DNA of 64,000 nucleotides, taken from positions 4,251-68,250 of IMG/VR virus record IMGVR_UViG_3300046684_000188; one strand, written 5' to 3'. Of the stretch, positions 1-64,000 are shown one piece after another. The translations under genes and the position numbers were made by a program. The notes below the pieces were generated by a model. That model made no database searches and was not told the origin of the DNA. It saw only the letters and a program-made list of their open reading frames with translations. Source of the stretch: a virus. How positions within the stretch are numbered: position 1 is the first letter of the stretch; the number at the start of each line of letters is the position of its first letter.

Positions 1-1
1 G

Positions 2-970
2 CGCATCCACTACGACGCGATCCCGGAGCGCAACCGTATCCTCCACCCGGAATGGGAGAAGCAGGAAAAGAAGAAGTACACCACCCGCGGCTGGAAGCGC
101 GAGCAGGAAATAGACGATATGGCCGGCGGCGGCGGCAAGCTCTTCTATGACCTCCTCTCCATGTTCAAAGACGCTATCGTCATCACGGACCCGCGCTGGA
201 TGCCGGAGCCATGGTGGAAGGTGGTGGGAGGATTCGACCACGGCAAGACGAACGCTACCTGCTTAGAGAAGGCATACGTCGACGAGGAAGGCATCATTTA
301 CTTCTGCGGCGAGTTTTACCAGATGGCGACGGAGAACCATAAGAACGAGATTTGGCAGAACGTTCCAACCCTGAACGATATGCCGCACCTCGACAGGATG
401 AGCTGGTGTAGGGCTGACCCGTCCATCTTCTTTGACAAGGAAGCGCAAGCGGACGGCGCATTTACTAACATCGCCAAGATTTACAAAGACCTCGGGCTCA
501 AGGTGAAGCTCTCGACGTTCCCTACCTCGGTCCCGCGTGAGGATCTGACCTATGAGGAGAGGCTGAACGACCACTGGAAGAACCTGACCGAGAATAAGCC
601 AACCGTGCGCATCGTCTGCCGCAACTACACCGGGCGGCGCGAGCCAGGGCTCCACGCCTGGGACTCTCCCAACCTGCTTTGGGAGCTGATGCACATGCGG
701 AGGAAGGAGCTTTCTGCCCGTCAGCTCATCGAGAAGAACCCCACCGAGAACATTGTCGACAAAGACAACCACGCTTGGGACGCTTCGAAGTATCTCGTGA
801 TGAGCTTGCCGAAGCCTACGCCGATTCCGCTCGAGCACAAAATCCGGGAGATTCTAAAGAACCTCGACCCGACCAGCGCGCAGATTCGAGCGCAGCAGGT
901 TATCGCGCAGCACAAGAAAGAGAACGTCCTCCAGCCCATCCCGCTCAAGCGGCGACCGATCATACGGTAA
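2..970 (+). CDS. terL: Terminase large subunit, C-terminal RNase H-like nuclease domain (5'-truncated by the window)
   Basis: Frame is open from nt 2 (RIHYDAIPER...WKREQEIDDMAGGGG). GFDHG acidic motif, ADPS motif and C-terminal DKDNHAWDASKY match the D-H-x-x-D-A-x-[RK]-Y pattern of TerL. Confidence 0.85.
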   Translation, partial: RIHYDAIPERNRILHPEWEKQEKKKYTTRGWKREQEIDDMAGGGGKLFYDLLSMFKDAIVITDPRWMPEPWWKVVGGFDHGKTNATCLEKAYVDEEGIIYFCGEFYQMATENHKNEIWQNVPTLNDMPHLDRMSWCRADPSIFFDKEAQADGAFTNIAKIYKDLGLKVKLSTFPTSVPREDLTYEERLNDHWKNLTENKPTVRIVCRNYTGRREPGLHAWDSPNLLWELMHMRRKELSARQLIEKNPTENIVDKDNHAWDASKYLVMSLPKPTPIPLEHKIREILKNLDPTSAQIRAQQVIAQHKKENVLQPIPLKRRPIIR

Positions 971-996
971 AAAAAGGAGCCCGGTCTCCCGGGCTC
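969..996 (-). terminator. Intrinsic terminator between convergent genes
   Basis: GAGCCCGG-tctc-CCGGGCTC stem (977-996) next to A7 on the + strand, giving a U-tract on the - strand. Confidence 0.75.
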
Positions 997-1040
997 AATA
1001 CCTTTGCCGAACATATGGGCTGCTTTTTCTGTTGCCCCGT

Positions 1041-1805
1041 TTATACGCCTTGGGGCTCGGGTTCTCCAGACTTTTCTTCCTCTTTTTCCTGCTGGTCCGG
1101 GTTTTCCGTGGTTCCCTCGGGCTTTTCCTCGGTCTCCTCCGGCAATTCACCCTCAATAACCACTCCCGGGACGGGCGGAGCGGGCAAATCAACCGGCAAC
1201 CCTTGCGGCGTGCTGGCGCCTACGGGCGTATTGGCATCGGGGGAGGGGATTCCCTTGGCGGGGAACGCCTCGAGCGCGCCTTGCGCCTCGGATACAGTCA
1301 CGAACCGCTTCTGAAGCAAGCCGGTATCCGGAGGATAGGGGTTCCCGTCTTGGTCGACGATCACCATAGCCCCGGCCCCGTCCGCTACGACCTTCAGGCC
1401 CGTCCGCTCGTCGTCCATGAAAACCTCGCCCTTGGCGACCGGCCCGGCAGCGACTTCCTCGTCGAAGGTGACCTCGGGGAGAGATACGGCGGCTCCGGCT
1501 GCGGGTAGAACGTCGATCCAGAAGACGCTCTCCTTGCCTTCGGTGACGGCGGCGGCGCTCGAGTGGAGCACTCCGGAACGACGCTGGAAGACTTCCTGCC
1601 AGCGCGGCCCGCCGAGCGCATGAGCGTTGAGTGGGATAGATGGGTCCATGAAGGAGAGGGAAAGGGCTGGGGCTCCGTCGTCTCCCGCGAGGGCTGGATC
1701 TGCGTTGACTCCAAGGACGGTTCCGTAGACGGTGCGGCCGGTTCCCCCGCCGATGAAGGTGACGGCACGAACGACGTCGCCTGCTTTTACCTGAGTGTTT
1801 GCCAT
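1041..1805 (-). CDS. Hypothetical protein with acidic/Pro-rich tail
   Basis: ATG at 1805 (MANTQVKAGD) with SD CCAGGAG. The upstream part of the 406-aa ORF overlaps dnaB and is probably not translated. Confidence 0.7.
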   Translation of the reverse strand: MANTQVKAGDVVRAVTFIGGGTGRTVYGTVLGVNADPALAGDDGAPALSLSFMDPSIPLNAHALGGPRWQEVFQRRSGVLHSSAAAVTEGKESVFWIDVLPAAGAAVSLPEVTFDEEVAAGPVAKGEVFMDDERTGLKVVADGAGAMVIVDQDGNPYPPDTGLLQKRFVTVSEAQGALEAFPAKGIPSPDANTPVGASTPQGLPVDLPAPPVPGVVIEGELPEETEEKPEGTTENPDQQEKEEEKSGEPEPQGV

Positions 1806-1867
1806 GTTTGTATCTCCTGGGTTGGTTCGGGTTATGGTTTCCGGCTCCCCACTGCTAGGATGCCGCT

Positions 1868-3262
1868 TCAGAACGGGATGACTTCGCCTCCGTATTGTCT
1901 TTCGTAATACTCCATGCTCTGCTGGTCGAAGTCCGAGACGTCCGGAGCCTCGTCTTCCCAGAGCATGTACTGCCCTTGATACACGCCGGTTATGGTTGCC
2001 GTCGCACCCTCGCGGTTCTTCGCGAGAATCTGTTGACCCTTGCCCTTCAGGTCTGGATCCTTGTCGTAGTACTCCGGGCGATGCAGGAAGATGACCACGT
2101 CCGCGTCTTCCTCGATGTTGCCGGATTCCTTCAGGTCGGCCAGGACCGGGATAAAGTCTTTCCGCTTCCCCGTCTCGCGGGAGAGCTGGTTGAAGATGAC
2201 GACCGGGACGTCTAGCTCCTGCGCCATACGCTTGAGCGCCTTGGTTTGCTTGCCTACCCACTCGCGCTGCTGCATTCCCGGGCGGAAGACGTCGGACGGG
2301 TCAACGTGCGAGAGCTGGTCGATGTAGATCATATCGAGCCCATGCTCATGCTTCAGGCGGGTGCATTTGCCGTTGATCCGGGCGCATGTGAGCCCGGGCG
2401 TGTCGTCCATCCAGAGCGGAGCCTCGAGGATGCGGCGGCGGCGCTCGATGAGGGTACGCTTCTCCGCCTGATTGAGGAGGTTCTTCTTGATGCGGGTGTA
2501 GTCGGTGCGGGAGGAGAGGGCGAGCATTCGCCGGATGATGAACTTGCGTTTCTGCTCGAGGAAGAATCCAGCAGTCTTCAGACCGAGGTTCACGGAGCTG
2601 TGGTAAACCTCCTTTGCAGCCCATGCCGTCTTTCCCATCGAGGGGCGTGCGGCGACGACGATCAGCTCTCCGCGCTGGAACCCGCTGAGAACTTCGGCCA
2701 GGCGGGAGGAGCTGGGCGCGATGCCTCCCGCGGCGCTCATGGTCTCGAACATCGCCTCTTCGGCCATCTTCTCGTTCAGGAACTCCGAGACGTGCTCGAT
2801 GACGTTGCTCCCGGACTTGTTGGCGACGTCCAGCAGGAAGGATTGGAAGCGGTCGGTAATCTCGGTGGGGTTGAGCGAACCCTCCGCGGCGGTATCGAGC
2901 AGAGCATTCGCTTGTCCGATAAGCTCGCGCAGGCGCGCTTTCTCGAAGACGATGCGGGAGTAGCTGTCGACGTTCAGCTTTCGCGGGAGCCCCTCGGACA
3001 GGGAGGCGATGAATGGAACTCCGCCGATGTTGTCGAGCTGCTTAGTGCGGCGCAGCTCCTCGGAGACGGTGACAATGTCGATGGGCGACTGCTTCTTGTG
3101 AAGCGCAGCCATGGCCCCGAATATCTTTTGGTGGGAGTCGTAAAAGAAGTCGCTACGGTGCAGCTCGGCTAGACCGTCCAGAACGGCCATAGGTTCAACG
3201 AGCATAGCTCCAAGTACGGTTCGCTCGGCGTGCTCCGACACAGGTACAAGTTCAGATTCCAC
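1868..3262 (-). CDS. dnaB: Replicative DNA helicase DnaB
   Basis: N-terminal AERTVLGAML, Walker A AARPSMGKT, IYIDQL, NQLSR and LADLKESGNIEEDADVVIFLHR. GTG start with GGAG. Confidence 0.95.
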   Translation of the reverse strand: MESELVPVSEHAERTVLGAMLVEPMAVLDGLAELHRSDFFYDSHQKIFGAMAALHKKQSPIDIVTVSEELRRTKQLDNIGGVPFIASLSEGLPRKLNVDSYSRIVFEKARLRELIGQANALLDTAAEGSLNPTEITDRFQSFLLDVANKSGSNVIEHVSEFLNEKMAEEAMFETMSAAGGIAPSSSRLAEVLSGFQRGELIVVAARPSMGKTAWAAKEVYHSSVNLGLKTAGFFLEQKRKFIIRRMLALSSRTDYTRIKKNLLNQAEKRTLIERRRRILEAPLWMDDTPGLTCARINGKCTRLKHEHGLDMIYIDQLSHVDPSDVFRPGMQQREWVGKQTKALKRMAQELDVPVVIFNQLSRETGKRKDFIPVLADLKESGNIEEDADVVIFLHRPEYYDKDPDLKGKGQQILAKNREGATATITGVYQGQYMLWEDEAPDVSDFDQQSMEYYERQYGGEVIPF

Positions 3263-3287
3263 TTTGAGTCTCCATTGGCAGGGAAGG

Positions 3288-3321
3288 AAAAAGCAGGGAG
3301 CCAGCTTACACCGGCTCCCTG
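3288..3321 (-). terminator. Intrinsic terminator after groEL
   Basis: CAGGGAGCC...GGCTCCCTG 9-bp stem followed by a U-run on the - strand. Confidence 0.65.
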
Positions 3322-3338
3322 TGAGGGGTCTTGTGGAA

Positions 3339-5388
<2,050 letters not shown>

Positions 5389-5433
5389 TGGCTGGGCTCC
5401 TTGGGTGAGGCGGGGGATTGCTCCCCCGCTGGG

Positions 5434-6093
5434 TTATTTGGCGCGGGTGAGCTTGAAATTCTTGGCGACTGCCTGTACCTGGGCGTCCGTCTTCTCGTTC
5501 TGCGCCTTGCGATCCTCCGCGAGCTGGGCAACCTTCGCGTCTCGGTCGAACGGCAGCGGCGGCGGGGTGGCTTCGTCGTCGTCCTCCTCGTGGTCGTCGG
5601 CTCCTTCGCCTACCTTGGGGTTCATCTCGAGCGCCCGCTGCTGCTGCTCGAAGGTGGCATAGCACTCCATCCCCTTTTGCTCCCACGTCCAATCAAAGAC
5701 TTCTTTGCGGGCGGGAAACTTGATGGAGAAGTAAAGAGCCACTTGCGGCGCATCGCTGGACCCTACGCGCTCCATCTGGAACGTCTGTAGGTCCGAGTCG
5801 ATGATGGGTGGGAAGTTGCGGCGACCCTTCGGCGTTGGGAAGACGTCGATAGCCATGTTGGAAAAGTTGTGAGTGAACTTGATGTACTTCTGCAGGTTGC
5901 GTTCTTTAATGAGGGATTCATAGGCTACCTGAATCCACTCCGGCATCCCGGTCATAGTGTCGTCACCCTCGGTGAGGACGATAGACACGTCGAGCTTTTG
6001 GCTGCGCGTCTCTGCTGCATGGCGGATTAGGTCGGTCTTGTGGACCCTGAGACGGACCCGTTTTGTCTTTGGCGCAAAGTCGATTGCGGGCAT
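5434..6093 (-). CDS. Hypothetical protein
   Basis: 219-aa ORF with SD AAGGAG and an acidic C-terminal region. Confidence 0.75.
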   Translation of the reverse strand: MPAIDFAPKTKRVRLRVHKTDLIRHAAETRSQKLDVSIVLTEGDDTMTGMPEWIQVAYESLIKERNLQKYIKFTHNFSNMAIDVFPTPKGRRNFPPIIDSDLQTFQMERVGSSDAPQVALYFSIKFPARKEVFDWTWEQKGMECYATFEQQQRALEMNPKVGEGADDHEEDDDEATPPPLPFDRDAKVAQLAEDRKAQNEKTDAQVQAVAKNFKLTRAK

Positions 6094-6144
6094 TAGGTGG
6101 GGCTCCTTTATTTGGTCTGGGCAGCTCTGGGGAGGGCTGTACGC

Positions 6145-6846
6145 TTACTTCTTCGGTGGGGCTACGGCTGCGGGGGTTGCGGCAGGCGGAGCGGCTGCGG
6201 GTGGTGGAGGGGTGGCTGGCGCTTGTGCGGCCGGAGGCATGGTTGCTCCTGGCTGCTTCGGCTTCAGAGCAAACCAACCCTTATTCGCGTCCCAGTAGAA
6301 TTCCGGGTTCTTGCTGTCCAGTACCTCGTGAACGACCTTGTTGAGAATGTCGTTGTAGGGCATCTGCTCCCGGGTGGCTTCTGCCTGCTTGCGGGCGACA
6401 ATCTCTCCGAGATGCGCTTGTGCTGCGTCGATCTGGGTCCGCTGCAGCTCGGTAATGGACAGCTTAGGCGGGCCCGCGGCTTCCTTTTTCGCCTGAGCGT
6501 CGGCCTCCTGGCTGAAGCCGGTTGCGGTGAAGAAGCAGAAGAGCGCGATGACTACGGCCCGCACTGCACCCTCGAGCAAGGTGTACCCTTCCTCGAAGGC
6601 CTTGGCCGGGCTGAAGCTCTCGTATCCATCCTCGTACTGGACGAAGTAGCCTCCGACGACCGGCATAGGCTTGCCGCGGAGGTTGAATCGACGATCTGCA
6701 AACCGGGTATCCTCGAAGCCGACTAAGACAATCTCGTTCTCGTCGGTGGTTGAGTCGCAACCGAGATGCTCAACCGATGCTATCTTGAGCGCGTGAACCT
6801 TCTTGTGAGACTGGTACTGCGGCATAGTGGCTTGTGCTTCGGACAT
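6145..6846 (-). CDS. Phage protein: N-terminal GYxVxYxDGYxSxSP-type domain, then signal/TM segment, coiled coil and Pro/Ala tail
   Basis: ATG at 6846 with AAGGAG. Motif GGYFVQYEDGYESFSPAKAFEEGY is followed by hydrophobic VRAVVIALFCFFTATGFS. Confidence 0.7.
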   Translation of the reverse strand: MSEAQATMPQYQSHKKVHALKIASVEHLGCDSTTDENEIVLVGFEDTRFADRRFNLRGKPMPVVGGYFVQYEDGYESFSPAKAFEEGYTLLEGAVRAVVIALFCFFTATGFSQEADAQAKKEAAGPPKLSITELQRTQIDAAQAHLGEIVARKQAEATREQMPYNDILNKVVHEVLDSKNPEFYWDANKGWFALKPKQPGATMPPAAQAPATPPPPAAAPPAATPAAVAPPKK

Positions 6847-6871
6847 TGGTGGGGCTCCTTTGGTGGGTTGA

Positions 6872-7468
6872 TTAGAACGGGTCAAAGTCGAGGCTACGGG
6901 TCTTAGCCGGTGGGGGGGGAAGATTCTTGCGCTGCTCGGCCTTCTCGCGCTCCTTCTGGTCATCCTTGCGGTGTTGCATCAGTTGACCATGGCTGCGCAG
7001 ACAGGCGTAGAAGTAGGTGCGGTCGTTCTGATTTGGCCACTTCTCCATCTCGGACATAAGCGCGGTGAACAAATCGTAACTCATCTTTCCTTTTAGATTG
7101 TTGCAATCTGGGCAGCAGGGACGCAGGTTCGACAGCTCCCACGTCCCACCCTGCGCCAGGGATACGAAGTGGTCCCATTTGCAAGTGCGTATGTCGATCA
7201 GCCGGGCGTTCCTGCCAACGTCGACGCAGTAGGGGCAGCGAACCATTCCCATACCGCCGAGCAGCTTGAGCCCATGGAGCAGTAGCTCGTCCCGGGTGAA
7301 CGGGAGGCTATCCAAGCCGTTTACCCGGATCTTGCCTTTCTTTATGCCCGTCTTCCAGAGCTTCGGTTTGGCGCGGGTACGCATGGAGGAGTAGATCGAG
7401 CTGTACTGCGTGACGAGGGCTCCCTCATTCCAGAGCGTGTCCGGAAGCTCGATGCGCGGCTTACCCAT
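6872..7468 (-). CDS. HNH endonuclease
   Basis: CPYC...WDHFVSLAQGGTWELSNLRPCCPDCNNLKG. ATG at 7468 with AGGAGG. Confidence 0.85.
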   Translation of the reverse strand: MGKPRIELPDTLWNEGALVTQYSSIYSSMRTRAKPKLWKTGIKKGKIRVNGLDSLPFTRDELLLHGLKLLGGMGMVRCPYCVDVGRNARLIDIRTCKWDHFVSLAQGGTWELSNLRPCCPDCNNLKGKMSYDLFTALMSEMEKWPNQNDRTYFYACLRSHGQLMQHRKDDQKEREKAEQRKNLPPPPAKTRSLDFDPF

Positions 7469-7796
7469 TGCTGGCCTCCTTCTGAAGCTCGGCGCGTGCG
7501 GCATCCATATTTCCGTCAACCGTAATCTCCGGTCCCGGATTCCATACCCGTAGCAAGCCAACTGCATTCATATGCGCCCTCTCCGTCTCCCGCAGCTTGG
7601 CTTCGAGCGCAGCTTTATCCTCGCCCCACGCAATCATCAATCGCGTGTTGGACTCCCGAGTTTCGTCGTAGACCTTACGTAGCGCCTGTTCGCGTTCAAG
7701 GGATGCGGCCATGTACGCATCGACCTCGTTGGCGAAATAGAACTCCTGATACAGCGAGTCCTTACGCTTGATAGGCAGCTTCACTTCATCGGCCAT
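7461..7796 (-). CDS. MADEVK-family modular small protein 1
   Basis: Starts MADEVKLP after GGAGGACAAG. Shares DNA blocks with neighbouring genes. Confidence 0.75.
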   Translation of the reverse strand: MADEVKLPIKRKDSLYQEFYFANEVDAYMAASLEREQALRKVYDETRESNTRLMIAWGEDKAALEAKLRETERAHMNAVGLLRVWNPGPEITVDGNMDAARAELQKEASNG

Positions 7797-8118
7797 CTTG
7801 TCCTCCAATATCTTCAACTGAATTTCTTAGTCCGCACCATCTGCAAGAGTTTCGGCAGTGATCACCGCAATTCTGTGCTGCATCCTCTTCTTCAAGTAGG
7901 CGCTTCGCCCAAAACGAGAAGTTGTAAATTAGACCGCGTAGCGCCTGTTCGCGTTCAAGGGCGGCTAGGAGCTGCATCTTGCGACAGTGTTCATTGGAGT
8001 ATTCATCTCCAGTTCCGCCACAAGCAGCGCAATCATCACCAGCACCTTTACATACAGGACACTTTTTCCCCGTCCATCCCGCTCCATCCAACTCCGGCAG
8101 CTTCACTTCATCGGCCAT
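7786..8118 (-). CDS. MADEVK-family modular small protein 2 (CxxCxGxG Zn finger)
   Basis: MADEVKLPE start, CPVCKGAG..CAACGGTG, ends GGQDGR. Confidence 0.75.
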   Translation of the reverse strand: MADEVKLPELDGAGWTGKKCPVCKGAGDDCAACGGTGDEYSNEHCRKMQLLAALEREQALRGLIYNFSFWAKRLLEEEDAAQNCGDHCRNSCRWCGLRNSVEDIGGQDGR

Positions 8119-8668
8119 CTTGTCCCTCCCTCTGAAGCTCGGCGCGTGCCTGCGCAAGCCAACGCTCTGAAGATTGTCCGAAACCGACGCATACTATAAG
8201 CAGCGCCCTCTCCGTCTCCCGCAGCTTGGATTCGAGCGATTCGACCTCGCTCTTCAGGTTTAGCGTCACTGGGCGTTCCGGCATTCCTTCTGGTGTATCC
8301 CGTAGATGCTCAATGCAGTATCCGCATTGCATCGGGGCCATAATTAGACCCTTGCAGGTCACGCAAGTACGTGCGGCCTCGGATTCTTTGAACCAACGTT
8401 CGTACTCATCTCGCTGCTCCCTCAACTCCGCTTCGCGTTCCAGAGTTATTTTGTGAATGGCCTGTAGCGCCTGTTCGCGTTCAAGGGCTGCGGTTATATC
8501 CATAAGGGCTTGGTCCGCGACCATTCCGCTGTACGTGTCCATCGAACCGAAGCGACATTCATCTAGGGCGTCACGATTCCATTTCGCTATCCTCTGACGA
8601 ATAGCGGCGAGAGCATATGCCTCTCGTTCTTTTTCAGTAGGCTCCGGCAGCTTCACTTCATCGGCCAT
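8108..8668 (-). CDS. MADEVK-family modular small protein 3 (CxxC...CxxC)
   Basis: MADEVKLPE start, LEREQAL, CVTC/CGYC, KLRETERA, ARAELQ, ends GQDGR. Confidence 0.75.
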   Translation of the reverse strand: MADEVKLPEPTEKEREAYALAAIRQRIAKWNRDALDECRFGSMDTYSGMVADQALMDITAALEREQALQAIHKITLEREAELREQRDEYERWFKESEAARTCVTCKGLIMAPMQCGYCIEHLRDTPEGMPERPVTLNLKSEVESLESKLRETERALLIVCVGFGQSSERWLAQARAELQREGQDGR

Positions 8669-8802
8669 CTCAACACCTCTCGCACATCACGTAAATTGCG
8701 CAACTCTTGCATAATCTTGGAGTCATCCGGAGGCAAGCCTTGCTGTCTAAGCTTCCCTACTATTCTGCGGATAAGTTCCTCTCCGCTGACTTCATCGGCC
8801 AT
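8653..8802 (-). CDS. MADEV-family small protein 4 (49 aa, not in the ORF track)
   Basis: Manually translated MADEVSGEELIRRIVGKLRQQGLPPDDSKIMQELRNLRDVREVLRWPMK*, with the same SD GGAGGACAAG. Confidence 0.65.
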   Translation of the reverse strand: MADEVSGEELIRRIVGKLRQQGLPPDDSKIMQELRNLRDVREVLRWPMK

Positions 8803-9082
8803 CTTGTCCTCCAATCATCGTCTCCGTCCAGACCGGTACGACGATCCAGTCGACCTTGACCGTCTTCGGGGTGTTGTGGCTGCTGTCGGTGTAGCCAACG
8901 ACCAACTCCATATTCCAGTCCTCGAGGTTGTTGCGCCTCTTCATGGCCCCGACCTTGCTGAGGTAGATATCGAGGCGCTTAGACTGCTCCGCGTTCCAGA
9001 GGAAGCGCGGTTTCTTCCAGCCCTGACGCATCGCCATCACTGCCCACATCTTTAGCCCTCGCGGCTGCGGTGTCTTCTTCAT
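8792..9082 (-). CDS. Hypothetical protein
   Basis: ATG at 9082 (MKKTPQPRG) overlaps the upstream stop. Ends in the shared IGGQDGR joint. Confidence 0.65.
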   Translation of the reverse strand: MKKTPQPRGLKMWAVMAMRQGWKKPRFLWNAEQSKRLDIYLSKVGAMKRRNNLEDWNMELVVGYTDSSHNTPKTVKVDWIVVPVWTETMIGGQDGR

Positions 9083-9273
9083 TGGCGAACCCCTTTCCCG
9101 GAACAATAGCTGCAAGTCTGAAAATCCAGCGTCTCGCCGGAGCCTCCGCAACGGTCGCAAAGCTCGGGCTCCTCCGCGTCTCCCGCCTCCTCTACCTCCG
9201 GAGGCGGGACAACAGCATCGGGTAACGCTGGGACGGGTGTATCGGGCGGAAAGAACTCGGTCAGTTCTTCCAC
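9079..9273 (-). CDS. Small DnaJ-type Zn-finger protein
   Basis: CDRCGGSG...CSYCSGKG. Confidence 0.65.
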   Translation of the reverse strand: MEELTEFFPPDTPVPALPDAVVPPPEVEEAGDAEEPELCDRCGGSGETLDFQTCSYCSGKGVRQ

Positions 9274-9716
9274 TTGTTATTCCCCGCCGTCTCGAGGAGC
9301 GCAAGCTCTTCGGGTGTAAGCTGCGCCTTCTTTACCGCCAGGGCTCCCTCTATACGCTTGCGCTCGTGCGGCTCCATGTTCGGACCCACCTCACGAACGA
9401 ACCGCTCTAAGGACAGGGTGAGGAATATCCGCGTGAATATCTCCAACCCCTCCGGCGTGAAGCTCTCGGCGATCGAGCGGGCAGTAGAGCTGGCGATGTG
9501 CTGCATACATCCGTCTATCGCCATCCCCCCGCGCACCCTCGTCTCGTCACCCTCCAGGCGGAGTATGGTCACGCAAAACAAGCCGTGAACCCCGTAGCGG
9601 ACGGCAATCTCGTCCAGTTCGTGGAGAAGCTGCTTATTGGCTGCTTCGGCTACCTCCGGCGTGTATCCCTTGCCGAGGTCGTTATCCTTCATGTGCTTAG
9701 TCTCGTCTGGTCTCAC
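9261..9716 (-). CDS. Hypothetical protein
   Basis: 151-aa ORF with coupled start/stop overlaps on both sides. Confidence 0.65.
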   Translation of the reverse strand: MRPDETKHMKDNDLGKGYTPEVAEAANKQLLHELDEIAVRYGVHGLFCVTILRLEGDETRVRGGMAIDGCMQHIASSTARSIAESFTPEGLEIFTRIFLTLSLERFVREVGPNMEPHERKRIEGALAVKKAQLTPEELALLETAGNNKWKN

Positions 9717-11614
9717 AGCTCCCTCACTTTCGTCGTGGGAATCATCCCCTCTTGGGCGACGTCGTCGCAGTAGAAGAATCGGACGCCGTCGATAACCGGA
9801 GCTTCCTGACGCTCATCCGTCATCATCACAATCGCCTGCTCGAGGTTGGAGTCGAGCAGCATCTCCATGAGTGCCTCTTTACCCGCGTGGTCGAAGATGT
9901 CCGCCTCGTCCACGACGACGAATCCGTAGCCGGAGACTTCGGCCAGGGCAACCTGAAACGCCGTAGCGAACCGATAACGCTGGGACTTCGACAGGAACGC
10001 CAAGGGCACAGTCATCTCTTCCGCGTCGGAGTTGCGAAAGGTAATCGAGAACCGGTACTTGGGCTCAAACTCGAGCTGGCAGCGATACCCCCACGAGGAG
10101 AGAACCTTATTCATATCGGCCATGAAAGCGCCAATCTTCTCGCCGAGGATCTGATTCTTAGCCTCGACGTCGAAGTATTTGACCAGCTTCTCAAGCTCGC
10201 GTTGCTCCTCTTCGAGCCCGGCCTTCTGCTTCACCGAGGACGCGGCATCCTGCTTCTGCCTGTCGTAGGCGAGACGGTCGGCGCGTACCTGATTGCCGCG
10301 GGCGATGCGTCCCTCAAGGTCGGCAATCTCCGCGTCTATTGCCTCGGTGTTGGGAGCCGATGCCGGAGCCCCGAGCATATCTATGTCCTTCTGGACAGCC
10401 CGGAGCGCCTTCTCCTCGTCGGCCAGGAGCCCCGCTGCGCGCTCCCGCTCGGCCTTGGCGCGCTCATGCTCCTCTACCGCCTTCTGGTCCCCCTGCGGGT
10501 TACCGAGCGCCTTCCGCTCGTCGACCGCGGCAGTGTAGTCCTCGTTGATCTTGTTGTACGCATCGAGGATGGGAGCGGCGATGTTGGCTAGATCCTCTTC
10601 CGTGTAGGGACGCTTGCACGTCTCGCAGGTAGCGCCAACCTTCTGGACCGAGTCTTTCGCCCGCTTCTTTAGTTCGCGCTCGGCGGAGAGGCGGGCAATC
10701 ATCACGTCCAGCTCTTGAGCGCGCTTGGCTCCCTTGGCTCCGGACTGCGCCTTCTTGAGCGCGGCGGCGGAGAGGATGGTCCCGGAGAGCGAATTCAGGT
10801 CGGTCTGGGCCCGGGCATGGCGCTCGATGGCCAGGTTGAGACGCTGCTCGAGGGCTTTACGCTTGTGGTCGACCCCGCCGGCCAGTATCCCGGCGCGGTC
10901 CTGCTGCTTCGAGCGCAACTCGTCCTTGCGTGCGTTCAGAAGCTCGTCTATCTCGGCGAGCGACATATCCGGCTCCTCGACGTTGATAGGCGAGGGTCCA
11001 CGATGCTCCTTGAGCGCCCGGTTTACTCCCGTCCGTGCCTTGTAGGCCAGCTCGTAACCCTGCTTGATGACCTCGATGGGTGGCTTCATCCAGTCAATCG
11101 GGAGCTTGGTACGGTTTGAGGCGGGCTTCAACCACTCCGGCCACTCGTAGGTAAGCGGGAAGATGATGGCGGAGAGCAAGTCGCGCTGCTTGTCGTCGTC
11201 CATCTCCACGAAGAAGCGGTTATTGACGAGCGCAGAAAGGATGTGACGGTCGGCATAGAGACGGTCCCGGGCTTCAGCTCCAAACGCATAGTTCTCGTCG
11301 TTAGGATCTGTGATGAGACTTGCTTTCTCTCCACTCTCCTTGATGACAACCTCGAGGCGGCGGGCGGAATCCTCGTCCTGCTCGAGGAGTAGCCCAATAT
11401 CTGCGCGCTTGGCTCCCAGCCGGACCAGTGCGGCCGAGCCCTTACCGTCTGCGGTGGTTCCCTGGGCATGACTGGCGAGGGCAATCTCGATAGCCTGCTC
11501 GATGGAAGACTTCCCGGCAGAGTTTGAACCGCGGAAGATGCTTAGGCGGCTGAATTTGATCTTGGTGTCTACGTGAGAGCGAAAGTTCTTCAGGTGTAGC
11601 TCTTTGATTCGCAT
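9713..11614 (-). CDS. Rad50/SbcC-like coiled-coil ABC ATPase
   Basis: LKNFRSH, Walker A GSNSAGKSS, long coiled coil with central CETC hook, degenerate signature LSKSQ, Walker B VVVDEAD. Confidence 0.88.
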   Translation of the reverse strand: MRIKELHLKNFRSHVDTKIKFSRLSIFRGSNSAGKSSIEQAIEIALASHAQGTTADGKGSAALVRLGAKRADIGLLLEQDEDSARRLEVVIKESGEKASLITDPNDENYAFGAEARDRLYADRHILSALVNNRFFVEMDDDKQRDLLSAIIFPLTYEWPEWLKPASNRTKLPIDWMKPPIEVIKQGYELAYKARTGVNRALKEHRGPSPINVEEPDMSLAEIDELLNARKDELRSKQQDRAGILAGGVDHKRKALEQRLNLAIERHARAQTDLNSLSGTILSAAALKKAQSGAKGAKRAQELDVMIARLSAERELKKRAKDSVQKVGATCETCKRPYTEEDLANIAAPILDAYNKINEDYTAAVDERKALGNPQGDQKAVEEHERAKAERERAAGLLADEEKALRAVQKDIDMLGAPASAPNTEAIDAEIADLEGRIARGNQVRADRLAYDRQKQDAASSVKQKAGLEEEQRELEKLVKYFDVEAKNQILGEKIGAFMADMNKVLSSWGYRCQLEFEPKYRFSITFRNSDAEEMTVPLAFLSKSQRYRFATAFQVALAEVSGYGFVVVDEADIFDHAGKEALMEMLLDSNLEQAIVMMTDERQEAPVIDGVRFFYCDDVAQEGMIPTTKVREL

Positions 11615-11713
11615 GTGTCGGCTCCGGTGTTTGTTGGTGGTAGTTGAAGAGGGGTTTAGCGTCCTTCGCGGTTGCGCTCGCGTATAGAGTTTCTTTCTCG
11701 GTCGGTCTGCATC

Positions 11714-12934
11714 CTAGTACCCCTCCTCGTTTCCCCACTCGTTGTATTCGTCGGTCTGGACACCTTCATCGGGCGTCCGAACCGCATACTTAGGCTTCGT
11801 GCCGCGCTCGTAGCAGGAGTCGTCGAGCATCTTCCTCAACCCTTCGCGCTTCTTCGCCTTGGCGTAGCTCTTGACCTTGGTTTGCGACACGGCGAGACGA
11901 CCGTCGAGCAAGTCCTCTCCGGAAATGTCTTTCCATGAGTCGATGATCTTGAGGAAGGACTGGTCCAGCGGCAAGCGGGTCTCCTCAACCGTCTGCTCCC
12001 CGTACTGGTATTTGCGACCGTGCCCGTCCTCATAGGTGACTGCTCCGCGAACCTCGGACCATTCCTTGAGGATCTTGCGGTTGACCGCTCCCATGCGCCT
12101 CATCCACTCCATCCACTTCACGCGATCCGGAAGAGACAGGGTGGTGTACTCGTTGAATTCACCGATGGGACAAGAGAAGTCCATCGCCAGCGGGCAATAG
12201 GTGCAAGTCTTCGACGGGAGAGCGACTGCCTGGTCCGGGTTCTCGTGCAAGAAACGCTGTTGCGCCCGCGCCCGCTTGAGCTGCGCCTCCATATCGGGTA
12301 TGTCGATGCGCTTGTAGGTCATCTCGCGCACCGCGTTGCGGTAGCGAACGAAGTTCAGCTCGAACGTTACCTGCTTCACCTTGGGGAAGTGTTTGAAGAC
12401 GAAGAGAGAGTATTCGACCGATTGAAAGGTATCAGCATCGAAGATGGCAGGGTGACTCTTGTAATCCGGAATCTTGGCGCGCTCCCCATCCTCGGACAGC
12501 AACAGGACGTCGAGTGTGCCAATGTAAGCGGCCCATCCGTCCTTATCCTCGTATTCCACTCCGGGGATGCCTTCGACTTTAGAGAGAGGTGCGGGGTTGA
12601 ACTCCTCGGTGAGCGCCATGGTCAGTTCGGCGGCGTAGAACCGCTCCCACTCGCACTCGTAGAAGTCCCGGATGCCGTCGAGGATGGGTCCGGCGTCGTC
12701 GTGACCGACGTTGACGGCGATCTGGTCAAAGTAGTTCCAGTCCGAACGGACGCGGAGCTTGGCGCAATGCTCGTAGTAGAGAGCCATGACGCGGTGAATG
12801 TCGCGCCCGCGCTCCGATGGTATGGAGGCGGGCAAGCGACGTTTGTTCAGGACAATCTCGACATAGCCCCGCGGGCAGGCCATGACTTCGACGTCCGATT
12901 GGCGGGTTGGTGGAAGATTAGTTAGTTGGCTCAT
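11714..12934 (-). CDS. PD-(D/E)XK exonuclease, Cas4/AddB-like with probable Fe-S cysteines
   Basis: ACPRG..RGRDIH, GTLDVL, PDYKS, Q-x-x-x-Y and CTYCP-x5-CP. ATG at 12934. Confidence 0.82.
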   Translation of the reverse strand: MSQLTNLPPTRQSDVEVMACPRGYVEIVLNKRRLPASIPSERGRDIHRVMALYYEHCAKLRVRSDWNYFDQIAVNVGHDDAGPILDGIRDFYECEWERFYAAELTMALTEEFNPAPLSKVEGIPGVEYEDKDGWAAYIGTLDVLLLSEDGERAKIPDYKSHPAIFDADTFQSVEYSLFVFKHFPKVKQVTFELNFVRYRNAVREMTYKRIDIPDMEAQLKRARAQQRFLHENPDQAVALPSKTCTYCPLAMDFSCPIGEFNEYTTLSLPDRVKWMEWMRRMGAVNRKILKEWSEVRGAVTYEDGHGRKYQYGEQTVEETRLPLDQSFLKIIDSWKDISGEDLLDGRLAVSQTKVKSYAKAKKREGLRKMLDDSCYERGTKPKYAVRTPDEGVQTDEYNEWGNEEGY

Positions 12935-13182
12935 AGCTCGTCTGCTTTCTGTAGTGGATGCTTGCGCGGCTGCGGCCCTCCGCGGGAGGCGAGGTAGAAG
13001 TCTCGGCGCTGCGCGTCGGATAGCTTCTGTGCTCGGCGCTGCGCCTTCACGTCGCGCCACTTGGAAGTGATCGACTTGCCTTTGCCTACCTCCTGCTTGA
13101 GCGAGATGAAGGCATTGTCGACACACATATCCAGCCACTCCTGCGGCCCGGTGTAGGTGATGGTTCTAACTAGGGTTGGCAC
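12931..13182 (-). CDS. Hypothetical protein
   Basis: Probable GTG start at 13182 (MPTLVRTITY) after GAGG. Stop overlaps the next start. Confidence 0.55.
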   Translation of the reverse strand: MPTLVRTITYTGPQEWLDMCVDNAFISLKQEVGKGKSITSKWRDVKAQRRAQKLSDAQRRDFYLASRGGPQPRKHPLQKADEL

Positions 13183-13624
13183 GGTGAACCTCACATTTGT
13201 CGTGAAAGAAGCCAGCAGTTGTCTTGTCCGAGTACGCGAACCTTGCAGCAGCGTCGCAATCCGGACAGGCGGGGGGCTTCCAGTGGATAATGTCGCCAAG
13301 GAACGGAAAGCGCCCGTCCCAAAACTGCATCATCTCGGCTAGATCGTTGAATCCGTCCCTGCGCGCGAGCTGCTCACACTCGTCCAGAGAGAGCTTTACA
13401 TCCTCGACGAGGATGGCTCCGTTCTGGTCGAACGTAATCTCGGCAACCTTGGTGCAGAGGGTGGGCTCGATGATGCGGAACGCGCCTGGGTGACGCGCTC
13501 CGCAGTAGAGGTACAACGTCTCGCCCGGCTTCGCAGGATACTTGCGCTTGCCGCGAATCGTGTGAGTCTTGAGACCCTTGCGTATCGGCTCCACGAAGCG
13601 AGTTTTGAAGTTGTATAGTCCCAT
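13166..13624 (-). CDS. ASCH-domain protein
   Basis: NFKTRFVEPIRKGLKTHTIR (GxKxxTIR), LYLYCG and ARRDGF...FW. Confidence 0.8.
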   Translation of the reverse strand: MGLYNFKTRFVEPIRKGLKTHTIRGKRKYPAKPGETLYLYCGARHPGAFRIIEPTLCTKVAEITFDQNGAILVEDVKLSLDECEQLARRDGFNDLAEMMQFWDGRFPFLGDIIHWKPPACPDCDAAARFAYSDKTTAGFFHDKCEVHRANPS

Positions 13625-13634
13625 GGCTAGTCGA

Positions 13635-14813
13635 TCACCACGCCCGACGGCGCGGCGCTCCTTCCTTCTTCTCCTGCGGCTGTGATGGCTCCGCCTTCGA
13701 TCCAGAGGTGGTAGCAGAGGGGGCAGATGGGGTACTCGCCGACTCCGAGGGGAACATCTCGCCCGCTGACGTGTCCTGCTGCGCAGCGGTAGGAGTAGGC
13801 TTTGACTCCTCCACAGGAATAGCCTGCTTTGAGGCAGGTTGAGATTCGGTCGTCGGTCCAGCCGTCTCCGTTCGCGACGGCTCCGCTCCTTTTTTTAGTT
13901 CGACCTCGACCCCCAGCTTCTTCGCCTCGGTGCGTAGGTGCTGGACGTGTCCCTCGGGATTGCCTGCGAAGTTCTCACGGCTCAAACGCTGCTTGGTCGC
14001 GTTCCAGCCGAGCGCCTTCATCGTCTTCTCAATCTCCTCATCGAAGACGGAGCCGAAGATAGCTTCGACCGACTGCCGGCCATCCTTCAGGTCGTTGGCC
14101 CAAGCCCGGAGGGTTACCAGTTCGTCTACACCGACGTCCTCGACGCCCGGGATACCCAGAGCATTGAGGATCTGGACGGTAGTCACGCCCGCGTTGTTGA
14201 AGTGAGTGATTGCCTTGTCGCGTTGGGCTCCGATAGCTTCGATCTTGCCCACCGAGGCGAGCTTCGACTCCTCCCAGAGACCAATCCAGAGAGCTTTGGG
14301 AACATACTTCAGGATTGCGTTACGGTAGGCCAGCGAGGATGCCGCGGCCATGGTGACGCCAATCATATCGGCGTTGAAGCGTCCATACTTGCCGGTAATG
14401 TTGCGGCTCGTGTTCCAGCCGAAGCGGGACAGACGCTCAAGGTCGAATATCTGCGCCTGCGCGGTGACCGAGTCATCACCAACCTCAAGCGGTCGAACTT
14501 CGACGGCCAGGTTGCGCCAGCAGTACATCACAGCTTCAGCGAACCGGATGCTAGGTCCAATGAGCTGCTTATCGGCACGCGGGAGGCTGTAGGTCATCTG
14601 CTGCGCAATCTCCGGGCTGGTCGTGACGATGGCCTTCAGCTCCTCGCGGAACTTGGTGATAGACCGCGGCGCTTGCCTCGCAGCCTTGATGAGCGAATTG
14701 AGCGCGCTCTCCTCGAGTTGGCCGAGCGCAGTGGTTGACGGGAGAACGGCTTCTGAACCCTCTTCGCTTCCGGGTCCGAAGATATCGGGTTCCTGCTGTT
14801 TGGTGGGTGCCAA
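13635..14813 (-). CDS. Probable single-strand annealing protein/recombinase
   Basis: YSLPRADKQLIGPSIRFAE...W.NL core and disordered tail. Sits in an operon with the exonuclease. TTG start with GAGGT. Confidence 0.55.
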   Translation of the reverse strand: MAPTKQQEPDIFGPGSEEGSEAVLPSTTALGQLEESALNSLIKAARQAPRSITKFREELKAIVTTSPEIAQQMTYSLPRADKQLIGPSIRFAEAVMYCWRNLAVEVRPLEVGDDSVTAQAQIFDLERLSRFGWNTSRNITGKYGRFNADMIGVTMAAASSLAYRNAILKYVPKALWIGLWEESKLASVGKIEAIGAQRDKAITHFNNAGVTTVQILNALGIPGVEDVGVDELVTLRAWANDLKDGRQSVEAIFGSVFDEEIEKTMKALGWNATKQRLSRENFAGNPEGHVQHLRTEAKKLGVEVELKKGAEPSRTETAGPTTESQPASKQAIPVEESKPTPTAAQQDTSAGEMFPSESASTPSAPSATTSGSKAEPSQPQEKKEGAPRRRAW

Positions 14814-14818
14814 TTGAT

Positions 14819-15028
14819 TTACCTCTTTCTGAAGCTGTCAGCTTCCGGGCATGTGGTGAAGTGGGTAATGGCGGGGGAATTCCCGTCCTGCATGAGGTTG
14901 AATGGCATCTTGCGCCCGGTCGGCGTCTCCCACCATTCCATCTCTTCCTTGCAACCACGACAGACAGAGTGATTGCTGAACTTGTATTTGGCTGCTACCA
15001 ACTCATCCCTTGTCTTCGGGAACGGCAT
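14819..15028 (-). CDS. Small phage Zn-binding protein
   Basis: CRGC..MEWWETPTGRKMP...HFTTCP. Confidence 0.7.
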   Translation of the reverse strand: MPFPKTRDELVAAKYKFSNHSVCRGCKEEMEWWETPTGRKMPFNLMQDGNSPAITHFTTCPEADSFRKR

Positions 15029-15191
15029 CGGTCTCCTCCTGGGTGACAACTGGCCGGTTGATGATGATGTGGCGGAGATAGTCAGCTCTGCTCTTGTACT
15101 TCCCCTCCCACTCGCGGTCGATCTGGCGCTCCTCTAGCTTCGAGAATCGCGCCCATAGCTTCTGGGTCAGGGTTGATGGTGGTCGCGGCAA
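15003..15191 (-). CDS. Ribbon-helix-helix-like DNA-binding protein
   Basis: TTG start after AAGGAGG. KLWARFSKLEERQI...KYKSRADYLRHII resembles CopG/MobC RHH. Confidence 0.55.
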   Translation of the reverse strand: MPRPPSTLTQKLWARFSKLEERQIDREWEGKYKSRADYLRHIIINRPVVTQEETDAVPEDKG

Positions 15192-15328
15192 TCCTTGCCT
15201 CCTTTGCGGGTTAGCTCCGAGACTTCGTACTCCCGGATAGTTTTGAACATATCTATGGCTACCAGAACGACGACCAGAAGCAGCAGCCCGACCATGGAGC
15301 GAACGAGGATGATTTGTAGGAGGGTCAT
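15167..15328 (-). CDS. Small membrane protein (53 aa)
   Basis: Manually translated MTLLQIILVRSMVGLLLLVVVLVAIDMF..., translationally coupled. Confidence 0.55.
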   Translation of the reverse strand: MTLLQIILVRSMVGLLLLVVVLVAIDMFKTIREYEVSELTRKGGKDCRDHHQP

Positions 15329-15459
15329 TTGCGCCTCTCATCGCGTACGGTGCCGGTGAAGACGAAAGCGAGAAAGAAGACAAGGCCCGCAGCCATCAGC
15401 AGGCCCGCGGGGTTGTGCTGCGCCCATGTGTCGAGGTAGAAGAGTGCTTGTCCTATCAT
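15325..15459 (-). CDS. Small membrane protein (44 aa)
   Basis: MIGQALFYLDTWAQHNPAGLLMAAGLVFFLAFVFTGTVRDERRK with SD GGAGG. Confidence 0.55.
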   Translation of the reverse strand: MIGQALFYLDTWAQHNPAGLLMAAGLVFFLAFVFTGTVRDERRK

Positions 15460-15653
15460 CGTGTCCTCCGTGCGATCACTCCTAAATGACAATTGCAGTC
15501 GCAGCAGTTACCTTCTGGGTCGGTGCATCCGTCGCAGTTTCCCTGCATACAATCGGCAGACATGCAAGGAATGTCATCAGGCTCTTCGCCGTCGCGCTCA
15601 TCCATGACAGGGAGCAGGGCTGGTATCAGCTTCTTTAGGACTTCGCTTCCCAT
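15456..15653 (-). CDS. Small Cys-rich protein
   Basis: CMSADCMQGNCDGCTDPEGNCCDCNCH. ATG at 15653 with GAGGG. Confidence 0.6.
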   Translation of the reverse strand: MGSEVLKKLIPALLPVMDERDGEEPDDIPCMSADCMQGNCDGCTDPEGNCCDCNCHLGVIARRTR

Positions 15654-15862
15654 GGCTCTCCCTCGTGCTCGCGGTAGTAGGCGCTCTGGCGATCGTTGCT
15701 CGCGGCGATCTTGGCATCGTCCAGTGGTGCAGGCATCACGCGCCCGGTGCCTAAGCAGCTCGGGCAGGTAATCGCCTGGGTGATGGTGCCGCACTTGTAA
15801 AAGGAGCTGGGGAGGGTGCGCACGATGCGCCCCACCCCATCACAGCGTTTGCACTTATTCAC
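15635..15862 (-). CDS. DnaJ-type Zn-finger protein
   Basis: CKRCDGVG...CPSCLGTG. Confidence 0.7.
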   Translation of the reverse strand: MNKCKRCDGVGRIVRTLPSSFYKCGTITQAITCPSCLGTGRVMPAPLDDAKIAASNDRQSAYYREHEGEPWEAKS

Positions 15863-16196
15863 CGAACGCCTCCTTGTTCAGTTCCAAGTCGGTAGCGGCA
15901 TCTTCCTCAAGCCCCTGCTGGTGCTCGATACACTCGTCGCACTCGCCACAGTCGCAGGCTTCCTCCTCCTGCGCCTCCGCCTCCTCCTGCGCCTCCTCTG
16001 CGTCGAGAAGAGCGACCTTGTCGAGGTTCAGGGACTCGGCCAGCTCGTCCAACTTGGCGAGGGTAAGCTCGTCGGCATCGTCGAAGTGGTCGCAGCATCC
16101 GAGGCGACAGTCACCATATTGGCTGGTCTGGAACTCCTGATAGAACCGGATGCAGTGGAGAATCGTTGCCAGTTCGCTATCTTTGATGATCCGCAT
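15855..16196 (-). CDS. Hypothetical acidic protein
   Basis: ATG at 16196 (MRIIKDSELATILHCIRFYQ) with GAGGAGG. Confidence 0.65.
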   Translation of the reverse strand: MRIIKDSELATILHCIRFYQEFQTSQYGDCRLGCCDHFDDADELTLAKLDELAESLNLDKVALLDAEEAQEEAEAQEEEACDCGECDECIEHQQGLEEDAATDLELNKEAFGE

Positions 16197-16524
16197 GGAT
16201 TGCCTCCTCGCCTTCGTGGATCCTGCCGTAGCAGTTGCAGGAGTCGCCAGGGTGACCGCAACGGACATAGCGCCCGTCCTTCACCCAAGCCTGATTGTGA
16301 TAGTCGAAGGAGACAGCCTCGGGAGTGAACCCGAAGCCCTCGATGAGCTTGCGGACAAAGGCCCGGCTGAATTCCAGCCGGGTCTCTACGCCGTATTCGT
16401 TGATGATGCGGGCGAAGTGGAGCCCGTTATAGACCAACCGGAGGGTTCCGAGATTCTCGCCGCGGTGGTCGTACTGGGTGAAGGTTGCGCCCGGGCGAAG
16501 TGCCTTGAAGGTTTTCAGGTTCAT
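16177..16524 (-). CDS. Hypothetical protein
   Basis: 115-aa ORF, SD GGAGG, C-terminal CGHP..C.CYGR.H motif. Confidence 0.65.
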   Translation of the reverse strand: MNLKTFKALRPGATFTQYDHRGENLGTLRLVYNGLHFARIINEYGVETRLEFSRAFVRKLIEGFGFTPEAVSFDYHNQAWVKDGRYVRCGHPGDSCNCYGRIHEGEEAIHADHQR

Positions 16525-16526
16525 GG

Positions 16527-16727
16527 CTAGCGACCTCCCCGAACTACGGTGTAGGAGAAAGATGCGCGGGTGTTGTAGCGGACAGCCTCACGAAGCCTCT
16601 TCGCTTCGGTCTCAGCCTCCTCGCGGTCGGTGTAGACGATGATCTGACCGTCCGCGTCCTTGAGCATCCCGGAGCGGCGCCCGGTGATACCGCCATAGAC
16701 TTCGCACTCAATAACAAAGGTCTCCAT
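16527..16727 (-). CDS. Hypothetical protein
   Basis: 66-aa ORF with SD AAGGGAG. Confidence 0.65.
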   Translation of the reverse strand: METFVIECEVYGGITGRRSGMLKDADGQIIVYTDREEAETEAKRLREAVRYNTRASFSYTVVRGGR

Positions 16728-16981
16728 TAGCGGGCTCCCTTCTTGAGCTTCTTAGCTTCGGCCTTCTCGGCGGCAACCCTACGCGCCTCGATCTTGCAAG
16801 CAGACTGGTAGATGGTGACGAAGTCGACGGGGAGCCTCTGGCGGAGCCCCTTGAGCTTCATGTAGACCACGAAGCCACGGCTATCGAACTCTAGGACGAC
16901 CGGGCGCATCTTGCCGCGGACCCGGACTTCGGCTGATGTTTCGACCTTGAGCGCGGTCTTACGATTAGAGATTTGCGTCAT
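16727..16981 (-). CDS. Hypothetical basic protein
   Basis: 84-aa ORF with SD AAGGAGG. Confidence 0.65.
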   Translation of the reverse strand: MTQISNRKTALKVETSAEVRVRGKMRPVVLEFDSRGFVVYMKLKGLRQRLPVDFVTIYQSACKIEARRVAAEKAEAKKLKKGAR

Positions 16982-17282
16982 GGGACCGTACCTCCTTCTG
17001 TTGTTTGCGGGTGTTGGCGCGCTCGGCCGCAGCCAGGTTGCGCGTCTGGTTGACGTTGAAATAGGTCACGGCGAGCTTCTCGGCCTCCTCGATAGCCTTG
17101 AACGCGGTATCGAGGATCTTCCGGGAATCCTGAAAGTTGACCTCCTCTTGCACCGCAGCCTCAAAGTCACGAATGACCTTGAGGCGTGTCTGCGGACGGT
17201 GGTACTTCTCGAGGTGACAGTCGGCGTGGAGCAGACTGATTCTCGCCAGCTTCATCATGTGAACGAGCCGTTGCACCTTCAC
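16965..17282 (-). CDS. Hypothetical protein
   Basis: GTG at 17282 after AAGGGAGCCCCAC, overlapping the upstream stop. Confidence 0.6.
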   Translation of the reverse strand: MKVQRLVHMMKLARISLLHADCHLEKYHRPQTRLKVIRDFEAAVQEEVNFQDSRKILDTAFKAIEEAEKLAVTYFNVNQTRNLAAAERANTRKQQKEVRSHDANL

Positions 17283-17938
17283 CGTGGGGCTCCCTTCTGG
17301 ATGGCGGGAGCGATGATGAGCGAGGTGTTGTTGGTGAAGGCGTAGAAGACGGCGGAGGTGATGCAGCGCCAGCAAAGCGTCTGACGATACCCACCGACGC
17401 GAACCGAGCGCAGCGTCGTCCATACGGTCGACTTGCAATCAGCCTTGCAGGTGCAAGCCTCAGACTCGCACTCGCAGCTCTCGCCGGGCTCAATAGCCTG
17501 CTCGGCGATATCGAAAGCAGCCTCCCGGGTAGCCTCGACGTCGTCCGGGTGTTCGCTGGGGGTTGTGGTGGCCAGCGGTTGACCTGTGAGATAGTCGGCC
17601 AGCTTCAGAGCTGGCTTGAGAGTGCTCTCGATTCCAAGGCTGTAGTCCTCGATCACTCCCGCTCCGGTCCCTATGCCGTAGGAGAAGCGAACGAAGCCGA
17701 CGCGGTTCATTCCGCCAGCTTCCCGAAGATAGACATTGAAGATATCGAGGGTGGAGCCGTCAGGCTTGAGCCCGTTGGCCATCTCGATAGCTTCGCCGAG
17801 AGTAGATACTGCGACTGGGGTTGCGTCGACCTCACGCACGCTATAACCCGCGTCAATAAGGCACTCTAGCGCCTTGGTTACAATCGCACGCTCGCGAGCG
17901 CGGATAGCTAATAAGTCCTGTTTGGTCCATTGGCTCAT
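17279..17938 (-). CDS. Hypothetical protein, first gene of the leftward arm, Cys-rich C-terminus
   Basis: 219-aa ORF with SD GGAGGGG. Confidence 0.7.
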   Translation of the reverse strand: MSQWTKQDLLAIRARERAIVTKALECLIDAGYSVREVDATPVAVSTLGEAIEMANGLKPDGSTLDIFNVYLREAGGMNRVGFVRFSYGIGTGAGVIEDYSLGIESTLKPALKLADYLTGQPLATTTPSEHPDDVEATREAAFDIAEQAIEPGESCECESEACTCKADCKSTVWTTLRSVRVGGYRQTLCWRCITSAVFYAFTNNTSLIIAPAIQKGAPR

Positions 17939-17984
17939 TTGATTTGCCCCTCCGATGGGCTAAGACATTTCTGTCTTTCGAAAC

Positions 17985-18014
17985 ACTCTACACCCATCTA
18001 TCTAATTTTGTCTA
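17985..18014 (-). promoter_or_regulatory. Putative sigma70-type leftward promoter
   Basis: TAGACA-18 nt-TAGAGT on the - strand in an AT-rich intergenic stretch. Confidence 0.45.
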
Positions 18015-18050
18015 CCGTTATCCATTTGACACACATGATATTCTTTCCTC

Positions 18051-18190
18051 GGCTCGCAAGGGTTGGGTGTTGGTGCTCTCTTATCGGATCATTGGCCCGG
18101 TGGCAGGGAGCCCTCCGAAGCACTCAACCCTCGCGAGACTATTAGTTACAGGCATTTGAGCACGGAGCCCGCTTAGGCGGGCTTTGTTGC
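18051..18190 (+). ncRNA. Putative structured small RNA
   Basis: 19-nt arms 18053-18071 and 18119-18137 pair, with nested inner stems. Preceded by ATGATATTCT and followed by a terminator. Confidence 0.55.
18166..18189 (+). terminator. Intrinsic terminator
   Basis: AGCCCGC-ttag-GCGGGCT followed by TTGTTG. Confidence 0.6.
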
Positions 18191-18290
18191 GTCTACAGAA
18201 ACCTCTTGCAATCCGCGAATATCCCGGCGTACATTCTTCGGCACTCTGTTGAGCTGCTTTATCGTGCGATCTGTTCCCGGGAGTCTTCCA

Positions 18291-18500
18291 ATGCTGAACC
18301 TAGACACGATCTTCGACTATCACGCCTTGATGGCTGAGCAAGTAGAGCGGACAAACGTTGTAAGGATGGCAGCAAAACACTTTGCGTGGGTTGTCGTCGA
18401 GAACACCAACGAATCAGCCGACCAGACAGCAGCCATAAGAAAAATAAGCGAGGCATCTATGACGGCAATAGCCTCTATCGCCAGAGAGGGCGAGTACTAG
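18291..18500 (+). CDS. Acb2/Tad1-like helical-hairpin protein (putative cyclic-nucleotide sponge)
   Basis: FDYH...Q..R...VR.AAK.FA..V......SADQT.AIRKISEA.M.A.ASIAR resembles the FxYH..SRExSxAxTKLEEAxMWANAxIAR family. ATG at 18291 with GGGAG. Confidence 0.6.
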   Translation: MLNLDTIFDYHALMAEQVERTNVVRMAAKHFAWVVVENTNESADQTAAIRKISEASMTAIASIAREGEY

Positions 18501-18774
18501 CCGTCATCCTCCTTCTTATCTGACACTTTCCTCGCTACCTTGACACCCTGCCCGGTATACGCGGCGGGGTGTTGTCATTTGTGATTACGCACAGGTTTTC
18601 CACAATTCCTATGTTGCCTACCTAACAAACCCCGCGTAAACTCCGAGTCCTGCCCACTTAGCAGCGCCTCGATTAGCTACCGAGGATTGGCGTGACGGTT
18701 TGGCGGGTTGTCAGATGCTTCTCCTGGCGGCTCTGACTCCCGCCCCGCACGAATAAGCCAAAGGAAAGCCCGGG

Positions 18775-19095
18775 ATGATCGTAGAGAACTTGCCAGCGCG
18801 GAGAAGGCCCGGACGTCAGCCCTCGATTGCTTTAGCCGAAGCGACACACGCCCTCCTCACCGATCCTGAAGTCGTGTCCCTCAACCTCTCCCCTTACCAG
18901 CTCCATCTTCTGTCCCGGCGAATCCTTCGTATGGGCGGAGCTAAGAAGTTCCTATCCCTCGCTCCGGATACCCGAGCGATCCTGATAAATCTATCGGGCT
19001 TCAGGGTAGGCAACCAGAAGACTCTCATTGGCGGCGGTCTCAAGGGACGCGGCTATGAGACGAGGAAACGGGGGATAGACACCCAACATGCCTAA
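18775..19095 (+). CDS. Hypothetical basic protein (possible DNA-binding regulator)
   Basis: 106-aa ORF immediately upstream of the initiator. Confidence 0.6.
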   Translation: MIVENLPARRRPGRQPSIALAEATHALLTDPEVVSLNLSPYQLHLLSRRILRMGGAKKFLSLAPDTRAILINLSGFRVGNQKTLIGGGLKGRGYETRKRGIDTQHA

Positions 19096-20314
19096 CGTCC
19101 CCGCCTTCCTGCTCTATACCGGAGACTTCTACAAGATGGAAGTGTCCTGCGCCTCTCCCATGGCTCAATGGGTCTGGATGAGGCTAGAAATGCTTATGCA
19201 CGACTCTACTGGCCGCTACGGCTACCTAGAGATTGGGGGGAAACCCGCCCCCACCGAGTACATCGCCCGTCGACTGGGAATAACGGTAGACGAAACGATT
19301 GCGGCAATCCGTGAGATAGATGACTTCAATGGCATCTCACGCGACGGTAAAACCATCTACTCCCCCCGCCTCGTCGAGCAAGACGTCCAGCGGGCCCGCA
19401 AGAGAAAAAATGTCTACGACTACCGGGAACGTCAAAATCAGACTAATGACCATTCTTCTTCTGATAGTGATTCCTCTAAGTCAATGGAAATACAAGAAGA
19501 CTGTAACCGGCCTTCCTCGACGGGTGTAACCGGTACGGTTACCACCCCCCTTGAAGATGAAAATGAAGATAGTATTTGTACTTCTTTACCTACCCAAAAA
19601 GCTCTAGGAAAACCTTCTACGCGAGGGAAGCCAGCGCCCCCAATTCCTCCAGAGTTGTCTCTCGAAACGGCTGCAGCTCTTGCCGATGGTGTTGAACGGG
19701 AACGCCTCAAGCACCAATCCCTCGCTGTACGTATCGCGCTCTCAGCTCCGGCTGGAATCTCGTGCGGCTGGACCGAGGGGCTGGTCAAGAGCAGGAAAAC
19801 CATGATTTCTCCGGTCTACGAGGCGATCAAGGCAGAGGCGAAGGAGCGGCGTTGCTCGGAGATTCAAGCGGCGGAGTGGATGCTCGGCCAGGTCGAGGAG
19901 CTTACCGCGGCAGTGGCTCTCGATCCTGGGTGGACGCAGTACTGGTCCGGGGAGCGGCAAGCGAGGATGTTCAAGTCTGCGGAGTATCGGAACCCGCAGA
20001 AGTACGCAGTGACAGCACGCAACGGAGGAGCCAATGGAAACGGTAGACAACCCGGAACTAGCAAGAATCGAAGCCATGCTGCAGCGGCACTGGAAGAACT
20101 CGAAAGGGGATGGGCACAGAGCGAACACGGCGGCAGTGGCGGAGGTAGCGGAGACGGTGCATCCCCAGCGAGTCATCACGCCCGCAGTTCTAACCCTCTA
20201 CGCCCTCGCGCTCTCTCGGTTGTCCCCCGAGGCGTGTCAAAGGGCACTGGCACGAGTGGTACTCGAGAAGAGGTTTCTCCCCTCCCCGCGAGAGATCCTC
20301 GCTTTGGCTGGTGA
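19088..20314 (+). CDS. Phage replication initiator / replisome organiser
   Basis: N-terminal PAFLLYTGDF, W.RL..LMHDS..RYGYL...G, GISRDGKTIYSPRLVE, low-complexity linker, followed by a loader-like gene. Confidence 0.7.
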   Translation: MPNVPAFLLYTGDFYKMEVSCASPMAQWVWMRLEMLMHDSTGRYGYLEIGGKPAPTEYIARRLGITVDETIAAIREIDDFNGISRDGKTIYSPRLVEQDVQRARKRKNVYDYRERQNQTNDHSSSDSDSSKSMEIQEDCNRPSSTGVTGTVTTPLEDENEDSICTSLPTQKALGKPSTRGKPAPPIPPELSLETAAALADGVERERLKHQSLAVRIALSAPAGISCGWTEGLVKSRKTMISPVYEAIKAEAKERRCSEIQAAEWMLGQVEELTAAVALDPGWTQYWSGERQARMFKSAEYRNPQKYAVTARNGGANGNGRQPGTSKNRSHAAAALEELERGWAQSEHGGSGGGSGDGASPASHHARSSNPLRPRALSVVPRGVSKGTGTSGTREEVSPLPARDPRFGW

Positions 20315-20693
20315 GGTAGAACCGCTCTCCATCGACGAGCAGTGGCAGAGCGATGCGCGTAAGGACTTGGCCGAGCTATTCGCCCAGCTCCGCGAGTTTG
20401 GACCGAAGCTCAAGCCCCGCGGCGGCGGCATCACTCCGGACGACACCTGTGAGGCTGGATACCGGCGAGAGCCCATTGTGACGCCTCCGTTGCTCCCTGA
20501 GACGGTGCGTGGAGCGGCTTACATCGTCGGCTTTGGTGACTTCTACGCCGGTTTCGTCATCATGGCGCAGCATTCCGCAGTTGCCGGCCAAAACGACAAC
20601 ATGAACCGGGTGGATGCGGACGTAGAGCGTCGGTGGATGACAGCCTGGCGCGAGTCGAAGCTCTTGATTCAAGCGAAAGAGGCACGAGGATGA
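20034..20693 (+). CDS. Putative helicase loader/inhibitor (lambda P / G39P-like)
   Basis: LYALALSRLSPE...RFLPSPREIL motif. SD GGAGGAG. Position directly after the initiator. Confidence 0.55.
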   Translation: METVDNPELARIEAMLQRHWKNSKGDGHRANTAAVAEVAETVHPQRVITPAVLTLYALALSRLSPEACQRALARVVLEKRFLPSPREILALAGEVEPLSIDEQWQSDARKDLAELFAQLREFGPKLKPRGGGITPDDTCEAGYRREPIVTPPLLPETVRGAAYIVGFGDFYAGFVIMAQHSAVAGQNDNMNRVDADVERRWMTAWRESKLLIQAKEARG

Positions 20694-20980
20694 CGATTGC
20701 ATACGAAGGTCAGGAGTGGAACGACAGGACGCCGCAGAAGCCCGCGGCGCGCGAGCATCACGACTGGTATAACGAGCTTCCCCTCACGATCAAGCCGGAA
20801 AACATCTGGGTAGGCGTCAACGTGGATGCCAGGTTCTCGAGGGGTCAGCTTTCCTACTTCGAATGCCCTTATTGCTCCGCTTTGGTCCGGGAGCCCCGCC
20901 TTCACCTCGAGCACAGCCCGCGGTGCTTGCAGGACATAACCAGCCTGGGCGATCTATTTGAAGAAGTGACAGGAGGCTGA
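20690..20980 (+). CDS. Hypothetical protein with CPYC...HxxH
   Basis: ATGA overlap with the upstream stop. Confidence 0.6.
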   Translation: MTIAYEGQEWNDRTPQKPAAREHHDWYNELPLTIKPENIWVGVNVDARFSRGQLSYFECPYCSALVREPRLHLEHSPRCLQDITSLGDLFEEVTGG

Positions 20981-20986
20981 ACGCCA

Positions 20987-21301
20987 ATGGAGCCCTATTC
21001 CAACCCCATCGTCCTCAAGATCCACAACGGCACGCCGCGCTCAGACGTCAATCTATGCCGCACCTGCCGTTACGCGCACTCCTACCAGACGCAGACCGGC
21101 CGAGAAGAGGTTCGCTGCAACTCGGACAGGCCATTCATCGTTCAAGACTCGGTGACGCGCTGCAGCCGGTACTACGACCGCACCAAGCCAGCTCTCCATG
21201 AGATGAGTGAGATTGCATGGACCCTTGAGACCAGCAAAGGGCGCGTGCTCGGCTTCAAACCACCCAGCAAGAAGGCAGATGACACCCCAGGAGGGTACTG
21301 A
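20987..21301 (+). CDS. Hypothetical Cys-containing protein
   Basis: 104-aa ORF, SD AGGAGG, CRTC..H..C..C. Confidence 0.65.
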   Translation: MEPYSNPIVLKIHNGTPRSDVNLCRTCRYAHSYQTQTGREEVRCNSDRPFIVQDSVTRCSRYYDRTKPALHEMSEIAWTLETSKGRVLGFKPPSKKADDTPGGY

Positions 21302-21302
21302 A

Positions 21303-21545
21303 ATGGCGACCGTTCGCAATGACGTCAAGGTAGTGCTCAGAGTGCGGGAGCAGTACGGAATGCGCAAAATCATCGACAGACCGCTCGATATAAGGCCCGT
21401 AGAGCGATCCGGAGGGGAGCGGACGACCCTACATACCTTGGTTTTGGTCGTTAGTCTGCTCTTGCTAGGTTTGTCTACCGGTTACAAGATAGGGCGCGAT
21501 CTGGCGCTTCTCGACGTCTGCGGAGAGACACTATGTGGCAAATGA
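21303..21545 (+). CDS. Small membrane protein
   Basis: ATG at 21303 after GGAGGG, one hydrophobic segment. Confidence 0.55.
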   Translation: MATVRNDVKVVLRVREQYGMRKIIDRPLDIRPVERSGGERTTLHTLVLVVSLLLLGLSTGYKIGRDLALLDVCGETLCGK

Positions 21546-22579
21546 TCTGGCGGGTTGGAGTGTTCAAGGTATGTCTTTGTGTCGCCATCCTGATATTGGC
21601 GATAGCTGTAGCGTTCGGCCAGGACACCCCGCGCTACTACGACCAGAACGACCTTTGGTTGCACGGTGGAAGGCTCGGCGGCGGCAACTCCGAGGTTCAG
21701 GATGCTCCTCCGCGCTCTTTCGAGGGAGTCTACGGGACGAATCGCTTCCGCTCTATCCCGGCTGAGTTTGCTCCTTGGCGTCTTGAGGACGAGCTTACGA
21801 TGTGGATCGAGCAGCAGCACTATGACTGGTTGCGGTCGCTAGGCTTTGTCGAGTCTTCAGTCTGGCCCTCCGCTAAGACGGAGAAGCAGGAAGGCTCCTT
21901 CTTCTGGGGATGCCTTTCGGGATATGTCAATGACTACGAAACGGGAAAATGTGTCCTGCAGCAGTCAACCGACGTCTTCGATATCAACCCCTACGTTGCT
22001 CCGGACCCACCGAAGAACGCTCGGGAGTACGCTCTCGGCATCTTCAAGTCCTATCGCGAGCACCAAGCGAAGCAGTATCCGGACGCGGAGAGCGGGTGGA
22101 AAGGGTATATGACCTCCTACACCTTCACCATGGGAGGCACCGTCCAGAAGTTCAGCGTCGACCTCGACGGTCACATCGACCTAGAGAACATCACCATGGA
22201 AGATGCTCTGCTCTCGATGCTGGCGATCAAGGCTCAGGAATCATTGGACTGGGAACGCGAATGGGACGCCCGGCGAGAGCGTATGAAGAAGGAAGACGAG
22301 GAGCGGCAGAAGAAGAAGCAGCAGAAGGAGGAGAGGCTACGCAAGGCCAAGGCCCGAGCGAAGCAGGTCATGGAGTACTGCAACGCTTCGTACAAGGCCA
22401 ATCCTAACTATCTGGACCCGGCATGCGTCGGTCTGCATCCTGCCTACCGGCAGGAATATTGCGACCTCATCACGAAGAACGGGTTCAAGGATGATAACGC
22501 TTGCGTCCCCGTCTGGACCTACGACAAGGCGGGCAATATGACGAAGCTCTGGATACAGCCCGGGGGAACAAAAAGGTAA
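21533..22579 (+). CDS. Secreted/membrane hypothetical protein
   Basis: N-terminal hydrophobic helix ending AVAFG|Q, charged coiled coil, Cys pairs. Confidence 0.7.
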   Translation: MWQMIWRVGVFKVCLCVAILILAIAVAFGQDTPRYYDQNDLWLHGGRLGGGNSEVQDAPPRSFEGVYGTNRFRSIPAEFAPWRLEDELTMWIEQQHYDWLRSLGFVESSVWPSAKTEKQEGSFFWGCLSGYVNDYETGKCVLQQSTDVFDINPYVAPDPPKNAREYALGIFKSYREHQAKQYPDAESGWKGYMTSYTFTMGGTVQKFSVDLDGHIDLENITMEDALLSMLAIKAQESLDWEREWDARRERMKKEDEERQKKKQQKEERLRKAKARAKQVMEYCNASYKANPNYLDPACVGLHPAYRQEYCDLITKNGFKDDNACVPVWTYDKAGNMTKLWIQPGGTKR

Positions 22580-22614
22580 CCAGCCGTATTCCCTGCATGA
22601 CATTTGACGAGTAA

Positions 22615-22628
22615 AAGGTATTCTCTCC
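22615..22628 (+). promoter_or_regulatory. Phage promoter motif copy (AAGGTATTCTCTCC)
   Basis: Matches the repeated motif, upstream of the 22666 operon. Confidence 0.55.
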
Positions 22629-22665
22629 TGCGTTTCTAGCCCCTCATGGAGGCTCAACGCTCGGC

Positions 22666-24429
22666 ATGAATCCCCTACTCGGTGTCTTTCTCGCGCTCTG
22701 GATGCAGTTAGCTATTGGAACCCCGATAGCTGGGTACTACAGTCCCTCGGGATCTGGAACCGATTGGACGCCACTTGTGGGCTCAGGATCGACCGGCCAG
22801 CTTGCCTACACCCCATCGAAGGAGCTGCTTTACGCATGGAATGGCTCCGCCTGGGTTCCTTTTACCAACAGCGGCGGAGGCGGCGGCGGGATGGTTTATC
22901 CGGGAGCTGGCGTCCCCGTCTCGACCGGAGCAGCTTGGGGAACCTCGATAACGCAGTCCAATATTCCGCTGATAAATGCTCCGCAGAACAGTTTCACCGG
23001 AGCGATTCTCGTTCAGGGTCCAGCGACCACAGCTCCCACAGCCGGGAGCGGCGGCACCGTACTCGATTGGCTCACTGCCGACCAGGCGGCACGCTTCTTT
23101 GCCTTCGGAGTCGACAACTCCACCAATGGCAACCTTGAATTCATCTCTCTTCGTCTGAATAGTTCCAACCTTCGCTACGTCGCCAATTACGTCCAGTCCG
23201 CGAATACGTGGGGATATCTCTGCTCCGCTCCTAACAACCTTGGAACCTGCGTAGCTTCGATCACGCCGACTGGATTCTCGGGTGCAGGAGGCTCTATCAC
23301 CGCCTTGAATGCAGCCAACTTCTCAACTGGAACCTTGGCGCAGGCCCGCGGCGGCACAGGTGTCTCGAACACGGCAACCCTCACCCTCGGGACCACAAAC
23401 CAGAATTGGGCGACCTTGGGAACCGGCATCGTGAAGAATACGACCACGACCGGCGCTCTCTCGGTTGCTATCGCTGCAGACTTTCCTACTCTCAACCAGA
23501 ACACGACCGGCACCGCGGCAGGGCTTACCGGATGCACACCATCGACGGCGGGCTCGGTCTGCTACTGGAACGGAACCCAGTGGGTCACCCTGGCAGGGAA
23601 CGCGAGCGGCACCCAGTTCCTTCAGGAGACCAGCTCGGGCGTTCCATCATGGGCGACTGTATCGGGCTCTGGCACGGTCAACTCCGGGACAGCGAATCAA
23701 TTCGCTTACTACGCATCGAGCGGGACAGCCGTATCGAGCAATCCGCGGTTGAGCGACGATGCGACCACACTTAGCTACTCGGGATCTGGCGGAATCGCTT
23801 CTGCAGGCGACGGTGTCCATCCGGGCGTGCTTCAGCTTGTCGGCAACACAACCGTTCCTACGTTGGTAGCGAACAACTTCCATATCATCGGCCCGGCTCT
23901 GGCCTCCTTTACGGGCTATGGCTGGCAGATGCCGAGCACGACCACGGCGGGAATCGTCCATATCGCCTCGCCTACGTCGAACATCTCGCAAGTGACCATC
24001 AGCGCGATCGTTGGTGCAGATATGGCCAACAATACAGTAACGGCGACCCAGCTTGCTGCGCAGTACAGCAAAGGCTCATGCACCGAGGCTTGGGGAGGAA
24101 GCGGAACATCCTTCGCGCTCACCTCGGGCGATGACGCAGTCTCTAACAACACCTGCTACAACGATTCAGGCGTGACGCGGACGATTACTGCGGTCAAATG
24201 CAGAAGCAGCGTAGGTTCGAACACCACAACCGTCAATCCGACCATGGGAAGCGCGGGAACGGGAACGACGATCCTCTCGGGCGCGCTAACTTGCGGTAGC
24301 TCCTACGCCTACAGCTCCAGCGGAACCGTCTCCAGTGCGAGCTGGACGACCGGAACCGGCATCACGCCAGCCATGGGCGGAACCCTTACCGGAACCTCTA
24401 TCGCCATGATTGTGGAGTACACCTACTGA
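22666..24429 (+). CDS. Tail-fibre-like Gly/Ser/Thr-rich protein with N-terminal signal
   Basis: GTLAQARGGTG and ADFPTLNQNTTGTAA fibre-type motifs, hydrophobic N-terminus. Confidence 0.65.
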   Translation: MNPLLGVFLALWMQLAIGTPIAGYYSPSGSGTDWTPLVGSGSTGQLAYTPSKELLYAWNGSAWVPFTNSGGGGGGMVYPGAGVPVSTGAAWGTSITQSNIPLINAPQNSFTGAILVQGPATTAPTAGSGGTVLDWLTADQAARFFAFGVDNSTNGNLEFISLRLNSSNLRYVANYVQSANTWGYLCSAPNNLGTCVASITPTGFSGAGGSITALNAANFSTGTLAQARGGTGVSNTATLTLGTTNQNWATLGTGIVKNTTTTGALSVAIAADFPTLNQNTTGTAAGLTGCTPSTAGSVCYWNGTQWVTLAGNASGTQFLQETSSGVPSWATVSGSGTVNSGTANQFAYYASSGTAVSSNPRLSDDATTLSYSGSGGIASAGDGVHPGVLQLVGNTTVPTLVANNFHIIGPALASFTGYGWQMPSTTTAGIVHIASPTSNISQVTISAIVGADMANNTVTATQLAAQYSKGSCTEAWGGSGTSFALTSGDDAVSNNTCYNDSGVTRTITAVKCRSSVGSNTTTVNPTMGSAGTGTTILSGALTCGSSYAYSSSGTVSSASWTTGTGITPAMGGTLTGTSIAMIVEYTY

Positions 24430-25178
24430 TGAGAGCCTTGGCGTTCGTCCTACTCATGCTGCTGTCGACTTGGCCGATTGGCGGGCAAGAAATCATCTAT
24501 GCGCGACGAAAGCCACCAGCAGGCGGAGGAGGTTCTCTATTCACCCAGGGAAAGATATGTAACTCCACCACCGGCACAACCTCAACCTGCACATACAACT
24601 CGAGTGTGACGGCAAACCATACCCTCGTACTTATCGCGCGATGGGATGATTCAACAGCTAAAACCGTTTCCACTGTCGTCAACAGCGCGGGAGGCAACTG
24701 TGTCGCCTCTGGGACAACAGCGTGGACCCAGATAAGAGCTAAGACGTTCAACACCCCAGCCAACCCGCAAGCGATGCAGAGCTGGTATTGCGAGCCAGCC
24801 TCAACCGGGACGCTCACAGTCTCCATGACCTCCTCTGGAACGCAATCGTTTCTGGATATGAATATCTCGGAGTTCAACTTCAACCCCTCGGCAATTGATA
24901 CAAGCAATTCGGCGGTTGCCAATGGATCGACAACTCCATGCGCCTCGGGAGCAGGATCGACGCTTACCGCTACCGGAGACTTAGTTATAGGTTGGTGTGG
25001 CATGTGGAACAACACAACAGCTTGGGCGAACGTAGGGAGCTACATTTACGACTCGGCTGGAAGCGCCCCGGAGCAGGGTCTTTTCGATTACACCTCTGCG
25101 GGAACCACAGCCCCCAGTTTTTCCTATGCGGTAACCGCAGATTCTTGGACCTCGATGACAGTGGCCTTCAAACCATGA
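24429..25178 (+). CDS. Secreted beta-rich protein
   Basis: Signal MRALAFVLLMLLSTWPIGG|Q, Thr/Ser-rich with Cys. Confidence 0.7.
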   Translation: MRALAFVLLMLLSTWPIGGQEIIYARRKPPAGGGGSLFTQGKICNSTTGTTSTCTYNSSVTANHTLVLIARWDDSTAKTVSTVVNSAGGNCVASGTTAWTQIRAKTFNTPANPQAMQSWYCEPASTGTLTVSMTSSGTQSFLDMNISEFNFNPSAIDTSNSAVANGSTTPCASGAGSTLTATGDLVIGWCGMWNNTTAWANVGSYIYDSAGSAPEQGLFDYTSAGTTAPSFSYAVTADSWTSMTVAFKP

Positions 25179-26872
25179 ATAAACTCTTCCTATTCTTCAT
25201 CGTCTCTCTGCTGACAGCTCCTCTTCAAGCAGCCTGCCATGTGGTCACCGTTGCGGGATCTGGATCACACACCGGAGCAGACTGGAACAACGCTTTCACT
25301 GGGATACCCGCAACCCTCGTCCGCGGAGACATTTACTACCTCGCCGACGGAACCTACGGGAGCTACACCTTCAACCAGGCAGGAACGACCGCGACCGAGA
25401 TTCGCAAGGCTCAGACTTACGACAACTGCACATCGACGGGCTGGAACGCGGCGACCATGGGCTCGGCTCAGGCTGTATTCGCCACAAACCGGATGTTCTC
25501 TATCCTGAGTGCCGGTCTCATCATCAACGGGAACGGCCAGCAGACGGCGCAGGGATGCGGCGGCGCGGTAGGATCATCGCCAACGGCGGCGCTCACGACC
25601 CCCACGGACTGCGGGATCAAGATCGACAACTCCTCCGGAGGCGGGACAGACGGCATCAGCGATGGTGGCAACGCCGTAAACTTCACTATCAAATACGTCG
25701 AGTATCTCGGCGGGGGTAACGCCACTACGGAGAACTACCTGATTCGAGCGGATAACAGCCCGGGCGCCACGCTGCAGCATATGTACATTCACCGCTTTGG
25801 CGCGGTCTGCGTCGTGGTCGGTGGGACCAGCAACTTCACGTTCACCGACAATTACATCTTCCGGAATCAGGTGACGCTGGGAGGAAGCCCATCGCACGGT
25901 CAATGCTTGGAGAGCTTTGGCGACAGCGGCAACATGATCGTAGCGCGCAACGTCTTCCGCGACCTCTCAGGTACGGCCATCATCATGGCATGGGTTGGCG
26001 GCGGCGGGACCGAAGCGGGCCCATACAAGTATTACGACAACATCATTTGGAACACTCCCGGCTACACGCCTCCATTCCCGGCGGCAAACGGGCTCCTAGC
26101 CTGTATCAACGGCTTCGTGTGCAACAACGTCACAATGAGCCAAAACACCATTGCGCTCATGCCATCGGGCGCGCAAACGGGGATCGACAGCGAGACGGGT
26201 GGCACGTTCACCGTCCAGAACAACATCTGGTACAGCGATGCGGTCATTGGAGACTTGATAACAGCCGGTACGCTCACCTCAAACCGGAATTCCTACCTGG
26301 CATCGGGCGCGTCGTGCCCCTCTGGAACATCGAACGTCTGCGATAACGCTTCCGCAAACCCTTTCACGGCATCCTCGACGGGGGATTTCACCCTCGCAAG
26401 CGATGCGGCCAACTGGAACAATCGCATATCCCTCGCCTCTCCCTTCGATCTAGACGCGGTGGGAACTACCTTCACCACCGACCGCGGAGCGTTTCAGTTC
26501 GTCTCAGGCTCCCCAGTAGCGCCTACCGTCACATCGACTGCAGCCTCGAGTATCACCACGACGACGGCGAGCGCAGGAGGAAACGTCACATCGGATGGTG
26601 GAGCGTCGGTCACCTCGCGCGGTACATGCTACGCGACGACTTCGAACCCAACGACGCCCTGTACCAGCGATGGAACAGGAACCGGCATCTTCAGCTCCTC
26701 GCTTACCGGGCTGTCTTCGGCTACGCTCTATCACATCCGGGCATTTGCCACGAATAGCGTAGGAACGAGTTACGGGTCCGATCTAACCTTTACAACAAGT
26801 TCCCCAGCTCCGCCGACCGCGTCGACGACTGGGAAAGGGTTTCGCTTGGCACCTGGCGCACAGGTGCGATAA
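25175..26872 (+). CDS. Secreted beta-helix (pectin-lyase-like) protein with C-terminal FN3-like domain
   Basis: ATG at 25175 (MNKLFLFFIVSLLTAPLQA). Asn/Gly beta-helix repeats. PTVTS..ASSIT..A.AGGNVTSDGG...YHIRAFATNSVGTSYG domain. Confidence 0.7.
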   Translation: MNKLFLFFIVSLLTAPLQAACHVVTVAGSGSHTGADWNNAFTGIPATLVRGDIYYLADGTYGSYTFNQAGTTATEIRKAQTYDNCTSTGWNAATMGSAQAVFATNRMFSILSAGLIINGNGQQTAQGCGGAVGSSPTAALTTPTDCGIKIDNSSGGGTDGISDGGNAVNFTIKYVEYLGGGNATTENYLIRADNSPGATLQHMYIHRFGAVCVVVGGTSNFTFTDNYIFRNQVTLGGSPSHGQCLESFGDSGNMIVARNVFRDLSGTAIIMAWVGGGGTEAGPYKYYDNIIWNTPGYTPPFPAANGLLACINGFVCNNVTMSQNTIALMPSGAQTGIDSETGGTFTVQNNIWYSDAVIGDLITAGTLTSNRNSYLASGASCPSGTSNVCDNASANPFTASSTGDFTLASDAANWNNRISLASPFDLDAVGTTFTTDRGAFQFVSGSPVAPTVTSTAASSITTTTASAGGNVTSDGGASVTSRGTCYATTSNPTTPCTSDGTGTGIFSSSLTGLSSATLYHIRAFATNSVGTSYGSDLTFTTSSPAPPTASTTGKGFRLAPGAQVR

Positions 26873-26884
26873 AAGGAGGATGGA

Positions 26885-27088
26885 ATGCCCGTTTTACCCG
26901 GAGTCAGCAGAGAAATCGTATCGAAGAACATCTCCGAGTTTCATACCGGCAAGACCTACGCGGCGACAAAAGCCAAGTTCGGCAAGGCTAGAGCGGACAA
27001 ACAGGCTGTAGCTGTTGCACTTTCTTCTAAGAGGAAAAGCCAATCTGGGGATAGAATGGGCGCGTCCCATATCTTCAGGAGGCGCTAA
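26885..27088 (+). CDS. Small basic phage protein (KQAVAVALS family)
   Basis: SD AAGGAGG. VSKNISE...KQAVAVALS..RK. Confidence 0.7.
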   Translation: MPVLPGVSREIVSKNISEFHTGKTYAATKAKFGKARADKQAVAVALSSKRKSQSGDRMGASHIFRRR

Positions 27089-27177
27089 GTGCTCGACGAT
27101 CCAGCAGTACCAGACGACATATACGCCTACAACGAGATGCTTTTGGGACTAGCACAGTCTTTATCAGGAGCCGACCC

Positions 27178-27871
27178 ATGCGTATTTGGAAAGTCACCGC
27201 AATTGCCGGAGCACTCGCGTACTGCCTCGGGAGTGGAATGGTACGAGCGCAAAGCCTACCCCAGCCAGCCCACGCCGAGCCCCGAAACCTCGTCGGATGG
27301 CAGTCCGTCCCAGCCTTCAAAGGATATCTAAGCTTCCCCGAGGGTGGAACCTACACCATTCCCGGCGATACTGTTGCCTACACGCTCAAGCCTCACGGCT
27401 GCATCGTGATGGATGGGAAGACGGGCATCTTCGTCCAGCAGCTTACCCGGCCTTTTCAGGTTGCGATGGTCTCAAACGCGACTCCTCCGGTCGTGACGCC
27501 GATCACCGTGATGAATACTCGGACCCTCGCCGCGGCTCTTCCAGACGGAATCAAGGAAGATACCAAGGGCTGCAAGATGCCAACCACGGCATTCGGCGGC
27601 GCTCAGGCTCCCGTCGTAGCTCCCAACCGACGAAATCAGACTCCATCCGTCGACCATAGCCCGAATTGCCGCTCTCGGCGTAAAGATGACGCTAGCTTAC
27701 GTCACTGGACCCGCAGAGAAGCAAATCATCCCCACAAGCGATTCGATAGCCGACCGCAAGATCATCCGGGACGTCATGCTGGACCCGGACGTGGTTGCTA
27801 TCTACAACAAAGGACAATTGCAGTGCTTTGTCGTTTGGCCGGCGCACCTCGGTACTCCGGCATTTGCCTAG
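27178..27871 (+). CDS. Secreted protein, apparently split by a +1 frameshift near 27620
   Basis: Signal MRIWKVTAIAGALAYCLGSGMVRA|Q in frame 1. Plausible continuation in frame 2 (PTDEIRLHPSTIARIAALGVKMTLAYV...FA*). Confidence 0.5.
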
Positions 27872-27906
27872 TAGGGACTCTCTGGTTTTCGGAGGAATCT
27901 CGGCCC

Positions 27907-28290
27907 TTGGACAATGAAGCATCACAACTAACTCCATATACGTTCTCGCGTTGGAGATGCCCTGAATGTGGCATCTTCGAGCGAGGGCATCGCACCATCG
28001 ACGGTTTTCCAGCCCCTTTATGCCCGGTTTGCGGACGAGCGGCAGGGTTCATGTGCGCCATCGAGGCGTATACGAAGCGGGATCTTCCTTTCTTTACGAA
28101 GCCACAACAGCCAAGTGAGCAATTTCTCGGCTCGATTGTCCACGTATCAGGCGGCAAGCAGCGAAACGGGAAGTCTACCGGGCGACCGAGGCTCGATAAG
28201 CCCGTCGAGACGCAACCCCGACCACCAGAACCTCGTCTCCCTGGCACGCCGCGCAAGAGGAGCAAGAGCAAAAAGAAGGTAGCAGCATGA
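27907..28290 (+). CDS. Rubredoxin-like Zn-ribbon protein with basic tail
   Basis: TTG after GGAGG. WRCPECG...CPVCG. Confidence 0.6.
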   Translation: MDNEASQLTPYTFSRWRCPECGIFERGHRTIDGFPAPLCPVCGRAAGFMCAIEAYTKRDLPFFTKPQQPSEQFLGSIVHVSGGKQRNGKSTGRPRLDKPVETQPRPPEPRLPGTPRKRSKSKKKVAA

Positions 28291-28685
28291 TGCGAAGCAA
28301 AGAGCTAGACAACTACGAGACGCTATTGCCGAAGATGCACCCACTTGTCATGTGCGCTATGGAGGAACGCCTCGCGCGCAGGATGAAGGGTGACGAGCGG
28401 CCTTGGCGTAGACGCATGGGAGTTCATCCATTTCTGCAAATGAAGCTCGAAGAAGCTTTCCTCTACACGGACGAGGAGTGCGACCGGCTCGCGCACGATA
28501 TGGTCGTCTGGATGTTCCGCAACCAGATCAAAGAGGCTGTAGCAGTCGTCACCTTCGCGGATTCGGTCATTCAGCGGAGCATGGAAGTGACCAAGCAGCT
28601 CACCGAGGAGCAACTCGCCCTAGTAAAGAATGAGTTAGCTAAGACGGAGACCAAGATTCGCCGAACCTTCGGCGGTAGAGTGTAA
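28287..28685 (+). CDS. Hypothetical protein
   Basis: 132-aa ORF with ATGA coupling. Confidence 0.65.
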   Translation: MMRSKELDNYETLLPKMHPLVMCAMEERLARRMKGDERPWRRRMGVHPFLQMKLEEAFLYTDEECDRLAHDMVVWMFRNQIKEAVAVVTFADSVIQRSMEVTKQLTEEQLALVKNELAKTETKIRRTFGGRV

Positions 28686-28714
28686 TAACACGTAAATACA
28701 AGGAGCCTAAACCA

Positions 28715-28990
28715 GTGAACCCACAGACACCCGAGCACTTGAAGCCAAAAGAAGAGGACCAGCGCGGAACCCGCAAACTCATGCGCTGGCACTACAAGCC
28801 AGAGTTTCAAAAGCTCGAGAAGCCCACCAATCTGTTCGACGGATTTATCCGCTTCAGTGATCGTTCGCTCGTCGTCCACCGGGTAAGCGGAACGTTCTAC
28901 CGGCCCGAGCTTATCAACGTCCCGGGCGCGAACCGCAGCGAGAAGAAGGCGTTTCTTCGTGCGCAGAAGCGTCTAGCACGAGTCTCGTAA
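28715..28990 (+). CDS. Hypothetical basic protein
   Basis: GTG after AAGGAG. Confidence 0.6.
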   Translation: MNPQTPEHLKPKEEDQRGTRKLMRWHYKPEFQKLEKPTNLFDGFIRFSDRSLVVHRVSGTFYRPELINVPGANRSEKKAFLRAQKRLARVS

Positions 28991-29024
28991 CACACCAAAA
29001 TCGGCAATAGCGGCTAAAAGCCAA

Positions 29025-29071
29025 AATGCTATTCTCTCCCCGCATTTCGCGCCTAAACGAGTGCGGGGAGA
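29025..29071 (+). promoter_or_regulatory. Promoter motif plus RBS-sequestering hairpin
   Basis: AATGCTATTCTCTCC. TCTCCCCGCAT (29035-29045) pairs with GTGCGGGGAGA (29061-29071), which contains the SD. Confidence 0.65.
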
Positions 29072-29077
29072 CTTACG

Positions 29078-32000
29078 TTGGGACCATATCTCAGGACTGC
29101 TAGCCGTATCCTGCTCTTTTCAATGCTCTTCCTTTGCTCCTACGCAGCCGGAGCACAGGCCACCGTGACAGTGAGCGGTACGCACGTCTACGATAACCAA
29201 TTCAAGCTCCTCGCCAACGGTCAGCTCCTCTTTACCGTCACCGATACCAGCGACACGCCGATCACTTACACCCCGCAGGGTGGCTCCGCGACCACGGCAA
29301 CGATTGCTATCCCGGTCAAGAATGGCGCGGTTCAATATGTCGGAGGCTATCCTCCCACCATTCCGAACCCCGGGACCATGAGCCCGGCCAACACCCGCTA
29401 TCGGATGCAGGTTCAGACCGCGGGCGGCGCGTCGACGATCTACACCTTTCCGCTAGTCAACATCACCACCGCGAACTTCACCTACGACGGATACCGCGTC
29501 GACGCCAACGTAACAGCAACCGGCCAGGGTTATCCCACCATGGCTTGCTACGTGACGGCGCAGTACAACGACCTTTCGAACCCGGCGCCTTACCCTTACG
29601 TCTGCTCCCAGCTCTCGAACGATGGCACGATCGCATGGACGCAGAACCCCTCTCTCAACCCGATGTGCTCGAGCGGCAACAGTCAGGCGTTCGCGGTTCC
29701 CATCTCGCCAGCAGGAACGAATGGACCTCCGTACTGCGTTGCTGCGACACAGGCATACGCAACTCCCGGATACGTCTACGCTTCTCCTTCGATCAACGGC
29801 ACTACGCCCGGCCAAATTGGACTCATCCCCGTCTCCCAGCTTTGCGAAGGTGGAGGATGCGGAGGAGGCGGCGGGACCGGCGCTCTCATCGCTATCCCAG
29901 TATCCGGAGCAATCAACGGCTCCAATACCGACTTCACCCTCGCGCAGGTTCCCAACTCCCAGCTTCTCTTCATGCTGAACGGCCAGTACTTGATACCCGG
30001 AGTGGGATACACGCTGATTGGAACCTCACTCCATATCCTCGGACCCCCGCCCCAGACGGGTGACTTTCTAACGGCTATCTCGACGCAGGGCACCATCGCG
30101 GGCGTCGTCACTCAGATATCAGGATCTTCAGGAGCCATCAGCATCCATGGCTCCGGCGTCGTCCAGACGGGAAATGACTTCAACGTCTCGGGCGGAACGG
30201 GTTGCATTCCCGGAGGCACGGACAACTCCATCCTCTATAAGAACGCAACCAACTGTCCGGGCGCTCAAGCTCAGGTGGACCTGGCCGCGGACTCGACCGG
30301 AGGCTCCCTCTTCCAGCCGAAGATGGACAACACCGTATCCGACGACCTTGGCGCCATGGGTAACCGCTACTGGACCAACAACGGCGACTATCCGCAGCAG
30401 ACGCCGCACGTTAGCTACATGCAGCAGAACTTCATGTACGCTCGTCACGACTTCGGATCAACCTCGGCCAACCGTCTCGCCTACTATGGCACCAACCGAT
30501 ATCACCTTCCTGACAACACCGACCAGGGCGGCGACTCGGCGCTCCGATATGACAGCATCGAAGCCAGCTCCCCCGGACAGATTGGCGGAGCGTACAACCT
30601 ACAGATTCACGCCTACTCAACCGGCGACGTGGTCGGACACACGGACGTTGTCTCCGGACGAGCTGTTACAGAAGGTTTCGAAGAGGCGCTCGAGGCTTTC
30701 CGTATGTTCTATGGCATCGGCTGGGACACGGCACCGCACGGCGTTGTCACCTTTGGAACCCCCGACTACCTCGGCGACCCGGCTACCGACATAGCTTGCG
30801 GCAACGTCTGCGGCACGTTTGGAGAAAACAACTGGCTCATCAACACTTCCAAGAAGTTCGTTCCCTCCGGCAACATCGACTTCCTGACCTCGAGCACGCT
30901 CTTGGGTGGAAGTGTCGCGGCGATGCACCTCGACGCCGCTGCAGCAGCTTCGGCAACCGCGAAGTTCGGCTCGGCCTTCCACGTCGCCGCAGTCGTCTCC
31001 GGAGCTGATGATCGCCAGATATTCCTCCCCGGATGCCCCTCGGTCGTGACCGGCACCTACGGCTCAGACGATCCTTTCAACTCCACCGACGCGGTCGGCG
31101 GCGGGCTCCAGACGGCTAACCGCTGCGTCAACTTCAGAACGATCGACGACCTATCCTCGCTTGTCCCGAACGTTACGGTGGGCTGCTGGTGGGGACCGAG
31201 CGGCAATCACGAGTGCTCGAAGGTGTTAGCGGTAGACAATGCTAACCATCGCGCGGCCTTCTCTCTGCACTTCCCCCACAACCCGAACGAGATTTTCGTT
31301 TGGGGAGCTGGCGTAGGCTACGCCGCAACTGGACCCAAGGGCGTAGTTCCACGGCGAAGCTTCGACAATGGTGCAAGTTTTCAGGAAGAAACGCTCTACT
31401 TGACCTATCCCGTTATCGGATGGGACGCAACCAATTCACAACTCATGCTTTGGCCTAGCTACAACGCCGCGGCCTCGAACGAGATTCGCCTCCCGGTTTA
31501 CATGAACAATCATCCGTCCATCCCTGTAACGGTGAGCGGTACGGGTTCTGGCGGCTCCTTTACCTCGCTGGCGGCGACGACAGGCGGAAACTATGGGACG
31601 CAGAGCTTCTATACCGGCGCTCTCAGCTCCCTTCCTCCTCCCGACCTTAGCTTCAACTGCACAGTTGCACCAACCTACCGTTGGGACCCGGACCCGGCGC
31701 AGAACGTTCCCTCCTACGTCATCACCATGCTTACCGGAGGCTCGGGCTGCTCTAGCTTCACCGTCACGACGAAGAACACCTATGACAACCCAGTCTGGAT
31801 TTACCCGGCAACCCGCATGTTCAGGGTTCAGGATGTTCCATTCTGTAACGGTCTAACCCAGCACCAAACCAACTGCACCACCGGTCATAACATGCACTCC
31901 GATCCTCAGCCCAACCCCTCCGAGTGGACGAGCGGGGTTGACCAGGCGGCGGCGCAGATGGATACAGCGTCCTACGTCACTGGAAACGAGGAATACGCAG

Positions 32001-32983
32001 GCTCCCCAGCGGCGCAAGGATCAGGCCGAAACGGTCCAATGTTCACCCGTTCTGTGAAGTATCCGCAGAACGCGGGCGCGGGCGTGGGTGTGTGGTTCTA
32101 TGCCAACGGAACCCCGGGCTACTACTACTGGGGCACCGCGGCCTCGAACTGGATGCCGTACAAGATAGGCCAAGACCCGCAGACGGACGGAAGCAATCCC
32201 TACCTCGGGACCGGCATTCCTCCAACGTTTATGGGCGTAGGTGGGACTTGGGGCAACATCCTGCACGTAACCGACTGGGTATGGTCGAAGAACGCGGCGG
32301 GTAAGGTTGTGGGCGGCTCGATTATCTCGGTCGACTGCACCCACCCCGGCCAGGACGGCGAAGGCGCGGCTACACCCTGCCGCGACAGGAACATCGTTCC
32401 TCCTATCTCCCTCATCAGCGTCAACGCTCCGGACGGGCACTTCGCAGGAATCTCGGCCGACGCGGAAAACTTCACTGTCGACATTCACCCGAACCTCACG
32501 GTGAACGGAGCCAACGTCTGCAGGACGGACCCGGTCACTGGGTTGGTGTTGAGTGGATGCCCGACGATCAACGACTACACCATCACCATGACGGCGCCAC
32601 CGGTCAGCGTCACCAACGACCACTTCTATCAGGTGGGCTCTCTCCCGGTAGCGGTCGACACGCCGACCCCGGCTATCAACCAGTACTTCGTTCCCAAGGC
32701 TTGCAACGCTACCCGCGTCGACTTTACCCAGAACCAAATCTCCGGGACCGCTCCTTCGTCGGAAGGCGTTCAGGTAACCATCTGGCGGAACGGTGCGGCA
32801 CTCATCTCTCCGCTCAACTTCCCATGGAACGGCGCAAACACCAACCATCTCGTCCAGACATTCGCTCCCGTCGCGTTGGCTGCTGGCGACGCCCTTACTT
32901 ATCAATTCCGCACCCCGATATGGGCCAGCCCTCCCACCGGTCCCATCTCGACCACCGCAACTATCTACTGCTCCACACCGTAA
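29078..32983 (+). CDS. Large secreted tail-spike/adhesin-like protein (1301 aa)
   Basis: Signal ending YAAGA|Q. Virion-type motif SGAINGSNTDFTLA...LNGQYLIPG..YT. Many Cys, beta-rich. Confidence 0.7.
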   Translation: MGPYLRTASRILLFSMLFLCSYAAGAQATVTVSGTHVYDNQFKLLANGQLLFTVTDTSDTPITYTPQGGSATTATIAIPVKNGAVQYVGGYPPTIPNPGTMSPANTRYRMQVQTAGGASTIYTFPLVNITTANFTYDGYRVDANVTATGQGYPTMACYVTAQYNDLSNPAPYPYVCSQLSNDGTIAWTQNPSLNPMCSSGNSQAFAVPISPAGTNGPPYCVAATQAYATPGYVYASPSINGTTPGQIGLIPVSQLCEGGGCGGGGGTGALIAIPVSGAINGSNTDFTLAQVPNSQLLFMLNGQYLIPGVGYTLIGTSLHILGPPPQTGDFLTAISTQGTIAGVVTQISGSSGAISIHGSGVVQTGNDFNVSGGTGCIPGGTDNSILYKNATNCPGAQAQVDLAADSTGGSLFQPKMDNTVSDDLGAMGNRYWTNNGDYPQQTPHVSYMQQNFMYARHDFGSTSANRLAYYGTNRYHLPDNTDQGGDSALRYDSIEASSPGQIGGAYNLQIHAYSTGDVVGHTDVVSGRAVTEGFEEALEAFRMFYGIGWDTAPHGVVTFGTPDYLGDPATDIACGNVCGTFGENNWLINTSKKFVPSGNIDFLTSSTLLGGSVAAMHLDAAAAASATAKFGSAFHVAAVVSGADDRQIFLPGCPSVVTGTYGSDDPFNSTDAVGGGLQTANRCVNFRTIDDLSSLVPNVTVGCWWGPSGNHECSKVLAVDNANHRAAFSLHFPHNPNEIFVWGAGVGYAATGPKGVVPRRSFDNGASFQEETLYLTYPVIGWDATNSQLMLWPSYNAAASNEIRLPVYMNNHPSIPVTVSGTGSGGSFTSLAATTGGNYGTQSFYTGALSSLPPPDLSFNCTVAPTYRWDPDPAQNVPSYVITMLTGGSGCSSFTVTTKNTYDNPVWIYPATRMFRVQDVPFCNGLTQHQTNCTTGHNMHSDPQPNPSEWTSGVDQAAAQMDTASYVTGNEEYAGSPAAQGSGRNGPMFTRSVKYPQNAGAGVGVWFYANGTPGYYYWGTAASNWMPYKIGQDPQTDGSNPYLGTGIPPTFMGVGGTWGNILHVTDWVWSKNAAGKVVGGSIISVDCTHPGQDGEGAATPCRDRNIVPPISLISVNAPDGHFAGISADAENFTVDIHPNLTVNGANVCRTDPVTGLVLSGCPTINDYTITMTAPPVSVTNDHFYQVGSLPVAVDTPTPAINQYFVPKACNATRVDFTQNQISGTAPSSEGVQVTIWRNGAALISPLNFPWNGANTNHLVQTFAPVALAAGDALTYQFRTPIWASPPTGPISTTATIYCSTP

Positions 32984-32998
32984 AGGCGGTCTAAGACG

Positions 32999-34147
32999 AT
33001 GATCCGTAAGCTACTGCTCGTTCTCCTTCTCGCTCCAACGGCACTGGCGCAGAACCCTTTCAACCTGCAGACGCAGGTAAAGGGGCAACTCCCACCCTCG
33101 AATGGCGGCGTCGGCGCAACCCCGACTGCCGCCGACCAGGCTCCCGTATCCTCGAGCACAACCGCAGTAGCCTACAAGAACCTGCCCGACACCAACGCAG
33201 CTTCGGGGGCGCTCGGCTACAACAAGACGACCCATCAGTACTACACCGTATCCCTCTCAGGCGGCGGCATCCCTTACCCAGGCGGCTCGGGTATCCCGGT
33301 CGTCTCGGGTGGAGCTTCATGGGGCTCGACGGTCCCAGCTCCCGCGGGAACCATCGTTGGCACCTCTGACACCCAAACGCTTACCAACAAGACGGTCAAC
33401 GGCGTCACCCCTACGACCTTCGGGTATATCGACGCTACCTCGAGCATTCAGAGCCAACTCAACGGCAAGCAGGGAACCTTGACGCTCACGACGTCAGGAT
33501 CGAGCGGAGCGGCTACCCTCATCGGAACCGTTCTCAATATCCCCAACTACGCGGGCGGCGGCGGCGCAGCCTGCGGCACCGGAACGACCGGCTTCATCAT
33601 GCAGTGGACCGGGACCAATACCTGCGCCTCCGGCTTCATCGACTACAACGTTACCCGGGCAGGCGTTTACAGCTCGAGCAAAACCATCTATGCGCCGAGC
33701 TTCAACGGCACCGATGGCACGGTCAACAGCTACACCGAGTACGATCGCGCGACCTCTGGCGACGTCATGCCTCCCACGCCGGCAGCAGGCGGCGCGACCA
33801 CTACGGTAAGCGGCGGAAGACTGGCCAGCAAGGATGCAGCGGGCAACGTTTACCCCATCACCCTCACCATTGCAGCCAACTCTACGGCGCTCGGAACCTC
33901 GGTTATCTCCTCCGGAGCCTGCTCGAGCACAACGGCGACAGCCATAGGAACACTCTCCACCGACGCTTTCGAGTGGGTTCCAAATGGCTCCATCTCGGCT
34001 GTCACCGGCTATGTGCCGTCGACCTCGGGCGGGCTCTCCATCGCAGCGTACCCAGTCGCGGACGCGGTAAAGTTCGACGTCTGTAACTGGACAGGCGTAT
34101 CGCAGACCCCGGGAGCGGTGACGATCAATTGGAGGGTGATGCGGTGA
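32999..34147 (+). CDS. Tail-fibre-like protein with signal peptide
   Basis: MIRKLLLVLLLAPTALA|Q. Fibre-type motifs VGTSDTQTLTNKT and DATSSIQSQLNGKQ. Confidence 0.7.
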   Translation: MIRKLLLVLLLAPTALAQNPFNLQTQVKGQLPPSNGGVGATPTAADQAPVSSSTTAVAYKNLPDTNAASGALGYNKTTHQYYTVSLSGGGIPYPGGSGIPVVSGGASWGSTVPAPAGTIVGTSDTQTLTNKTVNGVTPTTFGYIDATSSIQSQLNGKQGTLTLTTSGSSGAATLIGTVLNIPNYAGGGGAACGTGTTGFIMQWTGTNTCASGFIDYNVTRAGVYSSSKTIYAPSFNGTDGTVNSYTEYDRATSGDVMPPTPAAGGATTTVSGGRLASKDAAGNVYPITLTIAANSTALGTSVISSGACSSTTATAIGTLSTDAFEWVPNGSISAVTGYVPSTSGGLSIAAYPVADAVKFDVCNWTGVSQTPGAVTINWRVMR

Positions 34148-34782
34148 AGATCCTTATCCCCCTTCTCCTGCTCCTCTTTCAGTACGCTCCCGCTGGGGGA
34201 CATAATCCCATCGGCGGCGGCGGCGCCTGCAACCTCAACCCGGGAACCTATACCAACATCATCTGTATCAACTTCAACTCCGACCCTATCGGAACCTTCT
34301 TCACGGCGGCTACGGTTGGTTCTTACGTGGGAGTCAAGGGAACGACCGGAGGAGCCGACTCGAGCCCGAGTAACAACTCCGGAATCGCCATTGACACCCT
34401 CAACACCTACAGCGCGGACCAGAAGGCCGCGATTGTCTCTCAGCTCGGCGTAGGGGGAACCCCGGGTGTCTCCGGTCCTATCGTCCGCGGCGACCTCTCC
34501 GGCAACGGCTACCTCTACATCATCAACCTCGGCCAGGTGTACAAGCTCACGGCGGGCTCTGGAAGCCTGATTGTTAGTGGATGCCCGGCTTCTGGAATCG
34601 GCACCTCGGGCGACGTCTACGAGATTCAAGTCGTTGGAACCACCATCACATGCCGCGACGTCACCCTTGGAACCTCGGCCAGTGGCACCGACGCCTCCTA
34701 CTCCGGAGGACGTCCCGGATTCCTTATCGACTCGGGAGGCGGTACACACCTCAACCTGATACCCAAGTTCGGAGCCTCGTAA
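34144..34782 (+). CDS. Secreted beta-sandwich/lectin-like protein
   Basis: GTG start after GGAGG. MKILIPLLLLLFQYAPAGG signal. Confidence 0.65.
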   Translation: MKILIPLLLLLFQYAPAGGHNPIGGGGACNLNPGTYTNIICINFNSDPIGTFFTAATVGSYVGVKGTTGGADSSPSNNSGIAIDTLNTYSADQKAAIVSQLGVGGTPGVSGPIVRGDLSGNGYLYIINLGQVYKLTAGSGSLIVSGCPASGIGTSGDVYEIQVVGTTITCRDVTLGTSASGTDASYSGGRPGFLIDSGGGTHLNLIPKFGAS

Positions 34783-37700
34783 ATGAAGAAGATTGGAACT
34801 GTTGCACTCCTTTGGACGTTGGCCGCTCTCGGATTCGCGCAGGCACGTCCAGCCATCACCAACCAGCAACAGGTGTACGCTCTCCCCACCTCCGCATTCG
34901 GGTATCAACCCATCGTCATGCCGGGATCGACGCGCACGATTCCCGTACTGACGTGGTGCGCCAACCTGCAGGTTACGGCCTATCAGGCGAGCCCATCCGG
35001 TACGACGATGACGGCGACTGCACACGGTCTGTCCATCGGAGACGTTCTCTACGCGCAGGGATTCTTCTCTTCGCCGATGGCTTTCCACGTCGCGCAGCCC
35101 ATCACGGTTACGGGCATCGTCGACGCCAACCATTTCATCGTCAACGTCAACGATTCCGACACCACGCCGCAGACCGAGGGCCAGGCGACTGTCAACAAGA
35201 ACAGCGGAACCAACTGCAGCGGCAAAATCAAGTGGGAGATAGTCAACACCGGGACCAACACCACCGAGACTTACAAGCTCCAGTCCATCGACGGCACACA
35301 GGACACCGGCTTCGTCTCCGCGCCCGTCATAACGTCGACCACTGGCGTAGTCCGGTTCACGATTGGACCCGTAGAAGGCACCGGCTCATGGACCGGAGAC
35401 ACCTTCCTCGGGACGTTCGCGCTCAACTCCACGGTAAAGTTCGCGCTCAAGGCGACCTCTGTAGACGACCCAACCAAGTCTGTCACTATGACGTATCTGG
35501 TCGCAGCCAACGGCGGAGGCTATGCCGGGCTCCATGGCAAAGCCTTTGCGCTTCCGGGATACCGCACGATCTATAAGAACCGCTACGTCCCACTCGTCGC
35601 GCAAGTGAGGGGCAATGTCAACCAAATGGTCAACTGGACCATTGAATCGGCTCCCGCGGGCGGAGACGCGACGTTACAGTTTGCAACCTACCCGCAAGCC
35701 GTACTCTACTCCGGCACCGTCTCCGGACTCTACCGATTCAAAGCCTGCCCCGCGGTCGACTCCAGCCCTAGCGCGTGCGCCCATGTGAGTGTATGGGTCT
35801 CCGCCAGCTCTCCACCGACCCAGAACACGGACAGGGTTGAGCAAGTGCCATGTGATACCGGAGCTGGATCCACGGTGATGGGCGTGACCTGGGGGAGCAT
35901 CCTCGATATCGGAAAGCCCGGAAGCCCCACTCCTGACCTTCTCAGCATCCCGATTACCCCAACCGGTCCCGTCCTTCTCCGCCTCTGGAACAATGACACG
36001 GTAGGCGGAAACCCCACCGCGTACCACAATCAGGTGCAATTCAATAAGCCGACGGGTGGACCTTTCACCGACCAACGCCCGGCCTTCCTCATGTGCGGAG
36101 TAGCGAACCAGACCACCGGCGAGCTTCCCGTCATCGACGCGGACCATGCAACCTACAACTCATGGGCGTCTCAATATGTCATCGGTCCTTACAACGTCTT
36201 CGGGATCATAGACACCACTGGGCAGCTTTACCCCACCGGTCAGACGCAGCCCTTCTCGTACATCGCTATCGAAGGAATCCACATCCGGAACGTCAACCAG
36301 GGCTACGTCTACTACTCCGTACAGGATGGGACGCTGCAGCCGTGGGGCGAGGCGACGGGAATAAAGCCGATCAACGCCATTCAGAACTACTCGATGATTG
36401 GCAACCGGCTTGAAAGAGTCTCCAACGGAATCTTCGACGACTGTAACAGTCAAAACAACGGTGTCTCACACTGCGTCCTCGACACCTTCTCCGAAGGAAA
36501 CCATCTCTCAGACTACGGCTACCCGACCACCTTCACGGCACACGCTTTCTACAAGCAGGCGCTAGGGAGTTGGGACGGTCTGAACCTGCTCGATGGAGCT
36601 ATTTCGGGCTCCCTCGGTACGGGAATGTACTCCGACCGTGGAACGCGCAGCTTCCATATGTACAGTCGGTTCGTCACCAACGACGCCAACCGTCAGGGCT
36701 CAGTTATCGGCGGGCACTCCGAGAATCAGGACGCTTATAACTTCCTGAACGCTGACGAGTACTGGGGATTGAACGGGAACGGGAACTGCGGAACCTACTA
36801 CTCTGTGTCTCCAGCCTGTCAGGCGATTCACGATGGATCGACGAATCTAAACTGGTTCGACTACTACGCCGCTCTAGTCGAAGAGCACAACCGCACCGAC
36901 TTCCTCATCGGAAACGCTATCTCTGTCCCGAACGTCTATAAGTCGCTCGGAATCGAGATGACGCACTCTTTCTGGTCCTATCAGCCTTACTTTGTGGGGG
37001 GATGGAACAGGGAATGGTTCCCGGAGAACCTGTCCCAGAACTACTTCATTACCTATAACACGCTCGAGTACGCCAACCCGTCTTCGGTCCAGTCCGGACA
37101 GAACCTACTCGTAGAAGACACCCGCTTGCTCGTTCAAGACGTCGGAGAGACTGTCTCGTATCTCATGCAGCCTCAGTACTACCCGGAAGTCTACATGCAG
37201 AACAACATCATCCCCATGGCCAAGCAGACGTTTTGCGACTATGGATGCAATCTGCTGAACGTCAACGCCCACCAAATCTCGCACTACACCACAAATATGT
37301 TCGGCGGGATTGTGACTCCTGCCGGCAACTTCGACTCCAACCCGAACGCCTTCTCAACCAACGGTTGGTTCCTTATCCCGCACTTTTCCGACTGGGGCAA
37401 TATCAACCCTATCGTTGGCTCTGGCGGGCACGTTACCGGATGGACCGCTCCCAACTTCCTCACCTACTCAAGCTATCCGATTCAGCAACCCTCGCTCGTT
37501 CCACCGTTCACTTCCCCCGCGGTCGGAGCTGCAAGCGCGTGCCAGGGCGAAACCTGCTACTACCCTCCTCGCTTCAACGCGGTCGACCCGCTGATGAGCC
37601 CGTTTACCCTACGGACGGACCTTACGACGTTGGGCGCCTACGATCCGAACGGAGGACCAACTCTCTCGTTTATCACCGTGACACCCAGCCCCATGAGCGT

Positions 37701-37986
37701 TGTGGTGGGAGCATTCGGCCAGCTCACGGCAACCTGCACCTACTCCGATTCATCTGTAAGCAACTGCACGGCGGTAGCAGTCTGGTCTAACACTGGAAGC
37801 GCCTTCCACATGGACAGTGGAATACCCGGCCAGGTGGACGCGGACTCTATCGGCTCCGGAACCGCGACTGCAACTATTGGCGCTATCCACGGAAATGCTA
37901 CGGTAAATGTGATTGCAGCTCCGCCGCATATCCCCATGGGAGGACCGATCAAGGATGGTGGACCGTTCAAGATTGTGTTCCATTGA
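34783..37986 (+). CDS. Large secreted protein with Ig-like (Big_2-type) domains and central beta-helix-like region
   Basis: Signal MKKIGTVALLWTLAALGFA|Q. C-terminal ITVTPSP.SV.VG...QLTAT.TYSD...W Ig motif. Confidence 0.72.
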   Translation: MKKIGTVALLWTLAALGFAQARPAITNQQQVYALPTSAFGYQPIVMPGSTRTIPVLTWCANLQVTAYQASPSGTTMTATAHGLSIGDVLYAQGFFSSPMAFHVAQPITVTGIVDANHFIVNVNDSDTTPQTEGQATVNKNSGTNCSGKIKWEIVNTGTNTTETYKLQSIDGTQDTGFVSAPVITSTTGVVRFTIGPVEGTGSWTGDTFLGTFALNSTVKFALKATSVDDPTKSVTMTYLVAANGGGYAGLHGKAFALPGYRTIYKNRYVPLVAQVRGNVNQMVNWTIESAPAGGDATLQFATYPQAVLYSGTVSGLYRFKACPAVDSSPSACAHVSVWVSASSPPTQNTDRVEQVPCDTGAGSTVMGVTWGSILDIGKPGSPTPDLLSIPITPTGPVLLRLWNNDTVGGNPTAYHNQVQFNKPTGGPFTDQRPAFLMCGVANQTTGELPVIDADHATYNSWASQYVIGPYNVFGIIDTTGQLYPTGQTQPFSYIAIEGIHIRNVNQGYVYYSVQDGTLQPWGEATGIKPINAIQNYSMIGNRLERVSNGIFDDCNSQNNGVSHCVLDTFSEGNHLSDYGYPTTFTAHAFYKQALGSWDGLNLLDGAISGSLGTGMYSDRGTRSFHMYSRFVTNDANRQGSVIGGHSENQDAYNFLNADEYWGLNGNGNCGTYYSVSPACQAIHDGSTNLNWFDYYAALVEEHNRTDFLIGNAISVPNVYKSLGIEMTHSFWSYQPYFVGGWNREWFPENLSQNYFITYNTLEYANPSSVQSGQNLLVEDTRLLVQDVGETVSYLMQPQYYPEVYMQNNIIPMAKQTFCDYGCNLLNVNAHQISHYTTNMFGGIVTPAGNFDSNPNAFSTNGWFLIPHFSDWGNINPIVGSGGHVTGWTAPNFLTYSSYPIQQPSLVPPFTSPAVGAASACQGETCYYPPRFNAVDPLMSPFTLRTDLTTLGAYDPNGGPTLSFITVTPSPMSVVVGAFGQLTATCTYSDSSVSNCTAVAVWSNTGSAFHMDSGIPGQVDADSIGSGTATATIGAIHGNATVNVIAAPPHIPMGGPIKDGGPFKIVFH

Positions 37987-38117
37987 CGTACCTGATTCAA
38001 TTCGCAGAGAACTGCCGCGGTTAATAGACCCGAACGCTAACTAAAACCCCCGGCTTCACGACTTAGACCAGAGCACCATCTAACCAGTTACGGAGCCGGA
38101 GAGGAGCAGTTAGCGCG

Positions 38118-38576
38118 ATGGAAAAGAAAGACGTGGAGGAGCTAGTGTCAACCATCGTTACCGCGAGGTTCAAGGATTTCAAAGCGCACCTAGATTTGGA
38201 ACTGGCACCATTCAAGCTCACCGTCCAAGGACTCGAGAAGCAACTCGTAGAAGTCCGGACAGCTAACTCCGCCACTGCATCCGGTATCTCGAGAATCGAG
38301 GGGCGTATAGAAGCCTCTGAAGAGATCCGGGACAACTACCACCGGCAGAACCTCCAAGCCCGCGAGGAGGATCGAACGATATGGATGAACCTTCTCAGTA
38401 AAGTTGAGTCTCATCTCGGCGAGCACATCGGCCAGGACAAGCACGAAGAGAAAACCATTGACGGGCAAGAGCGTAAGAAGGACAACGTCCGCAAAACCAT
38501 CGTAGCTGTTGCGAGTATTGCGGGCTCCGCGGGCGCTCTCAAGTGGCTCTCACAGCATTTCCACTGGCATTTTTAG
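38118..38576 (+). CDS. Coiled-coil protein with C-terminal membrane anchor (lysis/holin region)
   Basis: SD GAGGAG, heptad region, terminal hydrophobic segment. Confidence 0.55.
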   Translation: MEKKDVEELVSTIVTARFKDFKAHLDLELAPFKLTVQGLEKQLVEVRTANSATASGISRIEGRIEASEEIRDNYHRQNLQAREEDRTIWMNLLSKVESHLGEHIGQDKHEEKTIDGQERKKDNVRKTIVAVASIAGSAGALKWLSQHFHWHF

Positions 38577-38581
38577 GGCGA

Positions 38582-38611
38582 AATGCTATCCTTCCGGCGC
38601 TTACCGGGAGG
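38582..38611 (+). promoter_or_regulatory. Promoter motif variant plus RBS-sequestering hairpin
   Basis: AATGCTATCCTTCC. CTTCCGG-cgctta-CCGGGAG covers the SD of the 38619 gene. Confidence 0.55.
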
Positions 38612-38618
38612 ATGTTCA

Positions 38619-38951
38619 ATGGCAGAGTCCAAAAAGAAGGTCTGGGCTGTAACTCTAGCGGGCACGGTTATCTCAAACTTTGCGACCGCAGCTCTCGCAG
38701 CTTTGGCCATGCCCGAAGTCTTCAACTTCAGCCACGAGGGCAAGGTCCACCTGGCGAAGATGCTTCTTATCCCCACCGCAACTCACGTTTTCCTCTTCCT
38801 GAAGAAGTCTCCCCTCCCCGGAGTCAGCCTCGCGGGTCTCGAGGCCGGCGACACCGCTACGGCTAAGGGAGTGGACATTCCGCAGGATGGCGGGAATATT
38901 ACGGCGGAATCGGTCGTCATCAAAAAGGCGGGGGACGCTGAGACGAAATAA
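38619..38951 (+). CDS. Putative holin (two hydrophobic segments)
   Basis: ATG at 38619 after GGGAGG. Two TM-like stretches, then FLKKSPLP. Confidence 0.5.
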   Translation: MAESKKKVWAVTLAGTVISNFATAALAALAMPEVFNFSHEGKVHLAKMLLIPTATHVFLFLKKSPLPGVSLAGLEAGDTATAKGVDIPQDGGNITAESVVIKKAGDAETK

Positions 38952-39009
38952 CGCGGGATGTATCACCGCGGGCAACTGTAGCAGCAGCAATCAATAAGGA
39001 GCCTCCACG

Positions 39010-39414
39010 ATGAACCCAGTTCGTAAACTTTCCGCCGTAGTTGTCCTAACCGCGATTTGCTTCTTTCTTCCCGGTTTCGCGTGCTCGAGCTTCGAGCGCA
39101 CTGCTTTCAACTCACTCTCCGCGTCGAAGGCAGTGGTCGATCAGGTCGGACACGACTACAACGCGCACGCCATCCCCCAAACCAGCCAGGTAAAGACGGC
39201 TATCGAGACAGCGCGCAACGCGCAGGACACCGCGGTCGACGCTTTCGCCTCCTACCATGCGCTCACGACAGCCGGCACCACCGGAAACCTACTGGTCGAC
39301 GCGCAACAGAAGCTCGTTGCTTCACTCAACTCCTTGGTCTCTCTGGCGAATGACCTTCGAACCCTCGACCCGACTGGTACGGCGAAGTTACCAGCCCCGA
39401 AGCCTGTAAGCTAA
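39010..39414 (+). CDS. Lipoprotein (possible spanin component)
   Basis: Signal II with lipobox-like GFA|C, helical body. Confidence 0.6.
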   Translation: MNPVRKLSAVVVLTAICFFLPGFACSSFERTAFNSLSASKAVVDQVGHDYNAHAIPQTSQVKTAIETARNAQDTAVDAFASYHALTTAGTTGNLLVDAQQKLVASLNSLVSLANDLRTLDPTGTAKLPAPKPVS

Positions 39415-39456
39415 CCCGCCGCACCCGGACCAAAAATCTATCTTTAGGAGCCTGAA

Positions 39457-39852
39457 ATGACAGCACAGGACGTACAAGACCTACTCGCAAAGGGAGAGCT
39501 TCTCCTCACCACCATCGCCAAGACCGTAGAGGGGGTTGACCCGGGAGTAGCCATCCCTACGGAGATTGCCCTCCAGCTCGCGCTGTACTTCGGGAAGCTG
39601 ATTTCGACCGGAGTTCAGGGTTGGGAGGCAGGAAGTGGTGTAGAGATTACACCCGAAACCATCGCCGCTCTCAAAGCTGACCGGACGCCTCTGGTCGAAC
39701 CGACGGACGATCCTGCTCCCGCAGAGGAGCCGCTGAACGTTACGCCGATGGACACGAAGACGCCTTATCCGGTAGCTTCGCCGAGCAATCCCAGCCCCAC
39801 GGACCCATCACCCGGGACCGGCAACCCTGAAGATCCGGAAGTGGTAGAGTAG
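39457..39852 (+). CDS. Hypothetical protein
   Basis: SD AGGAG, amphipathic N-terminus, Pro/acidic tail. Confidence 0.65.
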   Translation: MTAQDVQDLLAKGELLLTTIAKTVEGVDPGVAIPTEIALQLALYFGKLISTGVQGWEAGSGVEITPETIAALKADRTPLVEPTDDPAPAEEPLNVTPMDTKTPYPVASPSNPSPTDPSPGTGNPEDPEVVE

Positions 39853-39924
39853 GCGTACACACATACCCCGGCCCTCCGGCAAGCCCGGTAAAAGCGATGC
39901 AATCCTTCGGCAAGGTTGCAGAAA

Positions 39925-39956
39925 GAGGCTCTCCCTTCGGGGGGAGCTTCTTTTTT
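39925..39956 (+). terminator. Intrinsic terminator
   Basis: GAGGCTCTCCC-ttcg-GGGGGAGCTTC followed by T6. Confidence 0.85.
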
Positions 39957-39974
39957 CTGGTCTCAAATTGTGCA

Positions 39975-39989
39975 AATGGTATTCTCTCC
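39975..39989 (+). promoter_or_regulatory. Promoter motif copy (AATGGTATTCTCTCC) for the head operon
   Basis: Motif lies directly after the terminator and before the 40016 gene. Confidence 0.65.
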
Positions 39990-40015
39990 GGCGACTTGTG
40001 AGAGGACGTCTCCTA

Positions 40016-40519
40016 ATGCTACCTCCCGGAATATCATCTACGCCTCCAACCTCGACCGATCCGTCAGCGCAGCCCTCCCCCGGCGCTGATATGGCAGTAC
40101 GCCAGCTCCGCAAGGCGCTCGGATGCCCCGAGGACCAGCCCGTACCCGAGGCGAAGATGGTTCAAGCCCTTACCGGCAAGCTCGGCCCGCAGATTCAGTC
40201 GCAGGCACAGGCAGTAGGCGCAGGCGGGCAGTACAAGCCAGCCTCCCCGAACGGCGTTCCCACCACTCCGGACCCCGGCCAGGCAGGCGGGCAGGCTTCT
40301 CCTCCGAGCCCTGGCGCTCCCGATGCGGGTAACTCTCCTCCGGTCCAGCCCGGCGCGCAGACTCAAGGCGCTATGCCCGGCGCAGCCACTATCTTCGGTC
40401 GTCCTCCCGTCTCCGCTCATGGCGAGCAGGGACCAACCCAAGGCGCAGGAAACACCATGGATGAAGACGAGGACCAGTCAGCGATGACCGGCGCCCGCGG
40501 AATCTTCCGTCGGAGGTAA
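40016..40519 (+). CDS. Pro/Gln-rich hypothetical protein
   Basis: ATG at 40016 after GAGAGGA. Ends GIFRRR. Confidence 0.6.
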   Translation: MLPPGISSTPPTSTDPSAQPSPGADMAVRQLRKALGCPEDQPVPEAKMVQALTGKLGPQIQSQAQAVGAGGQYKPASPNGVPTTPDPGQAGGQASPPSPGAPDAGNSPPVQPGAQTQGAMPGAATIFGRPPVSAHGEQGPTQGAGNTMDEDEDQSAMTGARGIFRRR

Positions 40520-40524
40520 GCAAC

Positions 40525-40872
40525 TTGCCATCCCAGCAGGCTTCAGTTCGACGTCTCTTCGCGCTCACTACGGCGTTTACTCCTATCCCCGCGTCCATCT
40601 TCACCCGCATGGTGGAGCTGGCCGAGGACGGCACCGGCACCGGGAACGGGCTCGCAGTGAAGTTTCCGAATGATAATTTCACCGCGATATTCAACTATCC
40701 CCCGGACCAGCAGCCACTCATCCTCGGTGACCGCGACGCCCATGGCAACGCACGCGGCGAGATTATCGGTTGGCCGACTCAGACAGGGTTGAACGCTCGG
40801 ACAGCCGATGTAATGGTCCAGGTTGCGGCGATGAGCGGAGCAACTGTCCTTCGTGTGACGGAGCACTCCTAA
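40525..40872 (+). CDS. Hypothetical (virion-associated?) protein
   Basis: TTG after GGAGGT, beta-rich. Confidence 0.6.
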   Translation: MPSQQASVRRLFALTTAFTPIPASIFTRMVELAEDGTGTGNGLAVKFPNDNFTAIFNYPPDQQPLILGDRDAHGNARGEIIGWPTQTGLNARTADVMVQVAAMSGATVLRVTEHS

Positions 40873-40876
40873 CCCA

Positions 40877-41371
40877 GTGAAGAGCCCGCTTATAACCCGT
40901 TACGCCCATGAGGCAATCCTTCACGAGCGCGACCAACGCGAGCTTGCGCTCCATCGGGAGAATGCCGCGCTCCGGACCCTCCTGCACGAGGAGCGGGAGC
41001 GGGCTTCGAAGTTCGCTAATCAACTCGTAGAGATGGCGAAGCCTCCCCAGCCGGTACTGGTCGACCGAAAGGGACGCACGGTAGGAGGCGACGAGCCCCG
41101 GCCACTCCCGGAAACGATCGACCTGGCCGAAGTGGACCCGGACGATACCGAATCAATCATGCTCATCCTGAGAAACGAAGCTCCCGCGGGCATGGTGCGG
41201 GCGAATGGAGTACAGCTCCAACGCAGCATCGAGCGTCTTCGCCAGCAAATCAAGGAAGCCAAGATTGCGCGTAACAGCCCCGGCGTTCCCCTCGGACCTC
41301 CTCCGGGCGTGCTCTCAGCAATCGACCAAGCCATCTCTCAAGGGCAGGCAGACGCAAGAAAGGCATCGTAA
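40877..41371 (+). CDS. Hypothetical protein preceding the portal
   Basis: GTG after GGAG, coiled-coil N-terminus. Confidence 0.6.
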   Translation: MKSPLITRYAHEAILHERDQRELALHRENAALRTLLHEERERASKFANQLVEMAKPPQPVLVDRKGRTVGGDEPRPLPETIDLAEVDPDDTESIMLILRNEAPAGMVRANGVQLQRSIERLRQQIKEAKIARNSPGVPLGPPPGVLSAIDQAISQGQADARKAS

Positions 41372-41374
41372 AGC

Positions 41375-43774
41375 ATGGGCGCCTACGCCATAGATCCGAC
41401 GCAGCAGGGGCAGAGTACCCCGCCGATGCATGGCAACGAGATTGAGCCATCCGTCGACAATCCCGACCGCGGCAATCCAGACGACAAAGCGCAACAGATG
41501 GGCTTGCGTCCCGACCTCAAAGAGGCGCTGATGCAGGTTCGCACCATCTTCAAGGAGTCATTCGCCCCCAAGCGTCGCGTCTACGTCCGTCGCGCTCTCC
41601 GGGCAATCGAGTTCTTCAAGAACAACCCCTACATCCTCTTCCGCGACAACTCGCTCGACTTCGACACCCTCTCCGGGATCATTGGCGGAAACAACGGCTC
41701 GACTAACTCGATTGAGGCGTATCAGTACAACGACAACGTCTATCAAATGCTCGGCCTAGCCTTCATCGCCGCGCTGTCTCCAGACGTTCCAAAGTGCCGA
41801 TTCCAGCCAGAGGACGCCGAAGACGAGGAAGACATTCAGGTTGCCTCGAAGGCGAGCCATATCCAGGCAGACAACGAGCGGAGGAACGGCATCAAGGCGC
41901 TGCAGAAGCTCGAGCTTCTCTTCCTCTGGGCGACTGGTTCCTACTTCTGCTATACCCGTAACATCGTCTCGAGGGACCGCGCAGGCGTAACCAAGATTCC
42001 GAATATCGAGATGCAGATGCAGCAGGTTGTTCCCGACCGCTATGTCTGCCCCGGCTGTCAGGAAGTCACTCCCGTCGACGAGATGAGCCCCTTCCAGCAG
42101 CAGCTCCAGTGTCCGGAGTGCGGGATGCCACTATCCGGAGAGGACTTCTATCCCTCCTACTCGATGAACACCCCGACCGAGACCGGCTTCACCGAGAAGG
42201 CAAACTCGATGACCGCAATGAACATCTTCTGCGGGCTGAACGTCGACGCCGACCCAGACGCTATGGACCTCTTCGAGACGGGCATCCTCGACCTCGAGGG
42301 CGAAGTCAACATTGCGCAGGCTCGGTCAGCCTTCCCGGAACTGTACGACACCCTCCAAGAGGGAGAGAGCGGCGATGCCAGCTCCAGCGAGGACACGGCG
42401 AAGCGGGCGCGCCAGATTCAGACCTCTCCCTCGGGCGGGCTCGGCGTTACCACCGCGGGCGACAAGCGCGGAACCTACTCTCGTTGCTGGATTCAGCCTT
42501 GGGCGTTTGCTGTGCTCGAGAAGAAAGCGCAGGCGGAGGAGCTGCAGAAGCTCTATCCGGACGGTTGCCGTCTGGTCACCTACGCGGATACCTTCCTGCA
42601 GTGTGTTGGCGAGAGGATGCTCGACCACTGGACTTGGTGCCCGACTATCAAGGGAACCGGGCTCTACCCGTTCGGCGTGGGAGATGCGGCGCTCGATATC
42701 CAAGTCAGAATCAACGATTGCGCGAACACTGTTCACGCTTACATGGATCGCCTGGCCTACGGAACCATCTTCTACGACGTCGACAAAATCGACTGGAAGA
42801 AGATGACCCAGAAGCCACTGAACCCCGGAAACGGCACTCCGGTAAGCCGCAAGGATGACGATGGGCGCGAGATTGACCTCGAGAAACTGATTTATCAGCC
42901 TCAGTTCCATATCGACTCGAAGATTTACGAGTACGGCGCGCAGCTCGTCCAGCTCGCACAGGTGATAGCCGGCGTCCAGCCGCAGACCTTTGGAGGCTCC
43001 GATCCGAACGTACAGACCATGGGCGGGCAGGAGCAGGCACTCCGCACCGCACTCGGCCGCATGAAACTCTTCTGGGACCAGATTCGCGAGGAGCACGCCT
43101 CACGCGCGGAGCAGTCGGTACGCTGCACGATCGCCAACATGGAAGACAAGCTCAAGATTTCCAAGGTTGGGGAGGAGCCTGGGGAAATTGAGCAAATCAC
43201 CCTACTCAAGAGCGAGCTTACCGGCGACTTCCTCGCTTACGCCGAGTCGGACGAGGGATTCCCCTCGAGCTATCAGGAGATTCAGGGCAGAATCATGGAG
43301 CTGATGGGGCACATGGCAAAGAATCCTTTCTTGGCCAACGTCCTCTCGGACCCGGATACGCAGAAAGTTGTCGCTCGTTACCTCCTTCCGGAGAACATCA
43401 AGCTCCCCGGCGACCGCGAGCGCGCCCGGTTGAAGATCCTCGTAAAGGACTTGGCCAAGCAAAAGCCGACTATGTCGCAGGGACCAGACGGAGCGCCAAT
43501 GTTAGTTCCTTCGATTCCTCTCTCCGAGGACTTCGACGACTTCGATATGGCGGTCACCATCTTCCGCAACTGGCTGCAGGAGAATTGGCAATTAGAAGAC
43601 AATCCCGACACCGCGGACGGATTCGCCAATGTCCTCGCAGCTCTCAGGCAGGCAGCGATGCTCAACGCGGTCAACCAGACCAAGCAAATGTTGCTTCAGC
43701 AGCAGATGCAGGCTCAGGGTGGAGAGCCCGGAGGCGCTCCTCCTGGCCCGGGTGGACCGGCACCACCGCAGTAA
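41375..43774 (+). CDS. Portal protein with inserted Zn ribbon
   Basis: 799 aa, upstream of scaffold and capsid. Portal-like features (P...EDEEDIQVA.KA, QVRIND, Gln-rich tail). CPGC...CPEC insert. Confidence 0.75.
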   Translation: MGAYAIDPTQQGQSTPPMHGNEIEPSVDNPDRGNPDDKAQQMGLRPDLKEALMQVRTIFKESFAPKRRVYVRRALRAIEFFKNNPYILFRDNSLDFDTLSGIIGGNNGSTNSIEAYQYNDNVYQMLGLAFIAALSPDVPKCRFQPEDAEDEEDIQVASKASHIQADNERRNGIKALQKLELLFLWATGSYFCYTRNIVSRDRAGVTKIPNIEMQMQQVVPDRYVCPGCQEVTPVDEMSPFQQQLQCPECGMPLSGEDFYPSYSMNTPTETGFTEKANSMTAMNIFCGLNVDADPDAMDLFETGILDLEGEVNIAQARSAFPELYDTLQEGESGDASSSEDTAKRARQIQTSPSGGLGVTTAGDKRGTYSRCWIQPWAFAVLEKKAQAEELQKLYPDGCRLVTYADTFLQCVGERMLDHWTWCPTIKGTGLYPFGVGDAALDIQVRINDCANTVHAYMDRLAYGTIFYDVDKIDWKKMTQKPLNPGNGTPVSRKDDDGREIDLEKLIYQPQFHIDSKIYEYGAQLVQLAQVIAGVQPQTFGGSDPNVQTMGGQEQALRTALGRMKLFWDQIREEHASRAEQSVRCTIANMEDKLKISKVGEEPGEIEQITLLKSELTGDFLAYAESDEGFPSSYQEIQGRIMELMGHMAKNPFLANVLSDPDTQKVVARYLLPENIKLPGDRERARLKILVKDLAKQKPTMSQGPDGAPMLVPSIPLSEDFDDFDMAVTIFRNWLQENWQLEDNPDTADGFANVLAALRQAAMLNAVNQTKQMLLQQQMQAQGGEPGGAPPGPGGPAPPQ

Positions 43775-43783
43775 ACAAAAAAC

Positions 43784-43813
43784 TTGCGCTCTAAACGGCT
43801 AATGCTATTCTCT
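43784..43813 (+). promoter_or_regulatory. Promoter (TTGCGC-16 nt-TATTCT with extended TG) for scaffold/capsid
   Basis: AATGCTATTCTCT motif. The ATG follows 13 nt after the -10 box with no SD. Confidence 0.65.
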
Positions 43814-43824
43814 TCGCCGCCAAT

Positions 43825-45360
43825 ATGAGTGCTACCGTCACCCCCGTCGCTTCCGCCGCTCCCGCCGCCGCCGCTCCGTCCGCACCGAGCGCACCCGCCT
43901 CCACGCCTTCTACTCCCGTATCGACCCCGTCGACGCCTCCTCCTGCAGCTCCAGCCGCACCGGCTACGCCTGCAGCTCCGGATACGCGCTCGACGTTCGA
44001 GGTAATCCGCGACAAGATTTCCGAGGGTTTCGACCCTAACGGAACAGGCGGAGCCCCAGCGAAAGACGTACCGGGAGACAAAAATGTCGAAGTTCCAGCC
44101 GGAGAAACGCCCGGCCAAGAGGGTGGACAGCAGAAAGACGGAGCGAAGCCGGAAGGGGAGCAGCAGGGAGACAAAGGGGCTCAAGGCGAGGAAAGCTTCT
44201 TTGACTCCTACGACCCCACCGGAGCGATAGCTGTAGACGAATTGCGAACGGCTATCTCGGAAGATCCTGCACTCGCTGCAGCCATCGAAGCCAAGCCAGA
44301 GCTAAAAAACAAGCTCTTCGCTAACGCTCGGCTGGCGGAGCGGGCGACCCGGTACGACGAGATTATCGGCTCCCCGGACGAGGCGACGGTTGCCGTCGAG
44401 GGATACACCGCGCTCGGCAATATGTCCGACCTACTCGGGCAGATTGAAGATGGGAAGCCGCAGTCTATCGCTCCATTCATCGAGGCGATGGTAGAGCGCA
44501 GCGCACTCCGGGACGAAAACGGAGAGGTTTTGAGGCGTCAGGACGGCAGTATCGTCACGGACGGCTCAGTTGGAAAGCTCCTCAAGAACTTCTTTCTTGG
44601 GGAGATGCAGGCGGGAATTGCCGAGGCTACGGCCAAGGGCGACGATGATGCACTTGCAGCTTACGACGTGGTAATGGAGCGTAGCGGTCTGCGGCCCTCC
44701 ACCGCAAACGATGACCAGTCGGATGAGCTGAAGTCTCAGCGTGAAGCACTTGAGGCGGAGAGACGGCAACTGACAGAGCAGAGGGAGCGAGACGCAAGTG
44801 TCGCCACCCAGGCTTTCGAGCAGCGTGTAATCGAGGCGACCGACAAGGTTCTGAACGGCTCCATTGACTCAATCGTCAAGCGGGCAACAGGGCTGAGCGA
44901 CTTCGAGCGCACAACCGTAATCCGGAACATTCACAATCGCCTTGCCACTCTGGTTGGGACTAACCGGTCCTACAAGACGCAGCGAGCCACGATTGAGAGA
45001 CTCCCCCTTGGCCAGAAACGCCAAACGGAGATGACCCGGCTCAACACCCGCTTTATCAACGACCACCTTTGGACGATCGCTACGGAGGCGCTTGAAAACG
45101 CCGGCCATAGCATCACCACGAAGGCGGAGCAGCGACAGCAGAGACAAGCCGCTCGCGAAGAATCCAGCAGGGCAGAGAACAGAGGCTCACTTCCTCTTGC
45201 TCAGGGTGGGGCTCAATCCGGTCCGGATCAGCAGTTTTCGATTCCCCAGATTGAGGCAGACCTCAAAGCGCGGAACAACGGTAGGACACCGTCCGTGCAA
45301 GAGATCCTGACAGAGAAAGTGTTGCGGAAGCAACGTGCTGCTGCTGGTGGAACGCGATAG
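43825..45360 (+). CDS. Capsid scaffolding protein (putative)
   Basis: Pro/Ala-rich disordered N-terminus, helical/coiled-coil body, between portal and capsid. Confidence 0.65.
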   Translation: MSATVTPVASAAPAAAAPSAPSAPASTPSTPVSTPSTPPPAAPAAPATPAAPDTRSTFEVIRDKISEGFDPNGTGGAPAKDVPGDKNVEVPAGETPGQEGGQQKDGAKPEGEQQGDKGAQGEESFFDSYDPTGAIAVDELRTAISEDPALAAAIEAKPELKNKLFANARLAERATRYDEIIGSPDEATVAVEGYTALGNMSDLLGQIEDGKPQSIAPFIEAMVERSALRDENGEVLRRQDGSIVTDGSVGKLLKNFFLGEMQAGIAEATAKGDDDALAAYDVVMERSGLRPSTANDDQSDELKSQREALEAERRQLTEQRERDASVATQAFEQRVIEATDKVLNGSIDSIVKRATGLSDFERTTVIRNIHNRLATLVGTNRSYKTQRATIERLPLGQKRQTEMTRLNTRFINDHLWTIATEALENAGHSITTKAEQRQQRQAAREESSRAENRGSLPLAQGGAQSGPDQQFSIPQIEADLKARNNGRTPSVQEILTEKVLRKQRAAAGGTR

Positions 45361-45402
45361 CGAAACAATAGCCCCTTCTTCACAACCACAGGAGTTATTG
45401 AC

Positions 45403-46680
45403 ATGGCAGATTTGCAAGCAGGCGTAGGCGCTATCGCCGTAGCCATCGAACAGGTGTACGACGATCCGCAGCTCCTTGTTGAGCGCGATGCCGTACTGGA
45501 CAAGCTCATTGCGGACAACGGACGCGCAGAAATGGTTTCCGCGCACACCTACCGCTTGACCTTTGAGGATGCCCTTCCCGGAAACGTGTCGGCCATCTAT
45601 CTCGACAACCCCAACGTCAACTTCCCGACGGCGGGCTCTTCCGATTGGCAGCAGGGCACCATGGCCCCGGTCTCCTGGGCTGTGCCGATTGGCTGGACGA
45701 AGCTGGCCGAGCTGGCCGGTAAGCCCAACCTCACGGTTGTCAACGTTGTGGCCAAGCAGATGAGCCGCACCATCGAGCGCGTCCGTCAGATGCGCGATAT
45801 GATCCTCTGCACCGGAGACGGCACCGGAACCCTCGGCACCGTAACCGCGGTAGACGCTCCGAACCTTCTCATTACGCTCAACCCGAATGACTTCGGCGCG
45901 CGCGAAGTGGTGAAGAATCAACTCGTGGACTTCTACAACGGCACCACCCTCCTCGGTTCGGCGACGGCGCAGGCTGTCAACTCCGGCGTGGGTTCGGCGC
46001 AGACTATCAAGGTTGACGCCATCCCTGGCGGCACCGCAACCAACACCATCGTCCGCGTGAACGGTCTTACGACCGGCTCTCCGACCTTCACCTACGGTAT
46101 TCCGTACTGGATGTCGAACGCGACGACGGGTATTACGGTTGGTCTGGACCGCTCGGTAGCAACCAACAACTTCATCATCTCGAACGGGCTCAATGCCTCG
46201 TCCTCGATGGTGACGGCGCCCCTGCTCCGCATCCCCTTCGATCAGATAAAGCAGTCTCTTGGTCTCGAGGCCGTAAAGTCCTCGACGTTCAAGATTCATG
46301 TTCACCCTGCGCAGAAGGCAGCTTACGAGCAGCTCGCAGGACCGCTCTTCAACATCTTCTCTACGGACGGCAAGGCGAAGGGTTATGACCTTCTCTTCCG
46401 CGACGACCCGACGGTCAACGGCGAGATTACGGTTGAGAACATCCACGCGCACATTCAGCGTTGGGATTATCTCAACACGGAGCGTTGGGGAAAGATCAAG
46501 TGGGGCAATCCCCCGTTCTGGTTCACCTCGGAAGGTCGCAAGGTCTTCCAGCAGATTGGAACCAACGGCATGATTACCTCGGGCGCGAACAGCTACATGG
46601 TTGACACCGTGAACTACTACGTTGACAACCCGAAGGCTGGAAGCTCGATTTACAACACCAAGCAGCCCACCGGTTACTAA
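45403..46680 (+). CDS. Major capsid protein
   Basis: 425 aa after the scaffold, strong SD CAGGAG, biased codon usage, GDGTG-containing insertion, downstream hairpin. Confidence 0.75.
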   Translation: MADLQAGVGAIAVAIEQVYDDPQLLVERDAVLDKLIADNGRAEMVSAHTYRLTFEDALPGNVSAIYLDNPNVNFPTAGSSDWQQGTMAPVSWAVPIGWTKLAELAGKPNLTVVNVVAKQMSRTIERVRQMRDMILCTGDGTGTLGTVTAVDAPNLLITLNPNDFGAREVVKNQLVDFYNGTTLLGSATAQAVNSGVGSAQTIKVDAIPGGTATNTIVRVNGLTTGSPTFTYGIPYWMSNATTGITVGLDRSVATNNFIISNGLNASSSMVTAPLLRIPFDQIKQSLGLEAVKSSTFKIHVHPAQKAAYEQLAGPLFNIFSTDGKAKGYDLLFRDDPTVNGEITVENIHAHIQRWDYLNTERWGKIKWGNPPFWFTSEGRKVFQQIGTNGMITSGANSYMVDTVNYYVDNPKAGSSIYNTKQPTGY

Positions 46681-46700
46681 CCATAGCCGGAGCACTGGGG

Positions 46701-46738
46701 AGTGGGGAGAGGGTTTTGACGGGGCTCTCTCCCCTACT
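46701..46738 (+). terminator. Stem-loop after the capsid gene (terminator or stability hairpin)
   Basis: GGGGAGAG-GGTTTT-gac-GGGGCT-CTCTCCCC inverted repeat. Confidence 0.5.
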
Positions 46739-46754
46739 ACTTCCAAGGGAGCAA

Positions 46755-47471
46755 ATGAACCATCTTGACCACTACGCCGGTCCCGAGCCGTCCGGCCTCA
46801 TCAACGAAATCCTCGAGCGGAGGAGCGGTCAGTCTCCGAACGGATTTCCTATCTTCCGCGTGGTCCGCAGCGAGTTCGTCATGCACAAGACGGCGGGAGC
46901 CTGGCACGAGTGGGACGATGACCTATCCTACGAGGATCGCGGCGGGATGAAGGTCGACCGCGAGGGCGCAGTCCGAGGCAGCGACCACAAAGCCGACCGA
47001 ATCATCGTAGAGATGCGCGAGACGCCGGCTTACACCCATCTCGACGAGCAGGGATGGATTCTCGAGCAGTGGTTTCCCGCCGAGTACTTCGGCTCCCGGG
47101 AGGCTTGGGAGAACAACGTCGTCCGTGGGACCAACCTTCCAACACTCGGCCCCTACCCCGACCAGGGCGCTTATCTCTTCGTCACCGGCCCCTTCACCGA
47201 GGCGGAGCCGGATATCACCTTCCTCATCGACTTCATCTCCTTCCGGGAGACGAAGCGCGACTCCTATCCGGAGGACGTCGAGAAGTTCGTCCGTATGCGT
47301 GTCTTGGCGGAGGAGAAGCGGCAAGCCGACCGAGACGCAGCAGCCCACAAAACCAACGTTCGCCGACTGATGGACTCAACAAAGGGACTCACAAGCAACA
47401 CCCTTGAGGCTGGAAGATGGCGACAAAGGCAGTTCGAAAAAGCAGGTTTCACCTCACATCTTGGCAACTAG
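46755..47471 (+). CDS. Hypothetical head-region protein
   Basis: ATG at 46755 after AAGGGAG. Confidence 0.65.
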   Translation: MNHLDHYAGPEPSGLINEILERRSGQSPNGFPIFRVVRSEFVMHKTAGAWHEWDDDLSYEDRGGMKVDREGAVRGSDHKADRIIVEMRETPAYTHLDEQGWILEQWFPAEYFGSREAWENNVVRGTNLPTLGPYPDQGAYLFVTGPFTEAEPDITFLIDFISFRETKRDSYPEDVEKFVRMRVLAEEKRQADRDAAAHKTNVRRLMDSTKGLTSNTLEAGRWRQRQFEKAGFTSHLGN

Positions 47472-47483
47472 GAGCCCACAAAC

Positions 47484-48608
47484 ATGGCAACACGACCCGT
47501 AGTATTCAGCGACGAGCAACTTCGAGAGATGGTCAACCAAGACTTTGGCGGGGTAGTAGCGCCCGGAGGACCAGGCGGCGGTCCCGCAACCGTCGAGCAC
47601 CACATTGCAGACCCCTCTACCGGCGTTATCAACACCGCGCGCACCGGCTATGTCCCGTCTCAGGCTGCAGCTATGGACGGCGGCATTGTCCGCGGTCGCG
47701 CTTACGATCACGCTTACATGGCGCTCAAGAATGCGGTCTTGAAGCGTATCTCGGCTACGGGGCTCCGTCCGTATACGCTGGTCAGCTTCCTCCCGATTCC
47801 GCTGATTGTGTGCTCCCCGATGGAATCTCTCCGCGTGCGCATCGCTCCAGCTCCTCACCCGGAAGACGTCGCAGCCGGCCGAGCGTACCCGTTCTCCTGG
47901 CACACATGGGATCAGCCCGCGATTGAAGTCATGGAGCGCGGCGAGAACACTAAGCAGCCATGGGAGTATCACCCCATCCAGCTCGCGCAAGAGTTCCTCG
48001 AGCAGTACAAGGAATACGGCGGAATCTACCTCTTTGAGGGCTACATGACGAAGGAAGTCATGGAGTCGGATAAGTTCCAAGAGGGTACGGAAGCCTGCAA
48101 AGAGGGCATGTTTGTATGGATGCGCTCGAAGATCGAAGAGGCAAATGCCGAGTGGAACAGCCCGAACCACATGGGAGCGAAGAACATCGTTGAATACCAC
48201 CGGCTCTGTGCGATGTGGCTGAAGCAGTACGGCATCATCGACAACCTCCCGGAGTGGATCACCGAAGCCCGGCGCCTGCAGGACGTTCAGGCCAAGTGTC
48301 CGCGCTGCAAGAATACGCCGCAGGCTGGCGCGCTGACCTGCACCGTCTGCAACGAGATCCTCGACCCGGCGCAAGCCTTCACCGAGGGATTCATCACCGA
48401 GGAGCACGCCGCACTCGAGCGCCTTACCCGCAAGCAGGTTGAGGAGCTGGGATGCTCGGCCTTCGTTGCGGAGACGGCAGACGAGCGGCCAGAACGGGTA
48501 AAGCAGGGTCTCCCCCGTCCCTTGTCGATCGCGCAGAAGCGGGCGCTCCAGTCGCAGGCGCAGAAGCTCGAGGGAGAAGAGCCGGGCACCGAAGGACGAA
48601 ATTGGTAA
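47484..48608 (+). CDS. Hypothetical protein with C-terminal Zn ribbon
   Basis: CPRC...CTVC, SD AGGAG. Confidence 0.7.
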   Translation: MATRPVVFSDEQLREMVNQDFGGVVAPGGPGGGPATVEHHIADPSTGVINTARTGYVPSQAAAMDGGIVRGRAYDHAYMALKNAVLKRISATGLRPYTLVSFLPIPLIVCSPMESLRVRIAPAPHPEDVAAGRAYPFSWHTWDQPAIEVMERGENTKQPWEYHPIQLAQEFLEQYKEYGGIYLFEGYMTKEVMESDKFQEGTEACKEGMFVWMRSKIEEANAEWNSPNHMGAKNIVEYHRLCAMWLKQYGIIDNLPEWITEARRLQDVQAKCPRCKNTPQAGALTCTVCNEILDPAQAFTEGFITEEHAALERLTRKQVEELGCSAFVAETADERPERVKQGLPRPLSIAQKRALQSQAQKLEGEEPGTEGRNW

Positions 48609-48626
48609 AGGAAACGAGGAGAGTAG

Positions 48627-49328
48627 ATGCTTCAGGACGCTAACGCCGTAGCCCAAAGAGCCGCTGCTCTCCTCGACGATCCGACGATGAGCCGTTACCC
48701 CATCGCGTATCAGCTCCCTTTCATCGACCAGTGTTACGACGTGCTCGACGTCCAGCTCGAGCAAGCCGGGATGCAGTACATCGAAGCAATCGCCATCGTG
48801 GATATTGCTGCGAACATCACCGACCTCTCCTATCTTCTGGTAGCCGGGCAAGCTCTGGCGACGATGAAGCTCCCCAAGGGCGTGTGGTGGAAGCTCACCG
48901 GACAGCCCGACATTATGTATCAGCCATCCATCGGCCCGGTTGGCGAGCTGACAGAGGTTCAGGACTCCGCCTCCGTTGGCGCTCTGCAATGGCGCTATGC
49001 GCAGGGAGCCATCCAAATCACACCCTCCGTCGAGACGATGACGCTCAAAATCTTCTATGACGTGGTGAGCACCAACGTTGTCGACCCTGATACCGGCGTA
49101 GTCCGCGGCACGGCTCATATCCTCGCCTTCGACGTTGCCTCCGAGATAGCGGGAGCCCGCAAGGGCATGGAGCAGCGTTCGGCGGCGCTCGCACTCAAGA
49201 GAACGCGAGCATGGCAGGCGTTCAAAGACGTCATCGTAAAGAATCAGCAGTCCAACCCGGTTGAGGCGAAGCCGTTGCATGGCACCCTCCGGATGGGAGA
49301 CCCCTTTATCCGCGCGTCTGGAACCTAA
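48627..49328 (+). CDS. Head-tail adaptor (putative)
   Basis: RAAALLDD..MSRY....LPFIDQ N-terminus, size and position typical of podoviral adaptors. Confidence 0.55.
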   Translation: MLQDANAVAQRAAALLDDPTMSRYPIAYQLPFIDQCYDVLDVQLEQAGMQYIEAIAIVDIAANITDLSYLLVAGQALATMKLPKGVWWKLTGQPDIMYQPSIGPVGELTEVQDSASVGALQWRYAQGAIQITPSVETMTLKIFYDVVSTNVVDPDTGVVRGTAHILAFDVASEIAGARKGMEQRSAALALKRTRAWQAFKDVIVKNQQSNPVEAKPLHGTLRMGDPFIRASGT

Positions 49329-49382
49329 GACGCCTCAACCGCAGCGAACTTCCGAACCCGCGAAAGCGCAGGAGGAATCACA

Positions 49383-49766
49383 ATGGCAGTAGCAATTACC
49401 GCACTCAAGCCCCTACCCAGCCGTCGCAACATCCAGAAGCGTTACAGCCTGGCCCTCACCGGCAACTATGCAACGGGTGGTGTGGCTCTGGACCTCTCGA
49501 CGATCCTCAATCCCAGCTTCTACGAAGCGGTCAACTTCGGTGGACCCGGGCTCCCAGCTCTCAGCCAGTTCAGCGTTGTGGCCCCCGCGGGCTATGAGGT
49601 TGAGGTTGTCTCCTCGGGCGTAGGATCACCGACCCTGGCGACGGGCTTCTTGCTGAAGTTCTACACCACGGCGGCAACCGAAGTTGCAGCGGGCGCGTTC
49701 CCTGCAGGGCTGACGGGCTCCCCCACTTACCTTACGGTTTCAGTCAACTCTTACACCCAAGTCTAG
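49383..49766 (+). CDS. Small virion structural protein
   Basis: MAVAIT start, GNYATGG motif, SD GGAGG. Confidence 0.55.
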   Translation: MAVAITALKPLPSRRNIQKRYSLALTGNYATGGVALDLSTILNPSFYEAVNFGGPGLPALSQFSVVAPAGYEVEVVSSGVGSPTLATGFLLKFYTTAATEVAAGAFPAGLTGSPTYLTVSVNSYTQV

Positions 49767-49778
49767 GCGCGAGGACGG

Positions 49779-52532
49779 ATGGACTTCGGAGACGCAAAAC
49801 CTCAAATTGTCCCTCGCTTCGGCTCTGCCGTCTTTTGGGACAATGAAACACAGTTGCCGCTAGGGCTGGCGCGGGATGTGACGAACTGCCGCTACCGCGC
49901 TCAGTCCATAGCGACACGCTGGGGCTTCGACGTGCGCCTCCGCTTTGGCATACAAGGCTCGAGGCTCACCGGTCTCCAGAACATCCGTTACCTGGCTCCG
50001 TCGAACAACGGCGACGAGATAATCAAGCTTCTCGGCTACACCGCGGTCGACGGCAATATCTACTCTGCCACCCCGTTCCAGCAGCCGAGCGTTACCCAGC
50101 TCACCACAGACGCGGCGCTGGCGAATATGAACCTCCCGCGCATCGCCAACCTCAACCCGCGCATCATTCAAGCCTTCAACAAGGGCATCGTCGCGCAGGG
50201 CAATCTCGCGCAGGGCATCGGAAACCCGATGATTTACGACCCGGAGCAGGGCACCATCGACCCCGTATCCGACAAGCCAGTCGGAACCCCATGGACGCCA
50301 TTGACCCGCTTTCGCGTCGGTCAGATGGTCTCTCCCTCCGAATTCATCACCAACGGGCTCCCGGCAATTCAGGGCGTATGGCACCCGCTCATCACCGGAC
50401 ACCTCTACCGGGTTACCTCCTACACCGGCACCGGGCAGACTGGAAGCGCACAGCCGGGTTGGCCTATCACGCCTGGCGCCATAGTCGTCTCGGGCGATAT
50501 CACCTTCACCGAGGACACTCCCACAGCCGGAGCCGGTCTCCCCGACCCCTTCGCTCCCCTCTTCGTTGCCGAGCCTTCCGACGCGGGCTCCCCGATTATC
50601 GACGGCGCATGGGTCTATGTCGTTCTGACCTACGTTTCGGCAGTGGGAGAGAGCACCAACGACCTCACCGACACCAACGGCCAACTCGACCACTCTAAAG
50701 TTTTTGTCTACCACAACCAGACAGGCGGGCCCGTCGACCTAACCATGGTGACTCCGCCGATTCCTGCAGCATTAGGCACTGGTGGACCTTACGGCGCGGC
50801 GGGCGCGACTGGATACAACGCCTATGCGTACATCATCCAGACCGGCCTCCCGGATCAGTCGAAGATTATTGACCCGACCTACTACGCGCAGTACGCGGCG
50901 AGCATAGCGGGCGCAACCAACTTCACCCTCAACGCTTACCCGACCGGCCCGGCGCTCCCAGCCGTGAATACGGCCAACATCTCCGGCGAGGGCAACGTCG
51001 ACCCCGGGCTCCGTTATATGGTCGTCATCTTCGAGACGAGGACGGCGTACCAGACCGGGTTTACCCGCTCGGCACCGATACCGGTAGACATTTCTAACAG
51101 TGGGCGGAGAATCAGGGTTCCGAATCTTCCCATCGGACCTTACAACTGCACGGCTCGAATCTGCGGGTTCACCGTCGCCGGAGCCTCCGCAGCCGGCCCC
51201 TACGCCTACGTTGCGCAGGACGACGTCGAAAGCCCGGGATTCAACCAGCCGGATATACCGATCACGTCGACCCGCATCAACGACAACACGACGACCAACA
51301 TAGAGTTCAACATCACCGACTCTTACCTCCCTGGCGCCACAGACATTACGAGCTATCTGCAGCGGGTGGAAGTGACAGACGCCTCGGACGTCTATTTCTC
51401 GAAGTCCCTGCTTCGCGTGGTCTACACCGGCATGGAGGGCTTCCCCTCCGCCTTCATCGTCTCGGACGTGCAAGACCCGGAGGCTATCCGCATCCCGGGC
51501 TCGAACCTTCCAGTGGCCGAAGCGGACGGCGACCGCTGCGTCTGCTTCCGTGAGTTCCGCGAGAACCAACTAGCTCTCAAGGAAAACTCCGGATACGCCA
51601 TCGTCCCGAATGACGGCGACCCGTCGACATGGGCGACGAATAGACTCTGGGGTGGATCCGGACCCACTGGCTCGAAGGCAGTAGCAGTAGGGCTCGACAA
51701 CGACAATCAGACCGAGTTCCTTGCTTACGCGCACCGCAGCGGCGCTTTCCGGTTTACCGGAGGACAGCCCCAGCTCATCAACCGCGAGCTGATAGGCACG
51801 CAGGACCAGCCCGGATGGTGGGACCGTATCAACTGGACCTACGGCTATCTGATTCAGGTAACGATCGACGAGAAGCGGCGGGAGCTGCGCTTTGCCGTTC
51901 CCTTCGATGGATCGCAGACGCGGAATAAGGTTCTGACCTGCAACTACCAGTACGGGTGGGAGGAGCCGGTTGTCTTCGCGGTACGCCAGGGGAGGATGAT
52001 TCCCAACCTCAACGGGCGGAAGTGGTCCCTTGACGACGTCACGGCGGAGGAAACCTGCTACGTTCCTCGGCGCTACGATCCGGACGGCTCGCAAGTCAAC
52101 GTTGCGCTCACCGAGGAGCTTATGGTCGGTGGACCGGATGGCGCGCTCCGCACCCTCAAGGAGGGGCAGTACTTCGACGATGCCTATGACGGCATTACCA
52201 AGGTCGGCTATATGTCGAAGTGGGACGGAGTCGTTGGGCCCGGAGCCTCACTTGCGCTCTACCAGCTAGAGGGCGCTTCCTGCTCGGCTATCGGGCATGG
52301 TCCCATCAACGTCTACGCACGCGACGATCAGGGCGTCTACTACCCGCTGTCGACCCCACAGAGGACGTGGACGCTTACGACGACCGAGTCGCAGCGAGAC
52401 TTTGGCGTGGTCGGCATCGAGGAGCGATGCTTCGGAATCGGGTTCGACAATGGCGGGATAGCTGATAACTGGTTTGAGATGCACGTTGCGAACCTCTGGC
52501 TTACCCCGACCTTCCAGACCAGAACGGGCTAA
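49779..52532 (+). CDS. Tail nozzle / DNA-stabilisation protein (P22 gp10 / T7 gp12-like)
   Basis: 917 aa, beta-propeller-like composition, WDRINW motif, position after the adaptor. Confidence 0.6.
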   Translation: MDFGDAKPQIVPRFGSAVFWDNETQLPLGLARDVTNCRYRAQSIATRWGFDVRLRFGIQGSRLTGLQNIRYLAPSNNGDEIIKLLGYTAVDGNIYSATPFQQPSVTQLTTDAALANMNLPRIANLNPRIIQAFNKGIVAQGNLAQGIGNPMIYDPEQGTIDPVSDKPVGTPWTPLTRFRVGQMVSPSEFITNGLPAIQGVWHPLITGHLYRVTSYTGTGQTGSAQPGWPITPGAIVVSGDITFTEDTPTAGAGLPDPFAPLFVAEPSDAGSPIIDGAWVYVVLTYVSAVGESTNDLTDTNGQLDHSKVFVYHNQTGGPVDLTMVTPPIPAALGTGGPYGAAGATGYNAYAYIIQTGLPDQSKIIDPTYYAQYAASIAGATNFTLNAYPTGPALPAVNTANISGEGNVDPGLRYMVVIFETRTAYQTGFTRSAPIPVDISNSGRRIRVPNLPIGPYNCTARICGFTVAGASAAGPYAYVAQDDVESPGFNQPDIPITSTRINDNTTTNIEFNITDSYLPGATDITSYLQRVEVTDASDVYFSKSLLRVVYTGMEGFPSAFIVSDVQDPEAIRIPGSNLPVAEADGDRCVCFREFRENQLALKENSGYAIVPNDGDPSTWATNRLWGGSGPTGSKAVAVGLDNDNQTEFLAYAHRSGAFRFTGGQPQLINRELIGTQDQPGWWDRINWTYGYLIQVTIDEKRRELRFAVPFDGSQTRNKVLTCNYQYGWEEPVVFAVRQGRMIPNLNGRKWSLDDVTAEETCYVPRRYDPDGSQVNVALTEELMVGGPDGALRTLKEGQYFDDAYDGITKVGYMSKWDGVVGPGASLALYQLEGASCSAIGHGPINVYARDDQGVYYPLSTPQRTWTLTTTESQRDFGVVGIEERCFGIGFDNGGIADNWFEMHVANLWLTPTFQTRTG

Positions 52533-54047
52533 ATGGCAAAGACAAACGTAATCCCGGTCCAGAAGATTCAGCAGGCGGCGGGCAACAACTCGGAGCTGCG
52601 CGAGATCCTGCAGGCACTCTCGAACACTGGAAACCTGCAGCTCACCGCAACCAACACGGCTATAAAGAACACCCCGCCACAGGTACGCGCAGACGTATCC
52701 TTCTTGGCCAAGTCCACGGCTTACGTTGTACAAATCACCAACCCGGGCGCGGTCTCTCCGGTATCCGCGATTCAGGCGACCGAGGCGAGGCAAAACGCTA
52801 CAGCCTCCTCGAACATCGCAAACGTGGTCTCTATCTACCACCAAATCAGGGTTGCAACCTCGCCGCGCTTCTCCATCTCGGACAACGTCCAGACCTTCGG
52901 CGGCGATACCGGCTCCACGCAAACCTACTGGGAGATAAGCTCTCTCGGCTCCGGCCTCTGGTACTTTCAGGTCCGCTCGAGCTATGACGGAGTCAACTGG
53001 AACCTCTGGAAGAACGCCAACGGCGGGCAGACGATCACCGGCCGCATTGAGGGCGTCACCGTGGAGGACGTCACCAACGGCGCGGCGGCGCTCTTCTCGC
53101 TCTCGGGAAACCAACTCTTTGCAGCGATGGCATCCTTCGCGGCAGACGGGCAGAGCATCGGCGTACCCAGCGAGCTTTATACCTCTGCGATGCTGGCGAT
53201 AGCTGGACCCAACGGATTCCAACCCCAGCCGTCCAACCTGGCGCACGGTATCATCGCCAACGAGGTAGATATCCCGACTCCGAGCCCGCTCCCGGGTGGA
53301 TCTGGACCTCCGGATTATCCGGCCTACGTCCGCGAGCAGTATCAAGACGGTCAATCGCACGTTTGGAGTGGCAGCGCGAACGTCTTCGCCTTCCTCTATG
53401 ACCCTCTGGCCGACAATTACAACCTTCAGGCGACCTCGGATGGGCTCTGGGTAGACTTCCAACTCCCCGGCGGCGCTCACTTCACCATCGGCGCAGGCGT
53501 CACCGCGGACGGCGCTGCTATCGGTCTCCCCTCCGACTTCCCATGGGTGGTGGTAAGCCGGCTGCTGTCGATCGTATCCCCCAACGTGGGGTTCAACGCT
53601 ACCCGGCAAGCTCGAGGAATCACTCAATCGGTCATCACTGGCGGGGTGATGCACTGCCAGTTCGAAGACACGACCGCACATGCTTGGTCGGCAACGGGAA
53701 ATTGGCTGGCCTTCTCGTGGAGCGCGGGATATCCGGTTGTGGGCGTCTCCGGAGGGCAGTGGCTACCGTTCGTCACTCCCAGCGGGACAAAGGTAGCGTT
53801 TGGAGCTGGGTCAGGGCCAAACGGCTCGGCTCTGGCGCTACCGGTAGCAGCGGGCGCGTTCACCTCGGACAAGATGCTCGGCATCGCTACCCCGGCGAGC
53901 GCGGCGGCGACGTCGCACCCCATGGCAGGCGTCTACAAGTGCGCCATCAATCCCGGTACACCGCCAACGCTAGAAACCACTTACACTGACACCCAGGGGA
54001 ACTACTGGAACGGTTCCGTAAACTGGATGGCCTTTGCATGGGAGTGA
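52533..54047 (+). CDS. Tail appendage protein with C-terminal tandem ~100-aa lectin-like repeats
   Basis: Three repeats ending Y/F..D...H/N.W.G/A..NW.AF.W. Confidence 0.55.
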   Translation: MAKTNVIPVQKIQQAAGNNSELREILQALSNTGNLQLTATNTAIKNTPPQVRADVSFLAKSTAYVVQITNPGAVSPVSAIQATEARQNATASSNIANVVSIYHQIRVATSPRFSISDNVQTFGGDTGSTQTYWEISSLGSGLWYFQVRSSYDGVNWNLWKNANGGQTITGRIEGVTVEDVTNGAAALFSLSGNQLFAAMASFAADGQSIGVPSELYTSAMLAIAGPNGFQPQPSNLAHGIIANEVDIPTPSPLPGGSGPPDYPAYVREQYQDGQSHVWSGSANVFAFLYDPLADNYNLQATSDGLWVDFQLPGGAHFTIGAGVTADGAAIGLPSDFPWVVVSRLLSIVSPNVGFNATRQARGITQSVITGGVMHCQFEDTTAHAWSATGNWLAFSWSAGYPVVGVSGGQWLPFVTPSGTKVAFGAGSGPNGSALALPVAAGAFTSDKMLGIATPASAAATSHPMAGVYKCAINPGTPPTLETTYTDTQGNYWNGSVNWMAFAWE

Positions 54048-54478
54048 GCTGGCAGGAGTGGCGCTTATCGGTAGACGGTCTGACCTGGCGCGTTGCGGGC
54101 AAGGAAGACGCGGAGGCGATAGCGGACGTCCTGTTGCTCGAGTCGCGGAAGCACGGTCCAGCCGATATCCCGAACCTTTTCGATAAACCCGTCCTTCTCA
54201 CCCTTGTCGCCGAAGACGAGAACGGCGTCATTGTCGACGGAGTCTACATCGAGGCTGTCGCGGAGGTTATCAAGTTCGCGACCGATCGCCGAGCGTTTGC
54301 AGCCCATGACGCTCTTCTCCCTGTAATTGGCGGGTTTCTGCAGGAGCGCGGGCTCCGCATTGCGCAGATGACTACCTTGAAACGATGGGCGAATGCCATG
54401 GCTCCGGCGCTCGAGCGGTTAGGGTTCAAGCGTCAAGACGGAAAGTATTCTCTCTGGGTCCGGAGAGTAGCGGATTAG
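54038..54478 (+). CDS. GNAT-fold protein (P22 gp14-like position)
   Basis: WRVAGKEDAEAI, LVAEDENGVIV, ALERLGFK. Confidence 0.6.
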   Translation: MGVSWQEWRLSVDGLTWRVAGKEDAEAIADVLLLESRKHGPADIPNLFDKPVLLTLVAEDENGVIVDGVYIEAVAEVIKFATDRRAFAAHDALLPVIGGFLQERGLRIAQMTTLKRWANAMAPALERLGFKRQDGKYSLWVRRVAD

Positions 54479-54488
54479 GGAAAGAGGC

Positions 54489-54520
54489 TTGCCAAGGTTG
54501 CGCTAAATGGTATTCTCCCC
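54489..54520 (+). promoter_or_regulatory. Promoter (TTGCCA-16 nt-TATTCT) for the ejection-protein operon
   Basis: AATGGTATTCTCCCC motif. ATG lies 10 nt after the -10 box with no SD. Confidence 0.65.
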
Positions 54521-54526
54521 TCCGCG

Positions 54527-55096
54527 ATGGCGAAACCCGGGCAGACAGCGAACCAAGACGCCGTAAACGACTACTCCAAGTGGGAGGGCAACGCGCTCTC
54601 CGGGTATAACACCGACGTCGGCAACTTCGTCTCGAATACCAACTCTGCGATAGCTCAGGGTAACCCCTACGAAAGTAAGTCCTACCTCACCAACCAGAAC
54701 ATCCTGACCTCGGGCGCGATGAATTCCGCCAAGACCGCGGCCAACGCTGCGACCGCAGACACCGCGCGCAGGACCGGAGGCAACACCGCAGCCGTCCAGG
54801 CATCGCGGGACGCTACCGCACAGGGTCTATCCCGGCAACAGACGCAGTACAACGCGCAGCGGGATACGGACAACCTCGACAAGTGGCTCGGCCAGCGGCA
54901 GCAGCTCTACAAGAATCAACTCGACGCGGCAAACTCCGAGGCGAATATCTACGGCTCGTCCGTCGCAGGCCGCTCGAATGGAGCCTCCAACCTCGCCGAC
55001 CTCGACAAAGCGAAGATGGCGATGACCAGCGGAATCATCTCCGGAGCATTAGGCGCGGGTGGAACGGGCGTAGGCGCATGGCTCGGGAGGAAATAG
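54527..55096 (+). CDS. Internal virion / DNA ejection protein (gp7-like)
   Basis: Ala/Asn/Gln-rich helical protein with Gly-rich hydrophobic C-terminus, typical position. Confidence 0.55.
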   Translation: MAKPGQTANQDAVNDYSKWEGNALSGYNTDVGNFVSNTNSAIAQGNPYESKSYLTNQNILTSGAMNSAKTAANAATADTARRTGGNTAAVQASRDATAQGLSRQQTQYNAQRDTDNLDKWLGQRQQLYKNQLDAANSEANIYGSSVAGRSNGASNLADLDKAKMAMTSGIISGALGAGGTGVGAWLGRK

Positions 55097-55099
55097 CCC

Positions 55100-56503
55100 A
55101 TGGCTTACGGCGAAGATTCGCTCCCGTACTACATCCAGCGTCCAGACGACGAGGAAGAGCCTACCTTTGGCGCCTCGCTTGACTCCGCTTATAAGAACGA
55201 TAGTGCGTCGGCATTGCCTCCGACTGCCATGCCGATGGGCGCGGGCGCTGGGGTTACTCCCCAACCCGCGCTGACGGCACCCTCTGTACCTGTCATTGAC
55301 CGCTCCCAGTTCGACCGCTGGAGCCGGGCGAAGCAGGTAGATGCGGTTCCCACCGATCGTAACGACGCCTCGGTAAAGCCTCGCCTCTGGGAACGCCTCG
55401 CAGGCGGGCTCTCGGCTGCGGCGATGGCCTACGGACACGTCCCGGGCGCGCTCGAGACTGGCCAGAACATCACCGACCGGCGCTACAACCGGGCAGAGGA
55501 GCAGCGGCAAGGGCGTCTCCAAGCCGACCAGACAGGGTTGGACGCCGAGCAGGCCAACATCGCCGCACAGAATCAGGAGTACGACCAGCGGCTCAAGAAC
55601 TTCAATGCGCAGGACCGGGCGCAGTACTGGCAGACGCTCAACGCCAACCGGGCGGCGCAAGAGCAGCAGCGGTTACAGGGCATCGCTCCGGGCTCGGAAG
55701 CTCCCGACGATCCGAACAACCCATTGGGCACATGGAGCGCGAGGACCATCGGCGGGCAGAAGATCGCGGTTCAGGCTCCCGACAGGTTTACCAAGTCTCC
55801 CGCGGGCATCTCCGCGCAGCGTGAAGCAGACGTCAAGCGTCTCGGTCTCAAGGGCGACGAGGCTAAGTACTACCGCGCCAACGGCAAGCTCAAGGAGCCC
55901 ACGGCGACCACCAACGTCCACATCCCGAGTGCTGAGTCGCAGGAGTATAACGACTGGAAGAAGCAGTTCACCCAGGAGACCGGTCATGCTCCGACCGCGG
56001 CGGATACACAAACATATCGTCATGGTGGTGCGGGTAAGGGTACTAAAGTCCGGATGGGGACACCCGCGCAGTTCTCCCAGCTCGACAAGGACACTCAAGC
56101 TCAGTACACCAAGGCGGAGGCTGACTATCGGGTTGCAGCGGCCAACGCGCAAACCGATGAGGAACGCGCGGCCGCGCTTGCGGACCTCAATGTTTCGAAG
56201 ACCAAGATAGGCGCAGATCACTCGGACAGGCTCCGCGACCTTGGCGGAATCCCCGCTGAGGATAGCCAAAGAAGTGGTGGGAATGCGGCCCCGGCTCCGG
56301 CAGCTCCTCCCTCACAACCTGCGCCCAAGCCGGCGGCTTCGGCCCCGGCGGCGCAGGCACCCCCACAAACCGCGCCTCAGACCGCAAAGGTCGGAAATAA
56401 AACGCTAAAAGTGGGTGATCCCGTTCAATTACCGGATGGAAGCCAAGGTATAGTTACAGGGATAAATCCGCAGACCGGTAAACCTATAGTCAAAAGGAAG
56501 TAA
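55100..56503 (+). CDS. Internal virion / DNA ejection protein (gp20-like)
   Basis: Gln/Ala-rich coiled coil, Pro linker, small C-terminal SH3-like domain. Confidence 0.55.
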   Translation: MAYGEDSLPYYIQRPDDEEEPTFGASLDSAYKNDSASALPPTAMPMGAGAGVTPQPALTAPSVPVIDRSQFDRWSRAKQVDAVPTDRNDASVKPRLWERLAGGLSAAAMAYGHVPGALETGQNITDRRYNRAEEQRQGRLQADQTGLDAEQANIAAQNQEYDQRLKNFNAQDRAQYWQTLNANRAAQEQQRLQGIAPGSEAPDDPNNPLGTWSARTIGGQKIAVQAPDRFTKSPAGISAQREADVKRLGLKGDEAKYYRANGKLKEPTATTNVHIPSAESQEYNDWKKQFTQETGHAPTAADTQTYRHGGAGKGTKVRMGTPAQFSQLDKDTQAQYTKAEADYRVAAANAQTDEERAAALADLNVSKTKIGADHSDRLRDLGGIPAEDSQRSGGNAAPAPAAPPSQPAPKPAASAPAAQAPPQTAPQTAKVGNKTLKVGDPVQLPDGSQGIVTGINPQTGKPIVKRK

Positions 56504-56509
56504 GCCCCT

Positions 56510-59500
56510 ATGGCGACGTCTCCCGTTACGCTTTCTGCAGGGGAGTTCGAGGAGGAAAATGCCTCCTCGTCTCCCGTTGCGCTCAAACAGGGTGAGTTCG
56601 ACTTTGAAGACTCCACCCCAGCGAAAGCGGCAGAGCCCGACTATGCGCACCCGGCAGGCGGCACCGCTCCCCAGCTCCCCGCGCATCCCGCGCTCGATAT
56701 GGAGGCTCCGGGCTCCCCGTTCGGCGTCAGCATCCCCAAGGAGGCGAAACAGCAGGTAGAGGCAGGCTTACGCGGCTCCTACGAGCGCAACCCGGGCCCG
56801 GTCGTATCGGTAGGCAAGCGCGCAGTAGAGGCGGCTACGCAGTTCGGCGGCGGCATACAGAAGACTTTCACCCCGACCGACGCGGAAGTCCGGGAGCGCA
56901 ACTTCCCCTCCGTACCCATGACCGACGCGGAGAAGCAGGTTGCAAACCGGCAAGCGTCCAAGGGGCTGGCCGAGTTCGTCGCAGGAGGCTCGACCGGAGT
57001 AATCGCTGCATCGGCTCCGGAGCTGATGGAGCTGGGAAGCTTGGCAGCATCGGGCAACATCGCGGCACGTTCGGCCATTATCAAGATGCTGACCTTGGCG
57101 GAGGCTGGAAACGTCGGCTCGGCGGGCGCTGGGTACGCGGCAGACAAGATGCAGTTGTCTCCCGAAACGAAGGAACTGCTTCAGACTGCGGCTTTCTTCC
57201 TCCCTAACCTCGCAGGCGTAGCCCTCGGCAAAGCTGGATTCAAGGGCGATATCGGTGTAGATCCTCAAGGCAATCCGGCTATCGGTGTTGCGGCGCCAGG
57301 CGGAGGACCATCGGCGGGCGTGCGTGGAACCCCGCAGGCTTACGAGGCAGGCGTCAGGTCCGGAGACAGCTTCTTTGGAATCCGCATCCCGCGGAGCCAG
57401 CGTCCCGGAGCCCCGGAGATGCCGAACGAGCCCGCGATGCTCCCGGGCGCGGCACAAGTCAGCCAGGCGCAGACCCAGAGCGCGGCAGTGGCAACGATCG
57501 CGCAGGCCGACGCGCTTACCAAGCAGGCGAAGGATATTGTCACCGGCAACGGCAACGGACAACCCAAGGCACCACCCGAGCCCGTTCCCCCGGGCATGGA
57601 GAAGGGCCAGGTAACGCCCAAGGTTGTAGACACCATGGCGCAGCTCATCTCCGCGGCGCCAGAGGAAATGCGCGGCTCCATGCTCATGGACGCGCACTCA
57701 CGTCTCGCCGACTGGATACAGAAGACAGGGCGCTTTGTCGGTCCTGACGGAAAGCTAGTATCGGCGGAGACTCCGGAGAAGGCTGCTGCGGCGGCGGAGA
57801 AGCTGATAAACGACGCGGTCTCCTCGCATACCAAGCAGCAGGAGACGCAAGCTAAGGAAGTAGAGAAGCAGCAGGCCGAGCAGGAGAAGGCGCTCAAGGA
57901 TCAGGCGAAGGAGGATCAGAAGGCCCAAAAAGAGGCAGAAAAGGCAGCTAACACCAAGAATGAAAACGGGTTGACCACTGATGAGCAAACCGCGGCCAGG
58001 GTGAAGACGCTTATCGAGGCGAATCCCGACCGTAAAGACCCGACCTCGATGATTCAGCGGGTTCTGAAAGTAGGGTTCGGACGGGCGCAAGAGCTTATCC
58101 AGCAGTACGAGCAGACCAAGAAGGTCACCCCGCAGGAGCCCACCCCGAGCGAGCTACAGGCAAAGCTCCAATCCCTCGCCAAGGGTGAGACGAAGCTGGT
58201 CCATATCGCGGGAGGCACGGAGGAGAAGCTTCAGCTCCCGGCAGGCATGAAGGAGATAAAGGTCTCCGGCGATACCTACATCTACGATCCGACGAAGCTG
58301 CGCGCGGCGACGATCAAAGACGCCATCAAGGCTGGAACCATCGGCGATATCACCGGCCAGGTGCAGCCCACCGAGGAGCTACAGCAGGCACCCGAGACGG
58401 TTACGGTGGAGGCAAAGAGCCCCGAGGGCGAAGTCATCCAGTCGGCAGAGGCTACCCCGGAGAGGGTGGAGGACCAGAAGGCAGAGCTTCAAGAGCGTCA
58501 CCCGGAAGCGAAGGTTGAGACCGACGACGACATAATCGACGACGATCCGAAGTACCGGCGCATCGAGAAGGCGCTCGATGAGTTCTACATGAGCAAGGAG
58601 TACCACCCGGACAGCGAGTTTTCGAAGTTCTATCCGGACGCTACGACCTACCTTCGCAGCAAGTTCACCCGGATACCGCTCGAGGATCTAACCCGCTACC
58701 ACCAGATTTACGAGCGCGACAACCCACCGAAGACGCCGGCGGCGGGCGAGCAGGCACCGGTAGAGCTGGCGGAGGGCGAGTTTGAGCACGAGGCGGAGAC
58801 CCCGCAGACTGAGAGCGCAGTACCGGCCAAGGCGGAGCCCGAGCCAAAAGAGGTTGTAGAGCAGGAAAATCCGGAGAGAGAAGGAGGTCGCGGACAATCG
58901 CCAGAGCCAGTGGCCGGTCCAGTAGTACCGGCCACTGAAACACCCACAGGAACCACAGAAGAAGCAGTGGTAGAAGGTGAGAAGCCAGGAGCCGGGCGGA
59001 AGGTTGCTCCCGCACCGGTGCAACATCCTGTTACATACCTCAGCGGCAAGGACTCTCCTGCCATCCGAGAAGCGGCGAAGCGTCGCGGCGATATCGGCCT
59101 ACTGGTCACCCCGCTCAAGCCTGACTATCTCAAGTTCGCGGACGATTACCCCGTCATTGCCATAGATAACGGCGTCTTCAGTCAGACAACACCATTCAAT
59201 GAAGGCAAGTTCCGGAAGCTGGTAGAGCAGACGGCCAAGAATCCCGAGGTAGCAAAGAAGGTCCGTTTCGTAGTGGCTCCCGACGTGGTCGGCGATGCGT
59301 CCGGAACGCTCAAGCAGTTCGACCAGTGGGCGGATTTCATCCACGAGCAGGGTCTCCCGGTTGCGCTGGCGGCACAGAACGGGCTCGAGTTCATGCCGGA
59401 GCAAATCCCATGGGACAAGATCGACGTCCTGTTTATCGGAGGCTCAACCGAATGGAAGCTCGGCCAACATACCGAGAAGTTCAAGCCAGGTGGAAAGTTC

Positions 59501-62500
59501 GAGAAGAACCCCGGATACGTCGAGGGCTCCCAAACACCTTGGTACAACCTGTTCCGCGAGGCGGAGAAGCACGATGTTCCGGTCCACATGGGCAGGGTCA
59601 ACAGCGGCGAGCGTCTCAACATCGCGGAGTACGGGCTCGGCGCAACGACGGTCGACGGAACCTTCCTCGCGTTCGGACCCGACAAGAACCAGCCACAGCT
59701 CGAGGACTGGCTCAACAAGCAAAACAGCCGTACCGATCTGGATGACAGCAGGGTAAAGGGCGACGTTGAGATCAAGACGGATAAGGGCTCGAGGGTTCGA
59801 TTCACAGATCGCACCGGCACAGATCGCATTGGCACGGTAGCGCACAATAACGAGAAAATCACCCGCATCAAGTCCGAGGGCAAAGAGTACACGACTCCCA
59901 CGAAGAACCTTCGCCCGCTTCCAGAGGAGAAGTGGAAGCCCATGAAATTCGACGATGGGCGATGGGGCGTAACTGACGGGAAGGAAGAGTTGCTCGCGGG
60001 GCAGGACCAGGCAGGGGCGCAAGCCGTTGCCGACCAGTGGAACATCGCGGCGGAGCCGAAGAGAGAGTTGAACCCTGCTCGAGACAAGAAGCTCCCGGAT
60101 AGCTTCTATCACAGCATGGAGGCGATTACACGCGGGGCGAATACGAAGGAAAAGAAAACCAAGCCCACGGCGGAGTGGCACAAGAAAGGCCCGGCTCCGC
60201 TGGTCCAGAACCCCAACGGCGGGTGGAGCTTCAAGGGGCTTGTCCCGCAGGCGCTTTATGGTGGAGCTGGACAGCCAGGTGGCTGGAAGACGAGCGAGGA
60301 GGCGCTACAGTTCGCCAAAGACAAGGGATTCGACGTCTCCGGCGTACAGGTTGTGCCGAACGCTCCCGAGGCGAAGCAGGAGCCTCCGAAGCCGACCGAG
60401 CCCGTCACCTTCACCGTCAAGAGCCTACAGACTGGCAAGGAGAGCAGCCTTTCGTTACCCGGCAAGGAACCGGCGCGCGTTCCTCCCGTCGAAGACGCTA
60501 GAGAGCAGAAGGTTACTCCAACCCCTCCATTCCACATCGCCGAGGGCGGCGACGGCTTCATGGTGAAGGACGCGGCGGGCTACATCTGGTCGAATCACAC
60601 CCACCGGGAGAAGGCGGAGCAGTCGTTTGAGCGTCTCGAGATGCACTTCCCGGCCTCAAATAATGTTGAAAAACAGGAAGTAGAGGCGCAGAATAAACCC
60701 ATACACCTAACCTCCGATGCGCTCGGCGCGGCGGGCATGGAGGGGGTAGAGACCGGAGCGGGTGTGGCTCCGGAAGGTAAGGAGGCGGCGAATGTCGAGC
60801 GTAGCGGTAGATCCGGAGCTGGACGCCCGCCTTCCGATACTGGAAGCAGAGATATCGCGCCAGTGGGAGAAGCACCTTCCGACGAAGTACAAGCGCCTCG
60901 AGGAGAGCGGAACCCTGAAGAAGGAGATTCGCTCGAAGGCGCTCCAGTGCATCAAGCTCCTGAATCAGTACGAGGAGCGGGGACTCGCAGCGAACCGCGG
61001 GGAGGAAGCGATTCAGTCCTTGATAATTCCCCCGGACAGCCTCTAGTCAAAGAGGCAAACAAGAAACTCGCTGCACCCGTCCGTCAAAATACCAAATGGT
61101 ACACACACCCCGATAACTGGCAGGCCCCCTCGGGCACCATGGGGAAGATGGACGCCAACATCGAGGCGCTCAAGATCCTGCGCGAGGTAGAGAAGAACCC
61201 TCGGCCCGTCACCGAAGAGGAGAAGGCCAAGCTCGCAAACTTCGTCGGCTGGGGTGCTCTGCAGTGGGTGTTTGATCCTTACGGCGCTCCCTACGACCAG
61301 CGCACCCGATTCCAGCAGGCGTACAACACCGTCAAAGACCTCCTTAGCATGGAGGAGATACAGGCGGCGCGTAAGTCGACGCTCAACGCCCACTACACGA
61401 GCCCCGAGTTAGTCCGAACCATGTGGGACATTATGAAGCGGTTCGGATTCAAGGGCGGAAACGTCCTCGAGCCGTCCATGGGCTCCGGCAACTTCTTCGG
61501 CATGATGCCCAAGACGATGCGCAATAACGTCTCCGCCATGGGCAACGAGCTGGACCCGGTTACGGCCGGCATCGCAAAGCTGCTGTATCCGGATGCGGCA
61601 ATCTTCAATAAAGACTTTACCCAGCTCATCATCCCGGACAACAGCATCGACCTTGCTATCTCGAACGTCCCGTTTGGCGGCAAGATTTACGACCCGCAGT
61701 ATCGCAAGCTCAACGCCAACATCCACGACTATTTCTTCGTCAAGTCTCTCGACAAGGTAAAGCCGGGCGGAGTGGTCGCGTTCATCACGTCGACCGGCAC
61801 CATGGACAAGCCCAACGACCTCATCCGTGAGGCGCTGGCGTCGAAGGCTGACCTACTGGGAGCTATCCGGCTCCCTTCGGGCGCGTTCTCGAAGAACGCA
61901 GGCACCGAGGTTACAACCGACCTCATCATCCTGCAGAAGCGGGCGCCAGGGGAGACGGCCAAGGGTCCGGACTGGCAGAAGACGGTAAAGACACAGATTC
62001 CCGACGAAGCAGACGGCACCGGCCCGATGCACGATGTTCAGCTCAACGAATACTTCGTCAAGAATCCTCACATGATGCTGGGACGCCCGGCAGTGTCGCA
62101 GATGTACTCCCGCTCTGGGTTCGCGCTCTACCCGCACGCCGAGGGCAAGATCGAAGACTACCTCGAGAAGGCGATAGCCAAGCTCCCCCGCGGCGTGATG
62201 CTCGAGGAGAAGGGAGTCGGCTTCAACCAGGCGGAGACGGTTGCGCAGTTTGCCAAGCAAAACCAACTGGACGGGCAATACGTTCTAGACGAGAAAGGCA
62301 ACCTCCGGCAGGTACAGGGTGGAAAGCTGGTCCCTGCAGAGGCAGTGATGGGAACGGACGGCAAGCCGAGCTTGCACAAGGTAAAGCGCGTCAAGGCGCT
62401 CATCGGCGTTCGTGACCAACTCAACGACCTCCTCTCCTCGATGACGACCGAGCCCGACGACGATAGGGGCAACGAGAAGGTTGCGAAGCTTCGGGAGAAG

Positions 62501-64000
62501 CTGCTCAAGGAATACAACGGGTTCGTCAAAAACTTCGGCTATCTGTCGACCTCCGCCAACGGCATCCTCGCCGAAGATCCGCACTACCCCCGCCTACTGG
62601 CGCTCGAGCATTACAACAAGGCGACCAAGACGGGTACGCCCGCCGATATCCTCGTCAGGCGGACCATCTATCCGCGGACACCGCTTACCTCCCTGGCCGA
62701 CGATCCGAAGGACGCGCTCTATCAGGTACTCGCCGAGCGCGGCTATCCCGACGTCGAGCTAATGGCGAAACTCAAGGGGGAGAAGGCGAAGGATATCGCC
62801 AAGACCCTCACCGACGTAGGGCTCGTCTATCGCAACCCCATCTCTGGCGACTACGAGATGAGGGAGAAGTACCTCTCCGGCTACGTCCGCGACAAGCTCG
62901 ACGACGCCCGCAGAGCCGTCGCGCAGGGCATGAAGGAGTATGCGCCCAACGTCGACGCGCTCGAGAAGGTCCAGCCCATAGACGTGCCTATCGCGGAGAT
63001 TGAAGTAAAGCTGGGCGCGACGTGGATTCCCACCGACGCTATCCGAGACTTCACTAACGATGTGATGGGCCAGGACAGCCCGAAGATCACCTATCACCTG
63101 GGCGAGTGGAACGTCCAAGGCTTCATCCGAACGGCGGAGAGTACCTCCGAGTACGGCACGTCCTACTATGACGCCTCGGAACTACTGAAGCTCGGGCTCA
63201 ACCAGAAAGAGCCCACCGTCATATCGAAGACAAAAGAGGGGGAGTTTACCAACGTCCCTGAAACCCTGCTGGCACGGCAGAAGCTCGAGAATATCCGCAA
63301 GGCGTTCAACGGCTGGGCATCGCAGTCAGAGAAGTGGGCTAAACCCCTCGAGAAGGCGTACAACTACGCTTTCAACAACATCGTCCTTCCGGAGTACAAC
63401 GGCTCGCATCTCACCTTCCCCGGGAAGAATGCCTCCATCACGCTCGACCCTCACCAAGTAAACATCGTTTGGCGGAACCTGATGGAAGGGCGCTCTCTGA
63501 TTGCGCACGCGGTTGGAGCGGGCAAAACCTACTCCATTATCGCGACGATTATGGAAGGGCGCCGAACCGGGCTCCTGCGCAAGGTAGTTGTCAACGTCCC
63601 GAATCACCTTGTAGAGCAGTGGGCTAAATCGTTCGCCATGCTCTACCCGGGCTCGAACGTCCTCGTTCCGACTGAGAAAGACTTCAGCGCGAAGAACCGG
63701 CAGCGGCTCATGGCGCGCATCGCAACCTCCGACTACGACGCCGTTATCATGGCGCGCTCCCAGTTCGATCGCTTCGATATCTCCGCCGAGCGCCAGGCGA
63801 AGGTGATGGACCAGATGATCGAAGAGAAGCTGCGCACCATTCAGGCGATGAAGATGACCCGGGAGGATGGGCGCACCGTCAAGCGCGAGGAGAAGGCGCT
63901 CGAGGCGCTCCGGACGAAACTGAAAAAGCTGCAGGACTCCGCGAAGGACAAGGTCATCGCGTTCGACGATACCGGCGTGGATGCCGTCTTCACCGACGAA
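56510..64000 (+). CDS. Giant polyvalent internal virion protein, DarB-like (FtsK-gamma-like, TGT/DpdA-like, N6-MTase, SNF2 helicase); 3'-truncated
   Basis: Frame from ATG 56510 is open in every segment translated and reaches the window end. STLNAHYTS, VLEPSMGSGNF, SNVPFG (MTase); AHAVGAGKT and DAVFTDE (helicase Walker A/B). Confidence 0.88.
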   Translation, partial: MATSPVTLSAGEFEEENASSSPVALKQGEFDFEDSTPAKAAEPDYAHPAGGTAPQLPAHPALDMEAPGSPFGVSIPKEAKQQVEAGLRGSYERNPGPVVSVGKRAVEAATQFGGGIQKTFTPTDAEVRERNFPSVPMTDAEKQVANRQASKGLAEFVAGGSTGVIAASAPELMELGSLAASGNIAARSAIIKMLTLAEAGNVGSAGAGYAADKMQLSPETKELLQTAAFFLPNLAGVALGKAGFKGDIGVDPQGNPAIGVAAPGGGPSAGVRGTPQAYEAGVRSGDSFFGIRIPRSQRPGAPEMPNEPAMLPGAAQVSQAQTQSAAVATIAQADALTKQAKDIVTGNGNGQPKAPPEPVPPGMEKGQVTPKVVDTMAQLISAAPEEMRGSMLMDAHSRLADWIQKTGRFVGPDGKLVSAETPEKAAAAAEKLINDAVSSHTKQQETQAKEVEKQQAEQEKALKDQAKEDQKAQKEAEKAANTKNENGLTTDEQTAARVKTLIEANPDRKDPTSMIQRVLKVGFGRAQELIQQYEQTKKVTPQEPTPSELQAKLQSLAKGETKLVHIAGGTEEKLQLPAGMKEIKVSGDTYIYDPTKLRAATIKDAIKAGTIGDITGQVQPTEELQQAPETVTVEAKSPEGEVIQSAEATPERVEDQKAELQERHPEAKVETDDDIIDDDPKYRRIEKALDEFYMSKEYHPDSEFSKFYPDATTYLRSKFTRIPLEDLTRYHQIYERDNPPKTPAAGEQAPVELAEGEFEHEAETPQTESAVPAKAEPEPKEVVEQENPEREGGRGQSPEPVAGPVVPATETPTGTTEEAVVEGEKPGAGRKVAPAPVQHPVTYLSGKDSPAIREAAKRRGDIGLLVTPLKPDYLKFADDYPVIAIDNGVFSQTTPFNEGKFRKLVEQTAKNPEVAKKVRFVVAPDVVGDASGTLKQFDQWADFIHEQGLPVALAAQNGLEFMPEQIPWDKIDVLFIGGSTEWKLGQHTEKFKPGGKFEKNPGYVEGSQTPWYNLFREAEKHDVPVHMGRVNSGERLNIAEYGLGATTVDGTFLAFGPDKNQPQLEDWLNKQNSRTDLDDSRVKGDVEIKTDKGSRVRFTDRTGTDRIGTVAHNNEKITRIKSEGKEYTTPTKNLRPLPEEKWKPMKFDDGRWGVTDGKEELLAGQDQAGAQAVADQWNIAAEPKRELNPARDKKLPDSFYHSMEAITRGANTKEKKTKPTAEWHKKGPAPLVQNPNGGWSFKGLVPQALYGGAGQPGGWKTSEEALQFAKDKGFDVSGVQVVPNAPEAKQEPPKPTEPVTFTVKSLQTGKESSLSLPGKEPARVPPVEDAREQKVTPTPPFHIAEGGDGFMVKDAAGYIWSNHTHREKAEQSFERLEMHFPASNNVEKQEVEAQNKPIHLTSDALGAAGMEGVETGAGVAPEGKEAANVERSGRSGAGRPPSDTGSRDIAPVGEAPSDEVQAPRGERNPEEGDSLEGAPVHQAPESVRGAGTRSEPRGGSDSVLDNSPGQPLVKEANKKLAAPVRQNTKWYTHPDNWQAPSGTMGKMDANIEALKILREVEKNPRPVTEEEKAKLANFVGWGALQWVFDPYGAPYDQRTRFQQAYNTVKDLLSMEEIQAARKSTLNAHYTSPELVRTMWDIMKRFGFKGGNVLEPSMGSGNFFGMMPKTMRNNVSAMGNELDPVTAGIAKLLYPDAAIFNKDFTQLIIPDNSIDLAISNVPFGGKIYDPQYRKLNANIHDYFFVKSLDKVKPGGVVAFITSTGTMDKPNDLIREALASKADLLGAIRLPSGAFSKNAGTEVTTDLIILQKRAPGETAKGPDWQKTVKTQIPDEADGTGPMHDVQLNEYFVKNPHMMLGRPAVSQMYSRSGFALYPHAEGKIEDYLEKAIAKLPRGVMLEEKGVGFNQAETVAQFAKQNQLDGQYVLDEKGNLRQVQGGKLVPAEAVMGTDGKPSLHKVKRVKALIGVRDQLNDLLSSMTTEPDDDRGNEKVAKLREKLLKEYNGFVKNFGYLSTSANGILAEDPHYPRLLALEHYNKATKTGTPADILVRRTIYPRTPLTSLADDPKDALYQVLAERGYPDVELMAKLKGEKAKDIAKTLTDVGLVYRNPISGDYEMREKYLSGYVRDKLDDARRAVAQGMKEYAPNVDALEKVQPIDVPIAEIEVKLGATWIPTDAIRDFTNDVMGQDSPKITYHLGEWNVQGFIRTAESTSEYGTSYYDASELLKLGLNQKEPTVISKTKEGEFTNVPETLLARQKLENIRKAFNGWASQSEKWAKPLEKAYNYAFNNIVLPEYNGSHLTFPGKNASITLDPHQVNIVWRNLMEGRSLIAHAVGAGKTYSIIATIMEGRRTGLLRKVVVNVPNHLVEQWAKSFAMLYPGSNVLVPTEKDFSAKNRQRLMARIATSDYDAVIMARSQFDRFDISAERQAKVMDQMIEEKLRTIQAMKMTREDGRTVKREEKALEALRTKLKKLQDSAKDKVIAFDDTGVDAVFTDE
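60666..60694 (+). promoter_or_regulatory. Putative internal promoter for the nested gene
   Basis: TTGAAA-17 nt-CAGAAT in a locally AT-rich patch inside the giant ORF. Confidence 0.5.
60792..61046 (+). CDS. Nested out-of-frame gene (84 aa), weakly TnpV-like
   Basis: SD TAAGGAGG 6 nt before ATG. MSSVAVDPELDARLPILEAEISRQWEKHLPTKYKRLEESGTLKKEI... reads as a helical globular protein. Confidence 0.65.
   Translation: MSSVAVDPELDARLPILEAEISRQWEKHLPTKYKRLEESGTLKKEIRSKALQCIKLLNQYEERGLAANRGEEAIQSLIIPPDSL

What the first reader, a model, noticed from the sequence alone, without database searches (positions are those of the whole stretch)
21533..37986. About 15 kb of tail-fibre/spike-like genes that nearly all carry Sec signal peptides
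Seen: nine ORFs (21533, 22666, 24429, 25175, 27178, 29078, 32999, 34144, 34783) begin with signal-like sequences, six with Gln at the predicted +1 position, and they are rich in paired Cys. Several also contain phage fibre motifs (TQTLTNKT, SSIQSQLNGKQ, PTLNQNTTGTAA, GAINGSNTDFTL) and sit under the same promoter motif as the capsid genes. Known: tail fibres normally fold in the cytoplasm without signal peptides. Inference: these proteins are exported, disulfide-bonded in the periplasm and attached to virions at or after lysis, or they build a phage-encoded surface structure on the host. Either would be an unusual assembly route.
Basis: partly seen in the sequence, partly recalled or inferred. 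Interest (0 to 1): 0.82.

Follow-up and report, generated by a model that had tools for sequence, protein, structure and literature searches.

The report
Phage host-recognition genes carrying export signals
A soil phage, probably of Acidobacteria, puts ordinary bacterial secretion signals and paired cysteines on its whole set of fibre-like and sugar-cutting proteins, so these parts very probably fold outside the cytoplasm where the virus particle is built; whether they then join the particle is not shown.

Summary
All 9 named ORFs start with a Sec-type leader, against 1 of 41 other proteins of this 68-kb phage. Six have Gln at +1. All nine have an even number of Cys after the leader. One ORF (27178-28290) is not a single gene.

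The leaders are kept in relatives: both orthologues in a syntenic phage, 11 of 11 homologues of the 1301-aa protein F, and 68 of 99 homologues of G. Similar leader-bearing runs occur in cultured Tunturiibacter phages Tunturi_2 and Tunturi_5.

After its leader, F has a conserved ~230-aa N-terminal part whose first domain folds like the N-terminal domain of a solved tail fibre (Z 9.9). It is predicted to form a homotrimer and carries unrelated distal parts in different phages, as receptor-binding proteins do. Protein I is a beta-helix polysaccharide-depolymerase type.

Export and disulfide bonding are well supported by inference. Attachment to virions at lysis is plausible but untested. Free exported enzymes or surface fibres (as in WceF or Bdellovibrio MAT fibres) remain a serious rival.

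Eight literature searches found no description of exported tail fibres in tailed phages. Earlier AI notes of this scan report the same pattern on other DNA (139 notes, at least 136 genomes). Tunturi phages allow a direct test.

The parts
21533..22579 (+). A, 348 aa. Leader or possible signal anchor (AFG|Q), a K/E-rich coiled-coil-like stretch and a Cys-rich tail (6 Cys after the leader). Function unknown.
   Evidence: no Pfam or PHROG family; no counterpart in relative G001
22666..24429 (+). B, 587 aa. Weak leader without positive charge. Gly/Ser/Thr-rich fibre-like protein with the PTLNQNTTGTAA motif and 8 Cys.
   Evidence: residues 251-279 are 76% identical to an annotated tail fibre of an uncultured phage, a marginal match (E 2e-3)
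24429..25178 (+). C, 249 aa. Leader (IGG|Q), 6 Cys. Its start overlaps the stop of B by 1 nt.
25175..26872 (+). D, 565 aa. Classic leader (LQA|A), 12 Cys. Possible right-handed beta-helix followed by a Thr/Ser-rich C-terminal domain.
   Evidence: only a weak Pfam Beta_helix hit, E 0.0039, below the family cut-off
27178..27600 (+). E1, a leader-bearing ORF head (VRA|Q). Only about the first 130 codons look coding and the true end is unknown. The rest of the listed ORF (to 28290) is another frame plus a separate Zn-ribbon gene.
   Evidence: GC3 frame switch; three-frame reading; residues 251-341 match the separate G001 gene 35212-35592
29026..29035 (+). Promoter-like motif ATGCTATTCT directly upstream of F. 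The same motif precedes structural-module genes at 39976, 43802 and 54507.
29078..32983 (+). F, 1301 aa, TTG start, leader AGA|Q. The N-terminal part (residues about 27-262, with conserved Cys) is conserved across homologues and the distal part is variable. 24 Cys after the leader.
   Evidence: homologues; fold of residues 29-143 matches the cyanophage A-1(L) tail-fibre N-domain at Z 9.9; homotrimer model 0.64 against best control 0.06; residues 503-1033 are 27.7% identical to Tunturi_5 gp341
32999..34147 (+). G, 382 aa. Classic leader (ALA|Q), central fibre module (TDTQTLTNKT...SSIQSQLNGKQ) and a C-terminal roughly 90-aa tip domain with a Cys pair.
   Evidence: the same module and tip occur on F-type proteins P0102, P0106 and P0109 (by eye) and in L012
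34144..34782 (+). H, 212 aa. GTG start overlapping the stop of G. Leader, 4 Cys.
34783..37986 (+). I, 1067 aa. Leader (GFA|Q), tandem Ig-like domains (about 30-340), a right-handed beta-helix of polysaccharide lyase/hydrolase/tailspike type (about 360-900) and a C-terminal Big_2 domain. 16 Cys.
   Evidence: model pLDDT 75.8; VIA Z 20.0 to alginate lyase 6kfn and Z 15-19 to many phage tailspike depolymerases; Big_2-like match to LigA E 1.8e-6; 57% identical orthologue in G001
38118..39414 (+). Context: putative lysis genes directly downstream. These are two membrane-segment proteins and the lipoprotein-like ORF 39010.
   Evidence: read from sequence; no family hit; at the matching place G001 has an ORF (45184-45642) that I judged SleB-like from its sequence alone, plus a lipoprotein-like ORF
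49779..52532 (+). Context: 917-aa conserved particle protein without a leader. Possible tail hub and candidate docking partner.
   Evidence: Atlas feature hit 0.93 to a PF11134 Phage_stabilise cluster, a lead only; 61% identical in G001

Best explanation
The block 21.5-38 kb is the variable host-recognition cassette of a tailed phage of Acidobacteriota, and it appears to be expressed late.

Its products are:
- trimeric fibre-type proteins (F and G, perhaps B);
- a beta-helix polysaccharide depolymerase (I) and a possible second beta-helix protein (D);
- small partners of unknown fold (A, C, H).

Proposed sequence of events:
1. The proteins are made with host-type Sec/signal-peptidase-I leaders, mostly exposing Gln at +1 (shown in sequence).
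2. They are exported unfolded and fold, trimerise and form disulfides in the periplasm (inferred).
3. Capsid and tail are built in the cytoplasm from proteins without leaders (shown in sequence).
4. When the putative lysis genes just downstream open the envelope, the two pools mix. At least F docks on the tail through its N-terminal tail-fibre-type domain. The others either ride on F or act as free enzymes on the host's polysaccharide coat (inferred).

My odds are about 0.85 for export and about 0.5 for virion attachment of F.
For: Leaders and cysteines:
- Leaders in 9 of 9 cluster proteins against 1 of 41 others.
- Even Cys counts in 9 of 9 here. Also even in G001 (14, 26, 12), L010 (30, 28) and Tunturi_5 gp337-342 (18, 6, 0, 0, 14, 12).

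Conservation:
- G001 orthologues of F and I keep a leader although its sequence has diverged.
- All 11 homologues of the F N-terminal part start with a leader followed by Gln (by eye; 2 are weaker).
- 68 of 99 G homologues and 16 of 20 I-type homologues inspected are leader-like.

Fibre nature of F:
[quoted passage not shown] The next row is 6.7. P22 and Sf6 tailspike head-binding domains score Z about 5, with Foldseek probability up to 0.94.
- Homotrimer model: score 0.64, best control 0.06, pLDDT at least 88, contacts agree at least 88%. In the calibration 20 of 30 true pairs and 1 of 23 single chains reach the mark, and those counts hold only roughly here.
- The N-terminal part is conserved while the distal parts are unrelated.

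Gene position:
- In contig L012 an F-type leader protein directly follows the tail-tip genes DUF2460, BR0599 hub and Phage-tail_3, which have no leaders.

Variability:
- A, B, C, D, G and H are absent from the syntenic relative G001, whose major capsid protein is 82% identical.

Shared promoter motif with structural genes.

Cultured relatives:
- Tunturi_2 gp12-gp17 is a run of six leader-like ORFs by my heuristic (gp15 weak). It includes the annotated tail fiber, pectin lyase and virion structural protein, and lies between a tail protein and the lysis genes.
- Tunturi_5 gp337-342 is similar.
Against: - No data place any of these proteins in a virion. The Tunturi annotations come from structure-based prediction (Phold); 'mass spectrometry' has 0 occurrences in the main text, and I could not see the supplements.
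- A P22-type head domain and a tailspike beta-helix also occur in WceF, a Tat-exported bacterial enzyme that is not on a phage. Bdellovibrio MAT fibres have a signal peptide, a conserved roughly 130-aa N-domain and a trimeric fibre, and sit on a cell surface.
- The F N-domain is a small beta-sandwich. Only residues 28-140 of the monomer model are confident, and the Foldseek E-values are weak (0.03-0.5).
- BLAST finds no shared N-terminal adaptor among the nine proteins, and no docking partner was identified.
- The leaderless 504-aa protein (52533) gives weak leads to lambda J-type tail-tip families (scores at most 0.81). It could be the essential receptor binder, which would make the cassette dispensable for the particle.
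- I has Ig-like domains, not a particle-binding domain, at its N-terminus.
- In this window the cassette lies upstream of the lysis and head genes, not inside a recognisable tail module.
- Leader prediction used my own heuristic, not SignalP.
Confidence: 0.5

Rival explanations
1. The proteins are exported but never sit on the virion. They act as free or surface-bound depolymerases, adhesins or fibres. Possible roles are cutting or masking the host's exopolysaccharide or LPS to ease release, keeping progeny from sticking to debris, or excluding other phages.
For: - I is a beta-helix lyase/hydrolase type with Ig-like domains, like many secreted bacterial enzymes.
- WceF shows that an exported tailspike-like trimer with a P22-type head domain works off-virion.
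- MAT fibres show a signal peptide, a conserved N-domain and a trimeric fibre on a cell surface.
- One I-type homologue lies on a 2.08-Mb bacterial contig.
- The leaderless 504-aa protein gives weak tail-tip leads and could be the true receptor binder.
- Relative G001 carries an acyltransferase-like membrane protein gene in the same cassette; I named it from its sequence, not from a family search.
Against: - F has the conserved-N, swapped-distal architecture of virion receptor-binding proteins, and its N-terminal fold matches a solved tail fibre best.
- An F-type gene sits at the fibre position right after tail-tip genes in L012.
- Most I-type and G-type homologues with a known contig lie on 41-72 kb contigs, which is phage size.
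- The promoter motif is shared with structural genes.
- A fifth of a 68-kb genome is a large investment for accessory enzymes.
Confidence: 0.32
2. The hydrophobic N-termini are not export signals. Either translation starts downstream, or the segment stays on a cytoplasmic protein, and the fibres fold in the cytoplasm as usual.
For: - The public gene calls for this record start F at residue 16 and I at residue 76, which removes the leaders.
- B's leader lacks a positive charge.
- No SignalP run was possible.
Against: - 7 of 9 ORFs have no other upstream start, and a GGAG-type site precedes the long starts of F and I.
- Homologues align from the leader onwards and keep a leader while its sequence drifts.
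- Gln at +1 and even Cys numbers would be unexplained.
- Only 1 of 41 other proteins shows such an N-terminus.
Confidence: 0.06
3. Some members are inner-membrane-anchored through an uncleaved signal anchor. A is the main candidate, with its 16-residue hydrophobic core, and perhaps H. They would work at the membrane, for example in lysis timing or as an assembly platform, rather than as soluble periplasmic proteins.
For: - A has a long hydrophobic stretch and a coiled-coil-like body.
- The putative lysis genes lie nearby.
Against: - A still has a small-x-small site followed by Gln, and six Cys after it.
- For the large proteins the leaders are of normal length.
Confidence: 0.1

Closest known systems
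Leader-bearing cassettes of cultured Tunturiibacter phages: Tunturi_5 gp337-gp342 (PP885688) and Tunturi_2 gp12-gp17 (PP885685)
   Same: - Runs of large, Cys-rich proteins with Sec-type leaders, mostly with Gln at +1, annotated tail fiber, pectin lyase or virion structural protein.
- They lie next to tail and lysis genes, while the neighbouring head and tail proteins inspected lack leaders, apart from four heuristic flags: Tunturi_2 gp19, gp22 and gp35 and one protein scored in the Tunturi_5 locus.
- F residues 503-1033 are 27.7% identical to gp341.
   Different: - Different phage lineages (one is a jumbo myovirus) and little sequence identity otherwise.
- The paper's main text does not mention signal peptides or virion proteomics (passages only; supplements closed).
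N-terminal particle-binding domains of tail fibres and tailspikes: cyanophage A-1(L) tail fibre (PDB 8kec), P22 gp9 head-binding domain (1lkt, 2xc1), Sf6 gp14N (7sg7)
   Same: - F residues 29-143 have the same fold (Z 9.9 to 8kec_b; about 5 to P22 and Sf6).
- F is predicted to be trimeric.
- Its N-terminal part is conserved and its distal parts vary.
   Different: - Those domains start at residue 1 of cytoplasmic proteins, whereas F's domain follows a cleavable-looking leader and precedes a Cys-rich stretch.
- Sequence identity is 11-22%.
- Docking was not tested.
Pantoea stewartii WceF (PDB 6tgf; PMC7949094, passages read)
   Same: An exported trimeric tailspike-like beta-helix with a P22-type head domain that cuts exopolysaccharide. 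The I beta-helix matches it at Z 15.6.
   Different: WceF is a chromosomal bacterial gene with a Tat signal and no phage particle. Here the genes are in a phage, carry Sec-type leaders, and form a variable multi-gene cassette.
Bdellovibrio MAT fibres (PMC10769870, passages read)
   Same: A signal peptide, then a conserved beta-rich N-domain of about 130 aa, then a trimeric phage-fibre-like shaft with variable tips. The repertoire is large and mosaic.
   Different: MAT fibres are encoded by a predatory bacterium and displayed on its surface, and many carry an S74 chaperone domain. No S74 domain was found in the nine window proteins. Homology of the N-domains was not tested.
Bacteroidetes Q-rule (PMC5837995, PMC10653852) and Q-rule proteins of Porphyromonas phages (PMC10367356, passages read)
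   Same: Gln sits directly after the signal-peptidase-I site. Phage-encoded proteins follow the host's rule.
   Different: The rule is described as specific to Bacteroidetes, and 'Acidobacteria' has 0 occurrences in the main text. The Porphyromonas phage proteins are five genes of unknown function, not fibre cassettes.

Membership tests
Sec / signal peptidase I secretory proteins | Tripartite leader: a short n-region with net charge of zero or above, a hydrophobic core of 8-16 residues, and small residues at -3 and -1 | tested here: met
   My own heuristic flags 9 of 9 against 1 of 41 controls. B is weak (no positive charge) and A has a long core. SignalP was not available.
Sec / signal peptidase I secretory proteins | Actual translocation and cleavage | not testable with these tools
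   Needs N-terminal mass spectrometry or reporter fusions.
Disulfide-bonded extracytoplasmic proteins | Cysteines present in even numbers and as conserved pairs | tested here: met
   Even counts in 9 of 9 here and in 11 of 11 leader proteins checked in G001, L010 and Tunturi_5. In Tunturi_2, not part of that tally, gp16 would keep a single Cys once its leader is removed. C157, C176 and C220 are invariant in the F family. The bonds themselves were not shown.
Phage tail fibre / tailspike (receptor-binding protein) | N-terminal domain that attaches to the tail | tested here: inconclusive
   Fold match for F only (Z 9.9 to 8kec_b residues 1-105; P22 gp9N about 5). No partner was identified. The same fold occurs in the non-virion protein WceF.
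Phage tail fibre / tailspike (receptor-binding protein) | Homotrimer | tested here: met
   Model only, F residues 27-262 in three copies: score 0.64 against best control 0.06.
Phage tail fibre / tailspike (receptor-binding protein) | Conserved proximal part with exchangeable distal parts, and rapid turnover between related phages | tested here: met
Phage tail fibre / tailspike (receptor-binding protein) | Physical presence in the virion | not testable with these tools
   No proteomics is mentioned in the main text of the Tunturi paper.
Right-handed beta-helix polysaccharide lyases/hydrolases (depolymerases) | Parallel beta-helix fold | tested here: met
   I residues about 360-900: Z 20.0 to 6kfn, 18.9 to 7chu, 18.1 to 1ru4, 17.6 to KP32gp38. 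For D there is only a sub-threshold Pfam hit.
Right-handed beta-helix polysaccharide lyases/hydrolases (depolymerases) | Catalytic residues and activity | not tested
   No residue-level comparison was made.
Q-rule substrates (pyroglutamate N-termini) | Gln at +1 of the signal-peptidase-I site | tested here: met
   By eye: 6 of 9 here, 12 of 12 in the F family (query included), 6 of 6 for Tunturi_5 gp337-342 and 4 of 6 for Tunturi_2 gp12-17.
Q-rule substrates (pyroglutamate N-termini) | Cyclisation by a host glutaminyl cyclase | not testable with these tools
   No host genome was in hand.
Bdellovibrio MAT superfamily | S74 chaperone/protease domain (S74 subfamily) | tested here: not met
   No Pfam family in the nine proteins. 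PF13884 is seen only in distant leaderless G homologues.

The most novel reading that the evidence does not exclude
Tailed phages of Acidobacteriota, and by this scan's earlier notes of other phyla too, build their virions in two compartments. Head and tail form in the cytoplasm. The whole receptor-binding and depolymerase apparatus matures in the periplasm, with disulfides and a pyroglutamate N-terminus, and snaps onto the particle only when the envelope is opened at lysis. A side consequence is that a Q-rule like that of Bacteroidetes would also operate in Acidobacteriota.
Probability: 0.4. Interest if true: 0.9.

Novelty: new variant of a known kind. Interest (0 to 1): 0.72.

Why it matters
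Textbook assembly of tailed phages is wholly cytoplasmic. If the host-recognition parts are exported first, several things follow:
- It adds a new step to phage morphogenesis, namely docking after lysis.
- It explains how soil phages obtain disulfide-stabilised, protease-resistant fibres.
- It changes how receptor-binding proteins should be expressed in the laboratory: in the periplasm, not the cytoplasm.
- It affects annotation, because the public gene calls for this very record cut off two of the leaders.

Tunturi_2 and Tunturi_5 are in culture and show the same pattern, so the question can be settled with standard virion proteomics.

Tried and rejected
Family and sequence searches that found little or nothing:
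- Pfam and PHROGs on the nine proteins gave nothing above threshold. The same was true for the structural module.
- Sequence searches of the PDB with F, D, B and a G profile gave nothing useful. Only the Big_2 domain of I matched.
- tblastn against cultured and deposited phages: the putative major capsid protein (45403-46680; its role is inferred only from its 82% conservation in G001), G and the F segment 270-360 had no match. F hit only Tunturi_5. B gave one marginal 29-residue hit.
- BLAST among the nine proteins found no shared domain.

Host assignment:
- Scans of bacterial genomes found nothing, with the F-domain alignment and with G alone.
- The host call therefore rests on source names of homologues (Edaphobacter sp. 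and Acidobacteriota MAGs), on the Tunturi hit, and on Atlas neighbours.

Structure searches:
- Foldseek on the whole I model returned only Ig-like tandems. The beta-helix showed up only in the wide VIA search.

Literature:
- Eight searches found no paper describing Sec-exported tail fibres or spikes of tailed phages.
- The library lacks most subscription journals, and supplements were closed. Table S3 of the Tunturi paper, which I could not see, may hold per-gene predictions.

Full report
WHAT THE WINDOW IS

The window is bases 4251-68250 of a 68,250-bp IMG/VR virus record that CheckV rates 99% complete. The giant ORF that runs off the end (56510 onward) continues at the start of the record, so the sequence is a permuted whole genome.

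Genes on the minus strand at 1-17.5 kb are for replication: DnaB, a GroEL-like chaperonin, HNH, an SbcC-like ATPase and a PD-(D/E)XK nuclease. From 18.8 kb onward everything is on the plus strand, in this order:
- small genes;
- the block in question (21.5-38 kb);
- three small membrane or lipoprotein ORFs that look like lysis genes (38.1-39.4 kb);
- a structural module (40.5-56.5 kb) that has no Pfam or PHROG match;
- the giant ORF, which has a ResIII helicase hit.

There are no tRNAs.

CHECK OF THE OBSERVATION

All nine ORFs exist.

Starts. Seven have no in-frame start further upstream, and a GGAG-type site lies about 8-18 nt upstream of all but D and G. B/C, C/D and G/H overlap by 1-4 nt, as in a translationally coupled operon.

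Leaders. A simple n/h/c-region heuristic of my own flags 9 of 9 cluster proteins but only 1 of 41 other proteins of the same phage. That one is the lipoprotein-like ORF 39010. Fisher p = 4e-9. This is not SignalP. B has no positive charge, and A's core is long enough to be an anchor.

Gln at +1. Reading the sites by eye, and for F with the family alignment, Gln is at +1 in A, C, E, F, G and I.

Cysteines. The numbers after the leader are 6, 8, 6, 12, 2, 24, 4, 4 and 16. All are even, and many lie in close pairs such as 322/332, 554/564, 669/679, 818/822, 920/925 and 985/995 in I. Density is 1.75% against 0.65% in the structural module, and the giant ORF has none in 2496 residues.

Corrections:
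- ORF 27178-28290 is not one gene. Third-position GC switches frame near 27550.
- Its residues 251-341 match a separate 126-aa Zn-ribbon gene in the related phage. Only a leader-bearing head of about 130 codons is credible, and its end is unclear.
- The block is also interrupted by small genes without leaders at 27.6-29.0 kb.

ARE THE LEADERS REAL AND SELECTED?

Three lines say yes.

(1) Orthologues. A syntenic relative, G001, is 69,356 bp with direct terminal repeats. Its major capsid protein is 82% identical and the 799-aa protein at 41375-43774 (function not assigned) 68% identical. It has orthologues of F (N-terminal 250 aa, 57% identical) and of I (57% over 960 aa). Both begin with leaders whose sequences differ from those in the window.

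(2) Families.
- The 11 database homologues of F's first 360 residues all begin with a hydrophobic leader ending in a small residue followed by Gln, and then by the conserved mature start (Q-A-T-I-P-V-S-G type). This was read by eye, and two are less canonical.
- Of 99 homologues of G, 68 are leader-like. The 31 that are not are either proteins that begin exactly at the internal MVYP...TDTQTLTNKT module or distant leaderless fibre proteins, some with the S74 chaperone domain PF13884.
- Of 20 long I-type homologues that I inspected out of the 150 listed, 16 are leader-like.

(3) Cys parity holds in relatives: G001 14, 26, 12; L010 30, 28; Tunturi_5 gp337-342 18, 6, 0, 0, 14, 12.

The public gene calls for this very record start F at residue 16 and I at residue 76. 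That is why the leaders would be missed in databases.

WHAT THE PROTEINS ARE

F (1301 aa). Residues about 27-262 form a part conserved in all 11 homologues, with invariant Cys157, Cys176 and Cys220. The rest is unrelated between homologues, which is the classic layout of receptor-binding proteins.
- The AlphaFold model of residues 1-294 is only partly confident: mean pLDDT 61.7, good for residues 28-140.
- Foldseek's top rows are the P22 tailspike head-binding domain, Sf6 gp14N and a cyanophage tail fibre, with weak E-values (0.03-0.5) and probability up to 0.94.
- The second look gives Z 9.9 (rmsd 2.1 A, 94 residues) to residues 1-105 of the cyanophage A-1(L) tail fibre. That is well above the next row (6.7), and P22 and Sf6 score about 5.
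- A three-copy model of residues 27-262 passed its controls: score 0.64, best control 0.06, pLDDT at least 88, contacts agreeing at least 88%. The interface is at residues 144-262. In the calibration 20 of 30 true pairs and 1 of 23 single chains reach the mark, and those counts hold only roughly here.

G shares its central module and its C-terminal roughly 90-aa Cys-pair tip with F-type proteins of other phages, P0102, P0106 and P0109 (by eye). G and F therefore draw on one module pool.

I (model pLDDT 75.8) has tandem Ig-like domains, a right-handed beta-helix and a C-terminal Big_2 domain. The beta-helix gives Z 20.0 to alginate lyase 6kfn, 18.9 to Geobacillus virus E2 ORF18, 18.1 to pectate lyase Pel9A, 17.6 to Klebsiella phage KP32gp38, 14-17 to many tailspike depolymerases and 15.6 to WceF.

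D has only a sub-threshold Beta_helix hit. A, B, C and H remain unassigned. B has one marginal 29-residue match to an annotated tail fibre.

CONTEXT THAT BEARS ON A VIRION ROLE

- Six of the nine genes (A, B, C, D, G, H) have no counterpart in G001, although the flanking modules are 40-80% identical. The block is therefore a fast-turnover cassette.
- The motif ATGnTATTCT occurs five times on the plus strand. All five are intergenic and directly upstream of genes: 18035, 29026 (F), 39976, 43802 and 54507. With one minus-strand hit this is 6 against 1.27 expected, and 0 of 100 shuffles reach 6. F to I are thus probably switched on together with particle genes. Only a variant lies upstream of B.
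- In an unrelated 11-kb viral contig (L012), tail-tip genes without leaders (DUF2460, BR0599/gp84_N hub, Phage-tail_3) are followed after 10 nt by a leader-bearing F-type protein that also contains the G module. That is the fibre position.
- A third 69-kb relative (L010) has a leader-bearing 1793-aa F-type protein and a 1043-aa leader protein.
- Tunturi_2 is a cultured podovirus. Its gp12-gp17 are six consecutive leader-like ORFs by my heuristic (gp15 is weak), with 20, 10, 21, 2, 2 and 34 Cys. They lie between a tail protein and the endolysin. gp13, gp14 and gp17 are annotated tail fiber, pectin lyase and virion structural protein. Its terminase, portal, head and other structural proteins have no leader.
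- Tunturi_5 gp337-342 show the same pattern next to the major head and tail proteins.
- The Tunturi paper's main text mentions neither signal peptides nor mass spectrometry, and annotation was by Phold (passages).

HOST

The host is probably Acidobacteriota, on four grounds:
- homologues are named from Edaphobacter sp. and Acidobacteriota MAGs;
- the only cultured-phage hit is a Tunturiibacter phage;
- structural neighbours of the 917-aa protein are mostly Acidobacteriota;
- GC content is about 59%.

Direct scans of bacterial genomes found nothing.

MOST LIKELY MECHANISM, AND WHAT IS NOT SHOWN

Shown in sequence:
- leaders on the cassette only;
- Gln at +1;
- paired Cys;
- a conserved N-terminal part of F with a tail-fibre-like fold;
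- core particle proteins without leaders.

Inferred:
- Sec export, cleavage, disulfide formation and trimerisation in the periplasm;
- mixing with cytoplasmic particles when the envelope opens;
- docking of F on the tail.

A candidate docking partner is the 917-aa protein, whose Atlas features resemble P22 gp10-type 'stabilisation' proteins (score 0.93, a lead only). From recall, not from any call: classic work showed that purified P22 tailspikes can be added to spikeless heads in vitro, so late docking is physically reasonable.

Against the last step:
- No proteomics exists.
- WceF (Tat-exported, with a P22-type head domain, cuts exopolysaccharide) and Bdellovibrio MAT fibres (signal peptide, conserved roughly 130-aa N-domain, trimeric fibre on a cell surface) show that the same architecture works without a virion.
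- The leaderless 504-aa protein gives weak leads to lambda J-type tip proteins (at most 0.81) and could be the essential binder.
- I looks like a secreted enzyme rather than a docked spike.

I put export at about 0.85, virion attachment of at least F at about 0.5, and purely off-virion action at about 0.3.

NOVELTY

Eight literature searches found phage genes with Q-rule leaders of unknown function in Porphyromonas phages and envelope-directed proteins of huge phages. None described exported tail fibres or spikes of tailed phages.

Earlier AI notes of this same scan report the same pattern on other DNA: 139 notes in at least 136 genomes hold the search words. Those notes are unpublished and unchecked, and I re-tested here only the parts cited above.

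I rate this a new variant of a known kind: receptor-binding and depolymerase cassettes, but routed through the Sec pathway. Cultured phages allow a clear experimental test.

Noticed in passing
window 27178-28290: The listed 370-aa ORF is a fusion of frames. It has a leader-bearing head of about 130 codons, a 61-aa ORF in another frame (27686-27871) with better coding periodicity, and a Zn-ribbon gene (about 27.9-28.29 kb) that is conserved as a separate gene in G001. There is no stop codon between head and tail, so this could be an assembly indel, a decayed gene or a frameshift.
   Followed up: partly
window 29078-29122 and 34783-35007: The public gene calls for this record start F at residue 16 (ATG 29123) and I at residue 76. 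That removes both leaders, so database versions of such proteins can hide the export signal.
   Followed up: yes
window cluster; L002 (Tunturi_5); L013 (Tunturi_2); proteins P0102-P0112: Gln directly after the predicted signal-peptidase site is the rule in these Acidobacteriota-linked phage proteins. The Q-rule is published as specific to Bacteroidetes, so Acidobacteriota may share it.
   Followed up: partly
G001 (IMG/VR relative) 33456-34562: The relative carries an acyltransferase-3-like membrane protein inside its cassette, where the window has A to D. Its sequence reads like an O-antigen or exopolysaccharide acetylase. I named it from the sequence, not from a family search. This points to polysaccharide as the receptor.
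   Followed up: no
window 56510-64000 plus record bases 2-2905: The giant ORF of about 3460 aa has no cysteine in the 2496 residues inside the window. It has FtsK_gamma and ResIII hits.
   Followed up: no
window 29036-29075: Right after the promoter-like motif upstream of F, an inverted repeat (CTCCCCGC ... GCGGGGAG) includes F's ribosome-binding site.
   Followed up: no
window 19088-20314 and 20034-20693: Two long plus-strand ORFs overlap by about 280 nt, so one of the two starts or ends is probably miscalled. Both have counterparts in G001.
   Followed up: no
window 38118-39852: The putative lysis cassette has no recognisable endolysin. At the matching place G001 has an ORF (45184-45642) that looks SleB-like by eye and a further 268-aa ORF (46807-47613).
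   Followed up: no

Follow-up and report, generated by a model that had tools for sequence, protein, structure and literature searches.

A DpdA-like module within a DarB-like giant phage protein and its candidate role in DNA base exchange

According to the available sections of Hutinet et al. (2019; PMC6884629), DpdA1 of the 9g/CAjan/Sonali gp87 type is a DNA guanine-to-7-deazaguanine transglycosylase, genetics shows that the CAjan enzyme is required for dPreQ0, and YhhQ homologues occur in some phages with no correlation with any phage group. The available text of Gedara et al. (2023; PMC10164549) describes DpdA of Salmonella Montevideo (7ui4) as a TIM-barrel DNA preQ0 insertase in which Asp95 is the general acid/base and Asp256 is the nucleophile, with inactive alanine mutants. 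The Salmonella protein is part of a restriction-modification island, where the DpdB ATPase is its partner, and the accessible part of another source states that bacterial DpdA needs DpdB (PMC12839542). Cap10 of type IV CBASS (PDB 9ntn), a TGT-family barrel, has been remodelled for nucleobase-protein conjugation, as stated in the accessible part of its description (10.1101/2025.04.06.647259), and acts on a protein N-terminus with a QueC-like partner. DarB of phage P1 and the DarB-like polyvalent proteins (Iyer et al., 2017; PMC5512222) share with the protein considered here a giant size, an N6-adenine methylase and a helicase; that paper makes no mention of TGT, queuine, deazaguanine or a TIM barrel, and where it writes "transglycosylase", three times in all, cell-wall enzymes are meant. 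In the literature that we searched, no description of a TGT/DpdA-like domain fused to a methylase and a helicase was found. The preliminary description of this locus had regarded the fusion as undescribed, and the searched literature agrees, although GenBank already labels stand-alone relatives of the domain "DpdA-like tRNA-guanine transglycosylase".

The window analysed here, a stretch of 64,000 nucleotides, ends where its 68,250-base virus record ends. A single open reading frame on the plus strand (56510–64000) bears the motifs of interest, has 2497 codons and zero stops, and runs off the record; the encoded protein therefore has at least 2497 residues, and the known part ends inside a helicase with the residues VFTDE. 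Residues 1392–2497 match the PHROGs family phrog_10089, "DarB-like antirestriction" (E = 2e-300). The N6-adenine DNA methyltransferase domain (61109–62089, +) matches phrog_11801, "DNA methyltransferase" (E = 1.8e-129), as well as Type II MTase models, and its motifs VLEPSMGSGNF and NVPFG lie at 61463–61678 in the frame of the module. The N-terminal half of a superfamily-2 helicase, from GAGKT (63515–63529, in frame with module and methylase) through DE, occupies 63428–64000 (+), matches PF04851 ResIII above its cut-off (E = 6.2e-5) and the DNA helicase family phrog_62, and has its remainder beyond the record end. Because the frame has no stops across the module and the methylase motifs, no stop or frameshift separates the two. 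An in-frame fusion to a DarB-like methylase-helicase had been proposed, with such an interruption named as the observation that would speak against it; module, methylase and helicase start do share one frame, and no interruption occurs in its 2497 codons. The N-terminal 840 residues have no domain assignment other than a possible FtsK-gamma-like winged-helix DNA-binding motif (58037–58138, +; PF09397, E = 1.6e-6), which at 28.2 bits lies below the curated cut-off of 30.6 and is a lead only. A Pro/Glu/Thr-rich linker, read off the translation (58727–59029, +), directly precedes the module.

Translation of 59030–59715 (+) yields 228 residues without a stop; the module barrel itself occupies 59030–59713 (+; ORF residues 841–1068). 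The six motifs quoted in the preliminary description were all recovered in the giant frame between 59156 and 59662 on the plus strand, namely IAIDNGVF (59156–59179), FVVAPDVVGDASGTL (59267–59311), LAAQNG (59366–59383), VLFIGGSTEWK (59426–59458), VHMGRVNS (59582–59605) and TVDGT (59648–59662). The module matches phrog_15826, a family of unknown function (E = 2.1e-43), and has 3684 relatives at E ≤ 0.001 among 4428 candidates of 125–399 residues; therefore, the signal is far beyond chance. This large family is absent from the Pfam catalogue, and the Pfam TGT and DUF6610 models matched none of 42 members at E ≤ 1. AlphaFold models the module as a compact eight-stranded barrel with strands alternating with helices (pLDDT 91.3, pTM 0.89). 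A 22-residue insertion, the KFKPGGKFEKNPGYVEGSQTPW region (59468–59533, +), is a gap in the alignment rows of most relatives and was modelled with low confidence (pLDDT 54–70 for blocks 141–170).

Profile comparison establishes homology between the module and DpdA1-type proteins. With hhalign, the family alignment (42 sequences) matched 66 relatives of Sonali gp87 with a probability of 96.8% (E = 2.7e-10), whereas 20 column-shuffled controls reached at most 0.8% (E ≥ 0.066), the reversed control 0.2% and an unrelated family 0.4%. In tblastn, Sonali gp87 itself matches the DpdA proteins of phages 9g (E = 2e-12) and CAjan (E = 4e-9); the module family gave no tblastn match in 9g, CAjan, nt-1, phiST or HVTV-1. 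Among solved structures, TGT-superfamily chains were among the best matches: Cap10, best or tied-best (Z 14.6–14.7, rmsd 3.2–3.3, 193 residues aligned, 14% identity), archaeal TGT (Z 13.3), bacterial TGT (Z 12.7–13.4) and Salmonella DpdA (Z 12.8, rmsd 3.2, 196 residues aligned), which had the highest identity, 16%. However, unrelated barrels score level with them (aldolase, Z 14.7; ribulose-phosphate epimerase, Z 14.2), and no sequence-level link to Cap10 was found. A viral structure library returned 30 matches at E ≤ 1e-3; of the 13 with names, eight are queuine tRNA-ribosyltransferases, including Sonali gp87, and one is an ART-PolyVal protein. A PDB sequence search with the family profile found no TGT or DpdA chain, and DpdA1-type proteins match 7ui4 weakly by profile (E = 0.014). 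The proposal of a TGT/DpdA-type barrel therefore holds at the level of the superfamily, to which model, profile and structure matches all point, but an identity as canonical TGT is rejected, since the Pfam TGT model fails to detect the segment, which moreover contains no cysteine that could form a zinc site.

The order of motifs is like that of DpdA1: D-S/N-G-x-F, x-D-V-I/V-G-D, G-G, H-x-G and a final Asp. Unlike DpdA1, the module family has about 210 residues rather than about 300 and lacks the C-terminal extension, and the module is one domain of a giant protein in a phage without preQ0 genes; Salmonella DpdA differs in being a 413-residue chain with extra elements. The catalytic-type aspartates, which had been described as apparently intact, are indeed retained. 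Asp886 (D46 of the module, in IDNGVF; 59165–59167, +), kept in 156 of 157 aligned family members, aligns to D35 of DpdA1-type proteins, and Asp1049 (D209, in VDGT; 59654–59656, +), kept in 157/157, aligns to D172; through the weak 7ui4 profile match (E = 0.014), these positions carry over to Asp95 and Asp256 of Salmonella DpdA. Asp925 (D85, in APDVVGD; 59282–59284, +), likewise kept in 157/157, aligns to D71, and the order of the three invariant aspartates would make D71, and thus D85, the counterpart of the base-recognising Asp130 of the Salmonella enzyme. Gln956 (Q116, in AAQNG; 59375–59377, +; 156/157) faces the conserved H101 of the DpdA1-type alignment, and the Asp-to-His-to-Gly-Gly order suggests that this is the position of Salmonella His181. 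Gly977-Gly978 (59438–59443, +), that is, G137 (117/157, with Ala in 40) and G138 (156/157), aligns to G122-G123 of DpdA1 and by position probably corresponds to G206-G207 of Salmonella DpdA, in the glycine-rich loop that follows strand 6. In addition, K143, R189 and N191 are each invariant in the family (157/157) and have no DpdA1 counterpart.

Stand-alone members of the module family are linked to 7-deazaguanine genes and, as with DpdA1, sit in QueC/D/E/FolE clusters. Among 160 loci (80 viral and 80 bacterial), an ORF like YhhQ (Vut_1, PF02592), a preQ0 transporter, lies within 500 bp of the family gene in 90; a Vut_1-like gene is directly upstream in 49 of the viral and 41 of the bacterial loci, and in-frame Vut_1 fusions also occur. 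QueC/D/E/FolE lie within 6 kb in eight of the 160 loci, one of them weak. An independent Pfam check of 50 whole virus records found PF02592 in 24 and QueC in six, and of 26 hand-picked upstream ORFs, 19 match PF02592 and two match QueF. The giant-protein copies form their own branch on the family tree, and QueC or Vut_1 occurs in none of its 13 records, so this branch could have changed substrate. The phage studied here agrees with that pattern: QueC (PF06508) and the YhhQ-type transporter (PF02592) have no match in its whole record, and tblastn with QueC, QueD, QueE and FolE of Sonali found none, either across the window or in bases 1–5400 of the record. The statement that the window holds no preQ0 synthesis genes can thus be extended to the record. 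No DpdB-like partner was identified in this phage.

On this evidence, we consider it somewhat more probable than not that the module is an intact catalytic unit with DpdA-like chemistry and a host-supplied base. It would represent a compact branch of the TGT/DpdA superfamily that is not yet catalogued, and would have entered a DarB-like polyvalent protein as a movable cassette. Our best inference is that it would exchange DNA bases using host-made precursors. In this scheme, Asp1049 would be the nucleophile that attacks C1' of deoxyguanosine, with Asp886 as acid/base; guanine would be displaced and a covalent enzyme-DNA intermediate formed. Free preQ0, preQ1 or a related 7-deazaguanine base would resolve the intermediate, stay in the DNA and block restriction there. 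Since the phage has neither synthesis genes nor a transporter, the base would be drawn from the queuosine-precursor pool of the host. If it behaves like P1 DarB, the giant protein may travel inside the virion and work on the phage genome during its entry, alongside adenine methylation. If true, the phage would bring along a DNA-rewriting tool fed by host-made bases.

It is unlikely, in our judgment, that the module instead cleaves the glycosidic bond of guanine or modified guanine without writing a 7-deazaguanine, as a glycosylase, an eraser or an exchanger of another base that might remove dPreQ0 or dADG marks, cause damage in the host's DNA or incorporate a purine, whether ordinary or unknown. 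Such an activity would fit the giant branch without Que or YhhQ links, the family-specific invariants and the Gln where DpdA has His; furthermore, a DpdA1-type gene accompanies the module family in Sonali, locus L075 and Vibrio phage R29Z, so the two are probably not simply redundant. However, the nearest tree relatives of the giant branch adjoin QueC (loci L017, L021 and L046), and the base-pocket and catalytic residues common to DpdA are all kept. Moreover, most bacteria make preQ0/preQ1, so the substrate could be available even though the phage lacks genes for it.

Other targets appear less probable. Membership in the superfamily of the tRNA-guanine transglycosylases, and the GenBank name "tRNA-guanine transglycosylase" of stand-alone relatives, could point to replacement of guanine in host or phage tRNA, biasing translation during takeover. 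We regard this as improbable: the zinc subdomain and C-terminal parts of TGT, which serve to hold tRNA, are absent along with any cysteine, the closest profile relatives are DNA-modifying phage DpdAs, and the module is joined to a DNA methylase and a helicase here and to Mom, PD-(D/E)XK and ParB-like domains elsewhere. The rank of Cap10 among solved structures would suit an action on protein, adding or removing a 7-deazaguanine-derived group and, for example, disarming type IV CBASS; this is very improbable, given that the Cap10 score is level with unrelated barrels at low identity, that a Cap9/QueC-like partner is absent from this phage, and that the profile link points to DpdA1-type proteins. 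Least credible of all is a catalytically silent module, a mere DNA-binding or structural spacer, because the catalytic and pocket residues, the three aspartates included, are kept in all 15 giant-branch members despite overall identities of 41–67%, the pattern expected from purifying selection on activity.

The cassette character assumed in the preferred explanation, host-fed DNA base exchange, is consistent with the shuffling of modules between otherwise unrelated giant proteins. A 4073-residue, otherwise unrelated protein shares 65% identity with the module block over 245 residues, and the block common to other giant proteins (59003–59737) is slightly wider than the module. Fusion partners of relatives elsewhere include Mom, PD-(D/E)XK, ddrB-ParB, ART-PolyVal, InPase and helicases, which are DNA-directed or of polyvalent-protein type.

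Packaging of the giant protein is an analogy with P1 DarB. Nine of ten large ORFs had no match in PHROGs, the neighbours of the giant ORF gave only sub-threshold Pfam matches, and two of them had no tblastn match; because the neighbouring genes are not recognisable as structural, packaging and ejection are putative. The genes at 54527–55096 and 55100–56503 and the giant ORF are tightly packed, and the sequence ATGnTATTCT, one copy of which is at 54507–54516 (+), lies ahead of this run. It has six matches against 1.27 expected, a number reached in 0 of 100 shuffles, and may be a shared promoter element of the three genes.

The preliminary description placed a base-exchange domain like that of tRNA-guanine transglycosylase (TGT) or DpdA within a DarB-like protein. 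All six of the motifs that it quoted are in frame at 59156-59662, within a stop-free translation of 59030-59715 on the plus strand. The module forms residues 841-1068 of one open frame, 56510-64000, which comprises 2497 codons and zero stops. No stop or frameshift occurs between the module and the methylase, and we consider the fusion to be real. The designation DarB-like is also borne out, as an N6-adenine methylase and a helicase are combined in one giant phage protein: phrog_10089 ('DarB-like antirestriction') matches residues 1392-2497 (E 2e-300), a DNA methyltransferase PHROG matches downstream of the module (E 1.8e-129), the Pfam model ResIII matches above its cut-off, further methylase models match as well, and the frame contains VLEPSMGSGNF and NVPFG as methylase motifs and GAGKT as the Walker A motif of the helicase. 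The source record is linear, 68,250 bases long and rated 99% complete by IMG/VR. Because the window ends where the record ends, the giant frame runs off the record, and it breaks off in the middle of the helicase at motif II (VFTDE). The record opens with a 967-residue frame, P0144 (L003:2-2905, record bases 2-2905), which is open at its 5′ end and lies upstream of the window. This frame was considered as a candidate for the C-terminus that the giant protein lacks, but the searches did not support a continuation: P0144 belongs to no PHROG or Pfam family, blastp detected no match between it and either the other giant proteins or the protein P0295, and it is one base off relative to the frame at the record end. 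The first 840 residues of the giant protein are unassigned, apart from a winged-helix match of the FtsK-gamma-like type at 58037-58138 that falls below threshold (E 1.6e-6; 28.2 bits, where the cut-off is 30.6).

Scans of the 228-residue module against Pfam, NCBIfam and PADLOC returned nothing meaningful, and phrog_15826, a phage family whose function is not annotated, matches it in two stretches (E 2.1e-43). Among 4428 candidate proteins of 125-399 residues, 3684 are relatives of this family at E <= 0.001. IMG/VR contains 377 relatives, and a collection of one bacterial genome per species contains 154, mostly from Actinomycetota; only 27 of 50,697 cultured-phage records have a member. According to GenBank, the actinophage copies are 'DpdA-like tRNA-guanine transglycosylase'. 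A 213-residue stand-alone member in Erythrobacter phage ZS04 (PV416405.1, 63897-64538) is annotated 'DarB-like antirestriction protein', and a family match in Roseobacter phage CRP-701 (PV211009.1, 3778-4230) lies under a gene annotated 'ssDNA-binding protein'; both labels were probably carried over from giant-protein profiles that contain the module. An AlphaFold model of the module, which was built from a 42-sequence alignment (pLDDT 91.3, pTM 0.89), has eight strands that alternate with helices and stops approximately 20 residues past strand 8. In this confident model, the module is a complete (beta/alpha)8 barrel in approximately 210 residues.

The fold by itself is not decisive, because the best structural scores are tied within approximately 2 Z units and include unrelated barrels. 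When one representative per PDB cluster was compared with the module, the scores were 14.7 for a class II aldolase, 14.6 (up to 14.7) for the TGT-family enzyme CBASS Cap10, 14.2 for ribulose-phosphate epimerase, 13.3 for archaeal TGT (ArcTGT), 12.8 for the DpdA insertase 7ui4, which has the highest sequence identity (16%), and 12.7 for bacterial TGT. The chains of the TGT superfamily (Cap10, ArcTGT, DpdA and TGT) align over 192-198 residues at Z 12.7-14.7. Foldseek against the PDB was equally non-discriminating, with TGT entries at TM values of approximately 0.5 intermixed with PdxJ and aldolases, and the family profile had chance-level matches only among PDB chains (E >= 0.14), none of them to TGT or DpdA. 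Three other lines of evidence are decisive. Thirty viral predicted structures match at E <= 1e-3, and 8 of the 13 that are named are phage queuine tRNA-ribosyltransferases, including Sonali gp87. We collected 3987 relatives of gp87, and 66 of the best 150 form the DpdA1-type alignment. With hhalign, the family (42 sequences) matches these 66 gp87 relatives at a probability of 96.8% (E 2.7e-10, 111 columns), and the controls remain at background: 20 column shuffles of the gp87-relative alignment reach at most 0.8% (E >= 0.066), a reversed copy reaches 0.2%, and an unrelated transporter alignment reaches 0.4%. The gp87-relative alignment is tied to DpdA proteins of known function because gp87 matches the DpdA of phage 9g (E 2e-12) and that of CAjan (E 4e-9) in tblastn. 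Moreover, the sole PDB match of the gp87 profile is Salmonella DpdA 7ui4 (E 0.014). A related-locus search seeded with gp87 returned only Sonali itself.

The preliminary description considered the catalytic-type aspartates to be apparently intact, and the alignments reveal three of them in the right order together with a Gly-Gly loop. Module residues D46, F50 and D209 align with D35, F39 and D172 of the DpdA1-type proteins and with Asp95, Phe99 and Asp256 of Salmonella DpdA. D85 aligns with D71 of the DpdA1-type proteins and corresponds to Salmonella Asp130 by the order of the invariant aspartates, without direct alignment. Q116 is paired with H101 and G137-G138 with G122-G123, with no Salmonella DpdA residue aligned to either, and H186 is paired with H153, for which there is no residue-level Salmonella alignment. 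In Salmonella DpdA, Asp95 is described as the general acid/base, Asp130 as the residue that reads the base and Asp256 as the nucleophile, and the substitution of either Asp95 or Asp256 by Ala abolishes guanine exchange (PMC10164549). The three aspartates are kept in 156, 157 and 157 of the 157 aligned family members, and all 15 members of the giant-protein branch have the same catalytic and pocket residues.

Based on the viral-structure matches, the profile homology and the aligned active-site residues, we conclude that the module belongs to the TGT/DpdA superfamily yet apparently to no catalogued family. The claim of a TGT/DpdA-like barrel therefore stands on an eight-strand model, on homology to the DpdA1-type profile and on three active-site aspartates in order. 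The term TGT-like holds for the superfamily and does not extend to canonical TGT. Neither the Pfam TGT model PF01702 nor the DUF6610 model PF20314 matches any of the 42 family members at E <= 1, although PF01702 misses the DpdA1-type proteins as well. A zinc-binding Cys/His cluster after the barrel is a feature of canonical TGT, and the 228 residues of the module contain zero cysteines and thus no TGT-type zinc site. PF01702 detects none of the 66 DpdA1-type phage proteins at E <= 0.01; across 50 virus records, it has no match, not even to gp87 in the whole record of Sonali (G045), and this search was therefore set aside as uninformative. Because of this failure, surveys that are based on Pfam under-count phage DpdAs. 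HVTV1_69, the DpdA4 prototype, reaches 0.6% against the family in hhalign, which is a weak test with a single prototype sequence, and tblastn of the family found no match in Vibrio phage nt-1 or Cellulophaga phage phiST, which carry the DpdA2 and DpdA3 types. Two unnamed proteins of these phages, R9TGF0 of nt-1 (E 3.7e-4) and M4SLA5 of phiST (E 1.1e-3), which we take to be the DpdA2 and DpdA3 prototypes, are weak structural matches to the module. In the ESM Atlas, the matches are unnamed viral clusters only, and the nearest named cluster, DUF6610 at 0.89, offers a tentative lead.

The genomic neighbors of the stand-alone relatives, which we term mini-DpdA, provide the functional context. We surveyed 160 loci (80 viral and 80 bacterial), for which local HMMs and the Que proteins of Sonali served as search queries. 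A YhhQ/Vut_1-like ORF lies within 500 bp in 49 of the viral and 41 of the bacterial loci, whereas QueC/D/E/FolE genes lie within 6 kb in 7 viral loci and 1 bacterial locus, the latter a weak match; 24 viral and 38 bacterial loci have neither. After copies with >90% identity were removed, the transporter link remained in 41 of 69 viral loci. In nearly every case, the transporter ORF immediately precedes the family gene and shares its strand. Among the 24 viral loci that lack both links, 11 are in open frames of 400 residues or more. An independent whole-record Pfam check agrees with the locus survey, with PF02592 in 24 and QueC in 6 of 50 records; in all six QueC records, QueC and the family gene are no more than approximately 3.3 kb apart, and in three they are directly adjacent. 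Among 26 upstream ORFs chosen by size and position, 19 match PF02592 and two match QueF. A local jackhmmer search groups 19 ORFs, GreaseLightnin gp54 and ReqiPine5 gp04 among them, with the first transporter ORF, which Pfam confirms. YhhQ is cited as a preQ0 transporter in PMC6884629. Together with the neighbor counts, this role ties the stand-alone family to the supply of 7-deazaguanine in 98 of the 160 loci, which is the strongest functional evidence obtainable without experiment. According to Hutinet 2019, phage YhhQ homologues are not correlated with any phage group (PMC6884629).

In the 90 transporter-linked loci (L029:9472-10041 and others among L018-L166), the YhhQ/Vut_1-like gene either stops where the mini-DpdA gene begins or overlaps its start, and the two form a two-gene unit. 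The same pair is present as gp54/gp55 of MK494122.1 and gp04/gp03 of GU580943.1. In-frame fusions of the transporter with the enzyme seem to occur as well, judging from stop-to-stop frames of 407-420 residues (loci L022 and L051) and from P0138, a protein of 419 residues. In ReqiPine5 (L086), an annotated PAPS reductase (5706-6623) lies directly downstream of the pair. Because PAPS reductases have a nucleotide-binding fold in common with QueC, this enzyme could supply or alter the base. A family gene and a DpdA1-type gene occur together in Sonali (L002, 8001-8618 and 10988-11878), in L075 (633-941 and 4391-5008) and in Vibrio phage vB_VpaS_R29Z (PQ289635.1, 54814-55257 and 56733-57332); in Sonali and L075, both transglycosylase genes are beside QueC/D/E/FolE. 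The presence of both types in one cluster suggests that they perform non-redundant jobs.

The giant-protein form is a recurrent arrangement. In eight of the 80 viral loci, the open frame around the module measures between 1601 and at least 5862 residues, and in three more it measures 449-723 residues. The protein collections contain at least 21 carriers of 400-2000 residues and at least 26 of 1373-4370 residues, all lower bounds because the searches were seeded from shared words. The family HMM locates the module in 36 of 36 long proteins (13 of the 21 shorter carriers and 23 new ones from the longer set), at widely differing positions that range from residue 1 to residue 2646. The partner domains in these carriers include Mom, PD-(D/E)XK, ddrB-ParB, ART-PolyVal, Kinase-PolyVal and InPase, and the helicase partners are AAA_34/ResIII/Helicase_C_4. 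The closest copy of the module (65% identity over 245 residues) is in a 4073-residue protein that is otherwise unlike the giant ORF. When 12 frames from 10 related viral loci were compared with the giant ORF, similarity beyond the module was confined to L004, which shares the methylase, and L013, which shares the methylase-helicase in a neighboring frame. The sharing of the module by otherwise unrelated giants indicates that it behaves like a mobile cassette, passed from one polyvalent protein to another. In L013, a 351-residue family ORF (9611-10663) lies between ORFs of 2025 residues (3541-9618) and 2761 residues (10675-18960), the latter with 33% identity to the methylase-helicase part of the giant protein of the window; this arrangement may reflect a polyvalent gene that was split, or else an intermediate stage.

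In a FastTree analysis of 130 dereplicated sequences, 11 of 11 giant-protein copies, among them the module of the window, cluster in a single group of 15 sequences with a local support of 95. Three genes that abut QueC adjoin this group, and all 76 transporter-linked genes are on the opposite side of the tree. The tree is a quick one, rooted at its midpoint and built without an outgroup, and it suggests, short of proof, a single origin of the giant branch. A Pfam search found neither QueC nor Vut_1 in any of the 13 records of the giant group (G000-G012). The preliminary description had reported no preQ0 synthesis genes in the window, and this observation extends to the whole record, in which the Pfam search detected no QueC or Vut_1 and tblastn detected no QueC/D/E/FolE.

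We lean slightly toward a predicted function in which the module would exchange guanine in DNA by the DpdA mechanism, draw the 7-deazaguanine base from the host pool and, as an antirestriction activity, complement the adenine methylase. Three observations count against the DpdA reading: the genomic link to 7-deazaguanine genes has been lost in the giant branch, the mini family occurs beside a DpdA1-type gene in three phages, and bacterial DpdA requires an ATPase partner (PMC12839542). A more elaborate version of the predicted function appears rather unlikely to us as a whole. In that version, the giant protein would be ejected with the genome, its module, moved along the DNA by the fused helicase, would rewrite guanines of the incoming DNA with host queuosine precursors in parallel with adenine methylation, and the giant branch would be a specialized lineage derived from the transporter and mini-DpdA salvage units. 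If true, it would represent the first injected, precursor-parasitic DNA hypermodification, with a ready-made base-exchange enzyme delivered with the genome. Packaging of the giant protein in the virion is putative, as the searches of neighboring genes gave no usable structural match and a shared upstream motif is the sole hint. Nine of the 10 large ORFs have no PHROG match at E <= 1e-5, and the tenth, on the minus strand at 9713-11614 and far upstream of the giant ORF, has an SbcC-like match. Ten neighbor ORFs have only two sub-threshold Pfam matches, and tblastn of the ORFs at 41375-43774 and 47484-48608 against 50,697 phage records found no match. The proposal that the neighboring genes are structural is therefore not supported by the PHROG, Pfam or phage tblastn searches.

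To our knowledge, every DpdA enzyme studied so far either is a stand-alone protein produced in the course of infection or belongs to a bacterial island. The papers searched on DpdA, DarB, polyvalent proteins and YhhQ contain no description of the module fusion, in agreement with the preliminary description, which did not recall one, and no description of the pairing of a YhhQ transporter with mini-DpdA. The stand-alone family is absent from the main texts consulted on DpdA and polyvalent proteins, although it is known to GenBank annotators, and the homologue tables of Hutinet 2019 and Cui 2023 may list some members. PMC12839542 concerns a bacterial BREX-related TGT, and the GATOR-GC preprint concerns bacterial dpd islands. 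The shuffled-control homology, the counts of transporter and Que neighbors, the separate giant branch and the cassette behavior are new here. Whether phages with DpdA alone modify their own DNA is described as an open question (PMC6884629), and the family suggests two possible answers. One is the salvage pair of a YhhQ-type importer and mini-DpdA, which is found in 90 of the 160 loci, including those of cultivable phages such as Mycobacterium phage GreaseLightnin (gp54 and gp55) and Rhodococcus phage ReqiPine5 (gp04 and gp03); M. smegmatis lacks queuosine genes (PMC6884629). The other is the DarB-like giant-protein branch, through which enzyme and DNA would enter the cell together. An active module would widen the antirestriction activities known on polyvalent proteins and represent a very small (approximately 210 residues) DNA base-exchange enzyme, possibly of use as a tool.

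The phage is highly divergent from those in culture, and the large ORFs scanned at 41375-56503 have no PHROG match (E <= 1e-5) and no Pfam match above cut-off. The motif ATGnTATTCT occurs six times in the window against 1.27 expected, and none of 100 shuffles reached six. Co-expression with other rightward gene blocks is hinted at solely by the copy at 54507, which precedes a three-gene block that ends in the giant ORF. The remaining copies are at 18035, 29026, 39976 and 43802 on the plus strand and at 40028 on the minus strand; the plus strand, with five of the six copies, carries long rightward ORFs.

What the first reader, a model, noticed from the sequence alone, without database searches (positions are those of the whole stretch)
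60660..61046. Fully nested gene with its own promoter and RBS inside the giant ORF
Seen: a +1-frame 84-aa ORF (60792-61046) with SD TAAGGAGG and an upstream TTGAAA-17-CAGAAT. The host frame here reads as low-complexity G/R/E/S linker, as expected for dual coding, and the nested gene ends just before the MTase domain. Inference: an independently expressed inhibitor, antitoxin or chaperone for the adjacent enzymatic domains, genetically inseparable from them.
Basis: partly seen in the sequence, partly recalled or inferred. Interest (0 to 1): 0.75.

Follow-up and report, generated by a model that had tools for sequence, protein, structure and literature searches.

The report
Hidden gene inside giant phage gene
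A small, well-conserved protein gene is written in a shifted reading frame inside the floppy linker of a giant phage anti-restriction-type gene, a layout that genome annotation misses and whose function is still unknown.

Summary
Observation confirmed. The ORF 60792-61046 (84 codons) lies in the +1 frame of the giant DarB-like ORF 56510->, with AAGGAGG 6 nt upstream. It is a real gene.

Its length alone is unremarkable: fifth longest of 75 +1-frame pieces. The other evidence is strong:
- A family profile built from other phages hits it at E=1.8e-8.
- In 80 IMG/VR loci chosen only by their methylase domain, 72 give a best hit. All 72 are on the same strand, in the +1 frame, just upstream of the methylase; 52 have E<=1e-3.
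- Substitutions follow the nested frame: nested dN/dS 0.12-0.31, host frame 1.5-2.2 in the overlap, 0.03-0.11 in the methylase.
- The host frame still stays open in 49 of 49 loci, against 15 expected.
- In the window itself the GC3 pattern switches to the nested frame.
- AlphaFold gives a confident four-helix protein for the nested frame and disorder for the host frame.

The family is TnpV-like (14 of 49 members). Shine-Dalgarno signals are conserved. The proposed promoter is not (2 of 50). The function is untested.

This scan has already reported the same nested gene on other DNA at least eight times. No paper or record I examined annotates it.

The parts
56510..64000 (+). Giant DarB-like / PLxRFG-type polyvalent protein gene (host frame). 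It runs off the window's 3' end; 2,497 codons are seen.
   Evidence: ORF list and translation. Pfam gives a weak ResIII/SNF2 match at residues 2325-2423. blastn and tblastn neighbours are annotated DarB-like antirestriction, N-6 DNA methylase or PLxRFG.
60666..60694 (+). Sigma-70-like site TTGAAA-17-CAGAAT. A second site lies at 60636-60664. Weak, and not conserved in relatives.
   Evidence: 9 of 12 matches; such sites occur upstream of the nested start in only 2 of 50 loci.
60779..60785 (+). Shine-Dalgarno AAGGAGG, 6 nt before the nested ATG.
   Evidence: dG -12.1. SD-like signals are enriched at family starts: 88% of 50 unique upstream regions reach dG <= -4, against 23% of 4,435 internal ATG controls.
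60792..61046 (+). Nested gene in the +1 frame: 84 codons plus TAG. It encodes a TnpV-like four-helix protein.
   Evidence: Family HMM E=1.8e-8. Nested-frame dN/dS 0.12-0.31. GC by codon position .631/.381/.786, the same pattern as real genes here. AlphaFold2 pLDDT 80.4, helices 14-28, 30-39, 42-62 and 67-78.
60791..61045 (+). The same DNA read in the host frame: a low-complexity linker, predicted disordered, that must only stay open.
   Evidence: Host-frame dN/dS 1.5-2.2 here. Open in 49 of 49 family members against 15.2 expected. pLDDT about 30-35 and no secondary structure at residues 101-185 of the folded 386-residue segment.
61049..62248 (+). Start of the methylase module of the giant protein. 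Motifs VLEPSMGSGNFFG and NVPFGG are read directly from the translation.
   Evidence: Alignment A2 with 8 IMG/VR homologues, 36-44% identity. 454 relatives found in IMG/VR. pLDDT above 85 from about 61120 onward.

Best explanation
The 84-codon ORF is a real protein-coding gene of the TnpV-like family. It is written in the +1 frame over the DNA that, in frame 0, encodes a disordered linker of the giant DarB-like virion/anti-restriction-type protein, immediately upstream of its methylase-helicase module.

**Shown:**
- Both frames are kept by selection.
- The nested frame carries the amino-acid constraint. The host frame is constrained only to stay open.
- The arrangement is conserved in most homologous phage, prophage and plasmid loci sampled.

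**Inferred:**
- Ribosomes start independently at ATG 60792, using the strong internal SD on the giant gene's own (probably late) mRNA rather than on a dedicated transcript. This gives a free 9.5-kDa four-helix protein.
- The layout probably arose when a reading frame was extended across a pre-existing small gene that sat in front of the methylase-helicase gene, fusing the flanking modules.

**Speculative (about 1 in 3):**
- The small protein works together with the methylase-helicase module, as an accessory, assembly or regulatory factor.
For: **1. Homology**
- tblastn of the ORF hits only DarB-like genes of other phages (11 records).
- An HMM of 29 family members from other phages scores the window ORF at 33.8 bits, E=1.8e-8 among 9,375 six-frame pieces.

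**2. Frame and place are conserved**
- From the annotated CDS starts, the match offset is +1 in 9 of 10 cultured phage or plasmid records: Atu_ph08, PEp14, Pavtok, Stean, SopranoGao, POI1126, VvAW1, Mwe-JY07 and a Brucella plasmid. PBC5 is the exception (arithmetic mine).
- 21 of 22 IMG/VR loci found with the nested protein keep the layout.
- In 80 IMG/VR loci picked by the methylase domain alone, 72 give a best hit. All 72 are on the + strand, in the +1 frame, upstream of the methylase. 52 have E<=1e-3 and 8 give no hit.
- 47 of 53 bacterial-genome loci keep the layout too.

**3. Selection**
- For pairs at least 90% identical, differences per site at nested codon positions 1/2/3 are 0.060/0.036/0.147. 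In the methylase control the host positions give 0.028/0.006/0.232.
- dN/dS is 0.12-0.31 for the nested frame, 1.5-2.2 for the host frame in the overlap, and 0.03-0.11 for the host frame in the methylase.
- Window against its closest relative L035: 51% identity in the nested frame, 35% in the host frame, on the same bases.

**4. The host frame is kept open**
- It is open in 49 of 49 loci. Synonymous-codon permutation predicts 15.2 and resampling predicts 2.9. The third frame is open in 0 of 49.

**5. Start signals**
- ATG (37) or GTG (13) sits at the picked family starts, and SD energies are far stronger than at control ATGs (Mann-Whitney p=2.5e-20).
- All six members of the window's subfamily start with ATG behind a GGAG-type motif.

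**6. Signal in the window itself**
- GC by codon position is .631/.381/.786 in the nested frame and .776/.624/.376 in the host frame. The flanks in the host frame give .659/.45/.729 and .591/.38/.806.

**7. Folds**
- The nested frame gives pLDDT 80.4 with four helices. The host frame over the same DNA gives pLDDT about 30-35 and no structure.

**8. Family**
- Pfam TnpV PF14198 matches 14 of 49 members, best E=7.7e-10.
- 2,252 representative clusters match at E<=1e-3 in 1.84 billion proteins.

**9. Not an assembly error**
- Contigs of four other runs cover 60792-61046 with no differing letter and no indel.
Against: - There is no direct evidence of translation or of a protein product, and no RNA run holds the stretch.
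- The window ORF does not reach any Pfam threshold on its own. Its best hit is DUF7599 at E=0.046. Membership rests on the family profile.
- 8 of 80 methylase-selected loci gave no hit, and 20 gave only weak hits (E 1e-3 to 10).
- P1 darB itself has no such ORF.
- PBC5 reads the homologue in frame with the upstream half of the giant gene.
- The pairwise statistics use related, non-independent sequences. Some of the 80 loci are the same contigs that trained the profile.
- Start codons of divergent members were picked by a heuristic. Three picks in the window's subfamily had to be corrected by eye.
- The promoter is not conserved.
- For the functional guess: apparently free-standing homologues sit in other contexts. 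One lies beside McrBC genes and one near a Mob_Pre relaxase gene. A link to the methylase-helicase module is therefore not obligatory.
Confidence: 0.85

Rival explanations
1. The nested frame is reached by programmed +1 ribosomal frameshifting from the giant frame. This would give a truncated giant protein (N-terminal half) ending in the TnpV-like domain, and no free small protein.
For: - In PBC5 the N-terminal half is fused in frame to the homologue and stops there.
- The PHROG profile phrog_938 (2,185 positions) ends with this segment at positions 2084-2185.
- In some loci the +1 frame is open for tens to more than 100 codons upstream of the family start.
Against: - In the window a stop closes the +1 frame 14 codons before the ATG. 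In PEp14, Pavtok, Stean and SopranoGao it is 2 codons before.
- The family start is ATG or GTG in all 50 picks, and it carries SD signals. A shift site would need neither.
- PBC5 differs from its close relative Atu_ph08 by a single-base deletion just upstream. That is 1 exception in 22 loci.
- No slippery motif was searched for.
Confidence: 0.06
2. A chance open frame in a GC-rich alternative frame, with no product. The apparent conservation merely reflects conservation of the giant protein.
For: The ORF is not unusually long: fifth of 75 +1-frame pieces. Many long alternative-frame ORFs exist in this 59-60% GC window.
Against: - The host frame is the unconstrained one here (dN/dS 1.5-2.2), and the nested frame is constrained (0.12-0.31).
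- GC3 switches to the nested frame.
- The frame is kept even at about 51% GC, in VvAW1.
- All 72 best hits fall in one of six frames.
- The nested frame gives a confident fold.
Confidence: 0.02
3. The giant ORF is not one protein. The open host frame across the small gene is not translated through, and the locus is really three genes: an upstream half, the small gene, and a methylase-helicase gene.
For: - In several Verrucomicrobiota loci the host frame opens only about 100-250 nt upstream of the small gene.
- In PBC5 the gene is split.
- The linker shows no amino-acid constraint.
Against: - The host frame is open through the small gene in 49 of 49 loci against 15.2 or 2.9 expected, and the third frame in 0 of 49.
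- In the window it is open for 4.3 kb upstream without a stop.
- In 76 of 80 IMG/VR loci it is open from the first codon of the locus.
- In phage JC1 the homologous 4,515-residue protein was found in virions with 51 unique peptides. I read passages and Table 6 of PMC9144972. Those passages do not say where the peptides map.
Confidence: 0.05
4. Sequencing or assembly error: two compensating indels have put an in-frame domain out of frame.
For: The window comes from a metagenome-type virus record.
Against: Contigs of four other runs are identical over the ORF, with no indels. More than 100 independent loci show the same two-frame layout. The nested frame has its own start and stop.
Confidence: 0.01

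Closest known systems
Embedded spanin gene Rz1 inside Rz (phage lambda and many others; the embedded class is described for Bcep22-like phage JC1 in PMC9144972, passages read)
   Same: A complete gene lies on the same strand in a shifted frame, wholly inside another phage gene. It has its own start signals, and both frames are maintained.
   Different: Rz and Rz1 are two structured proteins that bind each other. Here the host frame is a disordered linker with no sequence constraint. The embedded gene belongs to a family that also appears free-standing elsewhere, and no partner is known.
Hepatitis B virus polymerase 'spacer' overlapping the preS/S envelope gene
   Same: A tolerant, unstructured spacer of a large multidomain protein shares its DNA with a structured protein read in another frame. 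The constraint sits on the overlapping gene.
   Different: A different virus world and different proteins. Here the small gene is fully nested and about 85-130 codons long. This is an analogy of architecture only.
TnpV, Pfam PF14198 (small protein of Tn4451-type conjugative and mobilisable transposons; function unknown, from general knowledge)
   Same: Sequence family: 14 of 49 nested proteins match at E<=0.01, best 7.7e-10. PEp14's copy matches at E=4e-4. Similar size, all-helical, resident on mobile elements.
   Different: The window's own copy does not match the Pfam model. TnpV genes are described as ordinary free-standing genes, not nested ones.
PG0816 of Porphyromonas gingivalis, PDB 2apl (structural-genomics protein)
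   Same: The best structural match of the model: VIA-align Z 7.6, rmsd 2.7 A over 70 of 84 residues; Foldseek probability 0.92, TM 0.58. One of 49 members touches Pfam DUF1896 at E=0.005.
   Different: Z under 8 is within the range of common helical arrangements according to the tool's own note. It has no sequence match in the PDB search and no known function. It is a lead only.
Phage P1 DarB with its small helper genes (ulx, ddrA, hdf)
   Same: The host gene is the same methylase-helicase type of virion anti-restriction protein, and P1 uses small accessory proteins. P1 annotation was seen. The roles are recalled from Piya et al. 2017, which I did not read here.
   Different: P1 darB contains no homologue of the nested ORF, and Ulx does not match the family profile (best E 0.16-3).

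Membership tests
Same-strand out-of-frame embedded (overprinted) gene pair | The whole ORF lies inside another ORF on the same strand in a different frame. | tested here: met
   60792-61046 lies inside 56510-64000 at offset +1.
Same-strand out-of-frame embedded (overprinted) gene pair | Both frames are maintained by selection across relatives. | tested here: met
   Nested dN/dS 0.12-0.31. Host frame open in 49 of 49 against 15.2 expected. 72 of 72 best hits fall in the +1 frame.
Same-strand out-of-frame embedded (overprinted) gene pair | The embedded gene has its own translation start signals. | tested here: met
   AAGGAGG-6 nt-ATG in the window. SD enrichment across the family: 88% against 23%.
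Same-strand out-of-frame embedded (overprinted) gene pair | The embedded product is actually made. | not testable with these tools
   No RNA run was listed. No proteomic or ribosome-profiling data were within reach.
TnpV (Pfam PF14198) | Match to the Pfam model at or above its gathering score (27 bits). | tested here: inconclusive
   The window ORF gives no TnpV hit even at E<=10. 14 of 49 family members match at E<=0.01, best 7.7e-10. The window ORF is tied to those members by the family HMM at E=1.8e-8.
Programmed +1 frameshift product (two C-termini from one gene) | The alternative frame is open from the shift site and has no need of a start codon or SD. | tested here: not met
   A stop lies 14 codons upstream in the window and 2 codons upstream in four cultured phages. 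ATG or GTG plus SD is conserved.
Programmed +1 frameshift product (two C-termini from one gene) | A conserved slippery or shift-prone motif at the junction. | not tested
   No motif search was run.
DarB-like / polyvalent methylase-helicase protein (the host gene) | An N6-adenine methylase module followed by an SF2/SNF2 helicase in one polypeptide. | tested here: met
   Motifs VLEPSMGSGNFFG and NVPFGG are read. Pfam ResIII E=6.2e-5 at residues 2325-2423. 36-66% identity to the methylase modules of IMG/VR homologues. Neighbours are annotated DarB-like.
Gene with its own sigma-70 promoter | A promoter-like site upstream that is conserved in relatives. | tested here: not met
   The site is present in the window. 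Only 2 of 50 loci have any such site 5-200 nt upstream, against about 2.4% expected by chance.

The most novel reading that the evidence does not exclude
The TnpV-like protein is an obligatory second component of the DarB-like methylase-helicase anti-restriction module. It could be a loader, packaging adaptor or activity switch. Its gene is the older one. The giant polyvalent genes of phages and plasmids were then built by reading a frame straight across it. The overlap would lock the two partners together genetically and tie the small protein's synthesis to translation of the giant mRNA. That would define a widespread, unannotated two-protein system and a general route of 'fusion by read-through over an intervening gene'.
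Probability: 0.2. Interest if true: 0.8.

Novelty: new variant of a known kind. Interest (0 to 1): 0.62.

Why it matters
Giant DarB-like genes take up a fifth or more of these phage genomes (22% in JC1, PMC9144972) and are annotated as one gene. This work shows a second gene inside them.

- **Spread.** The nested gene is under purifying selection and conserved in loci attributed to Proteobacteria, Verrucomicrobiota, Chlorobiota, Planctomycetota and Myxococcota, many of them metagenome bins, and in a Microcystis phage.
- **Missing from annotation.** None of the 21 phage records and 1 plasmid record found with the PEp14 copy lists a separate CDS under the match.
- **Consequences for experiments.** Knock-outs, truncations or domain swaps of the giant gene will silently hit a second gene. 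Proteomic searches cannot find a protein that is not in the database.
- **Evolutionary interest.** It is an unusually clean bacterial and phage example of dual coding, in which a disordered linker is the cheap frame.
- **What would raise its value.** The function is unknown, which limits the present value. A shown partnership with the methylase-helicase module would raise it considerably.

Tried and rejected
**Function and partner searches**
- Complex prediction of the nested protein (A3) with the first 800 residues of the methylase module (A5) returned 'no answer', score 0.00. This is no evidence either way.
- NCBIfam gave only three single-member chance-level hits among 49 members, and PADLOC gave none.
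- The sequence search of PDB chains gave only designed helical repeats, E 0.01-0.8.
- The ESM Atlas gave only unnamed clusters scoring 0.81-0.87. One of them carries TnpV on 11% of its members.
- The P1 Ulx idea, that the nested protein might equal P1's small DarB helper, is rejected. Ulx and all P1 darB frames score E>=0.16.

**Expression and population data**
- No RNA holder was listed for 59500-62500.
- The four DNA runs laid on the stretch showed no variants, so a within-population test was not possible.

**Relatives and context**
- A scan of IMG/VR with the window's own methylase peptides found nothing. An alignment was needed instead.
- Most of the small 'free' proteins looked up from the representative search (10 of 150 listed) sit on contigs of 1-2 kb, so they do not show free-standing genes.
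- Ten other large ORFs of the window had no PHROG hit (E<=1e-5) and no Pfam hit (E<=1e-3), so the phage type could not be named from them.

**Literature**
- Searches were: 'DarB + overlapping gene + phage', 'PLxRFG', 'Bcep22 + BcepIL02', 'TnpV', 'Ulx + DarB', 'DUF1896', and 'polyvalent proteins + conjugative elements + methylase + helicase'.
- I saw only listings and abstracts, except for passages of PMC9144972 and PMC5512222.
- Neither of those two papers mentions a nested gene in the passages found. PMC5512222 has no occurrence of 'TnpV' or 'overlapping'.
The peptide tables of virion proteomes such as JC1's might bear on whether the giant protein is continuous.
Full report
**What is there**

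The window carries a giant ORF on the + strand, 56510 to beyond 64000 (2,497 codons seen). Inside it, at offset +1, ATG 60792 opens an 84-codon frame that ends at TAG 61044-61046. AAGGAGG sits at 60779-60785, 6 nt before the ATG.

The host frame reads this DNA as NVERSGRSGAGRPPSD... It is 78% G/R/E/S/A/P/D and 12% hydrophobic, in the lowest 2.7% of 85-residue windows of the giant protein. The methylase module, with motifs VLEPSMGSGNFFG and NVPFGG, begins 2 nt after the nested stop.

On length alone the ORF is not special. Its 98-codon stop-to-stop piece is fifth of 75 +1-frame pieces in the giant ORF.

**Signal in the window itself**

GC content by codon position is .659/.45/.729 upstream of the overlap and .591/.38/.806 downstream, both in the host frame. 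Inside the overlap the host frame gives .776/.624/.376, while the nested frame gives .631/.381/.786. The coding signature therefore jumps to the nested frame for exactly this stretch.

Contigs of four other public runs cover the ORF with no differing letter and no indel. The layout is therefore not an assembly slip.

**Relatives**

tblastn with the 84-residue product found weak matches (E 0.004-0.8) in 11 phage records, all inside DarB-like genes. ORF lists of three of them showed the key point:
- Atu_ph08 and PEp14 carry an ATG-started ORF of 102-105 codons (MNLNNW...HWKE...) in the +1 frame of their giant CDS.
- The PEp14 copy finds 21 phage records and one Brucella plasmid.
- From the annotated CDS starts, the offset is +1 in 9 of 10 records with an annotated giant CDS.
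- PBC5 is the exception. Its upstream half runs in frame into the homologue and stops. It differs from Atu_ph08 by a one-base deletion just upstream.
- In Itty13 the giant gene is not annotated on that strand at all.
- No record lists a separate CDS under the match.

**A sample not biased by the small gene**

A scan of IMG/VR with the nested alignment gave 22 loci. In 21 of them the host frame is open across the whole 6-kb locus.

To avoid choosing by the small gene, I then scanned with an alignment of the methylase module only (A2). This found 454 relatives, and the best 80 were kept. An HMM built from 29 nested proteins of the earlier loci was run against all six-frame pieces of these 80 loci and the window, 9,375 pieces in all:
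- 72 of 80 loci gave a best hit.
- Every one of the 72 is on the + strand, in the +1 frame relative to the methylase, and ends 9-900 nt upstream of it.
- 52 have E<=1e-3, 20 are weaker, and 8 gave none.
- The window scored E=1.8e-8.

Two caveats apply. Some of the 80 are the same contigs as the training loci. A second profile that included these loci raised the count to 68 of 80 at E<=1e-3, but it is partly circular.

The window's nearest relatives are 47-60% identical to it over 800 residues of the methylase module. They keep a clearly related ORF...EDARLPILEAEI..W..H.P....

A scan of bacterial genomes gave 53 loci in Alpha-, Beta- and Gammaproteobacteria, Verrucomicrobiota, Chlorobiota, Planctomycetota and a Myxococcota bin. 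In 47 of them the host frame covers the small gene.

**Which frame is under selection**

On codon alignments of 52 family members, differences pile up at nested codon position 3, which is host position 1:
- For pairs at least 90% identical, the nested positions 1/2/3 differ at 0.060/0.036/0.147 per site.
- The same pairs in the methylase region give 0.028/0.006/0.232 at host positions 1/2/3.
- Nei-Gojobori dN/dS is 0.12-0.31 for the nested frame, 1.5-2.2 for the host frame in the overlap, and 0.03-0.11 for the host frame in the methylase.
- For the window against L035, the same bases are 51% identical as nested protein and 35% as host protein.

The host frame nevertheless stays open within the small gene in 49 of 49 members. 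Permuting synonymous codons predicts 15.2 open, and resampling codons from local usage predicts 2.9. The third frame is open in 0 of 49.

Both frames are therefore kept. One is kept for its protein sequence and the other merely for continuity. These pairs and loci are related, so the p-values are not exact, but the direction is the same in every identity band.

**How the small gene is probably expressed**

- The family start is ATG (37) or GTG (13) in the 50 unique upstream regions. 88% have an SD duplex of -4 kcal/mol or stronger in the -20 to -4 window, against 23% of 4,435 internal ATGs in the same loci.
- Some starts of divergent members were picked heuristically. For the window's subfamily I checked them by eye, and all six have ATG behind a GGAG-type motif. 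The window's is the strongest at -12.1.
- Stops close the +1 frame 14 codons before the ATG in the window. They lie 2 codons before it in PEp14, Pavtok, Stean and SopranoGao. This argues against entry by frameshifting.
- Promoter-like sites upstream of the small gene occur in only 2 of 50 loci, the chance level. The likely template is therefore the giant gene's own mRNA.
- Translation itself is not shown.

**What the product is**

- AlphaFold2 with a 49-row alignment gives a four-helix protein with pLDDT 80.4 and pTM 0.68.
- The same DNA in the host frame, folded within a 386-residue segment, has pLDDT about 30-35 and no secondary structure. The methylase module right after it reaches above 85.
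- Pfam TnpV matches 14 of 49 members, best E=7.7e-10. The window's copy does not match on its own.
- The best fold match is PG0816 (2apl): Z 7.6, 2.7 A over 70 residues. This is within the range of common helical packings, and the protein has no known function.
- A profile search of 1.84 billion representatives finds 2,252 clusters at E<=1e-3, mostly of 70-150 residues.
- In six of the 53 genome loci the host frame does not cover the homologue. One is a 262-residue protein next to McrBC genes, and one lies near a Mob_Pre relaxase gene.
- P1 darB has no such ORF, and P1 Ulx is unrelated.

**Reading**

- **Shown:** a conserved, purifying-selected gene overprinted on a linker, with start signals.
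- **Inferred:** independent initiation on the giant mRNA, and an origin by extending a frame across an older small gene. The grounds are that the small family looks free-standing elsewhere and that the host frame has no sequence constraint.
- **Speculative:** a working partnership with the methylase-helicase module. The only argument is constant adjacency, both in phage giants and in the Verrucomicrobiota-type loci, where the small gene overlaps the start of the methylase-helicase frame.

**Known or new**

Embedded out-of-frame genes are a known kind (Rz1 in Rz; PMC9144972). TnpV is a known family of unknown function. What differs here is that the structured, older-looking gene is the nested one, and the giant host reads it as a spacer. 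The closest analogy of architecture is the hepatitis B polymerase spacer over preS/S (general knowledge).

I found no mention of this nested gene in seven literature searches, nor in the passages read of two papers.

Earlier notes of this scan describe the same nested gene in at least eight other genomes, phage and plasmid. They agree with what I found independently before reading them, but they are not independent evidence.

Noticed in passing
window 22666-56503 (ORFs 22666-24429, 24938-26872, 29078-32983, 34783-37986, 41375-43774, 43825-45360, 45403-46680, 49779-52532, 52533-54047, 55100-56503): Ten large + strand ORFs (425-1,301 codons) upstream of the giant gene have no PHROG hit at E<=1e-5 and no Pfam hit at E<=1e-3. 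The phage's presumed structural genes are very distant from described families.
   Followed up: partly
window 60636-60694: Both + strand sigma-70-like sites found in the 8 kb scanned lie side by side in one AT-richer patch about 100-130 nt upstream of the nested ATG. This is not seen in relatives. It could be a window-specific internal promoter or chance.
   Followed up: partly
window ~58037-58138 (residues 510-543 of the giant protein): A weak FtsK_gamma (winged-helix DNA-binding) match, E=1.6e-6 and 28.2 bits, just under Pfam's cut-off of 30.6.
   Followed up: no
L006 (Pseudomonas phage Itty13, NC_070969.1 5545-8823): The record annotates two 'hypothetical protein' CDSs on the strand opposite the DarB-like frame that carries the nested-gene homologue. 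This is probably a mis-annotation of the giant gene in a 68% GC genome.
   Followed up: no
L001 (Sinorhizobium phage PBC5, NC_003324.1): The giant gene is annotated as two DarB-like CDSs. A single-base deletion relative to Atu_ph08 puts the upstream half in frame with the nested gene. It is either a real split or an old sequencing error.
   Followed up: partly
L143 3974-8202 (Pseudidiomarina sediminum contig): A free-standing 262-residue protein with the TnpV-like domain at its N-terminus lies directly upstream of McrB-like (AAA_5) and McrC genes. This is a possible link of the family to restriction or defence loci.
   Followed up: partly
L151, L153-L164, L167 (Verrucomicrobiota contigs): Here the methylase-helicase frame opens only about 100-250 nt upstream of the small gene instead of kilobases upstream. 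The small gene therefore overlaps the 5' end of a gene of more than 1,400 codons: a second architecture of the same pair.
   Followed up: partly
L049, L056, L063, L066, L071, L081, L103 (IMG/VR loci): These methylase-selected loci gave no hit, or only a misplaced weak one, with either profile. They may lack the nested gene or carry a very divergent one. L066 and L103 have +1-frame ORFs with a helical look at the right place.
   Followed up: no
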